Source: a virus
Reading direction: 5' to 3' (one strand)
Length of the DNA: 64,000 nucleotides
IMG/VR virus record: IMGVR_UViG_3300042888_002402
Shown: one piece after another, positions 1 through 64,000 of the stretch
Layout: every line of letters begins with the position of its first letter
Numbering within the stretch: the stretch's first letter is position 1
Position numbers and translations under genes: made by a program
Notes under the pieces: generated by a model
Told to the model about the DNA's origin: nothing
What the model saw: the letters and a program-made list of their open reading frames with translations, nothing else
Database searches by the model: none

Positions 1-825
1 TACAGCAGGTGATTCAATTTGAGCAATATCTTGATTGGCCACTGCCCAGGCCACACAACTCACATCATCCGCAAACACAGGTATGCCGGCACACACAGCC
101 GCTACACTAGCACTGCTGTTGAAGAATACTGCGGCATGGGCACCAGTTAGATTGTCTACCAAGCGAGTGTTTACAGGATCAGATACCACAATGCTGGTAG
201 TATCGTTGTTTTGTCTTTTGTGCCACTTGTGAAAATCATCCGGTCTATAATCACCTGGGTGAGGACGTATCATGATCTGGCGTTGAGTGTGTTGTCGAAT
301 TTGTCGAATTTTTTCATTGAGCCATTCCATGGGATCTAATGCTTTCATAGAAAAGCCGCCATCACGTTGCATACAAATCAAGACATGTCCTTGAGAATTT
401 GATTGTGACAATTTTAATTCAATGTGGAGTGCTTGTTGAATTTCGTTCCACTTGGCGCTGTCACTGTTGTGATTGGCGTATTCGGACCGATCATAAAACG
501 GTCCATTTAAACTGTAGCGTAGATACCTACTGTCTTGATCCGTATACTTCCAGCAACTGGCATCTATACACATGGTCTGCAGTCCACGCCTGCGTTGCTC
601 TACTATGATTTGTTTGCGTAAGGCAATATTACGCCCGCCTGTATTGGTAGTTGCCCAGCCCAACATCACTGCCAGGCGACTGGGTGTGTAAACGTAATCG
701 TGCTCCACATGTACTTGGCCTCCAGAACTGGCGACTCCTGTGGCAAAACTTTCTAAGCATTGAGTCTTGCGTGTGTGCTTTTTTACATTGGCCACACTGG
801 AAATGTAAACAACACAATCAATCAT
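1..825 (-). CDS. Capsule_synth (KpsS/KpsC-like) glycosyltransferase, 3' end runs off the window
   Basis: Not in the ORF track because it has no stop in the window. Hand translation from ATG 825: MIDCVVYISSVAN...IMIRPHPGD...AHAAVFFNSSASVAAVCAGIPVF. The RPHP and NSS..A...G.PV motifs match KpsS/KpsC-type GT-B enzymes. Confidence 0.6.
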   Translation of the reverse strand, partial: MIDCVVYISSVANVKKHTRKTQCLESFATGVASSGGQVHVEHDYVYTPSRLAVMLGWATTNTGGRNIALRKQIIVEQRRRGLQTMCIDASCWKYTDQDSRYLRYSLNGPFYDRSEYANHNSDSAKWNEIQQALHIELKLSQSNSQGHVLICMQRDGGFSMKALDPMEWLNEKIRQIRQHTQRQIMIRPHPGDYRPDDFHKWHKRQNNDTTSIVVSDPVNTRLVDNLTGAHAAVFFNSSASVAAVCAGIPVFADDVSCVAWAVANQDIAQIESPAV

Positions 826-1819
826 TGTTTAGTATGCGCCAGGCAGTGCCGTTGCGCATTTCCACTTCTGTAAATTGACAGTATGCCATGTGTCGTGCCC
901 ATGCTTCCACTTCCTCTATGCTAGGAACACGTGGATTTTCTATAGCATCAAGACTTTGACTGCACAACGGTGCCGCGGCATTGGGACCTAGTGTGATAGC
1001 AGGTTTGCCGTGCAACAGTGCTTCACCTGCGGCAATACTGGAAAATGTAACTAAACAATGTACATCTTGATCTAACGCCATTTCCATAGTGTTATCAATC
1101 ATTCTGGTACTACGATTTTGTTTGGTTCTTATAACAACTGGCCTATCGGTGTATTTTTTAATTTCTTCTTGTACATTAGTCAACCAATCTTCAAGTATAA
1201 TATCATAATTGTTTAACAGTTTTTGACTAGGCGGAGCAATAAGAATATTTGTCCCTCGACGCATTTTCCGTGGTCTAGCGTTGGTTTTTTCTAGTCGGTC
1301 CCAAGGACGTTCAATAATTGGTCCGAACCATTGCACATCATTTTTGGTAATTCTGTGATATAGTTTTCTCTTACCGTTACCAAAGTATCCGGTGTCAATG
1401 TAGTAGAAATCTCTTCCTGCGGCTCGGCAGGCATCCATTTGTTTGTGTTTGGTAATGCCACGCAACACCACAGCAGTTTCTGTGTGTTCTTCTTGGGCCC
1501 AGGTGCTGATTTGGCCGCCAGCACCTTGTACAAAACTTTGTAATATAGGATCGTACATGTGTCCTTTTCTTTTGTATCTGTATTCGCTATCAATACTCAC
1601 AATGTTGTTGATCGGCAATGCTGCCAGTTTTTCACTCAACGTTTGTAGTGTAATACCGTAAATAGATCCTGCTGGATCTACTCGATATTTTACTATGTTG
1701 TTAAATATTTCCCGTATCTCAGGAACCACCTGATCTAACTCATGCGGTTCGGGCGGAGCAGGAGGTTCAGGGGGTGGTGGGGGAATATATGATGATTCGT
1801 CTTCCTGTTCCCAGATCAT
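818..1819 (-). CDS. Capsule_synth (KpsS/KpsC-like) glycosyltransferase
   Basis: YYIDTGYF and CLVTFSSIAAGEALLHGKPAI motifs; likely paralog of the 1..825 gene; Pro-rich N-terminus. Confidence 0.6.
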   Translation of the reverse strand: MIWEQEDESSYIPPPPPEPPAPPEPHELDQVVPEIREIFNNIVKYRVDPAGSIYGITLQTLSEKLAALPINNIVSIDSEYRYKRKGHMYDPILQSFVQGAGGQISTWAQEEHTETAVVLRGITKHKQMDACRAAGRDFYYIDTGYFGNGKRKLYHRITKNDVQWFGPIIERPWDRLEKTNARPRKMRRGTNILIAPPSQKLLNNYDIILEDWLTNVQEEIKKYTDRPVVIRTKQNRSTRMIDNTMEMALDQDVHCLVTFSSIAAGEALLHGKPAITLGPNAAAPLCSQSLDAIENPRVPSIEEVEAWARHMAYCQFTEVEMRNGTAWRILNND

Positions 1820-2502
1820 TCTATTGACCTTTGCTGACAGTATTCAGTTAGTATGCGTTCTCTGTGCCATTCATCGCCTTGTGGTGTTGTAGCAAACTCA
1901 TGAAAACAGGGTGTGCCTAGTGTATAGTGTAATAGCTTGGCATCTTTGTTAACACCATATTCATCAGGCAACCAGTTCCACTCAGGAGGCAGTTCACCTA
2001 TGCGGCTGTCATCTAACCACGAGAAGCGGTGGAGCTCACTGCCGGTGGCGTGTTGGACGAACTGGGGAGTAAGTTTCCTGTTAGGAAAACTATTACAATT
2101 CCACAGAATAACACTACTCCAATTTTTTCGAGGATAGTCTTCATTTGGTGCTCCTAGATATTTTACAGGCATGCGTGTTTTGTAATCATGTTTGACTACC
2201 ATGACATCATTATAGGGATTCTGCAATTCCCATAACTTCACAATGTCATCGCGTACAATCATGTCACCATCAATGAAGATAGCCCAGCCTGTGTATTCTT
2301 GCAGGTGTGGTACTAAGAAGCGTGTGTAGATAAAATGATTGCTGCCATCTGTGTGTGTTTCTTCATAGTCACGAAACAGGTTCAATGCCACAGGAATAAT
2401 AGCCACAGGTTTTGATGCATGCCGTATGATCGAGTTGGCACAGGTGTGAAAAGCAATGGCTTCTCTTGGGTCGTACCCAACATAAACTGGTATGGCTTTC
2501 AT
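1816..2502 (-). CDS. GT-A fold glycosyltransferase (GT8-like)
   Basis: VYVGYDPRE, FIYTRFLVP, DxD motif (FIDGDM), NWSSVILWN, LPPEWNWL, LLHYTLGTP. Confidence 0.75.
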   Translation of the reverse strand: MKAIPVYVGYDPREAIAFHTCANSIIRHASKPVAIIPVALNLFRDYEETHTDGSNHFIYTRFLVPHLQEYTGWAIFIDGDMIVRDDIVKLWELQNPYNDVMVVKHDYKTRMPVKYLGAPNEDYPRKNWSSVILWNCNSFPNRKLTPQFVQHATGSELHRFSWLDDSRIGELPPEWNWLPDEYGVNKDAKLLHYTLGTPCFHEFATTPQGDEWHRERILTEYCQQRSIE

Positions 2503-3263
2503 TGGCGTTCAATGTCCTCTTCAACACAGTTTTCACCGTATTGAATTTCAATCAGCTTGAGAGGATGATCAGTTTCATTGCACAGCATGTGCCACTGGTT
2601 TTTGGCGATCCAAATATAGTCATGCACAGCAAAATGCCCAACAAGATCGTGGTCACTAGAATTGTCTAGGGTGTACACTGCGGCTTCGCCTTCGGCTACA
2701 AACCAAAACTCAGCACGTTTGTCGTGGCGTTGCATGCTTAAACATGTTTTGGGTGCTACAGTTAATTCTTTGAGTTTGGTGTTAGGACCAACTTCGTGCA
2801 ACACACGGTAGTAGCCCCAGACACGGCCAGTCTTGGGTTTCTTCCAGTCTTCAAGTATCCAGCTACTGCTGTTGGCTTTGTTTTCGCCTCCCACACCAAA
2901 TACAAAACTCAGTCTGGGATCGGCAATCTTCATCTCGGGAATATTTTCTTGCGTTCGATCACCACCATTGGCAAAAATAATTTCATCATTGGGGAATAGT
3001 TTCAAGGTCTCTTGAATGAACGTGCTACAACTGTTGTCTGGATCATCTGCTATCATCACAGTCATGTCAACCATTTTTAAGTTTCTAATGATACCATCAC
3101 GTTCCTGGATAGGCATAAATGGTCGACCCTTTTTGCGAGTAAGCCATGCGTCGGAATTGAGACCAACTATGAGTTTATCTCCTAATTTTTTTGCTGATTC
3201 AAAATAGGCAATGTGGCCTGAGTGGATGGGGTCAAAGCCGCCTGTTACTAGTACTATTTTCAT
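2499..3263 (-). CDS. Cytidylyltransferase/RfaE domain II-like nucleotidyltransferase fused to a ManC-type cupin (mannose-6-P isomerase type II C-terminal domain)
   Basis: VTGGFDPIHSGH (HxGH), GLNSD..L.RKKGRP, ANGGDR; C-terminal RVWGYY, LSMQRH..RAEFW, IEIQYG..CVEEDIER. Start moved to ATG 3263 (MKIVLV), 5 nt after a TAAATA. Confidence 0.85.
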   Translation of the reverse strand: MKIVLVTGGFDPIHSGHIAYFESAKKLGDKLIVGLNSDAWLTRKKGRPFMPIQERDGIIRNLKMVDMTVMIADDPDNSCSTFIQETLKLFPNDEIIFANGGDRTQENIPEMKIADPRLSFVFGVGGENKANSSSWILEDWKKPKTGRVWGYYRVLHEVGPNTKLKELTVAPKTCLSMQRHDKRAEFWFVAEGEAAVYTLDNSSDHDLVGHFAVHDYIWIAKNQWHMLCNETDHPLKLIEIQYGENCVEEDIERQ

Positions 3264-3293
3264 GACAATATTTAATGTTATTGTCAATCCAAG

Positions 3294-4055
3294 TTATAAT
3301 TTCCCCATCCAGGTCAGGCTATGATCAAGCCAAGGCACAATTAAATCTTGTTGGCGTAAATATCCATGTGCGTTGATACTTTTGGCTGCGCTTGCTGGCA
3401 GAATATTGCTTTCTGCTAAATCGTACCACGAAGTTTTACGTGGATCTCGTGGTTCTTGTTCGCTTTTGTATACCACTGCATGTATACAAGGATCTTGTGG
3501 AGTTTCTCGAAAAAATCCTGACGCACAATCCCATCCTGTTATGGCCAACATATGCATGAGACTCACCATGGTATGATGGTAGTAACATCCACTGGATTGC
3601 GTGTATGCCAATTGCCTATGATGCACTGTTATGGTTTTTGGCACAATCAATACCAACATCCCACCATCGCTGGTGATATTTCTCCATTTGATCAATGTGC
3701 CAATGGGATCGATACAGTATTGAAAAGCATCATGGCACCAAAGTACATCATAGTTTTTGTGTTTTGTAGGATGAATTTTGTCTTCGAAGTCTGTGCATTG
3801 ATAGGTAGCATTGGAATATTTTTTTGCCACTAGCAAGCTTTCAGCTTGATCTACTCCCACACATTCAATATTCAATGGTCGAGGAGTTTCATCTCTGGTA
3901 GTAGCACCAGCCCACCATGCTAGATCTAGACCAGCACCACAACCTAAATCCACCAAGGTACCAATGCTTTCCATGTAATCATCATACTCATACAATGACA
4001 TAAGAGTTTGTAGACTATGAGCATGACTCAGCTCTGGTGTTGCAAAAGTAATCAT
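3294..4055 (-). CDS. Class I SAM-dependent methyltransferase-like protein
   Basis: LVDLGCGAG motif I, YDVLW, GGMLVL. Confidence 0.7.
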   Translation of the reverse strand: MITFATPELSHAHSLQTLMSLYEYDDYMESIGTLVDLGCGAGLDLAWWAGATTRDETPRPLNIECVGVDQAESLLVAKKYSNATYQCTDFEDKIHPTKHKNYDVLWCHDAFQYCIDPIGTLIKWRNITSDGGMLVLIVPKTITVHHRQLAYTQSSGCYYHHTMVSLMHMLAITGWDCASGFFRETPQDPCIHAVVYKSEQEPRDPRKTSWYDLAESNILPASAAKSINAHGYLRQQDLIVPWLDHSLTWMGKL

Positions 4056-4504
4056 ATTTGTATATCTTCCATGCCTGCAGCTCGTAATCGTACTATATGC
4101 CCAAGCATGAAATTTTTAGATTCCATGGCTTTCATAATACCCAAATAACGATTGCGAAGCAATGCCACTTCGTTTATTATTGTTTCAAAGTCAATGACTT
4201 CGTCCTCACCATCTACATATTTTTCAGCATCTCTGCTGGTCAATGCACGAGCGTATCCTTCTAGATACTTCTGAAAATGCCTGCGACGAATTTTACGTAG
4301 TTGTATATTGAGATAGTTCAATACCGCTTCTATTTCTTGAAGTTGATTAAATCTATGCTCAGTGATGCCAGGCAGTGCGGATATATTTTTTTCCACTACG
4401 CCGCCTATACGACAATCTTGTTTAGACAAGTCAAGTTCATGTTCATAATGTGCAATAAAATCTGGTATTGCTCCGAGATCTGATACCACACGACTGTACC
4501 ACAT
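4052..4504 (-). CDS. uvsY: UvsY-like recombination mediator
   Basis: Helical ~150-aa protein with YLE.Y.RALTSRDAEKYVDGE and KAMESKNFMLGHIVRLRAAG; lies downstream of uvsX; TGATG coupling at 4504. Confidence 0.7.
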   Translation of the reverse strand: MWYSRVVSDLGAIPDFIAHYEHELDLSKQDCRIGGVVEKNISALPGITEHRFNQLQEIEAVLNYLNIQLRKIRRRHFQKYLEGYARALTSRDAEKYVDGEDEVIDFETIINEVALLRNRYLGIMKAMESKNFMLGHIVRLRAAGMEDIQI

Positions 4505-4764
4505 CAGTCTTCCCAATCGTGATCAATTTCTTCATCTTCGTCGAGCTCTTCTTCATCTTCGGCATAATCTTTATCGTTGTCAAGGTATACAGTTAGTGCT
4601 CGTTTGATATCGCTATCACTTTTAAATGCGGCACGGATATCTTCTATATCACTGTCGTGATCAATCAAGATTGATACAATGGTTTCAGCAGCTTCGGCTC
4701 GATCCACTGTGTTAACATATCTTTTAAGCTCGCTCCAAATCTCGCTAGCAACTGTTTCGGTCAT
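4504..4764 (-). CDS. Small acidic hypothetical protein
   Basis: 86-aa ORF translationally coupled on both sides, with an acidic tail. Confidence 0.7.
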   Translation of the reverse strand: MTETVASEIWSELKRYVNTVDRAEAAETIVSILIDHDSDIEDIRAAFKSDSDIKRALTVYLDNDKDYAEDEEELDEDEEIDHDWED

Positions 4765-4874
4765 TCTTCATCTCCTTTGATATTAATCATGCTATCAACT
4801 GCTTCTGTTTGGTCAGCAGTGCTGATATGTCGTTTGAGTTCTTGATATATTTTGTTTACAAAATCTATTGTCAT
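4761..4874 (-). CDS. 37-aa mini-ORF, partial paralog of the N-terminus of 4504..4764
   Basis: AAGGAG SD, then MTIDFVNKIYQELKRHISTADQTEAVDSMINIKGDEE*; ATGA overlap with the next gene; below the ORF-track length cutoff. Confidence 0.55.
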   Translation of the reverse strand: MTIDFVNKIYQELKRHISTADQTEAVDSMINIKGDEE

Positions 4875-4875
4875 G

Positions 4876-5421
4876 TTACTCCTTATGTTTTTTTAAAAAA
4901 TTATCGTAAGTTTTTTGTCTACGTACTACTACATCTTTATAATGATTTTTAGACCAATAAGTGTAGTAGTCTGTGGTTAACAGATACTTATGACCTTGTA
5001 ATACTGGGTCTAGTTGGTTAAGAAATACTGCAAAATAGTTTCCTTGATTAAACAGTCCAGGATAGAGGCTTTGAGTATTAACTGCCGCGCCCGACTGAAT
5101 AAAGTAGCCCTGTGACATAATTTCTTGATTCAATTTATCAATCATTTTTGTAAGTCCAAGTGTCCAACAAGCCCTAGGAGGCATAATCATAATACAAATG
5201 TCATGGTCTGGACCAGCTATGGTTTCTGTTACCGTTGACTGTATAAATTCTTTGATACTACCAGATTCGTATACTTTAACTGCCACTGTTCCTTTGAGTC
5301 TAGCGGCCTTAGCAAATGGGCACACTGGAAATTTGTAGTCGTAGAATTTATGCTCAACTTCAATGTAGTTTTTTAACCATTCCCAAATGTCGTGTTCAAT
5401 TTGTTTAGTTAGTTCCGTCAT
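4876..5421 (-). CDS. Hypothetical protein with a DUF1415-like CPFA motif
   Basis: W....IE.......PVCPFAK motif; AGGA SD before ATG 5421; AT-rich. Confidence 0.45.
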   Translation of the reverse strand: MTELTKQIEHDIWEWLKNYIEVEHKFYDYKFPVCPFAKAARLKGTVAVKVYESGSIKEFIQSTVTETIAGPDHDICIMIMPPRACWTLGLTKMIDKLNQEIMSQGYFIQSGAAVNTQSLYPGLFNQGNYFAVFLNQLDPVLQGHKYLLTTDYYTYWSKNHYKDVVVRRQKTYDNFLKKHKE

Positions 5422-6100
5422 TGATATTCCTAAAAACATACATTGTCAACCCACCGTTTAACGTATTAAATATATTTGTCACATTAACACAACGATTATG
5501 CAAAGATGGGTAAACAGTTAATAATTTGTAACCTTGCCAGGCCTGTAAAAACTTGCCGTGTGTAAATGTAGTCTCAAACGGATTACATTCTTGATCTAGT
5601 TGTAATCGGCGATTGTGATAATTAGTCCGTAAAATTCTCTGAACAATTTTTCCAACTGTGTTATAGATACTTACAATTATAACACCGTTGTCTGCCAACA
5701 GCAATTTTATTTTTTCAATGGCATGTGACCAGTCCGGCACATGTGTAAGAAAACTTTGAGCAATGATAACATCATATTTTTTCTCTGTGTTAAAAATAAA
5801 AAAGTTTTCTTTAACAAACTCAACATTGTCAATTGAGTAGTTGCTGGCAATGTCTCTGGCAATGTCTACTCCTGCGGAAAAATCAATGCCAGTAAATTTG
5901 CTTTGATAGTTTAAAGCAAGAGAGTTAGTTATAAATCCAGTGCCGCACCCGACATCCAGGATACGTTGCCCGTGATCTATGTATTGGTCAATCAAGCTGA
6001 TATATTTGTTATTAGTTGCTTTACCTGTGCCCAAGAGTTCATAGCGACCCGGAAAAGGGTTTGTGTCATAAAACTGCTGTATTGATTGCTCTAGATTCAT
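5405..6100 (-). CDS. Class I SAM-dependent methyltransferase
   Basis: FYDTNPFP, ILDVGCGTG, GIDFS, YDVII, L.H.PD, G.I.VS.Y. Confidence 0.85.
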   Translation of the reverse strand: MNLEQSIQQFYDTNPFPGRYELLGTGKATNNKYISLIDQYIDHGQRILDVGCGTGFITNSLALNYQSKFTGIDFSAGVDIARDIASNYSIDNVEFVKENFFIFNTEKKYDVIIAQSFLTHVPDWSHAIEKIKLLLADNGVIIVSIYNTVGKIVQRILRTNYHNRRLQLDQECNPFETTFTHGKFLQAWQGYKLLTVYPSLHNRCVNVTNIFNTLNGGLTMYVFRNINDGTN

Positions 6101-7005
6101 CGGTAAATGTAAGGATCTTGATCCTTAAGCAATCGTGAACGCTTTTTCTCTTGAAAAAAATCTGCTATTCTCTGTAGCCAAACAGCAACCAGGCTAGGTT
6201 CCGCCTCAAGAAACTGATTACTAATAGACCGCGCCCATTGTTCAGATCCTTCAACTGTTAAGTGATTATTGTCAGGGAGTAGTAGACCTCTTTCAAAGCC
6301 ATACTCAAATGGTGTTCGGGCAATATAATTTCTCCAATTTATTCTGCCAAACAATCTATGCTCCTTAGGTAGCCTGCCAAAACTTTTATATCCCTTACCA
6401 AATGGATTTTTGTCAAAGGTAAATCGATATGGAATTTTGTGGTGGTCTAAAAAATCGCAACAAGAAACAACATGATTAAGTGTTAGTTCTTCGTGATAAG
6501 CACGATTGTTCATATACTGTATCATGGCAAAGTTTTGTATCCTGCCTTCAACGGACAAAGGATTATACCAAAGCAGATCAGCATTATAACATTCTTGTTG
6601 TATATCAATCGGCAGATTTATAAAATCATCTACTGTTTCGATATTAGGCCAACTTTCAGCACGAATATTTTTATAGCTGTCACACAGTTCAGTAAACTTG
6701 TTTCCGTCAGAAAACCAGTATCCAACATTGTTGATTACGCCATAATATTTTTGTTGTTCGAATAACGACTTTGTGGTGTCAGTAAGAGGCAATTGAAGAT
6801 CACCGAACGATAAATTGCTCCATACAATAACAACAAAGTCTGGCTGGTCAGATAAATCAATGGTGTTTACAACCGAATCAGATATAAATTTATTACCAGC
6901 GCCGCTTCGAGCTAGATTAATAACATCATGCTCGGGGAAAATTTGTTTGATCCAGTTTTGGCCTTCGACATAACTGCCGCCAGTTATTAAAATCTTTTTA
7001 GACAT
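6097..7005 (-). CDS. SGNH/GDSL-like acyl hydrolase/transferase carrying a SWP..LP..IQQEC module
   Basis: ILITGGSY (block I), NLARSGAGN (block II), DNNHL (block V). Confidence 0.55.
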   Translation of the reverse strand: MSKKILITGGSYVEGQNWIKQIFPEHDVINLARSGAGNKFISDSVVNTIDLSDQPDFVVIVWSNLSFGDLQLPLTDTTKSLFEQQKYYGVINNVGYWFSDGNKFTELCDSYKNIRAESWPNIETVDDFINLPIDIQQECYNADLLWYNPLSVEGRIQNFAMIQYMNNRAYHEELTLNHVVSCCDFLDHHKIPYRFTFDKNPFGKGYKSFGRLPKEHRLFGRINWRNYIARTPFEYGFERGLLLPDNNHLTVEGSEQWARSISNQFLEAEPSLVAVWLQRIADFFQEKKRSRLLKDQDPYIYR

Positions 7006-8063
7006 TACTCTTCGGCGGGCTCTTCTTCAGTACTTACTGTTTCTTTCTGATTAGCAAAATCAGACATTACTTTGTCTAAACATTCATCATCATTGCGTTC
7101 CCATCCCTTGCGGAACTTCTTGATAATTTCACCATCACTGGTAGTAAACACAAGACTGTTGCCTTCTTTCTTGAGCAGACCTTTTTTCTCAATTAAATCA
7201 GTCAAGCCAGAATACGGACTCATTCCGGTTTCATAAGGAATTTTAACCTGTACGCCTTCAAATGGTTTAGCGTAGCGTGTTTTCATTACCTTACATGCGG
7301 CACGAATACCCATGACATCAGTAATTTTGTTGCCATCCTCATCTTCTTTGAGCTTGAGTTTTTTCATAGCAACAACAATTGAGCTTGCATAAACGAACCC
7401 TTGTCCACCGCTGATTTTGTCATCTGGATCAAACATGTCTTGACTAGCATATGTGTGATTGGTACAAACCAGCCCTACATTATAACTACCAAACATGTTT
7501 ACACAGTTACGAACTAGACTGGTCAGTGCTTTGGGTTTACGACCCATGTCGCCTTTCATATCTCCAGCGTCAAATTGATTAACGTCGGTCGGAGTAAGCA
7601 ACATGCCCAATGAGTCAATTACAAACAACACCTTAGGGCGTTCGCCATCTGGTAATGATTTATAATCACTCATGAATGTAGAAATAGTCTTTGCTACATC
7701 ATCAATCATGGCCATTGATAGTTTTAACAACTTGCTATCACCAGTGTCAACACCAAGATCATGCAACCATTTTTCATCTAGTGCATTCTCCGAGTCAATC
7801 AGCACCACATAAATGCCTTGCTCCTGTGCGTTCTTAATGATGTTGCCGGAACAGATGTAGCTTTTGCCCGCGCCAGATTCACCAGCAAAAACCGTGACCT
7901 TGCCCAGTGGCACCCCTCTGTTAAAGTCTCCAGAGATTAGATAGTTCAATGCATAGTTGCCTGTTGAGATCCAATCTGTAGGATCATTGAAACCAATTGA
8001 CAGTCCGTCAATGCTTTTTGTAATTTCCTTGCGGAATTTTGATACGTCGAATGGTTTTCCCAT
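7005..8063 (-). CDS. uvsX: RecA-like recombinase UvsX
   Basis: Walker A GESGAGKS, IDSENALD, FVIDSLG, TNHTY, ISGGQGF; no intein. Confidence 0.95.
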   Translation of the reverse strand: MGKPFDVSKFRKEITKSIDGLSIGFNDPTDWISTGNYALNYLISGDFNRGVPLGKVTVFAGESGAGKSYICSGNIIKNAQEQGIYVVLIDSENALDEKWLHDLGVDTGDSKLLKLSMAMIDDVAKTISTFMSDYKSLPDGERPKVLFVIDSLGMLLTPTDVNQFDAGDMKGDMGRKPKALTSLVRNCVNMFGSYNVGLVCTNHTYASQDMFDPDDKISGGQGFVYASSIVVAMKKLKLKEDEDGNKITDVMGIRAACKVMKTRYAKPFEGVQVKIPYETGMSPYSGLTDLIEKKGLLKKEGNSLVFTTSDGEIIKKFRKGWERNDDECLDKVMSDFANQKETVSTEEEPAEE

Positions 8064-8192
8064 GTTATTTCCTTGTTAACAAATTAATTTATATATTGAC
8101 ATAAAATTATATTATTTTTTTTTATGTAATCTGATCCGATTAGTTGATCCGGTAGATCTTGTATGGCAGCAATATAATATTCTATACTATGC

Positions 8193-8221
8193 ATTTTACA
8201 GTATTCAATTAACATTGTCAA
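8193..8221 (-). promoter_or_regulatory. sigma70-type early promoter for uvsX
   Basis: TTGACA-17 nt-TAAAAT on the minus strand. Confidence 0.75.
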
Positions 8222-8259
8222 TGCTCTTAGATGTTCTTTGGCTAATTAACAAATGTTGG

Positions 8260-9213
8260 TTAGTCATGTTTTTTTAAAACCTCCAAGTATCGGTTACTAA
8301 AGTAATGATCATAATTATACTCAATTGTATCTTGTTCTATTAGATATAAATCATGCCATTCAGCAGGTGTTAAATGACTAAATTTTGAAATCATAGTTAT
8401 TAGCTCAACCAACCGTTCAACAGGATTTTTTATACTGTCAAATCTGTAGTCAAACAGTTTAGTGTATCGTTTAAATCCATGATATTTTTCTACATGAGCA
8501 TGCCATCCAGGTTGGGCGTATGCCAAAAACAGGCCACGTGTTACTATACTGTATAAGAATTTTTCTGTTACAAATGGATAATAGCTAGTTGCCGCAGTTT
8601 CGCTAACAATATGCAAAAAACTTTCAGTTAATTTTGATTCTAAATTATGAATATTTTGATTGTGTTCAAATCTTACATGTCCAAAACTATTTGTAGATTG
8701 AAAAAATTCTTCAGAATGTTCATTAACAAAAAATTTAAGGTAAAAGTTATCTTGGTCGTTAACATAATCAGTTATGTGACCATTTAACATATTTTTTGTG
8801 TAAGAAAAATTTTTACTACAATAATTGTTATTAAAATATCCAAATTTTGACAATATAGAAACTAATAATTTTCTACTTACGTGTGGCGACCCGTTAAAAC
8901 TGCAAATAAAATTTTTGTAGTTTAATGTTGGATGGATGGTGTAATTAACAAAATGTTTGAAATTTAATCTATTTTGAAATTCTGCGTAATTTTTGATGTT
9001 AAGAGTATTGTAGTGTGATAATTTCAAAAAATCAATTTGATATTGTGTGTAAATTTGATTTTTACATTTATTTTTGAGAAATACGTCTAGTAATCGATTT
9101 TTAAAGTTTGCATCAAATCCGCCAAGATGATCAAATAGTATCAAGGGTTCGTCTTGAGTAAACACAAGAGTTCCATTTACTAAGTCCAGATAGTGCTGTG
9201 TTGTAATTTCCAT
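8260..9213 (-). CDS. GT10-like (fucosyltransferase-motif) putative glycosyltransferase
   Basis: SFLHIVSET...FVTEKF...GFKRY...DY.FDSI...RL, similar to the GT10 ENS...TEK motif; paralog of 28639..29883; AT-rich. Confidence 0.45.
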   Translation of the reverse strand: MEITTQHYLDLVNGTLVFTQDEPLILFDHLGGFDANFKNRLLDVFLKNKCKNQIYTQYQIDFLKLSHYNTLNIKNYAEFQNRLNFKHFVNYTIHPTLNYKNFICSFNGSPHVSRKLLVSILSKFGYFNNNYCSKNFSYTKNMLNGHITDYVNDQDNFYLKFFVNEHSEEFFQSTNSFGHVRFEHNQNIHNLESKLTESFLHIVSETAATSYYPFVTEKFLYSIVTRGLFLAYAQPGWHAHVEKYHGFKRYTKLFDYRFDSIKNPVERLVELITMISKFSHLTPAEWHDLYLIEQDTIEYNYDHYFSNRYLEVLKKHD

Positions 9214-9214
9214 A

Positions 9215-9943
9215 CTAAATTATAGGCATTAAATAATTATCTACATACCATGCATGTGCATCTGCATCTGGATAGTGGGGATTAAAAAACTTAAATTTTT
9301 GTTCAATTGACAAATTAATAAATCCTCTACAATCAGCATCACGTACAAATTTAGTTAAATTTATTTTGTTGTAAAGGGCAAAATTAAAATCTTTTACACC
9401 ATCGTCGTGATATTGAATAAGATTAGTAATTGGATAAGAATTACACATAATATAATTTGCACCGATACTATCAAGATAATACTGCGCAGATAGTATGGTA
9501 GCCCAAGCTGAATTAACATGCATAGACTGATTATAAAAATATTTATAGTATTGATTTTTGTATCCTCGTGGCACTGCACCATTGATATACCAACCATGTT
9601 GATTGTTATATTGATTATTGTAGTCTACAAATTGTGCCTTGTACCCATCTAACCAACTTGCAAATTCTATATCGTTTTGCAGGTGCGGAACAGCAGAATT
9701 AACATAAAGATCGAGTCTATCAGCTGATGGCCACATTATAATACATAAAGTATCAGGATTATTAACAAAAGAAGTATATAATTTTTGAATAATATATGTG
9801 TATCCAGCTCCTCTTTCTGCAAAATTATAAAGTTTGCAACCGAGTTGGTTACTCAATAAATCAGCCCAGGTATCAATGTAATTGTCTTTGGTCAGACTAC
9901 ACCCGTAGACAAATAAATTTTGATATCTGGGCTGTACTGTCAT
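9215..9943 (-). CDS. SGNH/GDSL-like protein
   Basis: FVYGCSLT, W, NFAERGAG, IIMWP...RLD, HYP....H; AT-rich. Confidence 0.55.
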   Translation of the reverse strand: MTVQPRYQNLFVYGCSLTKDNYIDTWADLLSNQLGCKLYNFAERGAGYTYIIQKLYTSFVNNPDTLCIIMWPSADRLDLYVNSAVPHLQNDIEFASWLDGYKAQFVDYNNQYNNQHGWYINGAVPRGYKNQYYKYFYNQSMHVNSAWATILSAQYYLDSIGANYIMCNSYPITNLIQYHDDGVKDFNFALYNKINLTKFVRDADCRGFINLSIEQKFKFFNPHYPDADAHAWYVDNYLMPII

Positions 9944-9950
9944 TCAATGA

Positions 9951-10937
9951 TTATTGTTTTTGTCTTGCACGAATCATGGCCAAAATGTCTTCGGCTTTCT
10001 GTGCTGGCTTAGCTGCTGCTACTGGTGCAACGGGTGCTGGCACATCATCCTCGTCATCAAAGTTTGATACTACCACAGTTGGTGCTACTGCTGTAATTTC
10101 ATGCACGTCGCCGTGCCCATCAACAGTCAATGCGGGTGCGCCTGCTGGTGCTTGCACACCTGCTGGTCGGAAATACTGACCCCAACGGGTGGTGTCGTAT
10201 GCTTGTCCATCTACTGATGCTTCAAACATTTCTTTGATTACTTTTAACTCAACATCAGTTGGTTTCTTTGGCAAGAATGTTGAAAGATCAAACAGGCCAT
10301 GTTTTTCTATTGCAGCCTGTTCTGCTTCTGTGAGTGCAGATTCTTTACGGGCCCACTTGGAACTGTTGTAGTCAGCAAATCCACCTTTGGCTGTTTTAGT
10401 GATGCGGAAGTCTAGGCCTTTCAACAAGTCTGTTGGCAATTCTTCCAGCTCAGGATCCATCAATGCACCTTTGATCAAGGTAAAAATTTGTGGACCAATG
10501 ATAAATCTACGAATAGGGTTCTCAGGAGTCTTGTCTTCGTTGATGGGATTTTCACGTACAAAACCTTGGAAAATATAACTGCGTTTTTTCCAGTATTTAC
10601 GACCCATGTCTTCAAGACTCTTGTCCTTGAACCATGTGCGAACTTCTGCCAGTACTGGGCACGGATCGCCCCACATTTCAACACAAGGAACTTGTACAAA
10701 TACTTGTTTGGATTCCATTTCTCCTTTGACGCCATTGAATGGCAGTCGAATCATGGCTCGTTCGGCCCAGAAAAATGTGTTTTTTGTGTTTGCATCTGGA
10801 AGGAAGCGTAAGGTAGCTGATTGTCCTTCTTCCATGTTCCAGTGTGGGTAAATTGAATTGTCTCCCCCACCTTGTGATTGAGAACCTTTGTTCTCGCTTG
10901 CTGCCAGTCTTGCTCTAATGTCTGCTAATGATGCCAT
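9951..10937 (-). CDS. gp32: T4 gp32-like single-stranded DNA-binding protein
   Basis: LRFLPD, VPC.EMWGDPCPV, YWKKRSY, G.DFRI.K, GGFADY..S.W; true start MASLADIR at 10937. Confidence 0.9.
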   Translation of the reverse strand: MASLADIRARLAASENKGSQSQGGGDNSIYPHWNMEEGQSATLRFLPDANTKNTFFWAERAMIRLPFNGVKGEMESKQVFVQVPCVEMWGDPCPVLAEVRTWFKDKSLEDMGRKYWKKRSYIFQGFVRENPINEDKTPENPIRRFIIGPQIFTLIKGALMDPELEELPTDLLKGLDFRITKTAKGGFADYNSSKWARKESALTEAEQAAIEKHGLFDLSTFLPKKPTDVELKVIKEMFEASVDGQAYDTTRWGQYFRPAGVQAPAGAPALTVDGHGDVHEITAVAPTVVVSNFDDEDDVPAPVAPVAAAKPAQKAEDILAMIRARQKQ

Positions 10938-10941
10938 ATTA

Positions 10942-10999
10942 TGTTGCCTTTCTAAAGTTTTTAATATGTTGCCTATCAATGATAGTGTTTTTGTTGCCT
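10942..10999 (-). repeat. Three AGGCAACA direct repeats with an exact 25-nt period in the gp32 leader
   Basis: TGTTGCCT on the plus strand at 10942, 10967 and 10992. Confidence 0.85.
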
Positions 11000-11034
11000 G
11001 TGATACCAATAAAAAAGCGTATACACATGTTAGT

Positions 11035-11073
11035 AGTATATACGCTTTGTTTATCAGCGTCAAGAGTATTTAT
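11035..11073 (-). promoter_or_regulatory. Tandem late (TAAATA) and sigma70 (TTGACG-17-TATACT) promoters for gp32
   Basis: -35 at 11058-11063, -10 at 11035-11040, TAAATA at 11068-11073. Confidence 0.7.
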
Positions 11074-11095
11074 GACGCGGTTGTTCTAATTAGAT

Positions 11096-13162
11096 TTATC
11101 GGATCATAAATCCAGCCAGTTGTTGCATACGTACCAGACCAAGATCTGGTAACTGTACATTTTCCAAAGTCGGTACTATGCCGGGTACTGCTGATTGAAC
11201 TGGTGCTCCCCAACATTCTTGAATACCATGAACTGGACACATTTGTCCAGCTTCGGTCATATTGCATGCACCATCATCTTGTAATAAGTCTACCAATGGG
11301 TTACTCATTCCGCCATCTACATTATGTGCTGCATCGTCTTCCATGGCAGTGGGAATTGGGTTAGGTCCGTATCCTTCTTCTGAAGCATAGTCCATGGCAC
11401 TTTCACGCTCAATTCCGTAGTCTTCATCTGGCATGCCTGGACTATTAAATCCGTGTCCTTCTATGCCTAGGTCAGCGCCAAATCGATCTCCTATCCACTC
11501 ATACGGATCTCCGTCGCGAGCTTTTTTTGTACCATACGGCATGTCATCAAAATAGTAATCATACAACACATCATATAGCGCATCAGTTAATTCGCCAGTG
11601 GTTTTGAAATCTTTGACATCGCGCTTGAATGTATTAAGGATATGCTGGAATGTGTTGCCATTTTCGTCTAGCATGACATTTTCATTTACCTGCATGCCAG
11701 CGTGTTTGAGTATAGTTTTCAATGATGCACTTGCATCTTCTCTTACTGACTCATCATGGTCCAATTGATCAGCAAAATGCGCTAAGGCTGCGCTTTGACT
11801 ACCTGTAGGTGATTTAGCATTGGCATCCACTGCAGGTCCTTCGTTGACTGCTTGATCACCTTGTTCAACGTCGCTGGGATTGATTGGATCCGGGGGATTC
11901 ATTTCGTAATCTGCATCTATGTCTAGACGATTTACTACCTCGGCTATGTCAGGATGATCACTGAGTTCTTGCATACGCAAAAATACCAATTCACGGCAGT
12001 CAGCATTGGCGTCACGATCAGCAAGATTGTGCAATTGATCAAACAACTCATCATCGCCCAACAAGTCGTATAGTTCCTCTGTGGCATTGGTAGCATCAGC
12101 ACCCACTGGCAATTCAGATTGCATGAGTTCAATCAGTTTGTCTTGTTTTTCGGGAGTGTCAGGTACTGACCATGTTCCTTCTACCAGGCGATTTGCCCAG
12201 GCTTCAAATATGTTTGCTTCTTTCATAGCTTGTCCTTGTTGTTGTATACGTGCCAGTAATGGTAATGCTGCTTCAATTCTTGAATCAATACTTTGTGTTA
12301 CAAATAAATTTTTTAATCCTTCGATGACCACATCCTGTTCAGTGATTTCAGCAGGTTGCCATGATTCAAAATAGTTTGTGTAGCCTGAGCCTGCGCTGAG
12401 ACCTTTTAATACCCGTTGTAGATTTTCGTAGTAGGTATTGGTTTCTTCTACCAGTTGTCCGGTATCACCTTCAAATATTTGTCCGTGATTGGCACGACGG
12501 AAACGGCTCAATACATTGAGTTCTTCTACTATGCCCACAATATGTTGTCCACGTGGATCATACGGTTTGCCGCCTTGGCGCACATGTTCCACCATGGCAC
12601 GACCACCTGACAATTTGGTAAATGGCAATTTAAAACGTTCGCCTTCGGCAGTTTCAATATATAAACTTTCCACATAACGGAAACGTGCGTCATTTTCACC
12701 CAATGGACGTTTGTGCTTGACCATGAGTCTGGCTTCGGTTGCTGGCCCTAACCAACTGGTGGTACGATTTCCGGACCAAGATTCAAACAGACCTTCTTTG
12801 ATTGCGGCCTGGCCTTGCATACTATAACGCAACCTATTGATATTTTTTATGCCAAAGCTCATGTGATTTCTAATGGAAAAGTCTTTGAGCTGTTCCAAGA
12901 ACTGAAACCAACTTTGTTTGTCTTCGTTTTCCATGGTGCGGCCAACATTGTCTGCACAAAATACAGTTAATTCTCCGTCGTCGCCTAACAGTATCACAAT
13001 AGTGCCATAGTCTTTACCAGACTCTGCTCGAAATTCAAAACTAAACATTTCTGCTTCAGAAGGGTCCGAGGCAGGCTTACCACGAATATCCAACATGTTG
13101 GGATCAAAGTCTCTGCTGGTCAATAGATCAAACAGTTTAAGTGCGGCATTTTGCTGTGACAT
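11096..13162 (-). CDS. Large acidic hypothetical protein, probably head-associated
   Basis: 688 aa; TAAATA 7 nt upstream; several [LIVM]xE sites; C-terminal CPVHGIQEC. Confidence 0.6.
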   Translation of the reverse strand: MSQQNAALKLFDLLTSRDFDPNMLDIRGKPASDPSEAEMFSFEFRAESGKDYGTIVILLGDDGELTVFCADNVGRTMENEDKQSWFQFLEQLKDFSIRNHMSFGIKNINRLRYSMQGQAAIKEGLFESWSGNRTTSWLGPATEARLMVKHKRPLGENDARFRYVESLYIETAEGERFKLPFTKLSGGRAMVEHVRQGGKPYDPRGQHIVGIVEELNVLSRFRRANHGQIFEGDTGQLVEETNTYYENLQRVLKGLSAGSGYTNYFESWQPAEITEQDVVIEGLKNLFVTQSIDSRIEAALPLLARIQQQGQAMKEANIFEAWANRLVEGTWSVPDTPEKQDKLIELMQSELPVGADATNATEELYDLLGDDELFDQLHNLADRDANADCRELVFLRMQELSDHPDIAEVVNRLDIDADYEMNPPDPINPSDVEQGDQAVNEGPAVDANAKSPTGSQSAALAHFADQLDHDESVREDASASLKTILKHAGMQVNENVMLDENGNTFQHILNTFKRDVKDFKTTGELTDALYDVLYDYYFDDMPYGTKKARDGDPYEWIGDRFGADLGIEGHGFNSPGMPDEDYGIERESAMDYASEEGYGPNPIPTAMEDDAAHNVDGGMSNPLVDLLQDDGACNMTEAGQMCPVHGIQECWGAPVQSAVPGIVPTLENVQLPDLGLVRMQQLAGFMIR

Positions 13163-13179
13163 AGTAGTTTATTTAGTCG

Positions 13180-14745
13180 TTATCGTCTGGCACTGATAAA
13201 GGGCATGGGTGCAATAATAACATCACCGTGATCGCGCATTTGACTGTCCATTTCTGTGTGATATGTTTGTAGCAGCTGCATCATGCGCACTGCCAACAAT
13301 GCAGCCATGACCAAATCGTCAGTTTCTCCGGGTTTGGCAGCGTAACTTACTCCGTGTGCTACAAATGTTTTTAATTCTGAAACTAAAGGTATACTTCTGA
13401 TTTTCATGCGCCCAGATTCTATTAGAGTTTTAAATTTATTACAAGCCGCCAATTTGGGTTTTTGTGTGGTATTAAACCCTTTGCGATATCTGCGTCCAGA
13501 ACTTCCACTGTTAGGATCACTTAGGAAATATCCTTCGATATTTTCCTCGCCGTACTCTGCAATGGAAATCAAGGCTGCTTCCCCAATGGTGTTGTTTTCA
13601 ATACTGTAATATACTTTTTGTGGATCTTTTACAACTTCATTGATGTGCTTGCATATGTCAGCTAGGATTCTAACCTGTTCTGGAATTGGCGTTCTATTGT
13701 GGCGCCACTCACCAATTTGTTCTGTGGTGTTGGCTTCAAATATTTGTATGGCAGCAGGATCACCACCTGTACCCAAACTAGGATCCAGTGCTACAACATA
13801 GATTCGGTCTGCCCGGGGTTTTTGATACCAACGCACTTGTCCAGTACGATATGCAGGCTCAATGCCATATAATTCAATTAGTTTAGTAGGTGCTATCAGA
13901 GTCTCATCATTGATGATAAATTCGCAGTCCATCTCTCGACGGAAACGATCCTCGCCTAGTTGCGCTCGTTGTTCTTCAGCCCACTTTTTGTCGCGATCTG
14001 GATGTTCATTCCAGTAACTACGATATGCTTTGAATCCATTAATACCTACTACTGTAGGATTGCCGTAGGAATCTTCGCAACGATTGGCACCTTTCCACAG
14101 TAGCGCAAATTGATCTTCGTCCGAGTTTGGAGTTGATGTAATAATTGCTTTACCACCAGTGGCCAGTGTGGGCGATATGGACGTCCAGAATTCTTTGGCA
14201 ATACCTGGTCGCACAAACGCAAACTCATCTGCGTATAGCAGTGATATACTCATACCACGACCGGTATTTTCTGTAGTTGTTGCGCTTACTATACGACTTC
14301 CATTTTCAAAATCCAAGTTACCTTTGTTGTAACTGGTACACCCTGCACGAATATGATCCGGGCACAGTTCATATGCATAACGTATGCGTTGCATTATCTC
14401 TTGTGATCCTGTGTACTTGTGCGCAGCAATTAAAATTGTACTGTCTGGCACAAACATAGCATACCACAACAAATACCCTGCAGCCGATGTTGACTTGCCG
14501 GTTTGTCGCGGCATCATTGATATCGAAAATCTATGATTATGATAGGTTTCAATCAATCGTTCTTGGTACTCAAACGGATGATACAACATTTTTCCTTTGG
14601 TGGGATGTTGTATGTGAAAATAATTGTCCATAAAATACATAGGCCCTGTGACAGGATCTGCACATTTTATAAATTCTTCTAACTGTGTCTCATTGTAACT
14701 ATGCCGCTTATGAGGTGCTTTGACTAGTACTGCTTCTGCGGCCAT
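13180..14745 (-). CDS. gp17: Terminase large subunit
   Basis: PRQTGKST Walker A, LLYADEFAF Walker B, TSTPN, REMDCEF, nuclease VALDPSLG and DDLVMA; GGAG SD before ATG 14745. Confidence 0.95.
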   Translation of the reverse strand: MAAEAVLVKAPHKRHSYNETQLEEFIKCADPVTGPMYFMDNYFHIQHPTKGKMLYHPFEYQERLIETYHNHRFSISMMPRQTGKSTSAAGYLLWYAMFVPDSTILIAAHKYTGSQEIMQRIRYAYELCPDHIRAGCTSYNKGNLDFENGSRIVSATTTENTGRGMSISLLYADEFAFVRPGIAKEFWTSISPTLATGGKAIITSTPNSDEDQFALLWKGANRCEDSYGNPTVVGINGFKAYRSYWNEHPDRDKKWAEEQRAQLGEDRFRREMDCEFIINDETLIAPTKLIELYGIEPAYRTGQVRWYQKPRADRIYVVALDPSLGTGGDPAAIQIFEANTTEQIGEWRHNRTPIPEQVRILADICKHINEVVKDPQKVYYSIENNTIGEAALISIAEYGEENIEGYFLSDPNSGSSGRRYRKGFNTTQKPKLAACNKFKTLIESGRMKIRSIPLVSELKTFVAHGVSYAAKPGETDDLVMAALLAVRMMQLLQTYHTEMDSQMRDHGDVIIAPMPFISARR

Positions 14746-15893
14746 AGCAGCTCTCCAAATTCTGGCCATAGTTTGGCAAATTTTCCAACGGCATCTGGAT
14801 GGTATTTGTTTTCAATATCATCAACAAATGTTTTTAATTTATCTAACTGTGTTGAATCAGGCAGATCTTTGGTATTAAAGGTTGCAAGGGCAGTGTCAAA
14901 AAAATCTTGATCATGTTGGTCTACATCGAAATTATCGTACATCAGTTGAATTTCTTTTGCGACCAACATGGCAATTTCTTTTCCGTAATTTCTAGGATCT
15001 AATTCTATAGGACCGTTAAGATTTTGCCATTTAATCACCAATCCGCGATCCTGAGCAAATTTTTTAAATTTACACAAATTAGTTGCGTTGTATAAATTAT
15101 AAACTGCGTGTATGCCGCCCCAGTGCCCATTATTTTTTATCAATGACTGCACAAGATCAAGATTGTACAACATCAAATTCCAATCTGCGCCGTATCTTAC
15201 GTATTCAAATTGCTCACCAATGTTGTCAAAACTGAGTGACCAACTGACACGTTGTCGCTGGCTAAGTTTTTTAAATATTCGATTATTTTCAAGTGGATTG
15301 CTGAGATTTGTAATTATTGTTACAATACAATCTGGTGGGATGACATCGAGTAGTCGGTCATTCTCTGGCAGTAACAAAGGTTCGCCGCCAACCAAGGCCA
15401 CTTCTTTTATTTTATCGTAGTGTTTTTCAATAAAATTACATACATCGACATAATAATGTCTTAGTTTTGTGTTATTGTTGATAGAGATTTTTTTTATCCC
15501 TGCCCATTTTGAACTTTCAATTGGACCACAATAGTTACAACTTAAATTGCAGGTGTTATTCCATCGCACATCAACAATTACCGGATAATCATATTCAAGA
15601 CTGGCCTGTGACGTATCAAAATTTTCATTTGCCCTATTATGCCATGCTCGCTCGCTCTCGCTGCCGTGTTTCTCTCTTGTTACACAACCTGCACAATATC
15701 GAGGATGCGGAATGCCTTGTTTTAGACTTTCACGTATTTCTTTAAGTTTATCTCCATTGAGAATTTCTTCTATGCCTTGAGAATTAAGATTGCCCAACAT
15801 GTTGGGATTACCGGCACAGCAAGTTTTAACATTACCGGTAGTATTGATATGCAGGCCACGCCAGGGAGCGGCACAATAGAATTTATCAGTCAT
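14724..15893 (-). CDS. Radical SAM protein with an N-terminal SPASM/twitch-like domain
   Basis: CAAPW...GNVKTCC...CAGC followed by CNLSCNYC, GGEPLL, ITN. Confidence 0.85.
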   Translation of the reverse strand: MTDKFYCAAPWRGLHINTTGNVKTCCAGNPNMLGNLNSQGIEEILNGDKLKEIRESLKQGIPHPRYCAGCVTREKHGSESERAWHNRANENFDTSQASLEYDYPVIVDVRWNNTCNLSCNYCGPIESSKWAGIKKISINNNTKLRHYYVDVCNFIEKHYDKIKEVALVGGEPLLLPENDRLLDVIPPDCIVTIITNLSNPLENNRIFKKLSQRQRVSWSLSFDNIGEQFEYVRYGADWNLMLYNLDLVQSLIKNNGHWGGIHAVYNLYNATNLCKFKKFAQDRGLVIKWQNLNGPIELDPRNYGKEIAMLVAKEIQLMYDNFDVDQHDQDFFDTALATFNTKDLPDSTQLDKLKTFVDDIENKYHPDAVGKFAKLWPEFGELLWPQKQY

Positions 15894-15911
15894 GCCTTAT
15901 TTAAAGGCAAA

Positions 15912-16349
15912 TCAGTTACACCAAGAAGTTTTGGCTTCACCGTAATATTCACGAGCAAAACCGTTGGCAATCAACATGCCACGTAGGCTTTGACCGTTCA
16001 ACAGTACGTCGCCCAGCACACGTCCGCCATACTTGTCCCAGTCCATCAGCACAATCTGTCGTTTTTGTGCATTGGCAATGGCTTGCTTGGTAAAGGCAGA
16101 TGCTGCTTCACCACGCTGTGCTTCACTAGCACACTGGGCACGGTGTCCTTTTTCAGGAGTATCAACTCCAAACACACGAACACTGAGTTCTTGTTTGAGT
16201 GGTGCAGGAAGCCAAGTGGCTTGGATACCCACTGTGTCACCGTCGATTACTCTAGTGATCACAGCGTCATAAACAACACCAGGTTTTTGTTTGGGTTGTG
16301 CTAGTGCCAAGCAAGGCACAAGTGCTAAAAGAATTAAGAGTTTTTTCAT
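15912..16349 (-). CDS. Thermonuclease (SNase-like) with a Sec signal peptide
   Basis: MKKLLILLALVPCLALA signal; VIDGDT, VRVFGVDTPE, DKYGGRVLG. Confidence 0.85.
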   Translation of the reverse strand: MKKLLILLALVPCLALAQPKQKPGVVYDAVITRVIDGDTVGIQATWLPAPLKQELSVRVFGVDTPEKGHRAQCASEAQRGEAASAFTKQAIANAQKRQIVLMDWDKYGGRVLGDVLLNGQSLRGMLIANGFAREYYGEAKTSWCN

Positions 16350-16360
16350 AATAATATCTG

Positions 16361-16639
16361 TTAAGTGTAGTACACAATTTCGCCAGTGGTAGGATTGTAG
16401 GCTAATTGTAAAAATCCTACAGGCAATCCTGCAACACCACCGTTGGTAATACCGGCAGCAATCTGTGTCAGTGCACCCAAACTATTGCCAATAAACACTT
16501 GATCAGTAGTTTGATCAACTACTAGTTCTCCTGGTCTGGCATTGCCGTTGTAATTTTCTATTGTTACTTGTGCATTGTCTTTCATCACTGCACGGCTGAT
16601 GCCAGTTATATCACTGTATGGTGGTGGTGGATTGGCCAT
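16361..16639 (-). CDS. Hypothetical protein
   Basis: 92-aa ORF abutting the upstream gene in a late operon. Confidence 0.65.
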   Translation of the reverse strand: MANPPPPYSDITGISRAVMKDNAQVTIENYNGNARPGELVVDQTTDQVFIGNSLGALTQIAAGITNGGVAGLPVGFLQLAYNPTTGEIVYYT

Positions 16640-17026
16640 TTATCGAGGGTAACCTTTGAATGCCTTTACAGGACTTTTTGTTTCTACAGATGCAGGTTCA
16701 GTGCTATCAGAAGTTGACACTAGTCGTTTGCCACCAGGGGTGTTGGTCATTGCCAATGCTTGATCGATCACTTGTGCTATGCTGGAATTCATCCCAGCAA
16801 CCACACCGTGTTCGCCAAATGTCGTCTCTGCTGACCATTCGGGAAAAGCATGATTGAGACCATCTGTGCCGGCGTCGCTACGGGCTCTGGCCATTGCCAA
16901 GCCAAATCTATAGTTGTCGTAAGGGTCAGCAGCACTGAGTCCAGGAATCACATAAGTGTAGTGCATGGGATTGGCCTGCTCTGGCGGCAGATTTTTTTGT
17001 TCGCCCAGGAATTCACAGGCTCTCAT
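16640..17026 (-). CDS. Putative capsid internal protein (CTS-like N-terminus), paralog of 17023..17394
   Basis: MRACEFLGE start; C-terminal TKSPVKAFKGYPR. Confidence 0.55.
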   Translation of the reverse strand: MRACEFLGEQKNLPPEQANPMHYTYVIPGLSAADPYDNYRFGLAMARARSDAGTDGLNHAFPEWSAETTFGEHGVVAGMNSSIAQVIDQALAMTNTPGGKRLVSTSDSTEPASVETKSPVKAFKGYPR

Positions 17027-17394
17027 CTGGGGTATCCTTGGAATGATTGCACTGGGCTTGTGGTGTTGGTTGATTTGACTTCCTCACTGTCCATGTCACC
17101 CTTGTTTAAATCTTTATATTCTAATCCAGCAGCTTTGTATGCTAAAATCAGCATATCTTGTTCTTCTTGGGTGTAAGGGTGTGCTGTGTTGTGTTTGCCT
17201 ACCCAACTTTCGGCATCCATTTCTATTGGATTTACTCCATCACTACTTGCCACGGCCATCATCAAACGATTTAAATCATATAGCCTATCATAAGTGTCTA
17301 TTTTTTTTGAAAAAATATTTAAACCGCGAGTTGACTGTTGACGCCGATGGCCAATTTTTCCCAGGGCTTCTGCAACAAACTCTGTGGCTCGCAC
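17023..17394 (-). CDS. Putative capsid internal protein (CTS-like N-terminus)
   Basis: MRATEFVAE start; C-terminal TTSPVQSFQGYPR. Confidence 0.55.
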   Translation of the reverse strand: MRATEFVAEALGKIGHRRQQSTRGLNIFSKKIDTYDRLYDLNRLMMAVASSDGVNPIEMDAESWVGKHNTAHPYTQEEQDMLILAYKAAGLEYKDLNKGDMDSEEVKSTNTTSPVQSFQGYPR

Positions 17395-17396
17395 AA

Positions 17397-17687
17397 TTAC
17401 TGTCCAGCGGCGTTGTAAACACCTTGTTGGGCCGAGCTGGCTGTGCCCAGTTCTAATGCTGTAAACGGGCCTCCAACAATGGTTACTTTGTTGCCAGCGC
17501 CTGAGTATGTTTGATACACAGTGTTAGAAGGAATATTAACTGGAACTGTGTATAAATTACCCACGGCAGCCGCTGTGCCCAGTGCAGTTGCATACACCTG
17601 TAATGTTACTGCATTAGCAGTTGTAGTAATTTCCAACTTGTCAGTGTACACTGTTGTGTTACTCAGTGTTGTATATACATTAGCCAT
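17397..17687 (-). CDS. Small beta-rich hypothetical virion protein
   Basis: 96 aa, T/A/V/N-rich, AAGGA SD. Confidence 0.6.
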   Translation of the reverse strand: MANVYTTLSNTTVYTDKLEITTTANAVTLQVYATALGTAAAVGNLYTVPVNIPSNTVYQTYSGAGNKVTIVGGPFTALELGTASSAQQGVYNAAGQ

Positions 17688-17702
17688 TTTATTTTCCTTT
17701 GT

Positions 17703-18221
17703 TTACCACGCACGGCATGACCAATATCGTGCCTTGGTTCTAGGACCTGGGTTGTCACAATTATGTCTTGCTCTAAAACTTTTTCTACGGCCCGGACTAG
17801 ACTTTTTAATTCGCATGTTGGGATCGCCAAAGTTAACTTTTTTAATGTTTCCAGTGGCAGGATCTTTAACATACACTTTGGATTTCTTTACATCGCCAGC
17901 CATGGGCTTGCCCAACGGCACTTCACGTCCGTGATACTTGGCTTCATCCATGTCGTCTTCGCCCATGCTACCACCGTAGCCCATTGTTTCCAACACAACA
18001 TCTTCAGTTAAATCTTCTAGAGGATCTACAAGTTGTTGCCATTCGTCCAACACTGTGATGATTTTGTCAGTGGCTGCCAACAGTATTCCATCTTCAGATG
18101 ATTCAAGAATATAAGTTTCAATCAGTGTGCCATTGGCCAGCTCAAACGCAAAGTCATCGCCGGCAGCCGGCGTGTTCAGCCATTGCTCACTTTCAGAGAT
18201 GTATTCGCGAAATGATTTCAT
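17703..18221 (-). CDS. Putative internal head protein with a basic C-terminal domain
   Basis: MKSFREYISE start; KKVNFGDPNM...RRKSFRARHNC...ARYWSCRAW. Confidence 0.6.
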   Translation of the reverse strand: MKSFREYISESEQWLNTPAAGDDFAFELANGTLIETYILESSEDGILLAATDKIITVLDEWQQLVDPLEDLTEDVVLETMGYGGSMGEDDMDEAKYHGREVPLGKPMAGDVKKSKVYVKDPATGNIKKVNFGDPNMRIKKSSPGRRKSFRARHNCDNPGPRTKARYWSCRAW

Positions 18222-20389
18222 GATGCTTTGTATGCGTTGAATAATTTAAACAAGCTACGCTCTAGTGTAACATTCTCTTCCATGGTGCTGGTGCGTTGAC
18301 GTTGACCAGCAATTACAGGAATAGTTGTTTGACCAGTGGACTTGGGACCGTTTAGTCCACCTGAATATTGCATGGCATTGGGACTTGACTCTGCATTAGT
18401 AGGCCAATCAGGAGCATTTTCAGAAGCATTTTCAGAAACATTTTCATCAGAACCGCATGTTGGGCAAGCTGCTTCTGGTTCTTTATGCATGCCAGCCAAT
18501 CTTAGCAATTGTGCCAAGTTTTCAGCTTCTTCTCCGTCTGCACTGACTGTGATAGATTTGTTTCCGTCGGAATTTACATTTACGCTGACATTCATGCCTT
18601 CGGTAATCATACGTTCGACTTGACTATTGATGCCTTCATAAACACCTTTGCCAAAACTCATGCCGCCCGACTTGGCCTTGCCACTGGGGGCAGCAGTTGC
18701 AACAGATCCAGAAGTTGTTGTTTCTTCAACTTCTTCTTTTTTCCCGCTGACTTTTTCTGGCAAGCCTTTTTGTTTGGTGCTGGCAAAATCTTCAGCGTCT
18801 TTTTTCTTCATAGTTTTAGCAACTTTACCAACTTCTTTTGAAGTGGCTTTTTCGCCTTTTTGTGTGGCATGAACCATGCCCATAAAACGTTGTTGCTTTT
18901 TGCTTACTGCTTTTTCATCCAGCTCTTCGCTGTCATCTTGATCTGTTTGATTCTGCATGTAGTCGTCCACTGCAGTCATCATGCCTTCGATCTTGGCCAA
19001 CTTGGCTTGTACCCATTCTGGCAAGTTGTCGTTGTCGCCTAGTATTTTTTCCAAGGCTTGTGCATGACGCACAATAGTCTTGATATCGTCTTTGGCCATT
19101 TCGCCTTCTTGATCATATTCACCACGATCTACAATATCGTCTTCACCTTCTTTGACGCGGCCGCCTTTGTGTTTATAGGCCTTGGCAGTCACACGCTCGG
19201 GTTTCTTCTCTGGACCTGCTGGCCGACCTTTTCTTTTTGGCATTCCGTCATCGGCTTTTTTATCATCATCATGGTCACGCGATCTAGCATGGTGGCGCAG
19301 ACCTGTTTTAGTTTTTTCAATTTCACCACCTGTGGAACTGCGCTTGCGCTCGCCAGTTTTCATACCTGAGGTGCTATGGGCACGGTCTTTGACATCTTTC
19401 ATCATGTCATCCCAACCTTCTTCCATTTCACCACGGCGTTTGTTCTTGACATGACCTACAGCAGATCTCATTGCATCTGCTGCAACATCACCTAACATTT
19501 CGTCAACTTCTTTTTTGGCACCAGCGATTTTATCAGCAAAGGTAATTTTGTTTGCAGGTGGTGCCAGCTTGGCAAACTTCTTTAGTTGTGGGGCGTTTAA
19601 TTTTTCGCCCAATCCTGTTGTATCAGCTTCTTTGACAGGATATTGTTTGCCACCTACATTAATTTTTTCACCAGGTTGAATCCCGTCAGCTTTGGCCTTG
19701 CGAACTGCATTGCCAAATGCATTACCTTCGTCGGTCATGCCCTGACTCTCATCATACTTGTCATACTTGTTGCGAATGTTGCTCATGGTTTTGTCACTGG
19801 CATGCTCACGGCCAGCTTTTTGCAAGGCCTTCATACCTTCATCGCCATATTTCTTTTTACCAATGGCTGCTTGGAAGGCACTTTCTTCCATACTGCCGTC
19901 TGAATTAATTTTATGCATGGCGGCACTTTGTTGTGCGTTAGCATACCTTTGACCTCTTTCTGGATACATCGGGTCTTTTCCATAAAATTCTCGCTGTTTT
20001 TTAACTTCTTTGTTCATTATTCCTTTGTGCGCATCAATCGCTGCCTGGCGGTCCGCTGGATTGTTAGTGATGTTTGCTTTTAGTCCTTTTGCCTTGGCGC
20101 CAACAGTTGCCATAGTATCATTAAATTTGTCAAACCCTTTGGCCAATGCACTACCCAGGCCTTCGTCTACGGACTCTTCTTCAACTTGGCCTTTGGCTCG
20201 CATTTTTGCCAACTGTGCACCAGCAATACGAGCACCTTTTTCACCACCGCCAGTTTTTTTGGCCAAGGCTGCAAAACCTGTTGTGGCATTGTTGTGCTTG
20301 CCCATGTCGCGCTCGTTCAGTTGCTCAGATTCTGGTTTAGCACGAATGCCGTCAAGTTTTTTATTTAAATCGTAGAAAAAATTGTCCAT
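18218..20389 (-). CDS. Charged modular head protein or polyprotein containing a DUF3008-like module
   Basis: K/E/D/G-rich; EKAVSKKQQRFMGMVHA...KDAEDFASTK module; LPEWVQAKL module; many [LIVM]xE sites. Confidence 0.6.
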   Translation of the reverse strand: MDNFFYDLNKKLDGIRAKPESEQLNERDMGKHNNATTGFAALAKKTGGGEKGARIAGAQLAKMRAKGQVEEESVDEGLGSALAKGFDKFNDTMATVGAKAKGLKANITNNPADRQAAIDAHKGIMNKEVKKQREFYGKDPMYPERGQRYANAQQSAAMHKINSDGSMEESAFQAAIGKKKYGDEGMKALQKAGREHASDKTMSNIRNKYDKYDESQGMTDEGNAFGNAVRKAKADGIQPGEKINVGGKQYPVKEADTTGLGEKLNAPQLKKFAKLAPPANKITFADKIAGAKKEVDEMLGDVAADAMRSAVGHVKNKRRGEMEEGWDDMMKDVKDRAHSTSGMKTGERKRSSTGGEIEKTKTGLRHHARSRDHDDDKKADDGMPKRKGRPAGPEKKPERVTAKAYKHKGGRVKEGEDDIVDRGEYDQEGEMAKDDIKTIVRHAQALEKILGDNDNLPEWVQAKLAKIEGMMTAVDDYMQNQTDQDDSEELDEKAVSKKQQRFMGMVHATQKGEKATSKEVGKVAKTMKKKDAEDFASTKQKGLPEKVSGKKEEVEETTTSGSVATAAPSGKAKSGGMSFGKGVYEGINSQVERMITEGMNVSVNVNSDGNKSITVSADGEEAENLAQLLRLAGMHKEPEAACPTCGSDENVSENASENAPDWPTNAESSPNAMQYSGGLNGPKSTGQTTIPVIAGQRQRTSTMEENVTLERSLFKLFNAYKAS

Positions 20390-20393
20390 TTCA

Positions 20394-21002
20394 TTATCCT
20401 CTTGGTTGTGCGCCAGTGGCTGGCTTGGGTGATCGCTTCATTGTGGTCATTGGGCTCTTAACGCCCTGTGGCAAATCATTTGTTGTTTGTGCTTTTGGTG
20501 TTTTGCCGCCAGCTACAGTAAAATCACTGCGATAAGCATTTTTTAACACTGCGTGATCGTAAGGACCGGTGGCATAGTCTTTGTATAGGGCTTTTTGTTC
20601 TTTGTCTGGAGCAGGGTAATCTGTATCAGTCAACAAGTCTTTGTTTTCTGCTTCAATTTTTTCACGCTCTGTGTCTATGGAATTTTCATATGCGGCAGTC
20701 AACATAATCACACGGTTAGGATCAAATCCCAAGATCTGTGCCAGTTGTTTGATCTGTGGCTCAATGGCAGGATATCGAAATTCTACATCAACACTGGTAA
20801 CACGGTCATTTGCAAATGCAGGAAAATCAGCTGGTTTTAATTGCACTGGTGTAATTTTTGGTGCAGAAACTTGAACAATATCAAACTGTTGCATTTTTTC
20901 TTCAAGATTTTTCAAGAAGTCTGGAGGTGTTTCACCTACCATTTTAATGCGATAGTGATAGGTTCTTTGACTTTCCGCTAGATATTCTTTGAACTGTTTC
21001 AT
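20394..21002 (-). CDS. Hypothetical head protein with a CTS-like N-terminus
   Basis: MKQFKEYLAE start; TAAATA and SD upstream. Confidence 0.6.
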   Translation of the reverse strand: MKQFKEYLAESQRTYHYRIKMVGETPPDFLKNLEEKMQQFDIVQVSAPKITPVQLKPADFPAFANDRVTSVDVEFRYPAIEPQIKQLAQILGFDPNRVIMLTAAYENSIDTEREKIEAENKDLLTDTDYPAPDKEQKALYKDYATGPYDHAVLKNAYRSDFTVAGGKTPKAQTTNDLPQGVKSPMTTMKRSPKPATGAQPRG

Positions 21003-21022
21003 AATAATTCCCTATATGATAT

Positions 21023-21502
21023 TTATGCGTCTTTGGTCTTTTGGTCTCTATTACCAATTAACCGTTCCAGCAAATCGTTACGACTGAGTATTTGTCCGTG
21101 TGCAGTTTCCACTGCGGTTTCTTCCTCACGACCCTGATCCAGCTTGACTTTTTTAAGTTGTAGATCAATCATTTTTAATTTTTTGTTTAATTTGGCAGTC
21201 TTGGCTGTCAGTGCATGTCCTAACATTTGGCTGGCCACTGCAAATATTTCTGCTGAATACCTTGAGTCCACATTGAATCCTAGATCCATTAGGTTATCAA
21301 ATGTATCAGTTGCTTTGGTAGCCAGTGCATCCATTTCTTCATCGCTGGCATCTAGATTACGCACTGCAGGTAGTGCTGCATCGATCTTATCAATGGTATT
21401 GTCTATGTCTGTTATGGCTGACTGCGTTTGTTCAACAGTGGGTGTTTCTTCTGTAGTCGGATCAGAAGGCGGTAAATCAAATAATTCTTCAAGTTTTCTC
21501 AT
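21023..21502 (-). CDS. gp16: Probable terminase small subunit
   Basis: Helical; LMDLGFNVDSRYSAEIFAVASQML resembles the T4 gp16 core; adjacent to gp4. Confidence 0.5.
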   Translation of the reverse strand: MRKLEELFDLPPSDPTTEETPTVEQTQSAITDIDNTIDKIDAALPAVRNLDASDEEMDALATKATDTFDNLMDLGFNVDSRYSAEIFAVASQMLGHALTAKTAKLNKKLKMIDLQLKKVKLDQGREEETAVETAHGQILSRNDLLERLIGNRDQKTKDA

Positions 21503-21529
21503 ACCCATATTTACCGTGAGAATTGGCGC

Positions 21530-21967
21530 TTATCTTTTCTTAGCACCTTGATGGAACATGTCATCTTCGGTTATTACGCGAAACACAAGACCGTTTCGTC
21601 TACACCATTTGGTAGCTTGATCCCATTTGGCATAGTTTAGTGCCACAACCGCACGATCCCTAGCAGATGCTTTGCTTTCTAGTACGCTTTGTTTTTTGGG
21701 TTTAATCTCAATTACTTCAGCTTTCACAATATTATCTTTGGTGCGGTAGGTGATCAAAAAATCTGGAATATAAATGCTTTGCTTGCCTGTGATGGGATTG
21801 CGATATGGTATTGATATACTTTCACTAGCCCATTGTAATATGCTGTCATTGGTGTCTAGGAAATGCATAAAACTCATTTCCCACCCTGATCTAAATCTTG
21901 GAGTATTTTTACCCACATACTTGTTGGGATTTTGTACTTGATATGTACCTTGGCGGTAATTGGCCAT
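21530..21967 (-). CDS. gp4: Head completion nuclease (gp4, TnsA-like PD-(D/E)xK)
   Basis: NPNKYVG, RSGWE..FM..LD, WASE.I.IPY, YIPDF, IEIKP, N.AKW, FRVITE. Confidence 0.9.
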   Translation of the reverse strand: MANYRQGTYQVQNPNKYVGKNTPRFRSGWEMSFMHFLDTNDSILQWASESISIPYRNPITGKQSIYIPDFLITYRTKDNIVKAEVIEIKPKKQSVLESKASARDRAVVALNYAKWDQATKWCRRNGLVFRVITEDDMFHQGAKKR

Positions 21968-21972
21968 GTTGG

Positions 21973-22332
21973 TCAGGCCTGTATATTTCTAGCCACGTAG
22001 TAGTTGGGAATACTAGGAACATTGATACCTAGCAGTGTGGCAGGACTTCTAAGACCATTGAGATAATAACTCAAAGTCAGTGTCAATTGAGGCTGGCTTT
22101 GTCCTTGTATTTGTTGCAACAGCGTCAGCACAGGAATTTTTGATTGTTCAGCAACTCTGAACAATGTCACTGTGAAATTGGCTGCTGCGTCAGCAGTGCT
22201 GAACACACTGCGAAAATAACTATTGACCACATCATACTCATCCGCTGGCACATCTTGTGAAAAACTGTAAAAACTGTCAAACACCCGCACTGATAAATCA
22301 GTGTTGGTATTGATTGCGTTAACTGTGCCCAT
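21973..22332 (-). CDS. Hypothetical tail/baseplate-associated protein
   Basis: ORF in the tail operon with a GGAGG SD. Confidence 0.55.
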   Translation of the reverse strand: MGTVNAINTNTDLSVRVFDSFYSFSQDVPADEYDVVNSYFRSVFSTADAAANFTVTLFRVAEQSKIPVLTLLQQIQGQSQPQLTLTLSYYLNGLRSPATLLGINVPSIPNYYVARNIQA

Positions 22333-22337
22333 GATTA

Positions 22338-23564
22338 TCATGCACCTCCTGGGCCGCCCGGATTATTTGGATCAATACTTAAATTTGTTGTTTGTCCGTA
22401 CTCTCCTGTCACTGGAATAGGTGGCAATGGAAAAAATGCGCCGCCACCTGAATTTTGTATTTGTTGGATTTGTCCAGGCAAACTGCCTTGCGCTATGCTT
22501 TGAGCGTTGTTGTATGCAGTTGTTGATACTCTACTAGGACCACGTTGATATGTGTTGATGTTGACTCCGGCAGTTTGCACTGCACCTCTGACATTTTGTG
22601 AACCATTGAACCCTGATTGGACCGCTTGTAAATCTTGAACATAACCAGTTGTTGCAACAGTGCCGCCTTGTAAAAATACAGTATTGGTGGAACCTGCTCG
22701 TGCAATAGAACTAGGTGTGGTATCATAATGTGCTGGATCAGCAAAACCAAGAACATTGTTGCTGGGAGTCTGACCGCCCACTGCGCCAGAATAATATTTC
22801 ACTGTTTCGTAGCGTATGCTCATTGTGTGTTGTACTGTGCCGTTGCCTTGGCTGTAGTCATATGTGTCATGCTGCCATCCAGTGATTATTGGATTGATCA
22901 ACGTGTATTGTGCAAACTGTTTGTTGGCAAGACCATATATGGTTATGTCATTAAAAAATGGTGGCTTGCTGGCTGTGGTACTAGCAGTGCTCTGGCTTGA
23001 ATTGTTATAGGTCTCGCCTATGTATCCCCAATCACTGACAGCCCGTGCGCTATTGTAGATATCACTGGTGTTATAACCAAAGCCATTGACATTGGTAGCA
23101 GATTGACCAGAGGTGCCGGGTTGGTTTGGTACATTGTTGTAGCCTTGACTGGGGTCAGCATAATAATAGCTGTAGTAGTTGTACCACATTGTTCTAATTA
23201 AATCGCTGGTATCATCGTGAAACGTCAATGTTACAGGATCATAATTGATTTTGGTCTGTACTAGCCGCTTGCGGTTGTACTGATTCATAACATCAACTTC
23301 AAATGTGTAACTGGGCAATTGAGCAGTTTTAACTAGTACACTGACACTTGAAGAATTACCAGTACCAAATAAATTACTTAACGCAGGTATGCCTGCAGTG
23401 TTGATGTTAAAATAAACATGGAATAGATATTTGAGCCTGGGTGTCAGTGCATAGTTATTGGTCCTAAAGACCTTTGACGCATGTCTATAATCTTTAAGAC
23501 CAGAAATACCATTTACAGCCTGGCCAGCGGCGAATCCTTGAAGCAGGTTTTCAGCAAAACCCAC
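22338..23564 (-). CDS. Tail tube-fold baseplate protein (gp54/gp48-like tube initiator)
   Basis: VK..QLPSY.F....NQYNRKR....KINYDPVTLTFHDD; follows the tube gene. Confidence 0.6.
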   Translation of the reverse strand: MGFAENLLQGFAAGQAVNGISGLKDYRHASKVFRTNNYALTPRLKYLFHVYFNINTAGIPALSNLFGTGNSSSVSVLVKTAQLPSYTFEVDVMNQYNRKRLVQTKINYDPVTLTFHDDTSDLIRTMWYNYYSYYYADPSQGYNNVPNQPGTSGQSATNVNGFGYNTSDIYNSARAVSDWGYIGETYNNSSQSTASTTASKPPFFNDITIYGLANKQFAQYTLINPIITGWQHDTYDYSQGNGTVQHTMSIRYETVKYYSGAVGGQTPSNNVLGFADPAHYDTTPSSIARAGSTNTVFLQGGTVATTGYVQDLQAVQSGFNGSQNVRGAVQTAGVNINTYQRGPSRVSTTAYNNAQSIAQGSLPGQIQQIQNSGGGAFFPLPPIPVTGEYGQTTNLSIDPNNPGGPGGA

Positions 23565-23569
23565 TTTTT

Positions 23570-24199
23570 TTAGCCGCCTATGCTGGTAGCAACGTCGCCA
23601 TTGGTTCTAAGAATCGGAATACCAACGCCACCACCACCGCTAGGCCCTTGGATTGCATTGTCATATCTGATTGTTAAACTAATTGTGGCTGCTTCATTTG
23701 AGCCATAATTGAAATCGTTATAGTTAACAGTTTGAAGATAGCATCCCAACAATTGCCACGACTCTAACGCTATTGGTGCGTTAACACCATTGCCACCATC
23801 AAGCACTTCAAAAAAGGTTAAGAATTTATAATCAATACCAGAAGCCGCAGAACTCATTTCTGCAAAATCCAATTGTTTCTGCAGTTGCTCACCAATTAAC
23901 TGACTGACTGCACCATCTGCACTATCACGTATGTTGCATGTAACGTCAGCCCAGCTGTATTTTCCAGCTAATTTAATAGTACTGTTATATACAGGAAGAT
24001 CAATATTTTCAAAAGTTACATTGGGTCTTGTAAAATCTACAACTTGTTTGGTAAGATCTGTAGTGAACCCGCCTACGCCAAGATTCTGAAATGAGACTCT
24101 GAATCTATATTTCAGCTTGGGCATTATCAAGCCCTGTGTTGGACTGCTCTGGTCGTTGGCCAGAGGCACTGTCATTTTTGTTAGTGATGATGTAGCCAT
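23570..24199 (-). CDS. gp19: Tail tube protein
   Basis: PKLKYRFRV, TRPNVTF, LAGKYSW, W.L.GCY, LTIRYDNA; immediately follows the sheath gene. Confidence 0.85.
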   Translation of the reverse strand: MATSSLTKMTVPLANDQSSPTQGLIMPKLKYRFRVSFQNLGVGGFTTDLTKQVVDFTRPNVTFENIDLPVYNSTIKLAGKYSWADVTCNIRDSADGAVSQLIGEQLQKQLDFAEMSSAASGIDYKFLTFFEVLDGGNGVNAPIALESWQLLGCYLQTVNYNDFNYGSNEAATISLTIRYDNAIQGPSGGGGVGIPILRTNGDVATSIGG

Positions 24200-24233
24200 T
24201 TGTGTTCTATCTCCTGATACGTTTATTTATGGT

Positions 24234-24262
24234 AAAAAGGTCGGGTAAATTTTACCCGACTT
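24234..24262 (-). terminator. Rho-independent terminator after gp18, followed by a TAAATA late promoter (24224-24229)
   Basis: GTCGGGTAA/TTACCCGAC stem plus T-tract. Confidence 0.75.
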
Positions 24263-24264
24263 TC

Positions 24265-27200
24265 TTAGGCTGTTGTTTGTGCAGCAATGGTTCCTGTGTT
24301 TTGTATGCGCAATGGTATGTAGATAAACTCAATTGCTTTGACTGGTTCAATTGCAATATCCACGTATAACTCATTGCGGTCAATTGTAGCAGGAGTATTG
24401 TTAGAAAGATCGCACACAACCAAGTAGTCATAGATACCACGTTTGTTCACAAGATCAATCATCAAACTGGTCACTGAGTTAGTAATTTGTGCACGAGTGA
24501 TTGAATCATTGGGTTCAAACAAGTAATTGTTACCAATTAGTTGCAATCTGCCGCGCAAATAAGCTACTAAACGTGCTACGTTAATGCGGTCTAATGCAGT
24601 TGTAGTTGCTTGCAGTGTGAGATTACCAAAGTTAGTAATACCAACGCCTGGTATAAATGTAATTGGATTAATATCATTTTGATATAGCGTATCGCGCAGT
24701 CCTTGATTTATAGTATTGCGTGTATACTCACCAGTTGTGGCATCAATGAATCCTAGGCTAAACGCATTGTCTACAACTCCACGTCGTGTGCCAGCAGGTG
24801 CCAACCACGGATAGCTCACACTATCACTACGGATAATTGTGCGTACCATCATGTGACTAGGTGGTTGCACCACTGAATTTCCACTAAGGTCAGTTGTTTG
24901 GCAACTAGGATAAAACGTTGCCGCATATGAGTCATTGGTTGTTAATCCGTCGCCTGCAGGAATTCCAAGTCCATTGTTGTTTGTGGCCCATGTAACAACA
25001 TCGGTTGGACTTAGTCGCAAAGGAGTATCAACCACCACAAATCCAGTGTCATTACGATCATTGTTAAGTGCAACCATGTTTGATGCCAGCTCTGGATACT
25101 GAGGGCATGCAATCAAATTGAACACATTTTGATTTTCACGTATTGTGGTATTTGAATCAATGCCGGCTTTGAGTGCTTGTACAATCATTGCTCGTTGTGC
25201 TTGGCGTCCCATATAAGGGGATCCATCTATACGCAACCCACTAGCAGTCAGCCAAGTGCTGGTCACTGTTGGTAATGTGTCAGGTGGTGGATATGAAGTG
25301 GCATTGAAATAATTGGCTTCAAATTGTTTTACGTTGTATCCGGATCTGCGTGTGTTAAACAACAATATGCCCTGTGGATACAGTGCAGGGTCAGGTGCAT
25401 CTAGATCCAAATAATCACTGGTTAACAAACTAACAATGCTAGGAATTGGATCAGTGACTGGATCTGTGGTTCCGTTTGGCGCCCATCGTGCATCAGCAAA
25501 TAACACACCGTTTTCTGTTGTTTGATCAGCATTACTGAGTGTAACCCATTGATCTTGACCGTCAACATCTTGCCAACGATTAATCAATGGATAATTTTCT
25601 AAATCACTGGTATCGATCCACAAATCACCATATACCAATGGACTAGCAGATGAATTGTTTTGGGTTGTCGGTGCAGTAGGGCTAAACTGTGGCCCAGTGG
25701 CATTGGTTTGACTTAGGTCATATCCACGCACGTCTGGATTGGCATTTTGATATCCTACCCACACACCATTATCACTGATCATGATATCAGCCTGATCTAT
25801 GGCAGAATAATACCATAGTTGACCAGATGCTGGATCTTGATTTGGTGCACTGTTACTAGCAGTGTAAGTGAAGGTTGTAGATCCTACCCAGTTGCTGAGT
25901 ATTAAACTATTAGTTGTAACATCCAGAGATCTAACACCAACACAAGCAGTCGAAAACCCTGCAGTGGCCACTGGGGTTCCAGTAACATTGGCAAGAATGA
26001 TGTCACCTCCGGTACTGTGAGTAAACACCAATGCTCCACTGCTGTTAATTGATGCACTAACATATGGTACAGCTGCGGCACTGACTGCGCTGACAAAATC
26101 TGTAGCGGTAGTACCTAGTAGTGTGACAAGAGCCGGTGGTGATGTTAAAGAAGCAGTGCCAGGCTGTGTGGCCCTTATTGAAAAACTATTACCAGAAACA
26201 AACGGACCAGGTGTTGTATCGGTACCAGTAATTATTGTAGGGCCTGTGGCGTATCTTTCAAGTATTAAAAATCCAGATGTGCCGCCGTTGCCAGATAATT
26301 CTGTATAATAAGGATTAACTTCTGCATAGGTACTGCCAGCTGGAATATTTGTGCCGCCGCCAGATGGATCTAGTGCATATATTGCAGCGGCATCATTGTA
26401 GTACACAGGACATGCTTGTTGTACAAATGTTCCCAGTGTTGAATTGTAACGTTTCATAACAATGTTAGTACCCAAATTTACATTGTTGGTTTTTTGCCAT
26501 ACAGATCCAGTTGGTTCTGGTTGCGGTGCAGTGGATCTCCAGTTTGGTGCAGTGTAATTTGGGCTGGCAAGATACGCAGGTGCAAAATATGTAGTTGCAA
26601 CAATGCCCAAATTGGCCAACACTGTGCCTGTACTAGCAGTGATGTTAACTATACCTGTGCCTTCGGTACTGCCATCGCTTGTGGCTGTGCTGTTGGCATA
26701 CAATTCTAATTTTCCACCAATATGAGCAGAATAAACACCTGTTATAGCTGCAGTGTTGATAGCATTAGACAAACCTTCAACTGTGTTATTAGGGCTAACA
26801 GGAACAGTGACAACTGTGCCATTGATAGTTATTGTATTACCAGCAGTCAATGAGGTAGGCGCTAGTGTGCCTTGCACAGTTGGCCATGCAGTTTTCCAAT
26901 CATCACTGCCAATCAACACCCAGGTGTTATTGAAATCACTGAGTTCAGTTGCACTGGTTTGAGCACTGGTAGGACCGCCACGTTTGTAGTAGCCAGGCAA
27001 TGTTGTGCTGGTTGCGGTAACTGCATATTGACCAATGCTGCCAAAACTTTGTAATGGCACAGTGGAACCGGTTTCAAGATTAGCAGTATCAGTAATAACC
27101 AATGGTACTTGATTGGTAAATGCACCAGTAACCTGATTCCATTCAAAAATACCCCATGCAGTGTTTGCAGTATCTAGCCAGTAAGTATTATTAGGAGGAC

Positions 27201-27585
27201 TACCAACTGGTCTAGTTAATGTAGCAGTCAACTGTGATAGATCAATGTCTACACGTTGTACGTAGCATCTATTAGATATACCAAGGGCCGAATACGCAGC
27301 CAATAAGCCGTATTCGTTAAGTTCGTAGCCATTGATTGGTGTTCCTGCTGCAGTGTTATAAAAGAACGGAACCCCAAAAGTAGATAACAAATCTCGTTGA
27401 CTTGTAATCAAGAATGTTTGATTAACAGTTGCTGCAGTTGTGCCTACTGCTATGCCAGTTCCAGCACCTGATATCTTATTTGACGCAGTGGCCAACAAAA
27501 TATAAGGAACAGAATTGGTTGCAGCTGGTATGTAATTACTTTGATCAATTACTGTAACTTGTACGCCGGGGGATAATAGAGCCAT
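24265..27585 (-). CDS. gp18: Contractile tail sheath protein, enlarged (1106 aa)
   Basis: MALLSPGVQV; C-terminal PWLAPAG.RRG, RDTLY...INPI, LDRINVARL, FEPND, CD.SNNTP..IDRNEL.VDIAIEPVKAIEFI. Confidence 0.95.
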   Translation of the reverse strand: MALLSPGVQVTVIDQSNYIPAATNSVPYILLATASNKISGAGTGIAVGTTAATVNQTFLITSQRDLLSTFGVPFFYNTAAGTPINGYELNEYGLLAAYSALGISNRCYVQRVDIDLSQLTATLTRPVGSPPNNTYWLDTANTAWGIFEWNQVTGAFTNQVPLVITDTANLETGSTVPLQSFGSIGQYAVTATSTTLPGYYKRGGPTSAQTSATELSDFNNTWVLIGSDDWKTAWPTVQGTLAPTSLTAGNTITINGTVVTVPVSPNNTVEGLSNAINTAAITGVYSAHIGGKLELYANSTATSDGSTEGTGIVNITASTGTVLANLGIVATTYFAPAYLASPNYTAPNWRSTAPQPEPTGSVWQKTNNVNLGTNIVMKRYNSTLGTFVQQACPVYYNDAAAIYALDPSGGGTNIPAGSTYAEVNPYYTELSGNGGTSGFLILERYATGPTIITGTDTTPGPFVSGNSFSIRATQPGTASLTSPPALVTLLGTTATDFVSAVSAAAVPYVSASINSSGALVFTHSTGGDIILANVTGTPVATAGFSTACVGVRSLDVTTNSLILSNWVGSTTFTYTASNSAPNQDPASGQLWYYSAIDQADIMISDNGVWVGYQNANPDVRGYDLSQTNATGPQFSPTAPTTQNNSSASPLVYGDLWIDTSDLENYPLINRWQDVDGQDQWVTLSNADQTTENGVLFADARWAPNGTTDPVTDPIPSIVSLLTSDYLDLDAPDPALYPQGILLFNTRRSGYNVKQFEANYFNATSYPPPDTLPTVTSTWLTASGLRIDGSPYMGRQAQRAMIVQALKAGIDSNTTIRENQNVFNLIACPQYPELASNMVALNNDRNDTGFVVVDTPLRLSPTDVVTWATNNNGLGIPAGDGLTTNDSYAATFYPSCQTTDLSGNSVVQPPSHMMVRTIIRSDSVSYPWLAPAGTRRGVVDNAFSLGFIDATTGEYTRNTINQGLRDTLYQNDINPITFIPGVGITNFGNLTLQATTTALDRINVARLVAYLRGRLQLIGNNYLFEPNDSITRAQITNSVTSLMIDLVNKRGIYDYLVVCDLSNNTPATIDRNELYVDIAIEPVKAIEFIYIPLRIQNTGTIAAQTTA

Positions 27586-27681
27586 GACAAAATCCTTTTT
27601 TCAATATAGATATTTAGTAAAGATTGAAAAAAGAGCAGGTGTAAGAGTCCCTACTAGTAGGTTTTGCGTATAAATATCAGC

Positions 27682-28026
27682 ATGAGACCCATCTGTCAGA
27701 CATGTAATCAAAGACCCAGAGCCGTTGCGTACCATCGAAATGAGCAGGTACAATATCGTAAAATGTGTGAGTATTGTATTAAACGAAAACGGCGGGTTCC
27801 TGCTCCGACGGCTAGATGGAAATTAGCAGGGTATAAGAAAAAATCCACATGTGATCGGTGTGGATTTAGATCCAAATACACTGGTCAATTATTGGTGTAT
27901 CATATAGATGGAAATTTAAATAATAATACGTTGAGAAATTTAAAAACTATATGTTTAAACTGCACCGTTGACATTAAAAAAGCAGATCTACCTTGGACAC
28001 CTGGTGATCTTGAACCAGATTATTAA
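27682..28026 (+). CDS. Small zinc-finger/HNH endonuclease-like protein
   Basis: CxxC pairs, YHIDGNLNNN...NLKTICLNC; TATAAATA 5 nt before ATG 27682. Confidence 0.75.
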   Translation: MRPICQTCNQRPRAVAYHRNEQVQYRKMCEYCIKRKRRVPAPTARWKLAGYKKKSTCDRCGFRSKYTGQLLVYHIDGNLNNNTLRNLKTICLNCTVDIKKADLPWTPGDLEPDY

Positions 28027-28621
28027 TTTGAGAAAATAAATTATCTGTGGTAGAATTGTTGTCTACTGTAGCGTCAAACTCAGTTCCTATCCATGCAGTT
28101 TCACTGGCATGAATATTTTCTTTTTCTAACCAGCTGATAGCCGATGTGGATCCTTTATTTGCTTGTATAGCAATGTCATACCAGTGCGGTCTAATTCCTC
28201 GTTCTACACAAACTATAATACCGCCGGCATTTTTAATTGAGTTAACTTCGTTAGGAAAACGACAGTCACTGATAACAATATTGTCTTTACTATTTTGTAG
28301 TTTATGTTCTAAACTGGCAATCCAAATATCATCGTGAAATGCTTGTCGACAAACTTCTGTACCCCAGTATTGCAGGATCCAACGAGGAGTAAGATAAGGC
28401 ATATCAAGGCGTTTGGCCCACCATGAATCAACTTGTTCACGCCATTCTCGGGCTTGCGTAGTACGTCCTTCAAGCATGGTTCGGTCCCAGCCAAATACCT
28501 GGGCTACAGCATCTTTTAGACTGTTGGCAAAACTTTCTCTACAAAATTGATGTGCATCCACAAGGTAGTCAGCCACAGTATCTTTTCCACTTCCAATGAA
28601 TCCACACACGCCAATAATCAT
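27974..28621 (-). CDS. gp1: Deoxynucleoside monophosphate kinase
   Basis: GFIGSGKDT, SFA..LKD, TPR.ILQ.WGTE, ISDCRFPNE, HASE. Confidence 0.92.
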   Translation of the reverse strand: MIIGVCGFIGSGKDTVADYLVDAHQFCRESFANSLKDAVAQVFGWDRTMLEGRTTQAREWREQVDSWWAKRLDMPYLTPRWILQYWGTEVCRQAFHDDIWIASLEHKLQNSKDNIVISDCRFPNEVNSIKNAGGIIVCVERGIRPHWYDIAIQANKGSTSAISWLEKENIHASETAWIGTEFDATVDNNSTTDNLFSQINNLVQDHQVSKVDLLF

Positions 28622-28638
28622 ATCAATTCCTTTTAAAT

Positions 28639-29883
28639 TTAATTTTTAGTTTTATAATTAAAAACATTAATGCACTCTTGTTGAATCCAGTCTGGCAGAT
28701 TAACAAAATCATCTTCATTTAGGCAGTCTGGCCAACTGTCATCTTTTATTCTCTTATACCAATTGCACCATTGTGACTGGCTGGCACTATATGTCATTTC
28801 GTCTATTAATCTTATAACTTCTTCTATTTTACAATCTAAGGCATATTTGTCAATTAATTGTAGTAATCTATTAGAATTGTCTTGAGCCAATTCTAGCAGT
28901 CTTTGATAATTATACTCAACATCTTTTTCAATGTCATCTACATGATTATGCATATTGTCAATCCAATATTTGGTGTTGATCACAATTGCATCAAGCCTTT
29001 TTTCAGAAGACGCAATGTTATCGTAGTGCATTTTTGTGTAATTTTCAAATGTTTTAAATCCCATTTTTTTAAGTTTTTTTAATGTTCCTTTACTTGATGC
29101 CATTAAAAATGGGCGACGATTAATAATTGACAACCAAGTTTTTTCAGTTATCCACGGTGTAGATTTTTTAAAATTTGTTTCACTGATTACTTGAAACAAA
29201 CTGTTTTTATATAACTCAAGCTGATATGGAATGCCGCGGGGCACTGTCATACCAAATTTATGTAACATAGTTTCCATAGTTATACTATCTGGATTATTAC
29301 TATGGGTTAATAAAAATAAATTGTATTCATCATCCGAAAGCTCTTTTAAGAATTTTCGAGACCGTTGACGTGAATTATCATCGTTTACAAATAATGACCA
29401 AGTTGCATACGGCAACAAATTACGTTGTTTAAACTTATGAAGAAGACGAATTCTGTGTATTTTATATGGTTTTCCGGTCAAGAACAAAAATTTTTTATTA
29501 CTAGGATCCCAATTTAGTGCGACAGCAGATTCGTTATTAACTATTAATCTATAATAGGTCATTAATAAGAAAAAATCAACAAAAACTATTTCATCTACTA
29601 ATGATTTATCAATGATAGTTACTTGCTTTTGGTACCAAGAATTAATTATTAATAAAATTTTTGTTGTAGGATAATATTGTTTAATTAAATTAATTAATTT
29701 TATAAAATTTTCCTGCCAGGATTTTGTAGAGCTTGCTTCCCATAACTTAGTGAGCACCACACAATGATTAGGATATTTTATTAATGTGGCATGGACAGTA
29801 TTAAATAAATCTGTTACAGCCGTGAGATTTTTATCATATTGTAGCCTATCTATGTTACAAATAAAATGATTTTTAAAAATCAT
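28639..29883 (-). CDS. GT10-like putative glycosyltransferase with a C-terminal SWP..LP..IQQEC module
   Basis: FLFLTGKP...HR, SLFQVISET, WITEKTW, PFL, GFKTF; very AT-rich. Confidence 0.45.
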   Translation of the reverse strand: MIFKNHFICNIDRLQYDKNLTAVTDLFNTVHATLIKYPNHCVVLTKLWEASSTKSWQENFIKLINLIKQYYPTTKILLIINSWYQKQVTIIDKSLVDEIVFVDFFLLMTYYRLIVNNESAVALNWDPSNKKFLFLTGKPYKIHRIRLLHKFKQRNLLPYATWSLFVNDDNSRQRSRKFLKELSDDEYNLFLLTHSNNPDSITMETMLHKFGMTVPRGIPYQLELYKNSLFQVISETNFKKSTPWITEKTWLSIINRRPFLMASSKGTLKKLKKMGFKTFENYTKMHYDNIASSEKRLDAIVINTKYWIDNMHNHVDDIEKDVEYNYQRLLELAQDNSNRLLQLIDKYALDCKIEEVIRLIDEMTYSASQSQWCNWYKRIKDDSWPDCLNEDDFVNLPDWIQQECINVFNYKTKN

Positions 29884-30404
29884 ACTAATTCTTTTACTTT
29901 TAAATACTTAAGAGTGTCTTGTAAAAGATTAATTTGCCTTCTGCAATCTTCAAGAGCATGATGACTGGTTGCTGGTTTAGAAAGCCCGGGCCAGAGCCCA
30001 AACACAGTACGGCTATCTCGAACTGCATAAAATTGCCAAGGTACGGGTTTGCTATAACTCTTGTAAGCATGCTCTAAAATATTCATATCATATGTTGGCC
30101 CTTGCGCCCAAACACGCTTGCTTTGCCAGATTATTTTACCTAGCTCTTCCAGTGCTTGATCTAATGGAATACGATCATCTTCATTGAAGGCTTCTTCTCT
30201 AGCTGCAGTTGGTTGGGTAGCCCACCAATCTATTGTGCCTTGTTGTATGCTACGATTTTCTTGACTTTCGAGTGTGATACGAGCATAGTAATGCAAGTCA
30301 TAGTACCCTGTGCCCAAAGGATCAAAGCTTTGGGCTGCTATGGTAAGAATAGTAGTGTCAGGACCAGTTCCTAATCCTTCAATATCAATCATTAAATCTG
30401 CCAT
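29880..30404 (-). CDS. DEDDh 3'-5' exonuclease (DexA/RNase AS-like)
   Basis: LMIDIEGL, WAQGPTYD, VRDSRT, HHALED. Confidence 0.85.
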   Translation of the reverse strand: MADLMIDIEGLGTGPDTTILTIAAQSFDPLGTGYYDLHYYARITLESQENRSIQQGTIDWWATQPTAAREEAFNEDDRIPLDQALEELGKIIWQSKRVWAQGPTYDMNILEHAYKSYSKPVPWQFYAVRDSRTVFGLWPGLSKPATSHHALEDCRRQINLLQDTLKYLKVKELV

Positions 30405-30410
30405 ATGAGC

Positions 30411-30439
30411 AGTATAGCACAACCGCAATTAAAAGTCTA
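30411..30439 (-). promoter_or_regulatory. sigma70-type promoter giving a leaderless start for the exonuclease gene
   Basis: TAGACT-17-TATACT with an extended TG; ATG 6 nt downstream. Confidence 0.6.
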
Positions 30440-30446
30440 ATTAATT

Positions 30447-31217
30447 TTATCCAATAACCCAAGTCAATGGTTGAGAACCATCCACATAGTTTTTAAGATC
30501 ATTGATACAGAATTCCATAATGGCTTTGCCTTCGGCTTTCATGGCAGCTCCATTTAGAGTACTTCCTCCTTGTGGGCCTGCAATTGTACCAAATTTTTCA
30601 CGTGCTTCACCAATGATCATTTTACAATTACCTAACATAAAATCACGTAACCATTGTGATATTTGTGGATCACTTAACAAGTTAAATTCAGGTTTATAAT
30701 TGTATGTCCAAAGTAGTACTGATTCGCCGGTTCCTTTGGGATCGCGAATTAGTTGTAGTTTTTTGGTCACGGGATTAAAAGTATAATTCATGTAAGCACC
30801 AAACATGCGGCCTGCCAATTCTACATACTGACTGTAAAAATCGTAGGTAGCTAGGCCGCCGGCTACATTAAAATTCATTAAGTAAACATTTAAACTTGCT
30901 TGACTAAACGGATCAAAATTACTTGCAAACGGTCCAGTTGAATCGCCAAATGTTCTACGAAAAATCTGTCTAACAGTCTGCACTTCTTGTGGTAGATCAT
31001 AGATGTTGACATCTTTAACCAGTTCCATAAAACTGTAGCTTTCTTCGTAGGCATTTTGTGCTCGTTGGCGGTAATTACCTATTGTAGAACGATATGCAGT
31101 TTCGTAATGTTCAGCATCTAATTCAAGATCAATGATGCCATCGCCCAATTGGTGACGTACATAGGTAAAAAGATTTTGTTTTAATGTGTCTAGCGATGAT
31201 TCTGTTTGAATGCCCAT
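30447..31217 (-). CDS. gp13: Neck protein gp13-like
   Basis: LG.G.IDLELD..HY, FNP.TKKL, GEAR.KF..IAGPQGG..LNG, P..WVIG. Confidence 0.85.
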   Translation of the reverse strand: MGIQTESSLDTLKQNLFTYVRHQLGDGIIDLELDAEHYETAYRSTIGNYRQRAQNAYEESYSFMELVKDVNIYDLPQEVQTVRQIFRRTFGDSTGPFASNFDPFSQASLNVYLMNFNVAGGLATYDFYSQYVELAGRMFGAYMNYTFNPVTKKLQLIRDPKGTGESVLLWTYNYKPEFNLLSDPQISQWLRDFMLGNCKMIIGEAREKFGTIAGPQGGSTLNGAAMKAEGKAIMEFCINDLKNYVDGSQPLTWVIG

Positions 31218-31242
31218 TGGAACTCCAGTTTTTGTATTTATA

Positions 31243-32199
31243 TTAAAATACTGTGGTAGCTCCGCGTTTTTTACTTACTGCAAATAATTTGTTGTTTACA
31301 AACTTGGTTGGGCAAAATTTGCATTGCGGTATAACATCATCTATATGTGACAGAAAGTCTACACCGTTTTGATCAACTTCTTCTATGGTCAACGGCCTAT
31401 AACTGTTTAGTAATACTCTGTCTTCATCTGAAATATCCAACGCATGTTGTTGATCAAACTCAGGCATTAGCCCCACTGGCCCACACTTGTGCAATTTTCC
31501 ACGAATAAAGTGATAATTTTTGTACATGGCCATGCCACATACATCATGTGCTGCTTGAGGCAAGCTGTTGTGTAAGGTCAGTTTTCCTTGTGCATTTCTA
31601 TGTATATTTGCATTGTAAAAAGAATCGTACACCCAAACGTGAACATGCACTCCATTGCTGTCTTCAAACGCATAATCGGCCCCCCAAGTGGCAGATCCGC
31701 CAGAGCTGTTTAACGCATCTTTGCCAACCCATTTTTTCACTGGTCCTTGTAAGAACTTGTGTATCTCTTCAAAATATTTTTCTAATTCATTGGTATTGTG
31801 CACACTGACACCTATCCAATTGCCGCCTTGGTGTCTGTACTCGGCAATTGTATCATACAATCCAGCAACCTGGTTAAGCCTGGTTCCGTTTGTTAATAAC
31901 TGAACACGCTTGTTCCATAATCTGTTTAGCCCTCGAATCCAATCACAAACACTTGGATTCATCAACGGTTCGCCGCCCAACACAGTGATTTTTCGCAGGC
32001 GTATTTTTTTAGCCCATGCTTCATATATAGATTCATAATCTTTCCAAAGTTGATGCCCTGTAAAATTATGATTGTTATATCGGTTACAATCAGTGCAGGC
32101 AATGTTACATATGTTGGTTATGTAAACTTCAACATTGGGTACGTACAGTCGTGGATCCCAAGGTGTTTCATCGGGCCACTGTACTTTGGGATCAATCAT
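31243..32199 (-). CDS. Radical SAM protein
   Basis: ITNICNIACTDCNR, LGGEPLMNP, LTNG, C-terminal GKLHKC and CKFCP. Confidence 0.85.
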   Translation of the reverse strand: MIDPKVQWPDETPWDPRLYVPNVEVYITNICNIACTDCNRYNNHNFTGHQLWKDYESIYEAWAKKIRLRKITVLGGEPLMNPSVCDWIRGLNRLWNKRVQLLTNGTRLNQVAGLYDTIAEYRHQGGNWIGVSVHNTNELEKYFEEIHKFLQGPVKKWVGKDALNSSGGSATWGADYAFEDSNGVHVHVWVYDSFYNANIHRNAQGKLTLHNSLPQAAHDVCGMAMYKNYHFIRGKLHKCGPVGLMPEFDQQHALDISDEDRVLLNSYRPLTIEEVDQNGVDFLSHIDDVIPQCKFCPTKFVNNKLFAVSKKRGATTVF

Positions 32200-32206
32200 G
32201 CTATAT

Positions 32207-33346
32207 TTACCAGGCCTTGAGAATGATTAAATTCTCAGTGCCGCGACCATTGAATGCAATTTCGGTAGCCTTGATGTCTTTGTAAAATTTACGAGCTGCA
32301 GGTTTACCAGCGGCACCCATACCTTTCAACTGTTCAGCAGGTTTACGCAGAGTTTTTTGCATTGTTTCAGTGGTGCTAAATCCAATGATACTGTTATTTT
32401 TAATAGTGAATGTTTTGGAGTAGGCATCTGCCACCACATGAATTAACTTGCGTTTTTTAGTGTCGTAGAGCCAGGCCTCGGACTTTTCAATCAACTGACT
32501 GGGTGGTAAACTTTTGAGTTTGAGTTCAGCAAACTCGGACATGAACTTAAATTTGCTAGATTGTTTTTCAGGACTAACTGCTTTTTTTGCACGTGGTTTG
32601 CGTTCAACTTTTTTAATTTGAATATACGCACCACAGTCATTGATCACAGTTTCACAGAATTTAAGCACATTACGCAATTGAATTTTGGTAAGGTGTTTGT
32701 AGCCTTCAACCAACTGTGCATCCTTACCTTCAACTACTTGTTCAAATTCTACTTGGCGTTGTTTCCAAATATCACTGAGAGTACTGATCATTTGTGGTGC
32801 CACGTTTAGGCTACGCATTAGCACAATGGGTTTAAAATCTGCTGACATTTTGGCACCAGACACAATGAACTCGTCAAACATGCCTTCGAGCTCTCCTGCG
32901 CACTCGCTGACTTTTTCACGCAACCGATCTTGAATTGTTGTGCGTGGTGTATCGTCAATTGCTATTACTTCTTCTGCAACTTCTTGTTGTTTTGATTGCA
33001 CACATTCTTTTAACAAATTATCAAGTTTAATTTGTTCATGCTCAGTGAGCTCTAGCCCTACCATGCTCATGCGACACAACCAGCCTGTGGTCAGACGGAT
33101 GGCAGAATCCGGAACCCCTTTAAGCAATCGCACATCAGCTTTTCTTCCGTGCAATTCCAAATAATTGACAATCATATCACGGGCATCTTTTTTTCCGTAG
33201 AAGTAGTTGTACCAACTGAATGCTTTGCTCAAAGAACTAATACGATGTTCAACGGGTTGACTTTTCCACGTGGGTTCCATGCCCATGGCATTGGTATCTG
33301 CACTGCGTGGGTTTAGTGGTTTAATGGACTGTTTGGTAGCGTTCAT
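32207..33346 (-). CDS. Early-promoter-driven hypothetical protein
   Basis: Long ORF with an AAGGA SD and an upstream sigma70 promoter. Confidence 0.7.
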   Translation of the reverse strand: MNATKQSIKPLNPRSADTNAMGMEPTWKSQPVEHRISSLSKAFSWYNYFYGKKDARDMIVNYLELHGRKADVRLLKGVPDSAIRLTTGWLCRMSMVGLELTEHEQIKLDNLLKECVQSKQQEVAEEVIAIDDTPRTTIQDRLREKVSECAGELEGMFDEFIVSGAKMSADFKPIVLMRSLNVAPQMISTLSDIWKQRQVEFEQVVEGKDAQLVEGYKHLTKIQLRNVLKFCETVINDCGAYIQIKKVERKPRAKKAVSPEKQSSKFKFMSEFAELKLKSLPPSQLIEKSEAWLYDTKKRKLIHVVADAYSKTFTIKNNSIIGFSTTETMQKTLRKPAEQLKGMGAAGKPAARKFYKDIKATEIAFNGRGTENLIILKAW

Positions 33347-33372
33347 TTGTGTTCCTTGGCCGTTAAGTTTGT

Positions 33373-33401
33373 ATTGTAGCAAAAAGAGCATTTTTGGTCA
33401 A
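33373..33401 (-). promoter_or_regulatory. sigma70-type promoter
   Basis: TTGACC-17-TACAAT. Confidence 0.65.
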
Positions 33402-33652
33402 CCTGCCATTAAACAAGCAAATACAAGGTATTTTTCCAGGTGCTCAATTTGAGCCGTAGCATTTAGTATTAGTTTTTCATAGCGGGGTGTTGTTTTATGC
33501 ATACGGCGGCATTCCACACTTTCGCGGCTGATGTCTTCAAAAATTGCCAAAACATTGTTATGCATTTTTACCAAATCTCGCCTGGCAGTTTTATTTTTTA
33601 GATTGCCAATCCGAACTTTAGTTTCATAAAGTCTCTGTTCTAATTGCTCCAT
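33398..33652 (-). CDS. Small hypothetical protein (leaderless start)
   Basis: MEQLEQRLY start 7 nt after a perfect -10 box. Confidence 0.65.
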   Translation of the reverse strand: MEQLEQRLYETKVRIGNLKNKTARRDLVKMHNNVLAIFEDISRESVECRRMHKTTPRYEKLILNATAQIEHLEKYLVFACLMAG

Positions 33653-33659
33653 AATTGTA

Positions 33660-33703
33660 ATTATACTTGAAGATAACTTTGTTGTCAATCTGGTCCATAA
33701 ATA
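33660..33703. promoter_or_regulatory. Back-to-back promoters: consensus sigma70 (minus) and late TAAATA (plus)
   Basis: Minus: TTGACA (33683-88)-17-TATAAT (33660-65). Plus: TAAATA at 33698-33703. Confidence 0.8.
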
Positions 33704-33710
33704 CAATACT

Positions 33711-35078
33711 ATGCCACGCCTCTCACTTTACAGACCCAATCGAACCAACGATTACCAATTTTTTGACCGCACAATAAAAGAAATGTTTACTGTGGGAGGG
33801 CTTGACATTTATATACACAAATATCTAGGGCCTATTGTAGACAACAGTGCTAATCCTGGCAATAACGATGCAACGCTGCCAGTGTATACCAGCACCAATC
33901 CTTTGTTTATTGAAGATTTATTATTGTTAGAAAATAGAGATCGTGCATATGACCCAGATGTGTTTGTCATGCGTGGTGTTTATCGCACACAAGACATTGA
34001 TTTTGATTTGACACAATTTGGATTGTTTTTAAATAACGACACGTTGTTTATAACATTTCATTTCAACTACATGATTGATTGCATTGGCCGCAAACTCATG
34101 ACAGGTGATGTGATTGAAGTTCCAAACTTGAAAGATTACTATCCTTTAGATGCAACTATACCAAGAGCATTGCCTAGGTATTATGTCATACAAGATGGAA
34201 ACTATGCGTCAGAAGGGTTCAGTCAAACTTGGTTGCCACACTTGTGGCGTATCAAAGCTACTCCAATGGTCAATGCACAAGAATTTCAACAGATTGTTGA
34301 TCAACCATTTATGCCAGAAAATATCTGGGACGATGGTAATTTTTATCCTAGTGGTGACACTGTGAATTCTGGCAACGATTATTTTATAGCCAAACAAAAT
34401 GTTCCTCCTGGTACACCTATCACAGATACCAACTACTGGACTCCTATACCTAACCCAGCCACTGTGGGCGACAGGATGAGTACTCGACCAAAAGATCTTG
34501 AAATCAATGATGCGCTGTTGGTTCAAGCTGAGGTGGAGGTTCCAGCGAGTGGTTACGATACCACAATGTTTTATGTATTGCCAACATTTCCAGATGGGCA
34601 ACCAGCCAGTGCCGGCCTCAGTACAGACAACGATTCAGCACTGATTGGCAATCAACCAGGCGGAGGAGTAACTCCTAACAGTTTTGGCTATACCGACGGT
34701 TATTTAACTGGGGACGATCGAACGCCGAACGGACTGCCAGTGACCACTGGTGTTAGTTTTCCGCCTAACCCTGCAATTGGAACCTATGTGCTAAGGCTAG
34801 ATTACTACCCAAATAGACTGTTTAGATACAATGGCAAAGCCTGGGTAACAATCCAAAGCGGAGTGAGAACCAATCTCACATTGGGTCCCATGGATCCATT
34901 GGCACCTACGGATAAAAGTCAACGAGCCAGCTTTATAAACAATACATACACTGTGAACACAACAGATATGGGCAACATTCCAAGTCGTCAGAGTCTTAGT
35001 GAAGCACTGCGACCATTGGCAGACAATGGCGACCAAGGCGGCGATTTGCCGCCGAACCCAAGACCACCCGGAAGGTAA
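33711..35078 (+). CDS. gp14: Neck protein gp14-like, extended, with a CBM5/12-like insertion
   Basis: FDLTQFGLFL.ND.LFITFH, GDVIEVP, YYVI.D; precedes gp15. Confidence 0.7.
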   Translation: MPRLSLYRPNRTNDYQFFDRTIKEMFTVGGLDIYIHKYLGPIVDNSANPGNNDATLPVYTSTNPLFIEDLLLLENRDRAYDPDVFVMRGVYRTQDIDFDLTQFGLFLNNDTLFITFHFNYMIDCIGRKLMTGDVIEVPNLKDYYPLDATIPRALPRYYVIQDGNYASEGFSQTWLPHLWRIKATPMVNAQEFQQIVDQPFMPENIWDDGNFYPSGDTVNSGNDYFIAKQNVPPGTPITDTNYWTPIPNPATVGDRMSTRPKDLEINDALLVQAEVEVPASGYDTTMFYVLPTFPDGQPASAGLSTDNDSALIGNQPGGGVTPNSFGYTDGYLTGDDRTPNGLPVTTGVSFPPNPAIGTYVLRLDYYPNRLFRYNGKAWVTIQSGVRTNLTLGPMDPLAPTDKSQRASFINNTYTVNTTDMGNIPSRQSLSEALRPLADNGDQGGDLPPNPRPPGR

Positions 35079-35081
35079 TAA

Positions 35082-36476
35082 ATGGCAGTACAGTTCTTTT
35101 ATGACGAACAAATACGAAGATTTTTGTTGCAGTTCGCTAGGATATTTTCAAACTTCCAAGTTGAATATGGTCGCAATGAAATGGGCCAAAACGATACCTT
35201 GATTCGTGTGCCTGTTCGGTATGGTGATTCCAGTAGACAAGCACAAACTGTTATACAACAAAACTCAGCCAGTGAACTTAATAGCACTCCAATGATGACT
35301 TTTTACATAACAGATTTAAAGTATGATCGTGCCAGAATACAAGATCCAACATACATTGGTACCATTCAAGTGCGACAAAGAATCTACGACAGTGTCACTG
35401 ATACCTATGAACAAACACAGGGCAATGCATTTACCATTGATCGACTCATGCCTGTGCCGTTTGAGTGCACTATCAAATTGGATATATGGACTTCAAATAC
35501 CAACCAAAAAATGCAGTTGTTGGAACAAATTTTAGTGTTGTTTAATCCCAGTTTAGAAATACAAAGCACTGATAACTACATAGATTGGACCAGCTTGACT
35601 GTGTTGTATCTTGACGATGTCAATTGGTCAAGTCGAACTATACCAGTGGGTGCAGATAATCCTATAGATATCTGCACACTGACTTTTAAATTACCCATGT
35701 GGATCAGCAGCCCGGCCAAAGTTAAAAAATTGGGTGTGGTTGAGCGTATTATTATGAGTGTGTTTGATGCTGATGGCGATATCAATAATGCTGCGTTGGA
35801 TAATGATCTGTTGCTAGGTACTCGTCAACAAATTACACCATGGGCATATCAGGTATTGTTGATTGATAACAAACTACAAGCCTTGGCTCAAAATCAAGTG
35901 GTGGACCAACCTAATGCCAGTCTGACTCCGCCTGACAGTCCCCCAAGCAATCTATTATGGAACAATATTGTAAATCAATACGGCAAATTACGCCCGGGAA
36001 TTAGTTATGTGACCTTGGAGCAACCCAATGGTACCGATGTCATAGGTACTGTCACATACGATCCAACTGATGATAGATTTTTATTATTTGATGTCAATAC
36101 CGGAACCAAACCGGCAAATACTCTGGCGCCATTGACTGCGGTTATAAATCCATTGGCCAGTGGACCTGGTGCAGGGCTTGTAGCAGCTGCAGTCGGACAA
36201 CGCTATTTGTTCACTGACGACACCGGCAGTTGGGATGGCACAAGTCCTGTTGCCTGGCAAGGCTTGAACGGAGAACCATTGGTAGCGCATGCCAATGACA
36301 TTGTGGAATACGACGGTGAGCGTTGGACCGTGTCTTTTGACAGTACCAGTAGTCCCAACAACATTCAATATGTCACAAATATAACCACAGAAATACAGTA
36401 TCGCTGGACTGGTACTGCATGGGTTAAAAGCTATCAAGGACTATATCCAGGAGGCCAATGGAGTCTAGTGTTATAA
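35082..36476 (+). CDS. gp15: Tail sheath stabiliser/terminator gp15-like, with C-terminal extension
   Basis: FYDEQIRR...F.RIFSN, VPVRYG, MPVPF, QLLEQIL.LFNP, TLTF. Confidence 0.8.
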   Translation: MAVQFFYDEQIRRFLLQFARIFSNFQVEYGRNEMGQNDTLIRVPVRYGDSSRQAQTVIQQNSASELNSTPMMTFYITDLKYDRARIQDPTYIGTIQVRQRIYDSVTDTYEQTQGNAFTIDRLMPVPFECTIKLDIWTSNTNQKMQLLEQILVLFNPSLEIQSTDNYIDWTSLTVLYLDDVNWSSRTIPVGADNPIDICTLTFKLPMWISSPAKVKKLGVVERIIMSVFDADGDINNAALDNDLLLGTRQQITPWAYQVLLIDNKLQALAQNQVVDQPNASLTPPDSPPSNLLWNNIVNQYGKLRPGISYVTLEQPNGTDVIGTVTYDPTDDRFLLFDVNTGTKPANTLAPLTAVINPLASGPGAGLVAAAVGQRYLFTDDTGSWDGTSPVAWQGLNGEPLVAHANDIVEYDGERWTVSFDSTSSPNNIQYVTNITTEIQYRWTGTAWVKSYQGLYPGGQWSLVL

Positions 36477-36907
36477 ATCCAGTGGAAGCAGTTGGAGTAT
36501 GGTTTTACTCCGCCAGTACTCAACGCTACTTGTACCTGTTGCGAAATGACATCAAGAACCCAAACACCTGGGGTTTGCCAGGCGGCAAAGTAGAAGACAG
36601 TGAAACACTTGTAGACTGTATTGTTCGAGAATGCAGTGAAGAATTAGGATCAATGCCCAATTATTTGCGATTGGTTCCATTGGAAAAATTTACAACTGTT
36701 GATGGAAAATTTGTTTACAACACATTTTTTTGTAGTGTTAAAAATGAATTTCATCCAATACTCAATGACGAACATGTGGGATGGGCCTGGATTGCTTCAG
36801 GCAACTGGCCTCGCCCAATGCATCCTGGGCTGTGGTCAACTGTAAATCTTGATTCAGTGCGTGATAAAATATCAACCATTGAACATCAAGTTCAAATATC
36901 GCAATAG
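36458..36907 (+). CDS. NUDIX hydrolase
   Basis: Nudix box GGKVEDSETLVDCIVRECSEELG. Confidence 0.9.
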   Translation: MESSVINPVEAVGVWFYSASTQRYLYLLRNDIKNPNTWGLPGGKVEDSETLVDCIVRECSEELGSMPNYLRLVPLEKFTTVDGKFVYNTFFCSVKNEFHPILNDEHVGWAWIASGNWPRPMHPGLWSTVNLDSVRDKISTIEHQVQISQ

Positions 36908-37554
36908 CCTATAAACTCTCTGTAGGTAAAATTATTTGCATTGGGTGCTTCCATCCATACATCTGGCATGTTGGTTTTTTCACCTATTAGATAAAATTTT
37001 ACGCCGGCATAAGCATCCATAACTTGCCTGATTTGGTTAAACCAGGTTGGTTGATCAACCGGAGTTTCGCGGTTGTATCCAAGTAAAAATATCTCTTGGT
37101 GTCCATCAAACGCAGCCAAATACAATAACAATGCTATGTCAAGTAATCTTGGTGCGTGAGGAATTAAATAAAATTCACCCGGATGCGTTATGCAATTCCG
37201 TGGTGTGGTGTAAACAATGTTGTTTTCTTGATATTTGGTAGGTAATATTTGAGACAATTTAGTTTTGTCTGACTCCACTGCAAAATCCAATCGCATGTCT
37301 TGTGTGATATTGCCAACTCCGTAGGTTTGTACTTTTTTTGATCCTAATAGGCCTCCACGATGGCGTTGTAATCGTGTGTAGTCAAATTGGGTTTGGTCAA
37401 AGTTGCTGCCAATGCAAACGGCACGTCCGGATATGTGCTGATTTTGAATAGGATTTTCAATCCACTCTCGTCGTTCAATTTTTTTGCCTTTGGCCCAGCG
37501 AGTTTCAAGTATAACAAATTCGCCAGCGTAATCTTGACGATATCTTGCTTCCAT
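36892..37554 (-). CDS. Divergent CstII/MAF(DUF115)-fold putative glycosyltransferase
   Basis: AVCIGS, LYLAAFDGHQEIFLLGYN; paralog of 52387..52974. Confidence 0.45.
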   Translation of the reverse strand: MEARYRQDYAGEFVILETRWAKGKKIERREWIENPIQNQHISGRAVCIGSNFDQTQFDYTRLQRHRGGLLGSKKVQTYGVGNITQDMRLDFAVESDKTKLSQILPTKYQENNIVYTTPRNCITHPGEFYLIPHAPRLLDIALLLYLAAFDGHQEIFLLGYNRETPVDQPTWFNQIRQVMDAYAGVKFYLIGEKTNMPDVWMEAPNANNFTYREFIGYCDI

Positions 37555-39401
37555 TATGTCCTGCCAACTGCAACTTCAATGGTGCCAATTTCTCCAGAGT
37601 CCCATTCTTCAAGTGCTTTGCCAATGATACATCCAGGTTGATATTGAGTAATGTCAAGTGGCCTAGCAACTCCGTCTATTGTGCTGGCTACCAATCTATC
37701 ACCTTTGTGTATGATTCCTACAACTTTGCAAGGAACTCTACCAGTCAGTGCAACTGCTGCAGTATATTCACTGCTCAGTGTTGAATTCATCAAGTAGGCG
37801 GGTTGTGTACTAACAATGCCAGCAACTTGTGTGTTATGGCTGCCCGAGCTAACAGTTATTTCGCGTGTGCCACCAAACATGACCACAGTGCCTGGCAAGT
37901 ATGTTGCATCTGCAGTATAGACTTCTGCCAAGTCAGCGTATTGTGCAGTGGTTGCTTTGGCAAATATGGTGTTGAAAGTGGCGCCGGCGGCGCCAATGTT
38001 ACCTGAACCTGATGTGGCACCGTTGGTGATTGCAGTAGTAGCATTGTTGATTGTGAGTCCAGATAGTGTACCGACACTTGTAATATTGGGTTGTGCAGCA
38101 GTGGTCACAGTACCTGCTGTGGTTGCACTGGCCACTGTACCCGATACGTTGACTGTGACTGCTCCAGTTGCACCGCTTACAGAAATGTTTGTACCTGCCA
38201 CAATGCTGGTAACACCAGTGTTGGTAATAGAAACTGCACCGGTTGCACTAGTATTTGTACTCAAACCAGAACTGGTTGTCAATGCCGTAACACCGGTATT
38301 AGTAAAGGTAACTGCACCAGTTGCGGCACTTACTCCAATACCTGTTCCTGCCACAGCCGAACCAACTCCAGTATGAGTGTGGTCTGCACGAGCATAACGC
38401 AAACTTGTACCAACTGTGTTGGTACCAATTGATGTTGGTGTTGCTGCACTGGCTTGTCCAATTACAAAAGCAGTGGTAGCTAATTGTGTGGTGTTTGTAT
38501 CTGCTGCTGCCGTGGCTGAACTTGCGTTGCCTGATACTGCCAATGAACCTAATGTACCAACTGAGGTAATATTGGTCTGTGCAGCAGTGGTCAATGTTCC
38601 TACAATGCTGGTGCCACTTAGGTTACCCGAAGTGATGTTGCCAGTAACTGCCAAAGCAGTCAAAGTACCCACTGAGGTAATGTTGGTTTGTGCCGCAGTG
38701 GTCAATGTTCCTACAATGCTGGTGCCACTTAGGTTACCCGAAGTAATGTTGCCAGTAACTGCCAAAGCAGTCAAAGTACCCACTGAAGTGATGTTGGTCT
38801 GTGCGGCAGTTTGTAATGCGCCAGTGACATTAGTGAATGTACCTGCTGTACCTGATACGTTACCACCGGTTATATTACCGGTAGCACTGATGCCACCTGC
38901 AGTTGCCCAAACATTGGCGGTATTATTGTACAACCAAGTGATGAACGGAGTGCCAATCGGACCCACTTCAATGCCGCCGCCGTTGGCCTGCGAGCTATTG
39001 GTTGCGTTATTGGCAAAGTTGATGGTCAAATCATTTGTGCTGACCACATTAGAATTAATAGTTGTGGTATTGCCGTTGACTTGCAAGTTACCAGCAATGA
39101 CCACTAGTCCATCTACGCCACCAGATGCATTCGGGTCAATGGTCAGGGTTGATCCAGATGATACAATGGTATTGCCACTGATGGTAAATCCACCAATTGT
39201 GGCAATTCCAGTAGTGCTGATATTGCCACCTGTGACATTGCCTACTGCACTGACATTTCCAGGAGTTAATAAATTTCCGCCCTGAACATTACCAGTGGCG
39301 CTGAGATTTGTTGGAGCAAATGCTCCGGTAATTGAAATATTATTACCAACAATATTACCAGTGGTTGATATTCCTGTTGTGCCGTCTAGTGTTAATGACA
39401 T
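37554..39401 (-). CDS. Tail fibre/appendage with a C-terminal Peptidase_G2-type intramolecular chaperone domain
   Basis: G/T/N/S/A repeats; YADLAE.Y...PGTVV.FGG...AGIVST.PA...VALTGRVPC.V.G...KGD.LV...IIGKALE. Confidence 0.8.
   Translation of the reverse strand: MSLTLDGTTGISTTGNIVGNNISITGAFAPTNLSATGNVQGGNLLTPGNVSAVGNVTGGNISTTGIATIGGFTISGNTIVSSGSTLTIDPNASGGVDGLVVIAGNLQVNGNTTTINSNVVSTNDLTINFANNATNSSQANGGGIEVGPIGTPFITWLYNNTANVWATAGGISATGNITGGNVSGTAGTFTNVTGALQTAAQTNITSVGTLTALAVTGNITSGNLSGTSIVGTLTTAAQTNITSVGTLTALAVTGNITSGNLSGTSIVGTLTTAAQTNITSVGTLGSLAVSGNASSATAAADTNTTQLATTAFVIGQASAATPTSIGTNTVGTSLRYARADHTHTGVGSAVAGTGIGVSAATGAVTFTNTGVTALTTSSGLSTNTSATGAVSITNTGVTSIVAGTNISVSGATGAVTVNVSGTVASATTAGTVTTAAQPNITSVGTLSGLTINNATTAITNGATSGSGNIGAAGATFNTIFAKATTAQYADLAEVYTADATYLPGTVVMFGGTREITVSSGSHNTQVAGIVSTQPAYLMNSTLSSEYTAAVALTGRVPCKVVGIIHKGDRLVASTIDGVARPLDITQYQPGCIIGKALEEWDSGEIGTIEVAVGRT
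38554..38810. repeat. 111-bp (37-aa) tandem repeat, about 2.3 copies
   Basis: Unit TAAQTNITSVGTLTALAVTGNITSGNLSGTSIVGTLT; GTACC anchors at 38554, 38665 and 38776. Confidence 0.85.
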
Positions 39402-39431
39402 GTCGTGTATCCTTTATCTTTTATATTTATG

Positions 39432-40700
39432 TTAAAAAGACCCAAGTATGTACAGTGTGGAATCATCAGGAATTGTTATATTATACCCAGGAGCAATGCT
39501 AACTGGTCCAAATAATACTGCATTTGTGTTGTCCGCAGTAATAACGTTAGAACTAAGAGTCTTTGGTGTTGCAAACGAACCATACATGCTCAGTGCACCT
39601 GTGCTGATAACCACAGTGTTACTTTGAGCCTGCACACTCATGGCAATGTTTCCACTGGCCACAGGTATGCTGATGTCAGTGGCGCCGTTGGCAATTTGAC
39701 TAGCAGATCCTGCATTAAGTCCAGTGATGTATATGCCATTACCGTACAGATAATTACCAATTACATTTCCGCCAGTGATGTTGCCAGTTGCGCTGATATT
39801 TCCAGCAGTTAAATTACCACTGAATGTTGGTAGGTAATTGGCCACATTGGCATTGCCATATGTTGCTGGCAATCCACTTAAAAATGCTCCATTTCCAAAA
39901 ATATAACTGCCAGTGATATTACCACTGACTGATACATTGCTGGGCAAACTAAATGTCACTGTATCTGTGGCAGTTATGGCAACATTCACTTGATTAGCAG
40001 TTCCGACAAGACTTAGTGTTCCATCCAATGCCAATGCAGTGGTATTGCCGCCATCACTAATGGTAAGGCCACCTGAAATAAATCCATCCACATAAGCTTT
40101 AGTAGCTGCATCTTGAGCAGCCACTGGGTCACTTACATTGTTGATCCAATTGTTGCTAACATTGATATTACCAGACGCTACGGACAACACTCCAGAAACA
40201 TACACACCAGTATTGGCCACGGTTAGCACATTGGCAGTTCCAGCAGAACTTATGGTTACGTTGGCATTTGAATTGACCACAACATTACTGGTGCCGCCAC
40301 TGATACTGTTGGCCATGTAGTTCTGCGTAAAAGTTAATGCAGTGGTACCTATAGTAATGGGGTTATCAGTGATTAATTTCCATTGAGTATCTGCATAAAC
40401 TACACCTTCGGTGACCATGATCACAGTACCGGCCAGCAGTTCTCCAGTTTGATTGTTGTCGTTGGATCGCACCCAAGTACCGTTTGATCCAGATCCCAGG
40501 GTATCAACGTAGTAAATGCCATTTTGGCTGGCAGTGGTTTGACCAGTGACCAACACGCGGTCGTTATTACTGAGAGTAACTCCATCAACTTGACTGGGGG
40601 CACCGCCTGACAAGGTGATATTTGCAGTCGTGACCACACGAGTTGCTTGTTTGTAATCTATGTCATAAATCTGTTGTGCACGAGGTCTGGTTAAGCCCAT
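39432..40700 (-). CDS. Tail fibre-like protein
   Basis: DGVTL...DRVLV..Q.....NGIY.....W.RS.D domain; QDAATKAYVD motif. Confidence 0.75.
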   Translation of the reverse strand: MGLTRPRAQQIYDIDYKQATRVVTTANITLSGGAPSQVDGVTLSNNDRVLVTGQTTASQNGIYYVDTLGSGSNGTWVRSNDNNQTGELLAGTVIMVTEGVVYADTQWKLITDNPITIGTTALTFTQNYMANSISGGTSNVVVNSNANVTISSAGTANVLTVANTGVYVSGVLSVASGNINVSNNWINNVSDPVAAQDAATKAYVDGFISGGLTISDGGNTTALALDGTLSLVGTANQVNVAITATDTVTFSLPSNVSVSGNITGSYIFGNGAFLSGLPATYGNANVANYLPTFSGNLTAGNISATGNITGGNVIGNYLYGNGIYITGLNAGSASQIANGATDISIPVASGNIAMSVQAQSNTVVISTGALSMYGSFATPKTLSSNVITADNTNAVLFGPVSIAPGYNITIPDDSTLYILGSF

Positions 40701-40729
40701 TGTTGTTCCAATTGTATCATATATTTAGT

Positions 40730-40759
40730 AAAAAAAAATAGGACCCGAAGGTCCTATTT
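40730..40759 (-). terminator. T4-type cUUCGg terminator followed by TAAATA (40722-40727)
   Basis: ATAGGACC-TTCG-GGTCCTAT plus T-tract on the minus strand. Confidence 0.9.
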
Positions 40760-40774
40760 GTAAGTGCTGGTAGA

Positions 40775-43700
40775 TTAGAGTCTACCAACAACCACTTCGA
40801 TTATACCAGATTCACCGTTGAAGTTTTCCAGTGCTTTACCAATCACAGTGCCCAGTGTTGGATTGGCTTCTGCACGAGCTTGCCCATTACCAGCTGATAC
40901 CATCATGTCACCTTTGCGTACAGGACCAACAACGCTACACGGCACACGACCTGTTAGTGCTATCATAGCAGTGAATTCACTGTGCAATCCAGAATTCATG
41001 CTATAAGCAGGGTTTGTAGATACCACGCCAGCAATGCGAGGATCTGCATCTGTGTCGCTTAGTGTTATCTCATTGTCACCGCCAAAACTTACAACAGTTC
41101 CAGGTTGATATTCTGCATCGGCTGAATATTTCTCTGCCAAGTCAGCGTATTGTGCAGTGGTTGCTTTGGCAAATACTGTGTTGAAACCTGCACCCGAAGC
41201 ACCAATGTTGCCGCTGCCAGCAGTACCACCATTGACAATTGCAGTAGCATTATTGTTGGCATTAACAGTGATTGCACCACTAACTGTAAGTGCAGTTAAT
41301 GTACCAACACTTGTGATGTTGCCTTGTGCTCCTGTGGTCACTGTGCCTGCAGTGGTTGCACTGGACACTGTGCCTGATACGTTGGCGCCTGCCACTGCAT
41401 TGGCAGTTGTTGCAAAAGCCACTGCACCTGATACGTTACCGCCTGGAATACTTGTTAATCCTGCACCAGATCCATTGAATTGTGAGCCAGTCACTTGACC
41501 AGTTACACTAACAGTAGTACCTGTATGATTGGTAGCTGATACGTTACCACCAGTTATGTTGCCAGTAGCACTGATGCCACCTGCAGTTGCCCACACATTG
41601 GCGGTATTGTTGTACAACCAAGTGATGAACGGTGAACCAATTGGACCCACTTCAATACCACCACCATTGGCTGCGGCACTGTTAATTGCATTGTTAGCAT
41701 AGTTGACTGTTAAGTCGTTAGTGCTAACCACATTAGAGTTAATGGTTGTGGTGTTGCCGTTCACTTGCAAGTTGCCTGCAATCACCACTAGTCCATCTAC
41801 ACCACCAGATGCATTTGGATCAATGGTCAGTGTTGGTCCAGCACTCACAATTGTATTAGCACTAATTGTAAATCCGCCTATGGTAGCAGTTCCTGCAGTG
41901 CTTAAATTACCACCTGTGACATTGCCTGTTGCACTAACAGTAGCACCATTGAGTACTGCGCTTGCATTACCAATTGTGGCAGCATTAACAGTGGCTGCCG
42001 ATACAGTGCCTGTTACAGCCAAACTACTTAACGTACCCACAGAAGTAATGTTTGTTTGTGCGGCTGTTTGTAGTGTACCTGTTAGTGTTGCACCTGAATT
42101 ACCAATTGTGGCTGCATTAACAGTGTCAGCAGTTATAGTGCCTGTGCCAGATACAACACCTGACCCAAATATCACATTGCCACCTGTGACATTGCCACTT
42201 GTGCTGATAAAACCAGAGCCTGCTGACAAGTTGCCACCGGTTACAGTGCCGTTTGCTTGTACAGTGCCAGCAACACTTACTCCAGTTGTGGCAATAACTG
42301 CCACATTTGGTGTGCCGCCAACTCCAGCAGTTATACTGCCATTGCTGGTTGCTATAGTGACATTACTTGTGCCATTGCTGATTGCAGCAGTGTTGAGTCC
42401 AACCACATTGGCGCCATTGATACTGGTCAATGCATAGCCGTTACCTAGTATATAACTACCACTTATGTTGCCATTGGCAGTGATTGTGCCTATTACGCTG
42501 ACACCTGTGGTAGTTGCAGTCAGCACGTTGGCAGTGCTGTTTACTGTGATAAATGCATTGCCATTGGTACCACGGAATCCTAAACTGCTGGTGCCAGCAG
42601 TGATTGAACTGACGTCAATGTTCCCAACTTCCAGCGTGGCAGGAGTTGTTCCGTCGCCTTCTAACACAGCAAATGTGTTTCCTGTGGCTTGTAATTGCAA
42701 GCCACCTAGATAAATGGTGTTGCCTGACACATACAAGCTCTGCCATTGATTGGTTGCATTGCCCAAGGTCTGTAACACATTGGATGTTGGGATCAAATTA
42801 CCAGTTACGTTAACTTGAGCAAGCGTTGGATCAGCAGCCACCACACCAGAGTCGTTGGAGTTTGTGATTGAGCTGACAGTGGTTGTGGTTGTGATTCCAC
42901 GCACATCAATTGAGTCACCAGGCTCTGGTGCTTCAGTGAATGTGAGTACACAGGTCGGGTCCACACCTGACACAGAATACGCAGTGGTCGGAATCTGCAG
43001 CACACCATTGATACTGACAATAACACTGTTGGTTGTTTGTGTGCTGTTTAATGTGAACGCTACAGTTGATCCATCACCGGTAAACTGTTGGTCGTCAACA
43101 ACTGTGAATACAGTTGAGCCAACACTTTGCCATTCAGTGTTGTTGTAAATTTCCAAACTGTTGGTAGTGTTGTTAAAACGCAACATACCAGTGACACCAG
43201 TTGATGGACGTTGATTTGTGTTACCAACCGGAGCAAGAATAGAAGTACTCGAGTTAAATGCCGCTATGGCATTTACAGTTTGTGTGCTTGAACCAAAACT
43301 GGCTGAGTTACTAGTGGCACTCACATAAAACACATTGGCCGCAGTGCCGTTAACAGCAAAATCCACTGTGTTTAGTGCAGAATTAAAGTTGACTCTACCA
43401 TTACTTACGCTTGTTATGTCGTTGCCAGTGGAACCGCCTATAATAATATTACTTCCAAAAACATTGCCTGCACGGACAGCATTATTGAGTAAGATATTGC
43501 CAGCATGCACATTGCCTGTAACACTGACATTGGCTGGCAAACTAAATGTCACTGTATCTGTAGTGGTAATCTGAACGTTGACTTGATCAGCAGTTCCAAC
43601 CAAACTTAGTGTTCCATCCAATGCCAATGCAGTGGTGTTGGCACCATCACTGATTGTGATACCGCCTGAAATAAAGCTATCCACATAGGCTTTGGTGGCT

Positions 43701-46486
43701 GCGTCTTGAGCTGCCTGAGGGTCAATCACATTGTTGATGTAATTTACACCAGCATCAATGTTACCAGTGTTGGGAATTACGATATTACCAGTGTAAAAAC
43801 CAGTGCCTGCAAGAACATTGCCTGAGGCAGTCAGTGTGGTAGCACTGATCACATTGGCGCCTGTGATATTACCTGCAGTGCCGATGTTGCCAGCTATGAC
43901 GTTGCCGTTAACGCTTAACAAGCCTGTGGTGTTGATTCCAGTATCATAGAATGTGGCAACAACATTAGAACTATTGCCAACAGCTACTACCAAATTGGCA
44001 TTTGCACTGGCAATGTTGGCAAAACTGCCACCATTGAATATTTTGCTTACATTCACATTACCTGGATTGATGTTGCTGATGTAGAAGCCATCACCAACAA
44101 AGAAACTGCCAGTGGTTATGTTGCCGCCTGCAGAAACATCTGCTACTACATAAACATTGCCGCCATTCACGTTGGTTGTGACATTCAAATTGCCATCAAC
44201 ATTGCCTGTCAAGCTCAGGTTAGCACCTGTCAAGAAGCTGTTAGAGGTTATGTTACCACCTGAACTGATAAAAGATACTGCTAATAAATTACCGCCAGTG
44301 ACATTACCGCCCACTGACAAACTGGTACCTGTGGCGTTGCCAATATTGGGAGATGTAAAAACAGCATTAGCTGAAACTTGCAGATTGCCTGTTCCGCTAA
44401 AATCAATAGTAGTGGTATCAACCCGGGCGCTGATAACTGTGCCAACAATTGCAATACCGTTACCAGCTTGTAAAGAGCCTGCGCCTCCAAACTGCGTCCA
44501 TGTTATTGGACTTGTTCCTACCGCAGTCACATTGGCAGTTTGAACCCATTGAGTGTTTCCATACACATTACCGTACTGGTTGAATACAAAGTCACCGGGT
44601 TGTATCTGAGCAGGACTATTAAAGTCGCTGGCACGAGTCAACACAGTGGAGTTGGAGAATACATACACACCATTTTCTACTGTGTTGGCCTGTGCAGTCA
44701 CCAAGATTCGTGTGTTGGCCACTGCTATGTTCACACCGTCAATGTTGGCATAAACACCGGTTGTTACCAGATTGGCACCCACACCTGCGTTACCATTGTT
44801 GTAGGTAACAGTACCACCAGATATGTTGGCCAATGTTGCAGGAGTAACTGCAAAGGTACTTGCTATAACTGTCAAGCCTTGTGCAACCGAATCCACATAG
44901 TACTTGGTTGCTGCATCTTGGTTTGCAATTGGGTCAGCCAAGTTCTTGATATACAATCCTGAAACACCAATGTTGCCCGAAGCACTGATATTGACATCAC
45001 CACCTTGTGCAGTCAATGCCAATGCACCACTGGCCACAACATTAGGAGTATTAACGCCAACACCGCCCCAGACATTGCCTGCAGTGCTGATATCTCCTGA
45101 ACTTGCAGCGTAGATATTTCCACCAGTGATATTGGCTACTGCTGATATATCAGTTTGAGCATATATATTACCACCTGAGCTGATCAAGGTTGTTGCTAAT
45201 AAGTTGCCACCTGTCACAGTGCTTGTGACATTCAAGTTGCCATCCACATTGCCTGACAGGCTTAGATTTGCACCTGTCAAGAAGCTGCTTGCCGATACAT
45301 TGCCACCTGAGCTGACCAGGGTCACGGCTACTAGATTGCCGCCATTAACTGATGTAGTCACATTTAAGTTGCCATCCACATTGCCTGTCAGGCTCAGATT
45401 TGCACCAGTCAAGAAACTGTTAGAGATTATATTACCATTGACACTGAGTGTTCCTGTGAGATTGACTCCAGTATCATAGAACGTGGCCACTGAGTTTGAA
45501 CTGTTGCCGATGGCCACTACCAAATTGGCATTTGCACTGGCAATGTTGGCAAAACTGCCACCGTTGACTATTTTAGTTATAGCTACGTTGCCTGGATTGA
45601 TGTTGCTGATGTAGAAGCCATCACCAATAAAGAAACTGCCAGTGGTTATGTTGCCGCCAGCACTGACAATTCCTACAGCTACTAAATTGCCACCTGTTAC
45701 ATTGGCAGTGACGTTCAAATTGCCATCCACATTACCTGATAAACTTAGATTTGCACCTGTTAGGAAACTGCTGGCTGATACGTTGCCACCAGAGCTGACC
45801 AGGGTAATGCCAACAATATTTCCACCTGTCACAGTACTTGTTACATTTAGGTTGCCATCCACATTACCCGACAAACTTAGATTTGCACCAGTCAAGAAAC
45901 TTGACGCACTAACGTTACCGCCCGAACTGACCAAAGTCACTGCTGACAAATTACCAGCATTCAAGTTGCCAGTGACGTTGGCCGTGGATACAATATTTCC
46001 CACTAAGCTTGTGGTGCCGTTTACTGCCAAATTACTGTTGGCTGTGATATTTGCAGCTTTAAAATCTGCGTAACTGGCAATGGTGAATACAGTGTTACTA
46101 TAGGTGTTGCCCTGATCTGTCAGGGTAAATGCTGCCACAAACTGGCTGTCGCTTTCTTTCCAGGCCAGTGCAATATTCTCAGATGCGCCACGCAGGCCAA
46201 TATAACCAATGTCAACTGTGGCATTTCCTGAAGTTTGTCCCGAAGCCAGCACCAGCAACGGATCTTCAATCAAGGTGTTGACAGTGTCAACTGTGGTTGT
46301 GGTACCCGAAACTGTCAAGTTACCAGTGATGGTAAGACTTGAATCATAGTTAAGATTGTTAGCAAGTTTTGCACTTGTAATAGTGTAATTTTGCAACTTT
46401 GACGCGGCATTTACACCGAGATAGATATTACCAGCACTGGCGTCGGTAATTTGATTGTTATTAATTCGGGTTAGATTTGTGGCCAC
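40775..46486 (-). CDS. Long tail fibre (1903 aa) with internal repeats and a C-terminal Peptidase_G2-type domain
   Basis: Repeated SSGGNVSASSFLTGANLSLSGNVDGNLNVT units, QDAATK.YVD, FTGDGS..FTL domain, YADLAEKY C-terminus. Confidence 0.85.
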   Translation of the reverse strand: MATNLTRINNNQITDASAGNIYLGVNAASKLQNYTITSAKLANNLNYDSSLTITGNLTVSGTTTTVDTVNTLIEDPLLVLASGQTSGNATVDIGYIGLRGASENIALAWKESDSQFVAAFTLTDQGNTYSNTVFTIASYADFKAANITANSNLAVNGTTSLVGNIVSTANVTGNLNAGNLSAVTLVSSGGNVSASSFLTGANLSLSGNVDGNLNVTSTVTGGNIVGITLVSSGGNVSASSFLTGANLSLSGNVDGNLNVTANVTGGNLVAVGIVSAGGNITTGSFFIGDGFYISNINPGNVAITKIVNGGSFANIASANANLVVAIGNSSNSVATFYDTGVNLTGTLSVNGNIISNSFLTGANLSLTGNVDGNLNVTTSVNGGNLVAVTLVSSGGNVSASSFLTGANLSLSGNVDGNLNVTSTVTGGNLLATTLISSGGNIYAQTDISAVANITGGNIYAASSGDISTAGNVWGGVGVNTPNVVASGALALTAQGGDVNISASGNIGVSGLYIKNLADPIANQDAATKYYVDSVAQGLTVIASTFAVTPATLANISGGTVTYNNGNAGVGANLVTTGVYANIDGVNIAVANTRILVTAQANTVENGVYVFSNSTVLTRASDFNSPAQIQPGDFVFNQYGNVYGNTQWVQTANVTAVGTSPITWTQFGGAGSLQAGNGIAIVGTVISARVDTTTIDFSGTGNLQVSANAVFTSPNIGNATGTSLSVGGNVTGGNLLAVSFISSGGNITSNSFLTGANLSLTGNVDGNLNVTTNVNGGNVYVVADVSAGGNITTGSFFVGDGFYISNINPGNVNVSKIFNGGSFANIASANANLVVAVGNSSNVVATFYDTGINTTGLLSVNGNVIAGNIGTAGNITGANVISATTLTASGNVLAGTGFYTGNIVIPNTGNIDAGVNYINNVIDPQAAQDAATKAYVDSFISGGITISDGANTTALALDGTLSLVGTADQVNVQITTTDTVTFSLPANVSVTGNVHAGNILLNNAVRAGNVFGSNIIIGGSTGNDITSVSNGRVNFNSALNTVDFAVNGTAANVFYVSATSNSASFGSSTQTVNAIAAFNSSTSILAPVGNTNQRPSTGVTGMLRFNNTTNSLEIYNNTEWQSVGSTVFTVVDDQQFTGDGSTVAFTLNSTQTTNSVIVSINGVLQIPTTAYSVSGVDPTCVLTFTEAPEPGDSIDVRGITTTTTVSSITNSNDSGVVAADPTLAQVNVTGNLIPTSNVLQTLGNATNQWQSLYVSGNTIYLGGLQLQATGNTFAVLEGDGTTPATLEVGNIDVSSITAGTSSLGFRGTNGNAFITVNSTANVLTATTTGVSVIGTITANGNISGSYILGNGYALTSINGANVVGLNTAAISNGTSNVTIATSNGSITAGVGGTPNVAVIATTGVSVAGTVQANGTVTGGNLSAGSGFISTSGNVTGGNVIFGSGVVSGTGTITADTVNAATIGNSGATLTGTLQTAAQTNITSVGTLSSLAVTGTVSAATVNAATIGNASAVLNGATVSATGNVTGGNLSTAGTATIGGFTISANTIVSAGPTLTIDPNASGGVDGLVVIAGNLQVNGNTTTINSNVVSTNDLTVNYANNAINSAAANGGGIEVGPIGSPFITWLYNNTANVWATAGGISATGNITGGNVSATNHTGTTVSVTGQVTGSQFNGSGAGLTSIPGGNVSGAVAFATTANAVAGANVSGTVSSATTAGTVTTGAQGNITSVGTLTALTVSGAITVNANNNATAIVNGGTAGSGNIGASGAGFNTVFAKATTAQYADLAEKYSADAEYQPGTVVSFGGDNEITLSDTDADPRIAGVVSTNPAYSMNSGLHSEFTAMIALTGRVPCSVVGPVRKGDMMVSAGNGQARAEANPTLGTVIGKALENFNGESGIIEVVVGRL

Positions 46487-46560
46487 GGCTTGATTACTCC
46501 ATTATCATGAAGTATTTACCAAAATATCAAATTTTGATAGTTAGTGGTGATTATTTGTGT

Positions 46561-47592
46561 CTATAAAAAGCGAACGTCTATTGCGTCGCCAACAGAAGGC
46601 GCTTCTGAAAACACCAGATTTGCACTAGGATCCGGTGACATTGAGTAGGCAATTCCGGGTATCTGCACCACACCATTGAGCATGATCAGTGCAGCAGCTG
46701 AACTTGTGCTTTGTGTTAATGTAAAAGTATTTTGCACACCGTTGCCGTACAGTGTTTGATTTGTAATGGTTGGTGCACCCACTGTGGCCCAGGCATTTCC
46801 ATTATAAATTTCAACTGCTGGAGTATCAGTGTTATATCTTATGGTTCCTAACGTTGCCGGGTTTGGTTGTTGTGCAGTATTTCCTACCGGAATAACCAAA
46901 CCTGTTGTGGTATCTATTGTTATTAATCCTGTTCCAGTGGGTTGCAAAGTAATAGTAGCATTGGCAACACTGGAACTGATTGTGGTATTGCTAAAGGTAA
47001 TATTCCCAGTGTTGCCGCCCACACCAAATTGGCCCACGTATCTATAGCCCACAATGTACACTGCTTTGCCAGCGACGCCACCACTTATAGATGCTGGTAT
47101 TGTGGCTCCGTTAAAGTTTAAAATACCAGCTTGATAGTCAAAAAACCAAGTGTCGTCTGAGCCGGATCCAGCTTGGAACAATCTGGTGCCGGTGGTTTGT
47201 GGAGTGGTAGATCCTACGTTATCCACATAAACTGATACCAGATAGTTGGTGCCAAACTGTGTGGGTATCCAGTTGGTTAAATTGGTTTTCCAAGTTTGAT
47301 TGTCAGGTGCAGTTAAATCTTCTGTGCATTCTACTGTGGGGCTATATCCACCACCACCACCGTCTTTGTAAACTTCAACCAAAGAAGTAGTGTTGCTGGG
47401 TGGTGAACTAGGAATGTCACCACTGTAGGTCCAGACCAGGTCGCCGCGATACAGCAACGGACTGGCTATGCTTTCGTTAAACGCTTCTTTACTGCCCGAA
47501 CCCGGAGGAGGTATAGAAGTTTTGGCCACACCGTAACCAACTTTTTTCCAGAGATAGTCTAGTTTTTGACTTTCGTTAAATGAAGCAGCCAT
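46561..47592 (-). CDS. Fibre/baseplate-associated structural protein
   Basis: WFFDYQAGILNF; GLVIPVGNTAQQP..GTIRYNT and a C-terminal domain shared with the 1903-aa and 137-aa proteins. Confidence 0.65.
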   Translation of the reverse strand: MAASFNESQKLDYLWKKVGYGVAKTSIPPPGSGSKEAFNESIASPLLYRGDLVWTYSGDIPSSPPSNTTSLVEVYKDGGGGGYSPTVECTEDLTAPDNQTWKTNLTNWIPTQFGTNYLVSVYVDNVGSTTPQTTGTRLFQAGSGSDDTWFFDYQAGILNFNGATIPASISGGVAGKAVYIVGYRYVGQFGVGGNTGNITFSNTTISSSVANATITLQPTGTGLITIDTTTGLVIPVGNTAQQPNPATLGTIRYNTDTPAVEIYNGNAWATVGAPTITNQTLYGNGVQNTFTLTQSTSSAAALIMLNGVVQIPGIAYSMSPDPSANLVFSEAPSVGDAIDVRFL

Positions 47593-50500
47593 TATACAGC
47601 ATCTCCTATTGAAAGTGCAGTAATGGTTTGTCCACTACTCAATGCTATACGAACTAGGATATTATTACCTGTGCTGTTGCTTGAATTTTGTTCTCCCAGT
47701 GTCATGGTATAGCTCACATTGGCAATGGCCGAGTTAAGTGGTACAACATCAGCACCAGTCAAGGCAACACCGTTGCTGCCATTGCCTCCAGAGCCTGTGT
47801 TTGCCCCAGGAACGCCCGACCCGTTGTACTGTAGTGAGCAACTCAACCAACCGTTGAGACTACTTGTTGGGCCTGGAAAACCCGGTGTAGGTGTGCTAAA
47901 TCCACCGGTGTCAATTGTGGTACCCGGGGCTGCAATGAAAAGGCCTGCGATACCTGTAGTGGTTGTGAGCCTAATATCAAAGTTGGCCATGGTGGCTCTG
48001 CGGAAGGCAAAAGTGAAATATTGTAGCCCACTGCGACCTGTGGCTAGGTCTGGCCCTACAGGCAAATATCCGGTGGATAAGTCTGTAACATAATGTCTAA
48101 CTACACCATATCGGTCAACTGCATCTTGGGTGCCGGCAATAGTTTGAACCCCGGTCCAGACATTTCCGGTATAATAATTGGTGCTGCCATCGAATGCAGG
48201 TGTGTTGCTGGCAGCACCAAAGCCAGTTATTCGTAAAGCGTTGTCAGTATAAACAGATCCCAACGTGGCACTGACTGCAATGTTGCCTTCACTGATGCCA
48301 GTGTTGGCAGTGGCATTGACCTGTATCTTGGTTGGCAATTGCACTGTGGTGCTAGTCCCAATCACGTTGAATATGTTGGCACCTACGTTGGCCACAGCGT
48401 TGACTGCTCCGTTGATTAGAACATTAAGATTGCCCATTACATAGTTTGATGCAATGCCTATGTTGGCATTGACATTGCTGCCGGTTAACATACTAGATGT
48501 TCCGTTGATCTGCGTTAAATTTTTGGTTTGTGCGGCAATGATTGATCCAGAACCTTCTATAGCCGAACCAGCACTCAATGTCATTGGATCAGCACTGCGG
48601 AAAGTTTGACCAGTAAAATTCTGTAATTCTACCGTGGCCACAGTAATGCTTGGACTACCTGTGGCACTGTAATATGGTATTCCTGAAATATAAGTGAAAG
48701 TCCCGTCGACATTGCCCACCATGACCACGTTGCTGGTTACCAGAGTAGGTGCAGAATTTAAATTGTCTTTGACCATGCCCACTGTATTGGTATTGCCTGA
48801 TACTGTGTGTCTCAGTTGGAAATCGTTGTAACCAGTGCCCAAGCTGGCCAGGGTATTGCTGATGGTAGCAGAAAATACCTTGTAAAATCCTGTGGGCACT
48901 GCGGCGTTGGCCACATGTAGATCGCGGTCAGCTGACACAATCAATGCGCCTGCTGTGCCCACTGTGTTTCCACTCGTGGTAAATGTCACATTGCCAGCGG
49001 CTGTGTTGTTGACAAAGGCAGTCAATGTTCCTGTGGTTGCGGTGTTGGCATTTTGAACCTGTGTGCTGGTCGCAACTGGAGTAGTAGTGGCCACACGAAT
49101 CACAGATGTACCATTGGCCACAATGTTGCCACCGGTGTTGTCGGCAGCACCGGCCGCTAGTAGCGGACTAGTTCCTTGACTGGCTGTGGTAATGGTCACA
49201 TTGGTATAACCACTGAGATTGGTTGGTGCAGTAGGATTGTCTAAAATTGTGATATAACTGGTTCTAGTCTGCGTATTGCTCTGTGATATAGTTCCTGGAG
49301 TTCCATTGGCCTGTAGTGCTACTGTTTTAGTTCCAGTAGTTGGAGATCCCACTGCTGTTAGATAAGAATGTGTGACGTTGGCAAACGTTATAAGGCCAGT
49401 ATTGCTGGTAGTATCGCCCCAGGTCCAGTTGAATACATTTCCAGTAAAGGCCACATTGGGCGAGGTATCGTTGCGGAAGTTGAATAAACTTCTATCAAGG
49501 CCATTGTAGTCAGTGTATAGATATCCAACCTGTGCGTTGGATGTAAATCCAGTGGCATCAGTCTGTGTGTTACTGGTTCCCACAAAACCAGCTCTGACTT
49601 CTGGTTCTAGTGAAATAGTCACATTGCTGGACTTGAATGGGCTGGTGCTGAAGCCGGTATATAGCCAAAGATTTGCCACACGGTTCACTGTGGTTGCAGC
49701 ATTTTGTTGTGATCCAGTAAGAGAAAAAGTATGTGTAATATTGGCTGCACCAGGATTACCTGCTAGTCCAGTCTGAATATTGATGTTACTGTTGGCTGTG
49801 CTGTCGCCCCATTGGAAGTTATACACCTGTTGAGCACCAAAGCTGGCTGTGTTACCAGGACTGCCAGGTGTTTGATTTTGAAAACTTACCACACCGCCCG
49901 ACGTGGCCAAGTAGTTGATTGTGGTTGCAACATTGGCTGCTACCGCTGGACTCTGTGGTGAATAAACTTTGACATTGGTATTGGCCGATGTGACACTGTA
50001 AGGTGGTGCATTACCGGCTGTTTGATTTGTGCCTGTTAAATTGATTCCGTAAATGGCATCTGTGTTGGCAGAGTTAACATAGGTATGACTATTGGTGGTA
50101 AAACTATTGCCAGGGTCAACAATATTGCCATCACCATAGTTGATCGAATAAGATGTAGCAAACTGGCTGGTGTTGGTCAGTGTTACACTGCTACCGGTGT
50201 CCAGGGTTGTTGGGCTTGCAGTAAATGACGGGATTGGTAACGGTGTAAACAGAGTGATGAAATCAACATTAGTTGATGTGGCCGTTGATCCTTTGGCACC
50301 GGCGGCAGCATTGCCACTGTAGGTACCATTGGTGTTGTAGGCCGTGTAAACCACTGTGAATTGTCCACCAAGCACATTGCTATAGGTGTGTGTTGGATTG
50401 GCCGAGGTACTGGTATTACCGTCACCAAAATTCCAAAGATAACTGTTGGGGTTACCAATGTAGTGTCCAGTGAATGCCACACTCAGTGGACTTGGTCCTG

Positions 50501-51008
50501 AAGTTACATTGGCAGTGATATAGACATTACCTACAAATGTATTTCCGGCAATATTTAAACTCACTTGGTTGAGATCATCTATACTGTCTGTGACAAAAGT
50601 GTTGGCAGTCCATCCAGGATATGCTACGTTAGTGGTAAGACTACTGTCACTAGGAATTCCCAATGGAATAAGATTGCCTGTTACATTGCCACTGACACTG
50701 CTTACCACATGATCTACATAGTATTTTGTTGCGGCATCTTGGTTTTGTACAGGATCAGTTAGATTGTTGATGTAGACATTGCCTACACTGACATTGCCAA
50801 CATTGGGTATAGTGATATTGCCCACAGTGATATTGCCTGCAACTTGAAGAGCAGTAGACGGGCTACCAGTATTAACACCTATGCGATTATTGCCAACGTC
50901 AATGTATAAAACGCTGCCAGAAGTAGAGGTATTGGAGAATGATAGATTGTTGCCATCTCTATAGAGATTGGCCTGAAGCATTTGACCCGCAATACGACTA
51001 ATTGACAT
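47592..51008 (-). CDS. PKD-domain virion protein
   Basis: SGPSPLSVAFT...SYLWNFGDGNTSTSANPTHTY and further WGD/YGDG PKD repeats. Confidence 0.8.
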   Translation of the reverse strand: MSISRIAGQMLQANLYRDGNNLSFSNTSTSGSVLYIDVGNNRIGVNTGSPSTALQVAGNITVGNITIPNVGNVSVGNVYINNLTDPVQNQDAATKYYVDHVVSSVSGNVTGNLIPLGIPSDSSLTTNVAYPGWTANTFVTDSIDDLNQVSLNIAGNTFVGNVYITANVTSGPSPLSVAFTGHYIGNPNSYLWNFGDGNTSTSANPTHTYSNVLGGQFTVVYTAYNTNGTYSGNAAAGAKGSTATSTNVDFITLFTPLPIPSFTASPTTLDTGSSVTLTNTSQFATSYSINYGDGNIVDPGNSFTTNSHTYVNSANTDAIYGINLTGTNQTAGNAPPYSVTSANTNVKVYSPQSPAVAANVATTINYLATSGGVVSFQNQTPGSPGNTASFGAQQVYNFQWGDSTANSNINIQTGLAGNPGAANITHTFSLTGSQQNAATTVNRVANLWLYTGFSTSPFKSSNVTISLEPEVRAGFVGTSNTQTDATGFTSNAQVGYLYTDYNGLDRSLFNFRNDTSPNVAFTGNVFNWTWGDTTSNTGLITFANVTHSYLTAVGSPTTGTKTVALQANGTPGTISQSNTQTRTSYITILDNPTAPTNLSGYTNVTITTASQGTSPLLAAGAADNTGGNIVANGTSVIRVATTTPVATSTQVQNANTATTGTLTAFVNNTAAGNVTFTTSGNTVGTAGALIVSADRDLHVANAAVPTGFYKVFSATISNTLASLGTGYNDFQLRHTVSGNTNTVGMVKDNLNSAPTLVTSNVVMVGNVDGTFTYISGIPYYSATGSPSITVATVELQNFTGQTFRSADPMTLSAGSAIEGSGSIIAAQTKNLTQINGTSSMLTGSNVNANIGIASNYVMGNLNVLINGAVNAVANVGANIFNVIGTSTTVQLPTKIQVNATANTGISEGNIAVSATLGSVYTDNALRITGFGAASNTPAFDGSTNYYTGNVWTGVQTIAGTQDAVDRYGVVRHYVTDLSTGYLPVGPDLATGRSGLQYFTFAFRRATMANFDIRLTTTTGIAGLFIAAPGTTIDTGGFSTPTPGFPGPTSSLNGWLSCSLQYNGSGVPGANTGSGGNGSNGVALTGADVVPLNSAIANVSYTMTLGEQNSSNSTGNNILVRIALSSGQTITALSIGDAV

Positions 51009-51040
51009 AGATTATCCTGGTGATAAGGTATTTAGCGAGT

Positions 51041-51454
51041 TTATAAATTGGTTTGAATCACGTTGATCACTGTCAGATCTGGTGGTGCCGAAGTAAATAT
51101 TATGTCATAACTGCCATTGACTGTGTATGCAGCTGGTGTACTGTTGCCGCCAGGTGTTTGATAAATTGATCCAACAAACACAATAATTTGTGCCGGATCA
51201 GACACTTGCTGGGTCATTGTGTATGTTGTGGTAGAACCATCTCCAGTGAAATTATCAACTGTGTAAATTGATCCTGAATTGCTTAACAAATACAACCATT
51301 GAGTGCCATCAAAATATTCCACTGCAGGAACTGTGGTGTTGTAACGTATGGTGCCAAAAAATGGGTTTTCTGGGCGGTTGGTAGAAGTTCCTGTAGGTAA
51401 TACCACTCCGGTGCTGCCAGATTGCAATTGCCGATTTTTGACAAAATATCCCAT
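51041..51454 (-). CDS. Small fibre-associated structural protein
   Basis: LPTGTS..RP...GTIRYNT and FTGDGSTT domain. Confidence 0.65.
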   Translation of the reverse strand: MGYFVKNRQLQSGSTGVVLPTGTSTNRPENPFFGTIRYNTTVPAVEYFDGTQWLYLLSNSGSIYTVDNFTGDGSTTTYTMTQQVSDPAQIIVFVGSIYQTPGGNSTPAAYTVNGSYDIIFTSAPPDLTVINVIQTNL

Positions 51455-51771
51455 TATATTGAAGTGTATGAAGTTACCGCAGTCACTGTGTTAGCAGTGG
51501 TTATTACCTGTACAAAATCTCCTGTTTCTAACAATAACTTTTCTCCAGCAGCATAAATTTGGTAAGTGTCTCCACTGGCAAGTGGCAAAGAATACAGAAT
51601 TTGATTACTAGTTGTTGCAGTATCGCCGTTTGGCACCACAAATATGTTGGCAGTCACATTTGCAGCGCCCCAATTGTTTAAACTCAGCCAGGTAATGGCA
51701 GTGTTGCTGCCACTGGTGTAAACCGTATTACCAACTACTGTGTTGCTGATTACTTGTGTTGTTATTGACAT
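51454..51771 (-). CDS. Small beta-sandwich structural protein
   Basis: 105 aa with the EKLLLETGD motif, in the fibre operon. Confidence 0.6.
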   Translation of the reverse strand: MSITTQVISNTVVGNTVYTSGSNTAITWLSLNNWGAANVTANIFVVPNGDTATTSNQILYSLPLASGDTYQIYAAGEKLLLETGDFVQVITTANTVTAVTSYTSI

Positions 51772-51780
51772 TTTTGTTCC

Positions 51781-52383
51781 TTAAAATATGATTGCAAATA
51801 CAATGGCTGCACTCTTGCTAACCAGTTCGTCATTGACAGAACTTGACAACACGTAAACACCTGTGCCACCTCCTCCAATGGTATTGTTGTAAAGAGCCAC
51901 TGCATTTGATGGAACGCTGGGTGCAGCGCCAATGTTGCCTAGCACTTCGGTCCCTTGAATTTTTAGCACATTGTTTGCATAATCAAAAGTCAAATTGGCA
52001 CTGGCACCAAATGAGTTACCTTGATTAAATTGAACTTGTGTGTTGGAACCACCAACCACGACAGTACTTGTGCCAATGTTGGCATAACTTGTTACTGCAG
52101 ATCCATCTGAGTTTACTGCATTACTAATCTGCCAAGCATTGGCAGCAGTATCAAATCTTAATCCAGCAAAGGTGCTAGGACCTTTTTGTGCTATCAGTCC
52201 CATGTCTGTGATATTGCCAGTGTTGTTGGCTGCCACAGTAAAGAAGGCAAAGGTACTAGTAGCTGGTATAGAATAAGTAACATTGCCATTGAACACAGTG
52301 TTTGCATTGACCGTGAAAGTGCCCACGCCGTTGTTGACAGTTAGGGTGTAATCACTGTTGGTATTTTTGTAAGCAATAGACAT
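51781..52383 (-). CDS. Fibre-associated structural protein
   Basis: GGSNTQVQFN....FG.SANLTFD motif. Confidence 0.6.
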   Translation of the reverse strand: MSIAYKNTNSDYTLTVNNGVGTFTVNANTVFNGNVTYSIPATSTFAFFTVAANNTGNITDMGLIAQKGPSTFAGLRFDTAANAWQISNAVNSDGSAVTSYANIGTSTVVVGGSNTQVQFNQGNSFGASANLTFDYANNVLKIQGTEVLGNIGAAPSVPSNAVALYNNTIGGGGTGVYVLSSSVNDELVSKSAAIVFAIIF

Positions 52384-52386
52384 TGG

Positions 52387-52974
52387 TTATAGATCCTTTT
52401 GATTATTTATGCGGTCTACAAAGGTGTCTAATTCATAGTGTTGTAGATTTTTTAATGTTTCAAGCTCAGGTATACGTGCAGTGGTTGGGCCCGCTATTCT
52501 ATAAAATTGATTTTGTGGATAATCAGTGATAATTTTGGTCAGTTGTTTCGTCCAATTTCCAACAAATGTTGGCGGTGCTCCTGCTGGTTTGTAAAATTCT
52601 GTGTTGGCGTAGATATTGTTAAAGTGTTTGTTGAGGTCAGGTCCCATGTCAAAGCCCAGCAGGTAAATTGATCTAGCACCGTTTTGACAGGCAACCGCCA
52701 CTGCAATTGGACCGGAACTGTATCCATAATACTGTTGTGGTACAGGAAGACCGCCTTGACCAGCTATGGGTTTGCGAGTGTAAAAATTGTTGGTCAACGC
52801 ATATCCTGTTTTTTGTATTTGTTCAGCAATGGGCTTATCTGTGGCAATTAGCGCATCCGGAGCAAATTCTTTGTAGAGTGCATTACACCCGTAGATTTTC
52901 CCACGTTGTTTCAAATACGGTAAACTGATATTCCGTCGGCTTACGCCATTTCCTAATACAAATGCCACAGTCAT
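52387..52974 (-). CDS. CstII (GT42)/MAF-DUF115-like glycosyltransferase
   Basis: AFVLGNGVSR, IYGCNALY and SSGPIAVAVA..GARSIYLLGFD parallel the CstII motifs IIAGNGPS, FRCNQFY and TSG...AVAIALGYKEIYLSGID. Confidence 0.6.
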   Translation of the reverse strand: MTVAFVLGNGVSRRNISLPYLKQRGKIYGCNALYKEFAPDALIATDKPIAEQIQKTGYALTNNFYTRKPIAGQGGLPVPQQYYGYSSGPIAVAVACQNGARSIYLLGFDMGPDLNKHFNNIYANTEFYKPAGAPPTFVGNWTKQLTKIITDYPQNQFYRIAGPTTARIPELETLKNLQHYELDTFVDRINNQKDL

Positions 52975-53008
52975 AAAAAATCCCCACAGTACTTATTGTG
53001 GGGATTTT
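52975..53008 (-). terminator. Terminator hairpin after the 260-aa gene
   Basis: AAAATCCCCACA/TGTGGGGATTTT stem; the T-tract runs into ATG 52974. Confidence 0.7.
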
Positions 53009-53024
53009 AGAGTTGTTACAAAAA

Positions 53025-53807
53025 TTACGAAGTGTAATTTTCTACAATACCAAGATCGAGTGTACCACCAGCATTTTGCTCACTGCCGTTGGCGCCCCAG
53101 GTGGCTGTTTCTGCACCAGATTTGGCAACTGTGCCTTCGTCGGTGAAGAAGTTGGCATCAAGTACCACGTTGTCAACAACCAGATCAGAATCCCAAACAT
53201 CGCCTACATCAGCATTACCACCTGTGCAACCACCATCAAAGTTCTGCAAGAACTTGTTGGTCAGTTTGCTGACAGCTACTTCTGTGGAATCGCCAAGGAA
53301 GTAACTGATACTCATGTTGCCTGCAGAGGGCGATAAATCGCTGGTTAGCACACATGTTCCAACAGCGTTGACACGACCTGTGCCTGTGCTGCCAAGAGCA
53401 GCAGTGGCTGTAAAGATTGTGCCAACCTGTGCAGTAGGAGCACCGTAGCTGGCCCAGTCTGTGTCGCCTACCACAGTGATACGGTATGCAAATCCAGATA
53501 CCAGGGCAGTTCTGGAAGTTATATCAGCTACCATAAATTTACGTGAACCTTTTTGGCGCAAAATAACACCATCTGCTTCAGCAAACCCTGTGACAAACAC
53601 ACGACATTTTACAACTGGATATGTGGTGCTTACATCTGTACCACGTGTACCTCCAACCACACCCAGCCACAGTGGATTAGTGCCGCCGGTTGGATATACC
53701 ACAGTGGCCACGTCCATTGAAGTTGGTGCTGCAAATGGAGGATATGCCTGATCTATTGGAGTAGATGTAGATGTATTATATTTTTGAATTTTTAGTGGAC
53801 GTCCCAT
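53025..53807 (-). CDS. Hypothetical structural protein
   Basis: MGRPLK start, ILRQKGSRKF motif, strong AAGGAG SD, late promoter. Confidence 0.65.
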   Translation of the reverse strand: MGRPLKIQKYNTSTSTPIDQAYPPFAAPTSMDVATVVYPTGGTNPLWLGVVGGTRGTDVSTTYPVVKCRVFVTGFAEADGVILRQKGSRKFMVADITSRTALVSGFAYRITVVGDTDWASYGAPTAQVGTIFTATAALGSTGTGRVNAVGTCVLTSDLSPSAGNMSISYFLGDSTEVAVSKLTNKFLQNFDGGCTGGNADVGDVWDSDLVVDNVVLDANFFTDEGTVAKSGAETATWGANGSEQNAGGTLDLGIVENYTS

Positions 53808-53811
53808 TTTG

Positions 53812-53906
53812 TTTTCTCCTTAAAGAAGCCCGATGCGGGTTCTAGCCGCTACGCTGTGGGTGTTGAGTCCCAGCATAAAACGCATGATTGCGTTGACTTG
53901 TATTTA
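53812..53906 (-). promoter_or_regulatory. Late promoter plus structured 5' leader RNA (candidate cis-regulatory element)
   Basis: TAAATA at 53901-06, then three consecutive hairpins and an anti-SD segment. Confidence 0.5.
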
Positions 53907-53952
53907 TGGTGATGTAAATATTTCCACAGTCAGCTAGAAAATTAAATATATC

Positions 53953-55101
53953 ATGGAAACAGAACTACTAATAGCTCACGGTAATCAATGCCGTGAAGAC
54001 AACAACCCGGAACAGGCATTGGCCTTTTATGCACAGGCATTTACACAAGATCGACGTTTGGCCAGTGCATTCAACAACTACGGCAATGTGCTAAGAGAAT
54101 GTGGTGATCCTGCTGGCGCCATACCATTTTTACAACGTGCCACACAATTGGATCCTGCAAATGTCACTGCAAAATTCAATTTGTCAGTGGCATATCTGTT
54201 GCAGGGTGATTATAAACAAGGATGGCCTGCCTACGAAGTTCGCTGGCAGTACGAACATCTAAACGGACAACTTCCAAAACATTCACAGCCTAGATGGGCT
54301 GGCCAGGATATTCGAGATAAAACCATACTGATCATCGCTGAACAAGGTCACGGTGACAATATTCAATTTATAAGATTTGTTGGAGATGTTTACGCTCGTG
54401 GCGCACGAATCATTATGCAATGCAATGCAAGTTTGATCCCATTGTTTCAGGGCAGCCAGGCTATTTCTGAATTTGTTCCATCTGACATGGAACCCACTGG
54501 GTTTGATTACTGGACTCCAATTATGAGCATTCCTAACATAATTAATACCACATTGGAAAATTTAACTCATGTGCAATTTTATGTAACTCCAGACGCAAAT
54601 CTTGCACAACAATGGTTGAAAATTCTTGGACCCAAAACTAAACTACGTGTGGGATTTTGTTGGTCAGGACGTAGAGACACCTGGATTAATCGACACAAAG
54701 GCATGCCATTTGAAGTCATGGTCGAATTGATCCAACGCAATCCCAACTACGAATGGATCAATTTACAGTGTGATTGCACTGCAGAAGAAGAACGTGCCTT
54801 GGTTGATATTGGTGTACGAGCATATCCTGGATCAATTCGTAACTTTGCAGACTCAGCTGCATTGATACACAATCTTGATGTTGTGCTCAGTGTGGATACC
54901 GCAGTGGCTCACTTGGCAGGAGCATTGGGTCGTCCTGTATGGGTCATGTTGAACTGGTTTGGTACCGATTGGCGTTGGTTGCTTGATCGCGATTCAAGTC
55001 CTTGGTACTCAACTGCCAGACTGTTTCGGCAGCCTCGAATGGGCGATTGGAATTCAGTAACCGATAAAATACACAAATTCCTTGGCTGGTTTAAGATTTA
55101 A
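53953..55101 (+). CDS. TPR-repeat protein fused to a GT-B glycosyltransferase (GT9/heptosyltransferase-like)
   Basis: TPRs (AFNNYGNVL, AKFNLS..L), EQGHGDNIQF.R, DLV/VLSVDTAVAHLAGALGRP, DWRW, PWYS..RLFRQ. Confidence 0.8.
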   Translation: METELLIAHGNQCREDNNPEQALAFYAQAFTQDRRLASAFNNYGNVLRECGDPAGAIPFLQRATQLDPANVTAKFNLSVAYLLQGDYKQGWPAYEVRWQYEHLNGQLPKHSQPRWAGQDIRDKTILIIAEQGHGDNIQFIRFVGDVYARGARIIMQCNASLIPLFQGSQAISEFVPSDMEPTGFDYWTPIMSIPNIINTTLENLTHVQFYVTPDANLAQQWLKILGPKTKLRVGFCWSGRRDTWINRHKGMPFEVMVELIQRNPNYEWINLQCDCTAEEERALVDIGVRAYPGSIRNFADSAALIHNLDVVLSVDTAVAHLAGALGRPVWVMLNWFGTDWRWLLDRDSSPWYSTARLFRQPRMGDWNSVTDKIHKFLGWFKI

Positions 55102-55114
55102 TTTTGTAATCAAC

Positions 55115-55139
55115 AAAAAAGGGCCTTTCGGCCCTTTTT
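55115..55139. terminator. Bidirectional terminator between the TPR-GT gene and gp23
   Basis: A6-GGGCC-TTTC-GGCCC-T5; GAAA loop on the minus strand. Confidence 0.9.
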
Positions 55140-55167
55140 GTCTTCCCATCCCTGGGTAGTTCTCTGA

Positions 55168-56364
55168 TTAGGAGAATGAAAGATTTTGTACAGCAATTTC
55201 GCCAACATAGTCAGCTGCATTACCGAACGAACTGGCAGTGTTGGTCAATTCAACAAAACCATAACGAGTCATAAATGACACGACTGGTTCGAATGTTGAT
55301 GGATCCAACACAACACCACTGCTCATCAACGGAATGTATGGGCAATAGAATGCTGCGGCATCAGCCTCAGAAGTACCTTTATAACCAACCAACACAGCTT
55401 GTGTGTCCTGTGCATAGCTGTTTACAAACACACGCATAGCACCATTCAATGTACCAACAAACTTGGTGTTTGTAGGTGCTTCAAATGTGCCTTCTGTTGT
55501 GCGAGCAAATGCACTAGTTGTTGCAGATTGCAACACTGTCAGACTTGCTGGACTCACAACGCACCAGTTACCAGCGCCACGACGTGTACGCTGAGCAATC
55601 AAGTTGGCAACACGATTGATCAAAACTGCCAATGCGGCATGTTCGTCACCAACGAATGTTGCAGTACCTGACACAGTAGCTTGATTGTATGTGAACTCTG
55701 TAGCTGCAAGTGTTTGCAAGCTTAAGAGAATCTCTTGGTCAATCTCAGCAGTGATCTCTTGTGCAAGAGCTGCCATGATTTCTGCTTCAACGTCAATACC
55801 GTGCATGGCCTGTGCGTCTTGTGCAGATTCAAATGTCCAACGTGCTTGCAACTTACGTGTTTTGGCTTCCACGGCTTGTTTCAAGATCTGAACAGAAATT
55901 TGCTTACCGCCTGTACCTTCCATGATTGCTGTATTGTTACCAGTATAACCAGTAGCAGTAGTAGTACCTTGTGGAACTGTAGAGTATGCAGTAGCAATTG
56001 TGAATGGACTCAATGCCTCTTGGCCAGCGGACACGCTGGTTGCAGCCAATGAGTTATCAGTCAAAGACTGAGCATAACGCACACGCAGAGTGTGAATTTG
56101 ACCTACTGGACCTGTCATTGGCTGAACGCCTACCAACTCGTTAGCAATAACTGTTGGCATAACACGTCGAATCACTGGAAGAATCACACGGTTTAATGTG
56201 GCGATATTTCCAGATGCAGTAGAACCTGAACTTGCGTTCTCACGCAAATACTTTTTGGTATTTTCGAGGATAACGCTCATTGAAGTACGCTTTGAACCTT
56301 GCAGGCCTTCTAGCAATGCTTCTTTGGTCTCGTTCCAACGACCTTCTAATAATTCCTGTGACAT
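55168..56364 (-). CDS. gp23: Major capsid protein
   Basis: RRVMP..IA.ELVGVQPMTGP.GQI..LR, AKTRKL.A.WT.E.AQD, EIDQEI, TRRGAGN, FYCPYIPL, F.P...FMTRYG. Confidence 0.97.
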   Translation of the reverse strand: MSQELLEGRWNETKEALLEGLQGSKRTSMSVILENTKKYLRENASSGSTASGNIATLNRVILPVIRRVMPTVIANELVGVQPMTGPVGQIHTLRVRYAQSLTDNSLAATSVSAGQEALSPFTIATAYSTVPQGTTTATGYTGNNTAIMEGTGGKQISVQILKQAVEAKTRKLQARWTFESAQDAQAMHGIDVEAEIMAALAQEITAEIDQEILLSLQTLAATEFTYNQATVSGTATFVGDEHAALAVLINRVANLIAQRTRRGAGNWCVVSPASLTVLQSATTSAFARTTEGTFEAPTNTKFVGTLNGAMRVFVNSYAQDTQAVLVGYKGTSEADAAAFYCPYIPLMSSGVVLDPSTFEPVVSFMTRYGFVELTNTASSFGNAADYVGEIAVQNLSFS

Positions 56365-56386
56365 TTAAGTCTCCTTTTTTTCTTTT

Positions 56387-57484
56387 TTACAGTCCGGCCA
56401 AGCGTTTAAGATCGATTACATTGCTTTCGGCAACTTGGTCATCTTCTTGAACACGGACGGATTTATCGCCAGTTTCTGTGGAATATGTTTCTGTAATCAC
56501 TTTTTTACCGGCTCTTACAGAACGATCTTCCAACACAGCTGGTAGATACTTTTCGAATGCATTTTTCAAACGTGACGTTTGAACGCTTTCTAGCAAATTA
56601 CGCATTGTTTCTTGCTTTTCTTTGTTTAAAGGAGCAAGCAAGAGTTCCATGGTGCTTTCGCGCTCATTGGACTCTTTAATAACACGTATTTCACGTTCTT
56701 TGGACTCCACAAGAACTTTTGCTCTTTGTGTGAGTTTGATGGCTTCAGACAATTTGTTATTCTTTTCAGCAATAATATCATGCAATTTACGAACTTCTGC
56801 TTTCTCATTTAAATGAGTAGCACCAAATTCTGTTGCATATGCTTCAAAGATTCTACGTCCAAAATTGTTCTCGCGAGCAACTTGGATGTCTTCTTTTAAC
56901 TGTCCTAGTTCGGCCTTAAGATGTTGGCTAACAGCATTAGACATTTTCTTGGCAGATTCTGTTACGAATCGAGCTTTGAGACTTTCTAATGTACGACGAG
57001 CTTCACGCACTAAACGAACCTTAGTCTCTACGACATCACGTTTGTCTCTTGCAAATTCTTGAATCTCGCCAGCAAGTGCATGTACCACAAAGTTTTCTAA
57101 TTTAGCTAAACTTTCTGTGTGCATCTTGCGGTCTTTGCGCAGTTCGCCAATTTCTTCTGCTAATTTGGTCACCATAAAGTCGTTGAACTTTGTAGATGAT
57201 TCTTTCATTTTAGCTTGGAACTTAACGCGATCTTCAACTAGTTGAGCTTTTTCAGCCTGCACTTGTTGAATCTCTGCAGCAAGACCATCTGTAACCATAC
57301 GATCTAGGGCTTCCACCATCACTGTCTTGTCATGCTCATAGCGTTGTGCAAACTCTTCGCGTAGTTCTGCACGTACCTGTTCACGAGCTTCAGTCATCTT
57401 GGCTTCCCAAGCTTCTGTAATCTCGCTGCGAGTTTCCTCGTTGATCAAGTCGCTATCTAATAATGGTTTTATAATGTCTAACAT
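56387..57484 (-). CDS. gp22: Prohead core scaffold protein
   Basis: E/K-rich coiled coil between gp21 and gp23. Confidence 0.8.
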   Translation of the reverse strand: MLDIIKPLLDSDLINEETRSEITEAWEAKMTEAREQVRAELREEFAQRYEHDKTVMVEALDRMVTDGLAAEIQQVQAEKAQLVEDRVKFQAKMKESSTKFNDFMVTKLAEEIGELRKDRKMHTESLAKLENFVVHALAGEIQEFARDKRDVVETKVRLVREARRTLESLKARFVTESAKKMSNAVSQHLKAELGQLKEDIQVARENNFGRRIFEAYATEFGATHLNEKAEVRKLHDIIAEKNNKLSEAIKLTQRAKVLVESKEREIRVIKESNERESTMELLLAPLNKEKQETMRNLLESVQTSRLKNAFEKYLPAVLEDRSVRAGKKVITETYSTETGDKSVRVQEDDQVAESNVIDLKRLAGL

Positions 57485-57494
57485 TATGTTTTCC

Positions 57495-58133
57495 TTAGAT
57501 TTTGAGATCTTTGATCAGCTTCATTACTTCGCTTTTCAAATATCTCTGTACCTTGTTGTCCGCGCTAGCGTCACGTGCCATCTCAAGAATTTTATGTCCG
57601 TGCTTCATGTTAAGAAGACCTTCATAGATTGCTGTAGGATAAGCATGAGGCGCACTAGGTTGGGCAACTACATCCACAGTGACAATTTCAAAGTCACTGA
57701 CATGTCCGTTTGAGTCGTTGACATTTCCGGATCCACGACTTGAAACACCTAATTTAACACCAGAATCCAACATGGTTTTAACCAGTTGTCCCATTGGTGT
57801 TGGTAATACTTTTAATTTTCCGTAGCCGCAATGGCCTTCCATCCACATACCTTCAATCATGTGACTCACACGATCCAAGTTGATTTTTAAATCATCTGGA
57901 TGATCTACTTCACCTAGTACACTATGACCAGTTTTGATTTGTTCATTGATAGTTTCTACTGCCTTGGCAATTTCACGTACAGGATACACACGCTCATTGG
58001 CATTTTTTACATCGCCCTCAATGCAAACACCCTTCATATAAAGGGTTTTGCCAGATCCATCTGCGGCTTCCTCAGTCAAGAGTTCAATCTTGGCCTGAGT
58101 AAAGCTCAGATGTTCTTTTAGATATCGAGCCAT
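57495..58133 (-). CDS. gp21: Prohead protease
   Basis: NANERVYP, LGEVDHP, VSH, TPMG, LGVSSRGSG, DVVAQPSAP.A. Confidence 0.95.
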   Translation of the reverse strand: MARYLKEHLSFTQAKIELLTEEAADGSGKTLYMKGVCIEGDVKNANERVYPVREIAKAVETINEQIKTGHSVLGEVDHPDDLKINLDRVSHMIEGMWMEGHCGYGKLKVLPTPMGQLVKTMLDSGVKLGVSSRGSGNVNDSNGHVSDFEIVTVDVVAQPSAPHAYPTAIYEGLLNMKHGHKILEMARDASADNKVQRYLKSEVMKLIKDLKI

Positions 58134-58142
58134 ATCTTCTTA

Positions 58143-59030
58143 TTAGCCTCTCGGAAATGGTGTTTTTGTGTTAACACCACTGGCTTGAGCTGTCGTTGGC
58201 TTTGGAGCCGCTGACAATTTAGAATTTGCGTTGCCTTTGCCAGGAACATTTTTAAATGTGCCTGCTTGTGGCAAATCGCCTGTTTTTGGTGCTGGACGAC
58301 CTTGTGCAGTGTCACCTGTCATTCTAACAGGACTAGCTGCCATGCCTTTAGCACCAGAGTTAAAAGCAACTACGCTTTTAGTGTTAGCACCGTCGTCACC
58401 CATTTTAGGAGTAGCAACTTTGTCTAACTGTACGTTTTCCATCATTGACTCGTCGTCAAATGCTTGTGTGTCATCTTGAGCAAGTGCGTCTCCACCTAGT
58501 GGTTCGTCTTCGTCGCCAGCCAAATCGCTGTCAATTCCGTCGTCCATTTCGTCATCGCCGCCCATCATTGATTCAAATTCGGCCATCAATTCATCAAGCT
58601 TGTCTTCAAGATCAACCACACGATCTTCTAATTCGCCTTCGTCATGACCTTGTTCCATGTCGTGAGTAAGTTCGTGCCCAGCTTCTTCAGCGTTGTCATC
58701 AAACTCTTCATCATCTTCCATTGGCATGCCTTGCTCTTCGGTTTCAACATCGTCGATCAAGTCATCACTGGCATCACCACCCATCATGGCATGACCTTCG
58801 TCCATCTTTTCGTCATACTCGATGTCTTTAGCAACTTTCTTACCGGCTTTTTCAGCATGGTCGTCGCGTTCTGCATCAGACTCTTCGTCCAATGCTTCAG
58901 CATCGTCGTCCATGAGATTTTCGTATATCTCACGAGATTTTTCTACCACGATATCGTGGAAAAGCTCGCGAGCTTTTTGTTCTTCATCGTTGATTACGTA
59001 TTCAATCAACTGTTCAAATTTCGATGTCAT
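58143..59030 (-). CDS. Acidic prohead core-like protein (gp67/gp68 position)
   Basis: Very D/E-rich; GGAGG SD before ATG 59030; lies between gp20 and gp21. Confidence 0.55.
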   Translation of the reverse strand: MTSKFEQLIEYVINDEEQKARELFHDIVVEKSREIYENLMDDDAEALDEESDAERDDHAEKAGKKVAKDIEYDEKMDEGHAMMGGDASDDLIDDVETEEQGMPMEDDEEFDDNAEEAGHELTHDMEQGHDEGELEDRVVDLEDKLDELMAEFESMMGGDDEMDDGIDSDLAGDEDEPLGGDALAQDDTQAFDDESMMENVQLDKVATPKMGDDGANTKSVVAFNSGAKGMAASPVRMTGDTAQGRPAPKTGDLPQAGTFKNVPGKGNANSKLSAAPKPTTAQASGVNTKTPFPRG

Positions 59031-59139
59031 ATTGTGTACCTCCAAAAGTATGGCTCGTAATATATTTACATATATTAGATAATATTGGTAGTTTTAAAGC
59101 AGAAAACTGGTAGTTTTTTGAATAATTGTTAAACAATTA

Positions 59140-59361
59140 TTACAGACCAGGTGCTACAGGAGGAGGTGCGTATTGTTGACGCACTAGTTTTAATTTTTCT
59201 TTGTATTCATAACTACGCACATCATTCATTTGTCGTAGCTTGTTTAACTGACGCAGAGTCAGTCGAGTCTTTCTCAAATCGCCTAGTTTAAGTTGGCTGT
59301 TGTCCTGGCTTAGATCTTGATAAGCACCAGGAGATTTTTCGTATATTTCGTTGAGAATCAT
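59140..59361 (-). CDS. Small basic head-module protein
   Basis: MILNEIYE start, RKTRLTL.QLNKLR; TATAAATA 5 nt upstream. Confidence 0.7.
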   Translation of the reverse strand: MILNEIYEKSPGAYQDLSQDNSQLKLGDLRKTRLTLRQLNKLRQMNDVRSYEYKEKLKLVRQQYAPPPVAPGL

Positions 59362-59369
59362 ACCAGTAT

Positions 59370-61190
59370 TTATACTCCGGGTACTCCAGGCGCACCACCA
59401 CTTGGAGCACCTGCGCCTGCTGCACCGCCCAAACTGTTGGCACCTGGACTTACACTTGGTGTAGGCTGACTGCCCGGAGCTCCTGCAAATTCACTTTGAG
59501 AAAGATCTTGACCAGTTTGAATGTCTGCTTCCATACCTGCAGGAGTGATACCAATGGCACGTAGATCTTGCCCTTGTGTGGTTTCCAGATCTGGAGTGTC
59601 ACGTTCTTCACGCCAGTGTTGTTCGTTTTCCATGACTTCTTCGTCAGTAAGGCCTAGATAACGTTTCATTAAAAAACGTTTACTCATGTAAGGCAATGGC
59701 TCTAGTTGGGTAAATGCAGTGATTCTTGTGGTATCAAGTTCACTTTGACGATAACTGGCAAAGTTCTGTGGAGCACATAGTTTGATAGTAAACAAACCTG
59801 AATCAATATTGAATCCTCTCCAACGCATGAACATTTTAAACTCATCGTCTAGTTTTTGCATGATCAAGTTTTGCAATCGTATACAGTATTGGTTGAAACG
59901 ATATTCTTGAATCAGTGCAGTTCCTACTTTGCCGTCATTCATAGCAATACCACTATCATCAGGGCCTGTGGGCAAATAGCTTGAAGGCACACGTAAACCA
60001 CGTGCCATTTTGTTGTTGAAGTATTTCAGATCATCAATTTCGCCAAGATTTTCGCCGCCTGGCAACACTTCTACACTGCTGCCACGTCCATCCGAAGTTT
60101 GTGGGAAAAAGTAATCTTCGTTAATGCTCAATGGATTATAACTGGAATCCATCATGTTAGCACCGCCACCTGTGTTGGTAGGAATACGCCGTTGATGCAT
60201 TTCATTTTTGACACGTTCTACAAACTGCATGGCCATATGGCTGGGCATGTTTCCTACATCAATCTTGAACAAACGTCTTTCTGGTGCACGTTGCACACGA
60301 TAAATTAACACGGAATCTTCTAGTAATTCTTTTTGTTTGTAAACTTTAAAAATATTTTCTAATATGCTTTGTCCAAAAGGCCAGAAAAAGTCCAGTCCTT
60401 CGTTCAAGCTTAGGTGCACAATATGACGACTGTCTATGCAACTTTCGTTCATGGCCTGTGTGAATCTGTTGTTGCCTACGCCTCCGCCTGCACCACCATA
60501 GCCACCACCATTGGGTGCAGTGTAGTTGGTTTGTCCTGACGCTCCTGTGGCACGACTAACATAGTAATCTTGTGTGGTTTTTGAAGCCACACTCATGTTT
60601 TGAAAGTTGGGATTTATGTCTCTAATAATATACTGTTCGGGGCGTTTGCCTTCTGACTCGTTCACAATGACCCTGGCAACTTTGACCATGTCAACCCAGT
60701 ACATTTCAAATGTTTCCGGATCACGCAAAAATACCTGATCGCCGTATTTGATAGTATTACGGAACAGTTTGAACATGCGTTGATCTAGTTTGTTCAGTTT
60801 GGTCCACTGTTGCAGTTGCTTCTTAATAATTTCTATTTCGTGATCAGTTGGTTTGTCTGAAAAATGTATGTCAAATGGTGTTTCGTTATCTTGGTTTAGT
60901 TGTGTGCTGAACTCAGCAATAATATCCAAACAAGCATTGACTTCTGAATCAGCATCCATATTTTCATACTGATTGTAACGTTCTACACGATTTGGATGGC
61001 CAGAATAAACTTCAGGCAGTCTGCTGGCATAGTTTCTAAATGCAAAATCGTTGGGTGTTCCGCCAGTATAATCGCCTCCGCGTTGACGATCATATCCTGG
61101 TGCTCCAAATTGGTTGCGACCCGAAATTGGACTTAGCTGTCCGCCTACCCCATCAGGTCCAGCGACTTTGAAATATTTTTTCCAAGACAT
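59370..61190 (-). CDS. gp20: Portal protein
   Basis: LLEDSVLIYRVQRAPERR.F.IDVGNMP, EDYFFP, LPGGENLGEIDD..YF, LRVPSS.L. Confidence 0.97.
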   Translation of the reverse strand: MSWKKYFKVAGPDGVGGQLSPISGRNQFGAPGYDRQRGGDYTGGTPNDFAFRNYASRLPEVYSGHPNRVERYNQYENMDADSEVNACLDIIAEFSTQLNQDNETPFDIHFSDKPTDHEIEIIKKQLQQWTKLNKLDQRMFKLFRNTIKYGDQVFLRDPETFEMYWVDMVKVARVIVNESEGKRPEQYIIRDINPNFQNMSVASKTTQDYYVSRATGASGQTNYTAPNGGGYGGAGGGVGNNRFTQAMNESCIDSRHIVHLSLNEGLDFFWPFGQSILENIFKVYKQKELLEDSVLIYRVQRAPERRLFKIDVGNMPSHMAMQFVERVKNEMHQRRIPTNTGGGANMMDSSYNPLSINEDYFFPQTSDGRGSSVEVLPGGENLGEIDDLKYFNNKMARGLRVPSSYLPTGPDDSGIAMNDGKVGTALIQEYRFNQYCIRLQNLIMQKLDDEFKMFMRWRGFNIDSGLFTIKLCAPQNFASYRQSELDTTRITAFTQLEPLPYMSKRFLMKRYLGLTDEEVMENEQHWREERDTPDLETTQGQDLRAIGITPAGMEADIQTGQDLSQSEFAGAPGSQPTPSVSPGANSLGGAAGAGAPSGGAPGVPGV

Positions 61191-61220
61191 TTGATTTTTC
61201 CTTGCAGTATTTACCGCATA

Positions 61221-63947
61221 TCAGTGTTGATAAGCTAATATCTTTCCCGACACATCAAGTTGACTGGTCATGACTCTGACCAGTTCATCTAGTTTGTTCA
61301 ATTGTTGACTCATCAATGCCAGTTGTTCCGAATTATCTGTGGTCGTTGCAGTTGGTGTGATTGTTGATGGAGTATTATTGTTGGCTGTTTGTTGATTTAT
61401 TTTGTCTGCAATAGAAGTTGCAATGTCATTAATTGGTAACATCTTAGAAAAATCAGGCATCACACTGTTGAGCAAATCACTTGAAGAAGGCATTTTTGTA
61501 TTCACAAATGTGTCCAGCATAGATTTCATACTGTTTAAATTGTCAGCTATTTTTAAATCAGGTGAAATAGTTTGAGTTAATTCTCCGCCAGCAGGCTGAA
61601 CTGCTCGATAATCGCTTATACTACTGGCTACTATTTTAGCAATGGCTTGTGGATCCATCTGACCAGGTTGATTTACTTCGCCCAAAATATTTTTAGCAAA
61701 TTCTTTAATAAAATTTGAATTTTTAATATCTACAGGAATTTTGCCACGAGCCAAGGGCACAAATGCTTCGTCTTGCCCTGCTTCCCCTGCTAAAATATTG
61801 GTACCACCCGGTTTGGCTCGCACTATTCCGCCGAACTCAGCTTTTTGCTGTGCCAAACTGGTTGCGTTAGAAATTCGTTTGTTTAGGTGTTGCCCTGTTG
61901 ATCTTTCATACAGGCGGTCTACAATCTGTGCAGCTTCTTCTGCAGTTTTGGCCGATTTTAAACTGTTGCCGGCTTTTATTTCAGTGTTAGATAATTCCCA
62001 CTGTATAAACTCTAGTTGTTCATTCAATGATGATTGTTGTATGGGCTTGCCAAAATATTTTTCAAAATCTTTCTGGCGAGGCGGATGCCATTGAGCAATG
62101 CCATACGCTTTTCCACCGTCCCCCACTGCGGATATATTCAATCCTGGGCCAGACTCTGCTTGCAAATTTCCAACAATGCCTGCAGCTTGTTCTTTGGTCC
62201 AGCCTTGGCTTTGAAAATATGCTAGTGCAGTCTGTGCTGACCCTGTGGCACCTGCGCCTTTGATCTGTGTCTCGGGCGGCGCAGCTTCTTTGTCTGGTTG
62301 CGAAAGTCCAAAAAAATCTGCTATAGCAGTTCCAATTTTGTTTCCTATCATGGCACCACCAACTGCACCTGCCACTGTGCCAATTCCAGCAGTGGCACCA
62401 CCAACAGCCAATGCACCCGCAGTGCCGCCAATAGCAGTGGCACCATAATCCAATGCTTTTCTCGCCATGCCACCACCACCAGTTGATCCACCTCCAACTG
62501 ACTTGCCGCCTGCAGGTTCTTTGGCCCCGGGCATGACTTTGTTGGCCATTCCGGCTGCAGTATTAGTTGCACCTGCCAATGCTTTCATTGCTTCAGTAGC
62601 AGGTGCAACACCTGCTTGCACAAAACTCTGCAAGCTGTCTCTAGAATTCATCTGAGCAATACGTAATTCAACTTGTGATTTAGTAGTAGGATCTAGTCCT
62701 TTTAATTGCAGTTCTTGTTCAGCTTTGGCTCGTTCTCGTTGTTGTTCAGCAGTTTCTGCTGCATAACGAGATTGCATTTGTCCAATTTCTTTCATTGGCA
62801 ACAAGAAATCATTGGTAGCATTAAATTTGGCCAAACTTCCTAAGCTATCTCTGGTTTGACCTGCACCTTTGGCCAGTGCATTGATATATTCTTCAGCAGT
62901 GTAAGAGCCTTTGCTTAACATTTGAACTGCACCACTGGCAGTCATAAAAGTTTTGCTCATAGCGCTGACATCACCACCTACACCTTGTTGGAACTCTTTT
63001 AGTGCAGTTCCAGTCAGTCGCATTGCAATTTCGTTGTTGGCTTGATATTGTTTGGATGCGGCCAGATCACCTGCATCTGCTTTGCGTTTTAATTCATACT
63101 GTGTTTGATTAAATGCATCTTCGGCCTGTGCTTCATCAATTTTACTTTGCAATTGTTCAGCATTTTCACCTGTCAGTTTGCTTAGTAAATCTAGATTTTT
63201 AATATAAGCTGCACTTTGAACAGACAAATCTTTATTGATATTTGCAGAAGAAACACCAAATCCTTGTTGTTGTTTGACAAATAATGCTATACCTTTGTTG
63301 ATGTCATCTGGCGTTTTGCCCAGCATTTGCAGTGCCCGGCCAACATCACTGCGTTGAATGTCATTGGCAGCATTGGCAAATGCCTTGGACCCAGTGGCAG
63401 CAGTGCCACCAAAATCTGACAATGCCTTGCTGTTTTCTTTGAGCAAGGCAGTCATGTCGCCCAACTGCTCAATGCCATAACCAAATTTTTGCATGCTTTC
63501 AAAAATTTCAGTCATACCTCCAGCAGCGGCCTGGCCACTGGAACTTAGATCTTTGTAGGTTTTAAATAGTTCGTCAGCTTGTTTACTGGCAACTTTGTTA
63601 AACTTGCCCAGTGCTATTACACCAACACCTACGGCACCTGCCAGTAGACCCAGTGGTCCTCCCAGTGCCATCAATGCTACACCAAGTGCGCCAAGTGCAG
63701 TTGTGACAGTTTCTACTCCGTCGGCCATGACTTCTGCACCCTGCTTGCCTTGATACATGGCCTTGGTAGTGTCAGCAATGGCCTTGCCCAGTGCTTTGTA
63801 CAAACCAGCCTGGGCTGCAGTCAGTCCTTTGATGCCAGTCTGAGCATCTTTAAACGATTCAAACAGTTCTTTGGTAACAGGAATACCATTTTGAACCGAA
63901 TAATAATAGTCGTCTATGGCCCGTTGTCGTTCGTCATCTGACATCAT
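61221..63947 (-). CDS. Tape-measure/baseplate-hub-like protein with a phage tail lysozyme (Phage_lysozyme2) domain
   Basis: A/G/Q-rich helical body with hydrophobic Gly-rich segments; QAAGIVGNLQAESG...GDGGKAYGIAQW...R...QLEFI..EL; GEAG.EA.VPL. Confidence 0.75.
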   Translation of the reverse strand: MMSDDERQRAIDDYYYSVQNGIPVTKELFESFKDAQTGIKGLTAAQAGLYKALGKAIADTTKAMYQGKQGAEVMADGVETVTTALGALGVALMALGGPLGLLAGAVGVGVIALGKFNKVASKQADELFKTYKDLSSSGQAAAGGMTEIFESMQKFGYGIEQLGDMTALLKENSKALSDFGGTAATGSKAFANAANDIQRSDVGRALQMLGKTPDDINKGIALFVKQQQGFGVSSANINKDLSVQSAAYIKNLDLLSKLTGENAEQLQSKIDEAQAEDAFNQTQYELKRKADAGDLAASKQYQANNEIAMRLTGTALKEFQQGVGGDVSAMSKTFMTASGAVQMLSKGSYTAEEYINALAKGAGQTRDSLGSLAKFNATNDFLLPMKEIGQMQSRYAAETAEQQRERAKAEQELQLKGLDPTTKSQVELRIAQMNSRDSLQSFVQAGVAPATEAMKALAGATNTAAGMANKVMPGAKEPAGGKSVGGGSTGGGGMARKALDYGATAIGGTAGALAVGGATAGIGTVAGAVGGAMIGNKIGTAIADFFGLSQPDKEAAPPETQIKGAGATGSAQTALAYFQSQGWTKEQAAGIVGNLQAESGPGLNISAVGDGGKAYGIAQWHPPRQKDFEKYFGKPIQQSSLNEQLEFIQWELSNTEIKAGNSLKSAKTAEEAAQIVDRLYERSTGQHLNKRISNATSLAQQKAEFGGIVRAKPGGTNILAGEAGQDEAFVPLARGKIPVDIKNSNFIKEFAKNILGEVNQPGQMDPQAIAKIVASSISDYRAVQPAGGELTQTISPDLKIADNLNSMKSMLDTFVNTKMPSSSDLLNSVMPDFSKMLPINDIATSIADKINQQTANNNTPSTITPTATTTDNSEQLALMSQQLNKLDELVRVMTSQLDVSGKILAYQH

Positions 63948-64000
63948 AATGGGCAGCACCTTTTGTAATCAATGGTTTTTGTAGTCATAATTATATTTAG

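Follow-up and report, generated by a model that had tools for sequence, protein, structure and literature searches.

A 29-residue match between two otherwise dissimilar proteins of the window (the whole 64,000-nt stretch of viral DNA analysed here) was found to be the core of a 44-residue module, and the analysis of its relatives showed that it is a genuine domain, autonomous, restricted to viruses and as yet without a name, which has been repeatedly fused to unrelated tailoring enzymes. The best explanation, to which we give roughly an even chance, is that this undescribed domain of about 44 residues serves as a non-catalytic recognition or adaptor module on tailoring enzymes. Both copies in the window and their host genes are encoded on the reverse strand:

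6097..7005, reverse strand: host gene A, 302-aa SGNH-like protein; the module lies between putative blocks III and V
6568..6699, reverse strand: module copy A, 44 aa, residues 103-146 of the 302-aa protein; predicted three-helix mini-domain
28639..29883, reverse strand: host gene B, 414-aa GT10-like protein, between dexA-like exonuclease and dNMP-kinase-like genes
28651..28782, reverse strand: module copy B, 44 aa, residues 368-411, C-terminus of the 414-aa protein

The preliminary description of this DNA had reported an ungapped 29-residue match between these two proteins, and counting confirmed 17/29 identities with zero gaps between the core of copy A (YKNIRAESWPNIETVDDFINLPIDIQQEC, reverse strand of 6589-6675, residues 111-139 of the 302-aa ORF) and that of copy B (YKRIKDDSWPDCLNEDDFVNLPDWIQQEC, reverse strand of 28672-28758, residues 376-404 of the 414-aa ORF). 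BLASTP of the 302-aa versus the 414-aa protein extended the match to 19/38 (E 2e-9) and aligned no other part of them, in agreement with the earlier statement that the hosts are otherwise dissimilar. The full extent of the module, about 44 residues, was taken from the IMG/VR relatives of the 414-aa protein. When scored against a profile of 147 modules, copy B reached 80.5 bits (E 1e-24); it is close to the consensus and lines up with the C-terminal modules of the homologues L001, L003 and L013. Copy A is divergent, with Ile for the first Cys and DLL for the terminal FGY, and scored 54 bits (E 2e-16). A relaxed profile scan of all window ORFs detected exactly two copies, the next-best ORF reaching 4 bits (E 0.7).

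A profile search for further homologues had been suggested along with the original observation, and homologues turned out to be plentiful. A nine-sequence module profile was compared with 1.84 billion cluster representatives (clusters at 50% identity), which gave 796 protein clusters at E≤1e-3, 112 of which also passed E≤1e-10. The alignment of 147 copies yielded the consensus W..FY..IKD.SWPDC..E.DF..LP..IQ.ECI.VFGY, in which Tyr and Trp never vary and P, C, F, L-P, I and E almost never do. The module had not been recognised as a named domain, and it indeed does not appear to be one, as none of nine copies had a significant Pfam-A match; the only match at E≤10 was a chance one of a single copy (U62_UL91, E 0.15). 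No family model spanned the module region of the host proteins, and the source names of module proteins were nearly all "hypothetical protein" or generic enzyme labels. Literature searches returned no description of the module, only general accounts of cassettes with glycosyltransferase and radical SAM genes that lie in the hypervariable regions of pelagimyophage and cyanomyophage genomes (PMC7029224).

The module was almost confined to uncultivated aquatic T4-like and jumbo myoviruses. Pattern scans gave 153 confirmed loci in IMG/VR versus 2 doubtful matches in 185,579 prokaryote species genomes, a contrast that is approximate, since both scans were pattern-limited and used different peptide patterns, but very large. 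Of the two prokaryote matches, one came from a contig of 1.6 kb assigned to a Saccharibacteria MAG, and the other was partial and weak. In the 50,697 phage records of GenBank no true match was obtained by megablast and tblastn with the region, both hosts and three module queries. The sources of the samples included metagenomes of stratified lakes and one or more Tara Oceans records. Module copies numbered about 1-3 per genome, and five jumbo-phage records (one complete, one about 91% complete and three 60-64% fragments) carried 1-2 each. Short matches of 39-128 aa came from very short contigs or from the ends of contigs, and none of the IMG/VR loci showed a complete ORF consisting of the module alone. 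Among sequences labelled as prokaryotic, the 1658-bp contig L011 (CAITDW010000242.1, Saccharibacteria bin) carries a GT10-like gene with the module, and NDH68059.1, a DUF6492 protein with the module that is labelled as coming from a gammaproteobacterial MAG, belongs to a 90% cluster that is also found on a 308-kb contig; both sources are probably viral contigs that were mis-binned into MAGs.

The module had been proposed to be common to unrelated enzymes rather than to characterise one family, and it was found in at least 12 host families. With the module masked, BLAST divided the best 150 matches into 11 multi-member host families plus singletons, a count that is raised by the N-terminal-twitch radical SAM family and by the SGNH-like family of the window. 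Within the same best 150 matches the module was N-terminal, internal, C-terminal or present in tandem. The host proteins matched the Pfam or NCBIfam models Radical_SAM, MTS, Methyltransf_24, DUF6492 and NF033640 and, more weakly, ADI, GDSL, GT10 and FkbM. The radical SAM hosts form two distinct families, one of which is NF033640, the N-terminal-twitch type, where the module precedes the twitch domain; in the gene at L030 5992-7374, which scored 226.7 bits against a cutoff of 170, the module takes up residues 1-43 and the matched region residues 63-450. Class I methyltransferase hosts were of the MTS and Methyltransf_24/CmcI-like types, with faint FkbM matches, and a family of hosts of about 380 aa gave weak matches of the arginine-deiminase/amidinotransferase type (phrog_25854). 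The module was shown to have been fused at least 12 separate times to tailoring enzymes.

Several proteins (P0005, P0006, P0055 and P0106) contain tandem module copies, and at L076, L078, L079, L081 and L086 both genes of a neighbouring pair carry the module. At some loci two or three module-bearing genes adjoin, notably a radical SAM gene followed by one for the protein of about 380 aa. Two radical SAM genes of the window belong to the same enzyme groups and are free of the module:

14724..15893, reverse strand: N-terminal-twitch radical SAM, 389 aa, NF033640 223.7 bits (above the cutoff of 170); no module
31243..32199, reverse strand: radical SAM, 318 aa, radical SAM PHROG and NCBIfam matches; no module

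Homologues of the former in jumbo phages (the gene at L030 5992-7374 and others) carry the module N-terminally at residues 1-43, and the latter clusters with internal-module radical SAMs of L076, L078, L080 and similar loci. On viral contigs of 90-215 kb we also observed tandem arrays of 5-8 NF033640 paralogs (L030 559-10957, L034 884-10448, L058 3-11928 and L067 1922-8573), in each of which a single paralog has the module, at its N-terminus.

Domain mobility is best documented in the GT10-like family, which has a second member in the window:

8260..9213, reverse strand: GT10-like paralog, 317 aa, BLASTP E 1e-8 to host gene B over the half with the TEK motif; no module

In this family the module is either appended C-terminally (window, L001, L003 and L013a), placed as a block of about 64 residues between two conserved motifs (L008, L009 and L013b) or absent (L004, L006, L007 and the in-window paralog), and all three states were found in one conserved genomic slot. 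The 317-aa protein had been described as a paralog without the module, and both parts of this statement hold, as it is related to the 414-aa protein and gave no profile match. The slot between the dexA-like and dNMP-kinase-like genes is conserved in at least 10 locus groups. The GT10 assignment itself is a lead, drawn from a motif and weak matches. The motif ISET...PWITEKTW is essentially invariant across the family; a Pfam scan of the 414-aa protein gave no PF00852 match, and one relative matched PF00852 faintly (E 0.037, 14 bits versus a cutoff of 23.9). Feature scores of 0.77-0.79 against GT10 clusters in the atlas are likewise a lead. At L013 1823-4382 two GT10-like paralogs are adjacent, one with a C-terminal module and one with a diverged internal module.

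In host gene A the module sits mid-protein, as described before, and the neighbouring gene encodes a methyltransferase:

5405..6100, reverse strand: class I SAM methyltransferase, 231 aa, Pfam Methyltransf_31 E 1.5e-20; without module

The 302-aa protein had no Pfam, PHROG or NCBIfam match, and its single-sequence AF2 model was unusable (pLDDT 37). It may be called SGNH-like on account of motifs and weak leads: S11 (GGSY), G37 (SGAGN), N64 (WSN) and D245-x-x-H248 follow the SGNH block pattern. The family is small, with eight homologues at 67-94% identity and a distant one in L090, and the module occupies the identical internal position in all 10 members. The Ser/Gly/Asp-x-x-His residues occur in SGNH block order throughout the family; S11, G37, D245 and H248 are invariant in 10 homologues, and N64 is present but variable. 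The protein ends in a basic-acidic tail, QEKKRSRLLKDQDPYIYR (6097-6150, reverse strand, residues about 285-302), which is almost invariant in nine close homologues and absent from the distant L090 homologue. The preliminary description had further regarded the 242-aa ORF at 9215-9943 as a module-less paralog of the 302-aa protein. This ORF does lack the module, but the paralogy did not stand: BLASTP gave E 0.44, and hhalign gave a probability of 5% over only the N-terminal 64 columns. PHROGs contained no match for the 302-aa and 414-aa proteins or for the neighbours 8260-9213 and 9215-9943.

The start of the methyltransferase gene overlaps the end of host gene A; the two are operon partners, and this pair is kept in L092-L094. 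The operon of UvsX, SGNH-like protein with module, SAM methyltransferase and a 189-aa protein (window 4876-7005, reverse strand) is conserved on lake metagenome contigs; it recurs at L092 6933-10139, L093 and L094, and its last protein, of about 187 aa across these loci, is DUF6875-DUF1415-like. A homologue of this protein of about 187 aa was also seen two genes upstream of an amidinotransferase-like, module-bearing gene in L054, L069, L077 and L084.

A fold prediction, which the preliminary description had likewise suggested, gave a confident model. With AF2 the 44 residues of copy A alone (147-row alignment) were predicted to form three helices at positions 3-12, 23-27 and 31-39 (pLDDT 83.6). 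Helix 1 (W..FY..I) would be followed by a K/R-D-x-S-W-P-D-C loop and a short helix 2 (E.DF), and a Leu-Pro turn with helix 3 (IQ.ECI.VFGY) would complete the module. The conserved aromatic and aliphatic spacing would fit one buried face on each predicted helix. In some copies I, L or V stands in place of one Cys or the other, the two changing independently. This speaks against a catalytic or metal-dependent role and led to the rejection of a metal or disulfide site; the two Cys are therefore core residues rather than an obligate pair of that kind. Together with the aromatic residues they most likely form a tiny hydrophobic core. As a rule the module is acidic (median net charge -4), and it would probably make contact through this acidic surface.

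Fold searches with the module model returned nothing above background in Foldseek against PDB, VIA-align and the ESM atlas, the best scores being E 7 in Foldseek, Z 3.3 in VIA and TM 0.6 in the ESM atlas (fragments of unrelated proteins). The villin headpiece is similar in size, in three-helix topology and in its aromatic core (1vii, Z 2.8, 34 residues, rmsd 2.1); however, this Z is far below meaningful and tied with dozens of unrelated helical fragments, and the headpiece has no sequence relationship to the module. A different likeness concerns the UBMs of DNA polymerase iota and Rev1, which are about 30 residues long, also consist of a helix, a Leu-Pro turn and a helix and have the string F..LP..IQ.E around the invariant Leu-Pro in common with the module; UBM1 and UBM2 of DNA polymerase iota were the only PDB sequence matches of the profile. 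Helix 2, the Leu-Pro turn and helix 3 might accordingly be read as UBM-like, with a beta-grasp or ubiquitin-like protein of phage or host origin as binding partner, a reading we consider highly improbable, as the matches span 16 residues only and are non-significant (E 0.13-0.2), no Pfam UBM match was found at E≤10, and the module has an additional N-terminal helix and the W-P-D-C loop, neither of which is present in UBMs. No ubiquitin partner is known in phages.

The conservation of the module was compared with that of its hosts. Across four host families the module had an information content of 2.5-3.4 bits per column, above the mean of the remaining protein and about as high as the best 44-column catalytic stretch of the hosts, in a comparison that is biased because the matches were picked by module score. 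Mean module identity was 41% between and 48% within host families, and for 90 of 116 modules the nearest neighbour came from the same host family (34 expected). The pattern in these sequences indicates that the fusions were limited in number, date far back and are subject to a shared constraint. That unrelated hosts retain the same 44 residues points to a constraint independent of the host enzyme.

The same numbers bear on the possibility that the module is a structural accessory without a shared external target, which diverse enzymes took up as a compact, robust fold and which would serve as a small cap, promote solubility or stability, or mediate self-association (dimerisation). Most of its conserved residues are hydrophobic or aromatic core positions, the tendency of modules to track the host family speaks for old, stably inherited fusions, the copy number is 1-2 per genome, and tandem duplication could represent an intramolecular pseudo-dimer. 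On the other hand, paralogs and orthologues of the same enzymes exist without the module, which is thus not needed for their folds, and the identity of about 41% across unrelated hosts includes surface acidic positions, K/R14 and E37 (columns of alignment A2). We therefore regard a purely structural role as rather unlikely. A homodimer prediction with two module copies (78-row alignment) scored 0.01 against a mark of 0.42 and is evidence neither way.

The genes around the module copies place the window in a T4-like myovirus, of which it represents a part: UvsX is encoded at 7005-8063, gp32 at 9951-11063 and the tail sheath protein at 24265-27585, all on the reverse strand. The UvsX of the window is closest (65-70% identity) to that of the cultured jumbo phages Vibrio phage 2.275.O, CBB, GAP32, Atu_ph07 and Phosso, which have genomes of 350-490 kb, and cyanophage UvsX is more distant (<60%). 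Since its UvsX is nearer to that of jumbo phages, the window probably comes from a jumbo T4-like lake phage and not from a cyanomyovirus. In the locus groups the module genes are neighboured by the T4 core genes for gp32, UvsX, UvsW, gp46, baseplate protein and tail sheath; no partner gene was universally co-located across 59 locus groups. The slots of module genes, between gp32 and uvsX, between dexA and gene 1, beside uvsW and between a baseplate gene and gp46, show that module cassettes occupy known plastic gaps of T4-like genomes. In particular, the gap between gp32 and uvsX accommodates cassettes, being occupied in at least 10 locus groups by genes with differing enzyme bodies (278-416 aa) that end in the module directly upstream of uvsX (L017, L022, L025, L029, L031, L037, L042, L043, L044, L056 and L070). 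In the window this gap (8260-9943) contains two module-less genes, and the module-bearing gene lies just downstream of uvsX. Genes for HNH or SegE-type endonucleases often adjoin module genes and flank two slots in many related phages, and such homing-endonuclease-type genes may drive the exchange of cassettes.

This arrangement, with differing bodies whose module-coding ends face uvsX and with endonuclease genes nearby, could also suggest that the module is retained chiefly as a DNA-level homology patch for the recombinational swap of enzyme cassettes and has no function as a protein. The codon positions largely refuted such a patch, to which we give hardly any chance. Copies A and B share only 55% of their nucleotides (48% at third codon positions), with a longest in-register exact run of 10 nt, so that conservation acts at the protein level. 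It follows amino-acid properties, the module is also N-terminal and internal in other contexts, and it is predicted to fold confidently alone. A DNA repeat or in-frame mobile element (RPE-like) was ruled out by the same codon-position identities.

A non-catalytic recognition or adaptor role is what we infer for the module. A binding role fits better than a catalytic or purely structural one, since paralogs dispense with the module and any position in the chain is tolerated; it is further favoured by the tandem copies and by the retention of the same residues, surface ones included, across unrelated hosts. Tandem copies and adjacent pairs of module-bearing genes are typical of binding modules. 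The module would tether the attached enzyme to a lineage-specific macromolecular partner or acceptor, such as a phage protein or polymer that is being modified, and tethering of this kind would explain why scattered single enzymes carry the module and most of their paralogs do not. A general tag for a whole pathway is excluded by the low copy number and by the presence of the module on one of 5-8 radical SAM paralogs; a low copy number would better fit a tag for the few enzymes that need a macromolecular acceptor or partner.

A docking or address function, as first proposed for the 29-residue match, is plausible. More specifically, the module might be a virus-specific address domain that docks chosen tailoring enzymes on one lineage-specific macromolecular hub, the substrate modified in place then being a macromolecule and not a soluble precursor; this we put forward tentatively and hold to be less probable than the recognition or adaptor role in general. 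Candidate hubs would be a virion or fibre glycoprotein, the replisome or the DNA being modified, or a packaging scaffold, and the arrangement would amount to a phage counterpart of RRE or dockerin logic with a receptor protein or polymer yet to be discovered.

The RRE (PqqD-like) is a small non-catalytic domain at either end of unrelated tailoring enzymes, among them radical SAM enzymes and methyltransferases. Through it these enzymes recognise a common substrate, and within a cluster it is present on some enzymes only. The module is alike in being fused to many unrelated tailoring enzymes and to some enzymes only. However, the RRE is a winged helix-turn-helix of about 85-90 residues that includes a three-stranded sheet, whereas the module has 44 residues in three helices and no strands in the AF2 model and has no Pfam match; nor is a peptide substrate evident. 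Dockerins, PKS/NRPS docking domains and carbohydrate-binding modules, which place an enzyme on a scaffold or polymer, are likewise small and portable, occur on diverse enzymes and are sometimes found in tandem. The module differs from them in having no Ca-binding loop pattern and no sequence or fold match and in occurring in 1-3 copies per genome, and no cohesin-like partner or glycan ligand was found for it. We conclude that the module represents a new domain family, of a general type that is well known, the portable accessory module.

Tailoring enzymes of the sugar and radical SAM types, with targets so far unexplained, are encoded in large sets by aquatic T4-like and jumbo phages. The module marks a specific subset of these enzymes in at least 12 families and so provides an experimental handle on the targets, as its binder likely is, or adjoins, what the tailoring enzymes modify. 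At minimum, these 796 clusters define a new and well-supported family of domains, which has no counterpart in Pfam or in any of the cultured phage genomes searched and is suited to curation and to structural and interaction studies.

Two endonuclease-type genes were recorded in addition. In the window, an HNH-like ORF of 120 aa (27664-28026) is encoded on the forward strand, opposite to its neighbours, between the tail sheath and dNMP kinase genes. At L054 a SegE GIY-YIG gene (7610-8041, reverse strand; Pfam E 2.7e-33) lies beside a slot for a module gene.

Follow-up and report, generated by a model that had tools for sequence, protein, structure and literature searches.

Maf/CstII-like and TPR-GT9-like glycosyltransferase genes beside the capsid and tail-fibre genes of a giant phage: possible O-glycosylation of the virion

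Known glycosylation systems and the phage locus

Characterised members of the Maf/CstII superfamily use CMP-activated donors, and the products of Maf, GT42 and GT9-type enzymes are O-linked or glycan-linked. GT42 sialyltransferases and GT9 heptosyltransferases usually act on LOS/LPS; known GT42 enzymes modify lipo-oligosaccharide, not protein. TibC and AAH, which are related to GT9 and have no TPR domain, use ADP-heptose to modify Ser of repetitive beta-helical adhesins. This work is cited as Lu et al. 2014 in PMC7591256. The flagellin enzymes of the Maf type are soluble and cytoplasmic, they modify a surface filament protein on Ser/Thr ahead of its assembly, and they are able to transfer Neu5Ac or Kdo onto these residues (PMC7591256). 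Shewanella Maf-2 requires a separate specificity factor, GlfM, and Maf-1 relies on its own TPR domain (bioRxiv 10.1101/2023.12.03.569772). In FlmG, flagellin is bound by the TPR domain, and the GT domain by itself is insufficient (PMC7591256). For phages, the one literature precedent that we found for phage-encoded virion glycosylation is that of mycobacteriophages (Freeman 2023, as cited in PMC12619734). According to that source, mycobacteriophage GTs presumably act on virion proteins of the phage itself, as we propose here. However, it names as targets capsid and tail-tube proteins, modified at their C-termini, rather than fibres or h260 (see below), and the enzyme families differ. Unlike mycobacteriophages, the phages considered here are T4-like jumbo myoviruses with probably Gram-negative hosts.

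The window that we analysed is a stretch of 64,000 nt from an uncultured freshwater giant phage. In it three sugar-transferase-like genes adjoin the capsid and tail-fibre genes, and an ORF check recovered every ORF named in an earlier sequence-only reading at its place. Two of the three, MafA (P0003, 195 aa; 52387..52974, minus strand) and MafB (P0002, 220 aa; 36892..37554, minus strand), flank a fibre cassette of 14.8 kb. At the cassette head are three small S/T-rich proteins, conserved also in their order (137, 105 and 200 aa; 51041..52383, minus strand), and the first of these genes starts 4 nt after the MafA stop. Four variable fibre/structural genes follow (422, 1903, 343 and 1138 aa; 39432..51008, minus strand), and then the gene of a 615-aa fibre protein (P0001; 37554..39401, minus strand), whose stop codon overlaps the MafB start at base 37554. 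Both the same-strand bracketing of the fibres by two paralogous genes (ORFs, hhalign, VIA) and the coupling of the distal one to the last fibre gene, as claimed by the sequence-only reading, are therefore borne out. MafA starts 50 nt past the stop of the upstream gene h260 (P0514, 260 aa; 53025..53807, minus strand). Across an intergenic region (53808..53952) lies the divergent third gene, TPR-GT9 (P0004, 382 aa; 53953..55101, plus strand), in turn convergent with the gene of a gp23-type major capsid protein (MCP; 55168..56364, minus strand; PF07068, E 1.7e-96).

MafA and its degenerate paralogue MafB

For both small proteins the closest structure is Magnetospirillum Maf (5mu5), in its central catalytic domain (residues about 253-513). 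Foldseek placed Maf 5mu5 and CstII/Cst-I at the top of the matches for both AF2 models (E about 1e-4). In VIA-align, the MafA model (pLDDT 92.8) gave Z 12.3 to Maf (rmsd 3.5, 165 aligned, Maf residues 272-513), with a Z of about 10 for CstII/Cst-I, and the MafB model (pLDDT 80.1) gave Z 12.0 to Maf (rmsd 3.7, 179 aligned) and 8.7 to CstII. The CstII/MAF fold suggested earlier for the two genes thus stands. The only significant sequence link, at the level of the family profile, is to GT42 (Campylobacter jejuni CstII/Cst-I, 1ro7 and 2p2v; Pasteurella multocida 9c08), with GT42 sialyltransferases in PDB matched at E 3.3e-8 to 7.6e-7 and the motifs aligned. MafA itself matches phrog_4603 'alpha-2,3-sialyltransferase' (E 4.5e-7) and retains the GT42 donor-site motifs GNGxS, CN..Y and SSG..A...IYLLGFD; in the comparison with GT42 structures GNGxS, CN..Y and SG...A...IYLxGxD align at an identity of 14-19% (Foldseek, VIA). 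PF01973 is matched by 13 and PF06002 by 11 of 72 diverse members of the MafA family. Neither MafA nor MafB reaches the PF01973 threshold, PF06002 does not match the window protein itself, and the HMM alignment of the MafA family places no His at the position of the CstII catalytic His188. By sequence and model, MafA belongs to the Maf/CstII superfamily of glycosyltransferases (GT42-like) as an intact, minimal form. Since MafA and MafB have 195 and 220 aa compared with the 632-residue chain of the Maf structure, they are a bare core without the acceptor-binding domains of bacterial Maf, and we infer that acceptor choice for MafA comes from another protein.

MafA and MafB are related at E 3e-5 in BLASTP (23% identity over 120 aa) and with a probability of 99.1% (E 4.4e-19, 164 columns) when their family profiles are compared by hhalign, and by these alignments they are true paralogues. 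MafB has the Maf fold with an N-terminal beta-hairpin. It keeps only one of the family's nine invariant residues (the substitutions include N9->S, G10->N, R13->Q, C30->V, N31->G, G88->D and D109->N), and it has lost the NNxYAGTxxY loop. Because eight of the nine are gone, MafB is probably non-catalytic. The mean column identity among its homologues is 74%, and the gene is under purifying selection despite the lost catalytic signature. MafB is optional: it was found in all five near-complete relatives and is absent from six other related loci spanning the far boundary of the cassette. Consequently, the bracket does not hold as a fixed system, MafB having lost its catalytic signature and being missing from these six loci.

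The same fold also occurs in MptE-type HPPK, thiamin pyrophosphokinase and SteA, which leads to a different reading: MafA and MafB might not be glycosyltransferases, and MafB, perhaps also MafA, might instead help to assemble the fibres as a chaperone or belong to the minor structural proteins. VIA Z scores to MptE HPPK and thiamin pyrophosphokinases are 8.0-8.6 for MafA and 8.5-10.4 for MafB, those to SteA are 8.1 and 9.6, and PF01973 takes its name from MptE. Moreover, MafB, devoid of the catalytic signature, sits immediately behind the last fibre gene and is coupled to it, the usual position of a tail-fibre assembly gene. We nevertheless consider this reading improbable. The MafA family profile is significant in PDB to GT42 only (E 3e-8 to 8e-7) and to no kinase, and the kinase matches span 116-131 residues of the model, whereas those of CstII/Cst-I span 155-175. 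As for a chaperone, loci L072 and L111 do without MafB, and yet the last fibre in each has the same C-terminal domain (55-62% identity), so this domain does not strictly need MafB as a chaperone; in phage PA5oct the protein at the same position, gp360, is unrelated to MafB.

Late-gene neighbourhood and the possible acceptors

TPR-GT9 has about 2-3 TPR repeats (best match TPR_2, E 4.9e-9, Pfam), and its architecture, N-terminal TPR followed by C-terminal GT-B, likens it to Caulobacter crescentus FlmG and to O-GlcNAc transferase types. By score its GT domain is GT9-like (heptosyltransferase family) and not GT41. The match to Glyco_transf_9, at 23.1 bits, is above the cut-off of 22 and covers 32 residues only, but orthologues in all five relatives are above the cut-off, and among ESM-Atlas features (score 0.97) GT9 clusters make up 25 of 30 matches. 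The motifs GxGDxIxF and DT..(H)L..ALG are invariant; the PDB profile match, to WaaC, is weak and not significant (E 0.63). A TAAATA motif precedes the TPR-GT9 start by 38 nt (plus strand, 53915-53920), and in the same intergenic region ATAAATA is found on the minus strand (53902-53908). ATAAATA also precedes the 615-aa fibre gene by 29 nt and the 200-aa gene by 27 nt. In the 80-nt upstream regions of 59 genes TAAATA occurs 19 times versus 1.6 expected, mostly at structural genes; the canonical T4 motif TATAAATA shows no such excess (4 versus 3). Pfam, Atlas and the motif counts thus agree with the proposal of a TPR-GT9-like gene with a late TAAATA motif beside the major capsid gene.

This layout is conserved. 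The order scaffold-MCP-(TPR-GT9)-h260-MafA-small proteins-fibres is kept in 10 of 10 loci, the 105-aa small gene being detected in five of them, and TPR-GT9 lies between MCP and MafA in 29 of 32. In all five near-complete relatives (317-347 kb) MafA, a cassette of 10-16 kb and MafB follow each other on one strand; the capsid protein is 89-96% identical in relatives. With the exception of a few loci, h260 is directly upstream of MafA in all relatives examined. It has an invariant N-terminus, MGRPLK, and further conserved blocks, it matched no family in Pfam, PHROG and other family searches, and it is a candidate acceptor or adaptor. The constant core of the locus is TPR-GT9 plus h260 followed by MafA.

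Given the Maf/CstII and TPR-GT9 folds, the late virion context and the conserved layout, virion glycosylation is the most economical reading. It is tempting to speculate that the phage directs O-glycosylation of its own virion; on the basis of fold and gene neighbourhood this is plausible, if still short of probable. MafA would act in the cytoplasm, ahead of assembly, and O-glycosylate Ser/Thr of outer virion proteins (fibres and/or h260), much as Maf does with flagellin, the acceptor now being a virion protein. As donor it might use a CMP-sugar of the host, CMP-Kdo or a nonulosonate. The helper in acceptor choice could be MafB in the sub-lineage that has it, a dead paralogue translated with the last fibre and GlfM-like in role, whereas GlfM of Maf-2 is a four-helix bundle; more generally, the helper could be h260. 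TPR-GT9 would be a second protein glycosyltransferase whose TPR arm grips a virion protein by the logic of FlmG/OGT, possibly with host ADP-heptose as donor. Any modified residue in the fibre repeat would be a Ser/Thr after an aliphatic residue.

A Maf-type scheme needs a donor pathway, yet we found none that is phage-encoded. NeuB, CMP-nonulosonate/Kdo synthetase and GmhA are not encoded in five relatives, and any donor sugar is therefore assumed to be host-derived. The ADP-heptose route of TibC/AAH differs in the same respect, GmhA being absent from the relatives and a PfkB kinase present in only two of five. The genes at 1-10 kb, regarded by the sequence-only reading as a glycan-making cluster, do not form a coherent pathway: a GT8-like gene (1816-2502, minus strand; PF01501, E 3.1e-7), an HldE-domain-II-like nucleotidyltransferase fused to a cupin (2499-3287, minus strand; PF01467, PF01050; TIGR02199 at E 5.9e-21, under that model's cut-off) and methyltransferase genes are interleaved with UvsX, UvsY and gp32. 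In one relative (G002) the nucleotidyltransferase is about 64 kb from the GT8-like gene and synteny is lost. These peripheral sugar genes (1816..3287) have a match to phrog_7878 (E 4.8e-29). Hence the view that phage enzymes decorate the virion keeps the folds, the late-gene context and the conserved layout, and loses the bracket, this cluster and the N-x-S/T route discussed below.

The transferases might also be real and act on something other than the virion (host LOS/LPS/capsule, a free or lipid-linked glycan of the phage, or a small molecule), the fibre adjacency reflecting conserved flanks of a recombination hot spot. The best sequence matches are indeed GT42 (CstII, Cst-I, Pasteurella sialyltransferase) and GT9 heptosyltransferases. 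MafA-family members of HTVC008M and L114 are located elsewhere than next to fibres, beside genes for the tailoring of sugars and small molecules such as a NolO-like carbamoyltransferase, 2OG oxygenases and radical-SAM genes, and the fibre adjacency itself is known from a single broad lineage whose MCPs are at least 77% identical. Furthermore, in L009 and L010 the cassette beside MafA is down to one 91-aa ORF and MafA, h260 and TPR-GT9 remain, so the variable fibres cannot be the sole target. We consider a non-virion acceptor possible, though rather doubtful, as the TPR arm of the GT9-like enzyme points to a protein partner (FlmG precedent), the genes lie in a late virion block with TAAATA motifs, a stage at which a lytic phage would gain little from remodelling the host surface, the h260-MafA pairing is near-constant, and translation of MafB is coupled to that of a fibre gene. 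TPR-GT9-like homologues also adjoin virion genes in four of five annotated-phage cases: near MCP in podovirus MW202512, together with FkbM methyltransferase and galT-like genes, beside tail-fibre genes in cyanophages BUCT-ZZ01 and S-SRM01, and near tail assembly in RHph_X2_30.

Sequons and repeats of the fibre proteins

The sequence-only reading also noted that N-x-S/T is dense in the fibres. Its hand count (5 of the first 9 Asn of the 615-aa fibre) is correct on recount, and the excess over composition is real: per 100 aa the fibre cluster has 3.4 sequons and the remainder 0.88, with 166 pooled sequons versus 123.5 expected (O/E 1.34, z 4.4), and 28 versus 14.3 in the 615-aa fibre (z 4.6). 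As a sign of glycosylation, however, it fails. The strongest dipeptide signal is GN (2.3x, z 10.5), the repeat unit is (S/T)(A/G)GN(I/V/L)(S/T) of 5-6 residues, and 40 of the 166 sequons are G-N-[IVL]-[ST]. Exact tandem duplicates (residues 198-284) hold 7 of the 28 sequons of the 615-aa fibre, which carries tandem GN[IVL][ST] units. Once these units are deleted from the pool, 128 sequons versus 113.7 are left (O/E 1.13; forward 128, reverse 127), which is the background level (1.19 in the other 51 ORFs). The excess is thus a product of a structural fibre repeat and not evidence of glycosylation.

N-linked glycosylation of the virion is accordingly unlikely. NGT enzymes have an all-alpha domain next to one of the GT-B type, and their preferred sequon is N-x-T. 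A cytoplasmic enzyme of the HMW1C/NGT type, with the TPR-GT as its candidate, would find N-x-T at 1.5x over composition at the sequon density given above. However, N-x-S is not enriched (1.09x), and the I/V/L at x, the Gly before Asn and the period of 5-6 residues speak for a structural repeat. PF13844 (GT41) matches neither the TPR-GT9 protein nor any protein in five of five relatives, and the GT domain scores as GT9, which leaves the HMW1C-type route very improbable. In the related phage PA5oct, without both transferase families by tblastn, sequons are close to expectation when pooled (O/E 1.06), in line with a link to these enzymes, but one PA5oct fibre reaches O/E 1.94 without them.

The four variable fibre/structural genes are weakly conserved among relatives. 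Their proteins contain 22-25% S/T and 7-12% N and match tail-fibre, head-decoration and virion-structural PHROGs, as well as PKD_4 (E 1.6e-8; the PKD domain is in the 1138-aa protein) and Phage_T7_tail (25.5 bits). The conserved C-terminal domain of the 615-aa fibre (468-613) is shared with Phosso, Atu_ph07, Campylobacter phages and PA5oct gp359, the last being a virion protein annotated 'ESI-MS/MS'.

The Maf-like proteins and their relatives

The window comes from a T4-like jumbo phage. Its gp23-type capsid gene (55168-56364, minus strand) matches PF07068 in Pfam with an E-value of 1.7e-96, and the large terminase, sheath, gp15, UvsX, UvsY and gp32 are also encoded. The closest cultured capsid proteins, those of Vibrio phage 2.275.O, PA5oct and Sinorhizobium phage Phosso, are only ~65% identical. 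Near-complete uncultured relatives of 317-347 kb in IMG/VR have capsid proteins that are 89-96% identical, and the relative G002 is collinear with the window.

Two small genes, MafA (52387-52974, minus strand, 195 aa) and MafB (36892-37554, minus strand, 220 aa), had been proposed from the sequence alone to be paralogues with a CstII/MAF fold, and both proposals are borne out. Their paralogy is detected by BLASTP (E 3e-5) and by hhalign (probability 99.1%, E 4.4e-19). In AF2 models (pLDDT 92.8 for MafA and 80.1 for MafB) the best structural match of either protein is the flagellin glycosyltransferase Maf 5mu5, with a VIA Z-score of 12.3 and an rmsd of 3.5 over 165 residues for MafA, and 12.0 and 3.7 over 179 residues for MafB. 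The GT42 sialyltransferases CstII/Cst-I are next-best for both (Z ~10 for MafA and ~8.7 for MafB) and match residues 1-193 of the MafA model with Z 9.8-10.0 and rmsd 3.5-4.3 over 155-175 aligned residues; Foldseek also relates MafA to the CstII fold (E 2e-4, TMq 0.55). In other words, MafA has the single-Rossmann GT-A-variant fold of CstII. It covers only the central catalytic domain of Maf 5mu5 (residues 253/272-513 for the two proteins together). Whereas the Maf chain has 632 residues and carries flanking N- and C-terminal acceptor-binding domains (together with TPR repeats in Maf-1), the 195-aa MafA aligns to the central domain alone and lacks these additions. The N-terminal beta-hairpin of MafB aligns to Maf and MptE as well.

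The relationship is also visible at the level of sequence profiles. PDB searches with the single MafA or MafB sequence or with a shallow profile gave no match, and only the deeper family profile of MafA, built from 72 diverse members 27-57% identical to it, reached GT42 sialyltransferases in the PDB (E 3.3e-8 to 7.6e-7). The nucleotide-sugar site motifs GNGxS, CN..Y and SG...A...IYLxGxD align between this profile and CstII or the Pasteurella sialyltransferase, and G8, N9, G10, S12, C30, N31, S86, S87, G88, G107 and D109 are invariant or almost so in the family. Nine residues are invariant across its whole diversity: N9, G10, R13, C30, N31, G88, G107, D109 and Y128. The window MafA itself does not match PF06002 at E<=0.01, whereas 11 of the 72 members do (best E 8.6e-5). 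Neither MafA nor MafB of the window reaches the gathering threshold of PF01973 (MAF_flag10/MptE-like); the orthologue in G002 reaches 14 bits where 34.6 are required, and 13 of the 72, distant members of the family, match with E>=3.6e-4. For MafA, we consider the proof by fold and by motifs a solid contribution.

MafB presents a different picture. According to the profile alignment, it keeps just one of the nine invariant residues, the Gly matching G107, and the NNxYAGTxxY loop is missing. Its homologues are nonetheless conserved (64-97% identical to it, of constant length), and MafB is best seen as a paralogue that is kept but probably not catalytic. Its pseudoenzyme status, like its dispensability, is a solid contribution. 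PA5oct gp360, which occupies the position of MafB, is unrelated to it. In the HMM alignment of MafA with CstII, T/V138 of MafA lies opposite His188, the catalytic general base of CstII; H179 of MafA is almost invariant among close homologues, but not across the wider family. We regard a non-transferase or chaperone role for the pair as improbable.

Gene order around h260 and MafA

All ten long loci share the same order: scaffold, MCP (the capsid gene), TPR-GT9 on the opposite strand, h260, MafA, small S/T-rich proteins and variable fibres. TPR-GT9 (53953-55101, plus strand, 382 aa) lies between MCP and MafA in 29 of 32 loci, and in almost every relative the gene immediately before MafA is h260 (53025-53807, minus strand, 260 aa), separated from the divergent TPR-GT9 by a shared intergenic region of 145 bp. 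MafA and MafB each have ~1,700-1,800 homologues and TPR-GT9 has >7,600, typically at 60-75% identity. The h260 protein begins with an invariant MGRPLK and has conserved blocks GVVGG, RQKGSRKF, LTNKF, NFF.DEG and ENYTS, with an optional ~60-aa insert that deeper relatives lack; no family was found for it in Pfam, PHROGs, NCBIfam or Atlas (Atlas score 0.78).

The fibre cassette had been described as bracketed by the two paralogues. This is true of the window and of five near-complete relatives, in which MafA is followed on its own strand, 10-16 kb further downstream, by MafB. In six loci (L009, L010, L021, L052, L072 and L111), however, the interval from the last fibre to the Nudix gene contains no MafB. 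The cassette of L009 and L010 is shrunk to one 91-aa ORF, with TPR-GT9, h260 and MafA kept, while in deeper branches (MCP 77-84% identical) there is no TPR-GT9 at this site and an h260-like gene and MafA stay. Because MafB, the cassette or TPR-GT9 can be missing while h260 and MafA persist, the invariant unit is h260 followed by MafA, usually with a divergent TPR-GT9, and the bracket of the window is a feature of a sub-lineage. The h260-MafA core is likewise a solid contribution. In L009 (4629-5912) and L010, the 91-aa ORF (31% Ser/Thr) stands in place of the 10-16 kb cassette and MafB between collinear flanks; the fibre genes of these phages must be elsewhere, or the contigs must be collapsed assemblies.

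The third gene had been read as TPR plus GT9-like, and this assignment stands. TPR repeats occupy residues ~14-100 and the GT9-like domain ~100-382. TPR-GT9 scores 23.1 bits against Glyco_transf_9 (PF01075; cut-off 22), in a match limited to 32 residues (298-329), its orthologues exceed the cut-off in five of five relatives, and its Atlas score to GT9 clusters is 0.97. Among solved heptosyltransferases, WaaC is matched by the family profile of TPR-GT9 with E 0.63, confined to the DT..HL..AL motif.

TPR-GT9 had also been credited with its own late promoter. TAAATA is present 38 nt upstream, and this hexamer is 12-fold enriched upstream of genes (19 vs 1.6 expected), chiefly structural ones; the canonical T4 late motif TATAAATA, by contrast, is at chance upstream of genes in the window (4 vs 3). 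The lineage appears to use a shortened late-promoter core. TAAATA, often as ATAAATA, stands 9-40 nt (mostly 23-32 nt) before the start codons of ~18 genes, for example 24265-27585, 37554-39401, 40775-46486 and 59370-61190.

Sequons and the fibre repeat

The density of N-x-S/T in the fibres had been taken as a sign of virion glycosylation, with reference to HMW1C-type enzymes that modify such sites. The hand count behind it was correct, and the eight cassette proteins do contain 3.4 sequons per 100 aa as compared with 0.88 elsewhere. Asn makes up ~11% of these proteins, and Ser and Thr together ~24%. Shuffling each protein leads one to expect 123.5 pooled sequons, and 166 are present (O/E 1.34, z 4.4), but this enrichment is not independent of context. 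In a scan of all residue pairs, GN is enriched 2.3-fold (z 10.5) and the pairs NV, NI and NL 1.6-2.1-fold, while Asp-Ser is not enriched (DS 11 vs 15.7 expected); N-x-T is 1.5-fold enriched and N-x-S only 1.09-fold. Forty sequons fall within G-N-[IVL]-[ST], a component of a tandem unit of 5-6 residues such as TGNITGGNVSGT, and the 615-aa fibre (37554-39401, minus strand) has 28 sequons, 7 of them within exact tandem duplicates. Once the GN[IVL][ST] units are deleted, 128 sequons remain against 113.7 expected. The resulting O/E of 1.13 is no more than background, which the other 51 ORFs put at 1.19, and forward sequons (128) equal reverse ones (127). The cassette proteins thus show no direction-specific, context-independent enrichment beyond composition, and the sequon signal is a structural repeat plus composition. 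In PA5oct, which lacks both transferase families by tblastn, the pooled structural proteins have an O/E of 1.06 and one fibre reaches 1.94.

Nor was a suitable enzyme detected: neither TPR-GT9 nor any of the five relatives matches PF13844 (GT41; HMW1C/NGT and OGT) at E<=0.01, and the OGT matches of TPR-GT9 in the PDB span only its TPR part (residues 12-100). With the sequon argument and the HMW1C parallel both failing, N-linked glycosylation is highly improbable. The refutation of the sequon argument is itself a solid contribution and matters to future readers of raw sequence: dense N-x-S/T in phage fibres may arise wholly from composition and the GN[IVL][ST] repeat, and should therefore not be read as a sequon signal.

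Residues 468-613 of the same 615-aa fibre form a C-terminal domain that recurs, at 30-43% identity, in PA5oct gp359, a virion protein with the annotation 'ESI-MS/MS', as well as in Sinorhizobium phage Phosso, Agrobacterium phage Atu_ph07 and phages of Campylobacter. The domain is thus a conserved module of the fibre end.

Possible O-glycosylation, its acceptors and donors

It is tempting to speculate that virion proteins are O-glycosylated by MafA and TPR-GT9, with h260 or MafB responsible for the choice of acceptor, and this is the reading that we tentatively favour, by analogy with known systems. MafA would be an active enzyme on a CMP-sugar, a donor class suggested by its GT42 and Maf relatives, and would modify outer virion proteins, or h260, on Ser/Thr. 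As MafA lacks acceptor-binding domains, another protein would have to supply the acceptor choice. Candidates are h260 or, in the sub-lineage, the dead paralogue MafB, made along with the distal fibre. Such a division of labour would have a precedent in Maf-2, which relies on the separate specificity factor GlfM, whereas Maf-1 relies on its own TPR domain (bioRxiv 10.1101/2023.12.03.569772). TPR-GT9 might be a second protein glycosyltransferase following the logic of FlmG, a modular TPR + GT protein glycosyltransferase whose TPR binds the protein acceptor (PMC7591256). The N-terminal acceptor-binding TPR and C-terminal GT-B of FlmG have the same layout as TPR-GT9, a likeness of architecture only.

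The donors would have to be host-made, since donor-synthesis genes are missing from the relatives and the sugar genes of the window are interleaved and non-syntenic. No NeuB (PF03102), CMP-Kdo/NulO synthetase (PF02348), GmhA (SIS_2) or GT41 was found in the five relatives, only two of which have a PfkB kinase. CMP-Kdo is made by most Gram-negative bacteria. Maf enzymes are reported, in work cited in PMC7591256, to attach not only Neu5Ac but also Kdo to Ser/Thr. The window does encode a GT8-like protein and an HldE-domain-II-like nucleotidyltransferase with a cupin fusion, but these genes of the proposed 1-10 kb cluster are interspersed among recombination genes, and their synteny does not extend to G002.

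A less likely, though by no means negligible, alternative is that the transferases act on a non-virion acceptor. Pelagibacter myophages are the only cultured phages with the MafA family, which is not beside fibres there, and a search with a distant family member for independent lineages with Maf-fibre adjacency returned only deeper branches of the same lineage and one non-fibre context. In L114 (IMG/VR 3300021959_010708; 5028-6265) a tandem Maf-like pair of 223 and 190 aa, ~32% identical to MafA, sits among accessory enzymes and not fibres, so the Maf-like family is also used outside fibre cassettes. On the other side stand the contexts of the GT9-like domain, which offer better independent support. 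The few GT9-like homologues in annotated phages are beside or near virion genes. In two freshwater cyanophages they come immediately behind tail-fibre genes, and in a Rhizobium phage they are close to genes for tail assembly. The 44-kb podovirus MW202512 (L109, 2541-7768) carries a 525-aa TPR + GT9-like gene at the third position after the capsid gene, with genes for an FkbM-family methyltransferase and a galT-like protein behind it, and is a second, unrelated phage with a TPR-GT in such a neighbourhood. Phage-encoded virion glycosylation has been reported from mycobacteriophages (Freeman 2023, as cited in PMC12619734), and we found no literature on Maf/GT42/DUF115 enzymes acting on phage virions.

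If O-glycosylation of the virion is extended to the whole group, a widespread lineage of ~340-kb freshwater T4-like jumbo phages might possess a self-contained protein-glycosylation module, consisting of TPR-GT9, h260, a minimal Maf core and an optional dead paralogue, that O-glycosylates fibres and/or capsid with host donors. This broader proposal we consider rather unlikely as a whole. The dead paralogue would be co-translated with the distal fibre and serve as an acceptor adaptor, and the donors would be host CMP-Kdo or nonulosonate together with host ADP-heptose. Should it be true, virion glycosylation would be a general trait of large aquatic phages, whose hosts are probably Gram-negative, and MafA/MafB a new enzyme-pseudoenzyme pair. 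Decoration of the particle would extend virion glycosylation from mycobacteriophages to very abundant aquatic jumbo phages, with a bearing on host range, resistance to host or grazer recognition and particle stability. Engineers would gain a scaffold in the form of a minimal Maf-type protein glycosyltransferase, 195 aa long, that has a pseudoenzyme as its natural partner.

Several further observations are worth pointing out. The Pelagibacter phage HTVC008M has three Maf-like genes (L106, 752-4983; also L081, 7995-8825), all annotated as hypothetical; genes for a NolO-like carbamoyltransferase and 2OG-Fe(II) oxygenases lie between two of them, and the third is found between uvsY and uvsW. In the window, the gene at 2499-3287 (minus strand) encodes a nucleotidyltransferase that resembles HldE domain II (heptose-1-phosphate adenylyltransferase) and is fused, unusually, to a C-terminal cupin of the mannose-6-phosphate-isomerase type, and its G002 counterpart is ~64 kb from the genes that neighbour it in the window. 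The segment 8001-10000, with a GC content of 0.30 vs ~0.43 elsewhere, is probably a recent insert between UvsX and gp32; its Asn-rich (9.5-10%) ORFs 8260-9213 and 9215-9943 (minus strand) had no family match. Finally, the radical-SAM protein encoded at 14724-15893 (minus strand) has its SPASM iron-sulfur domain (residues 7-70) before the core (113-254), a reversal of the usual order.
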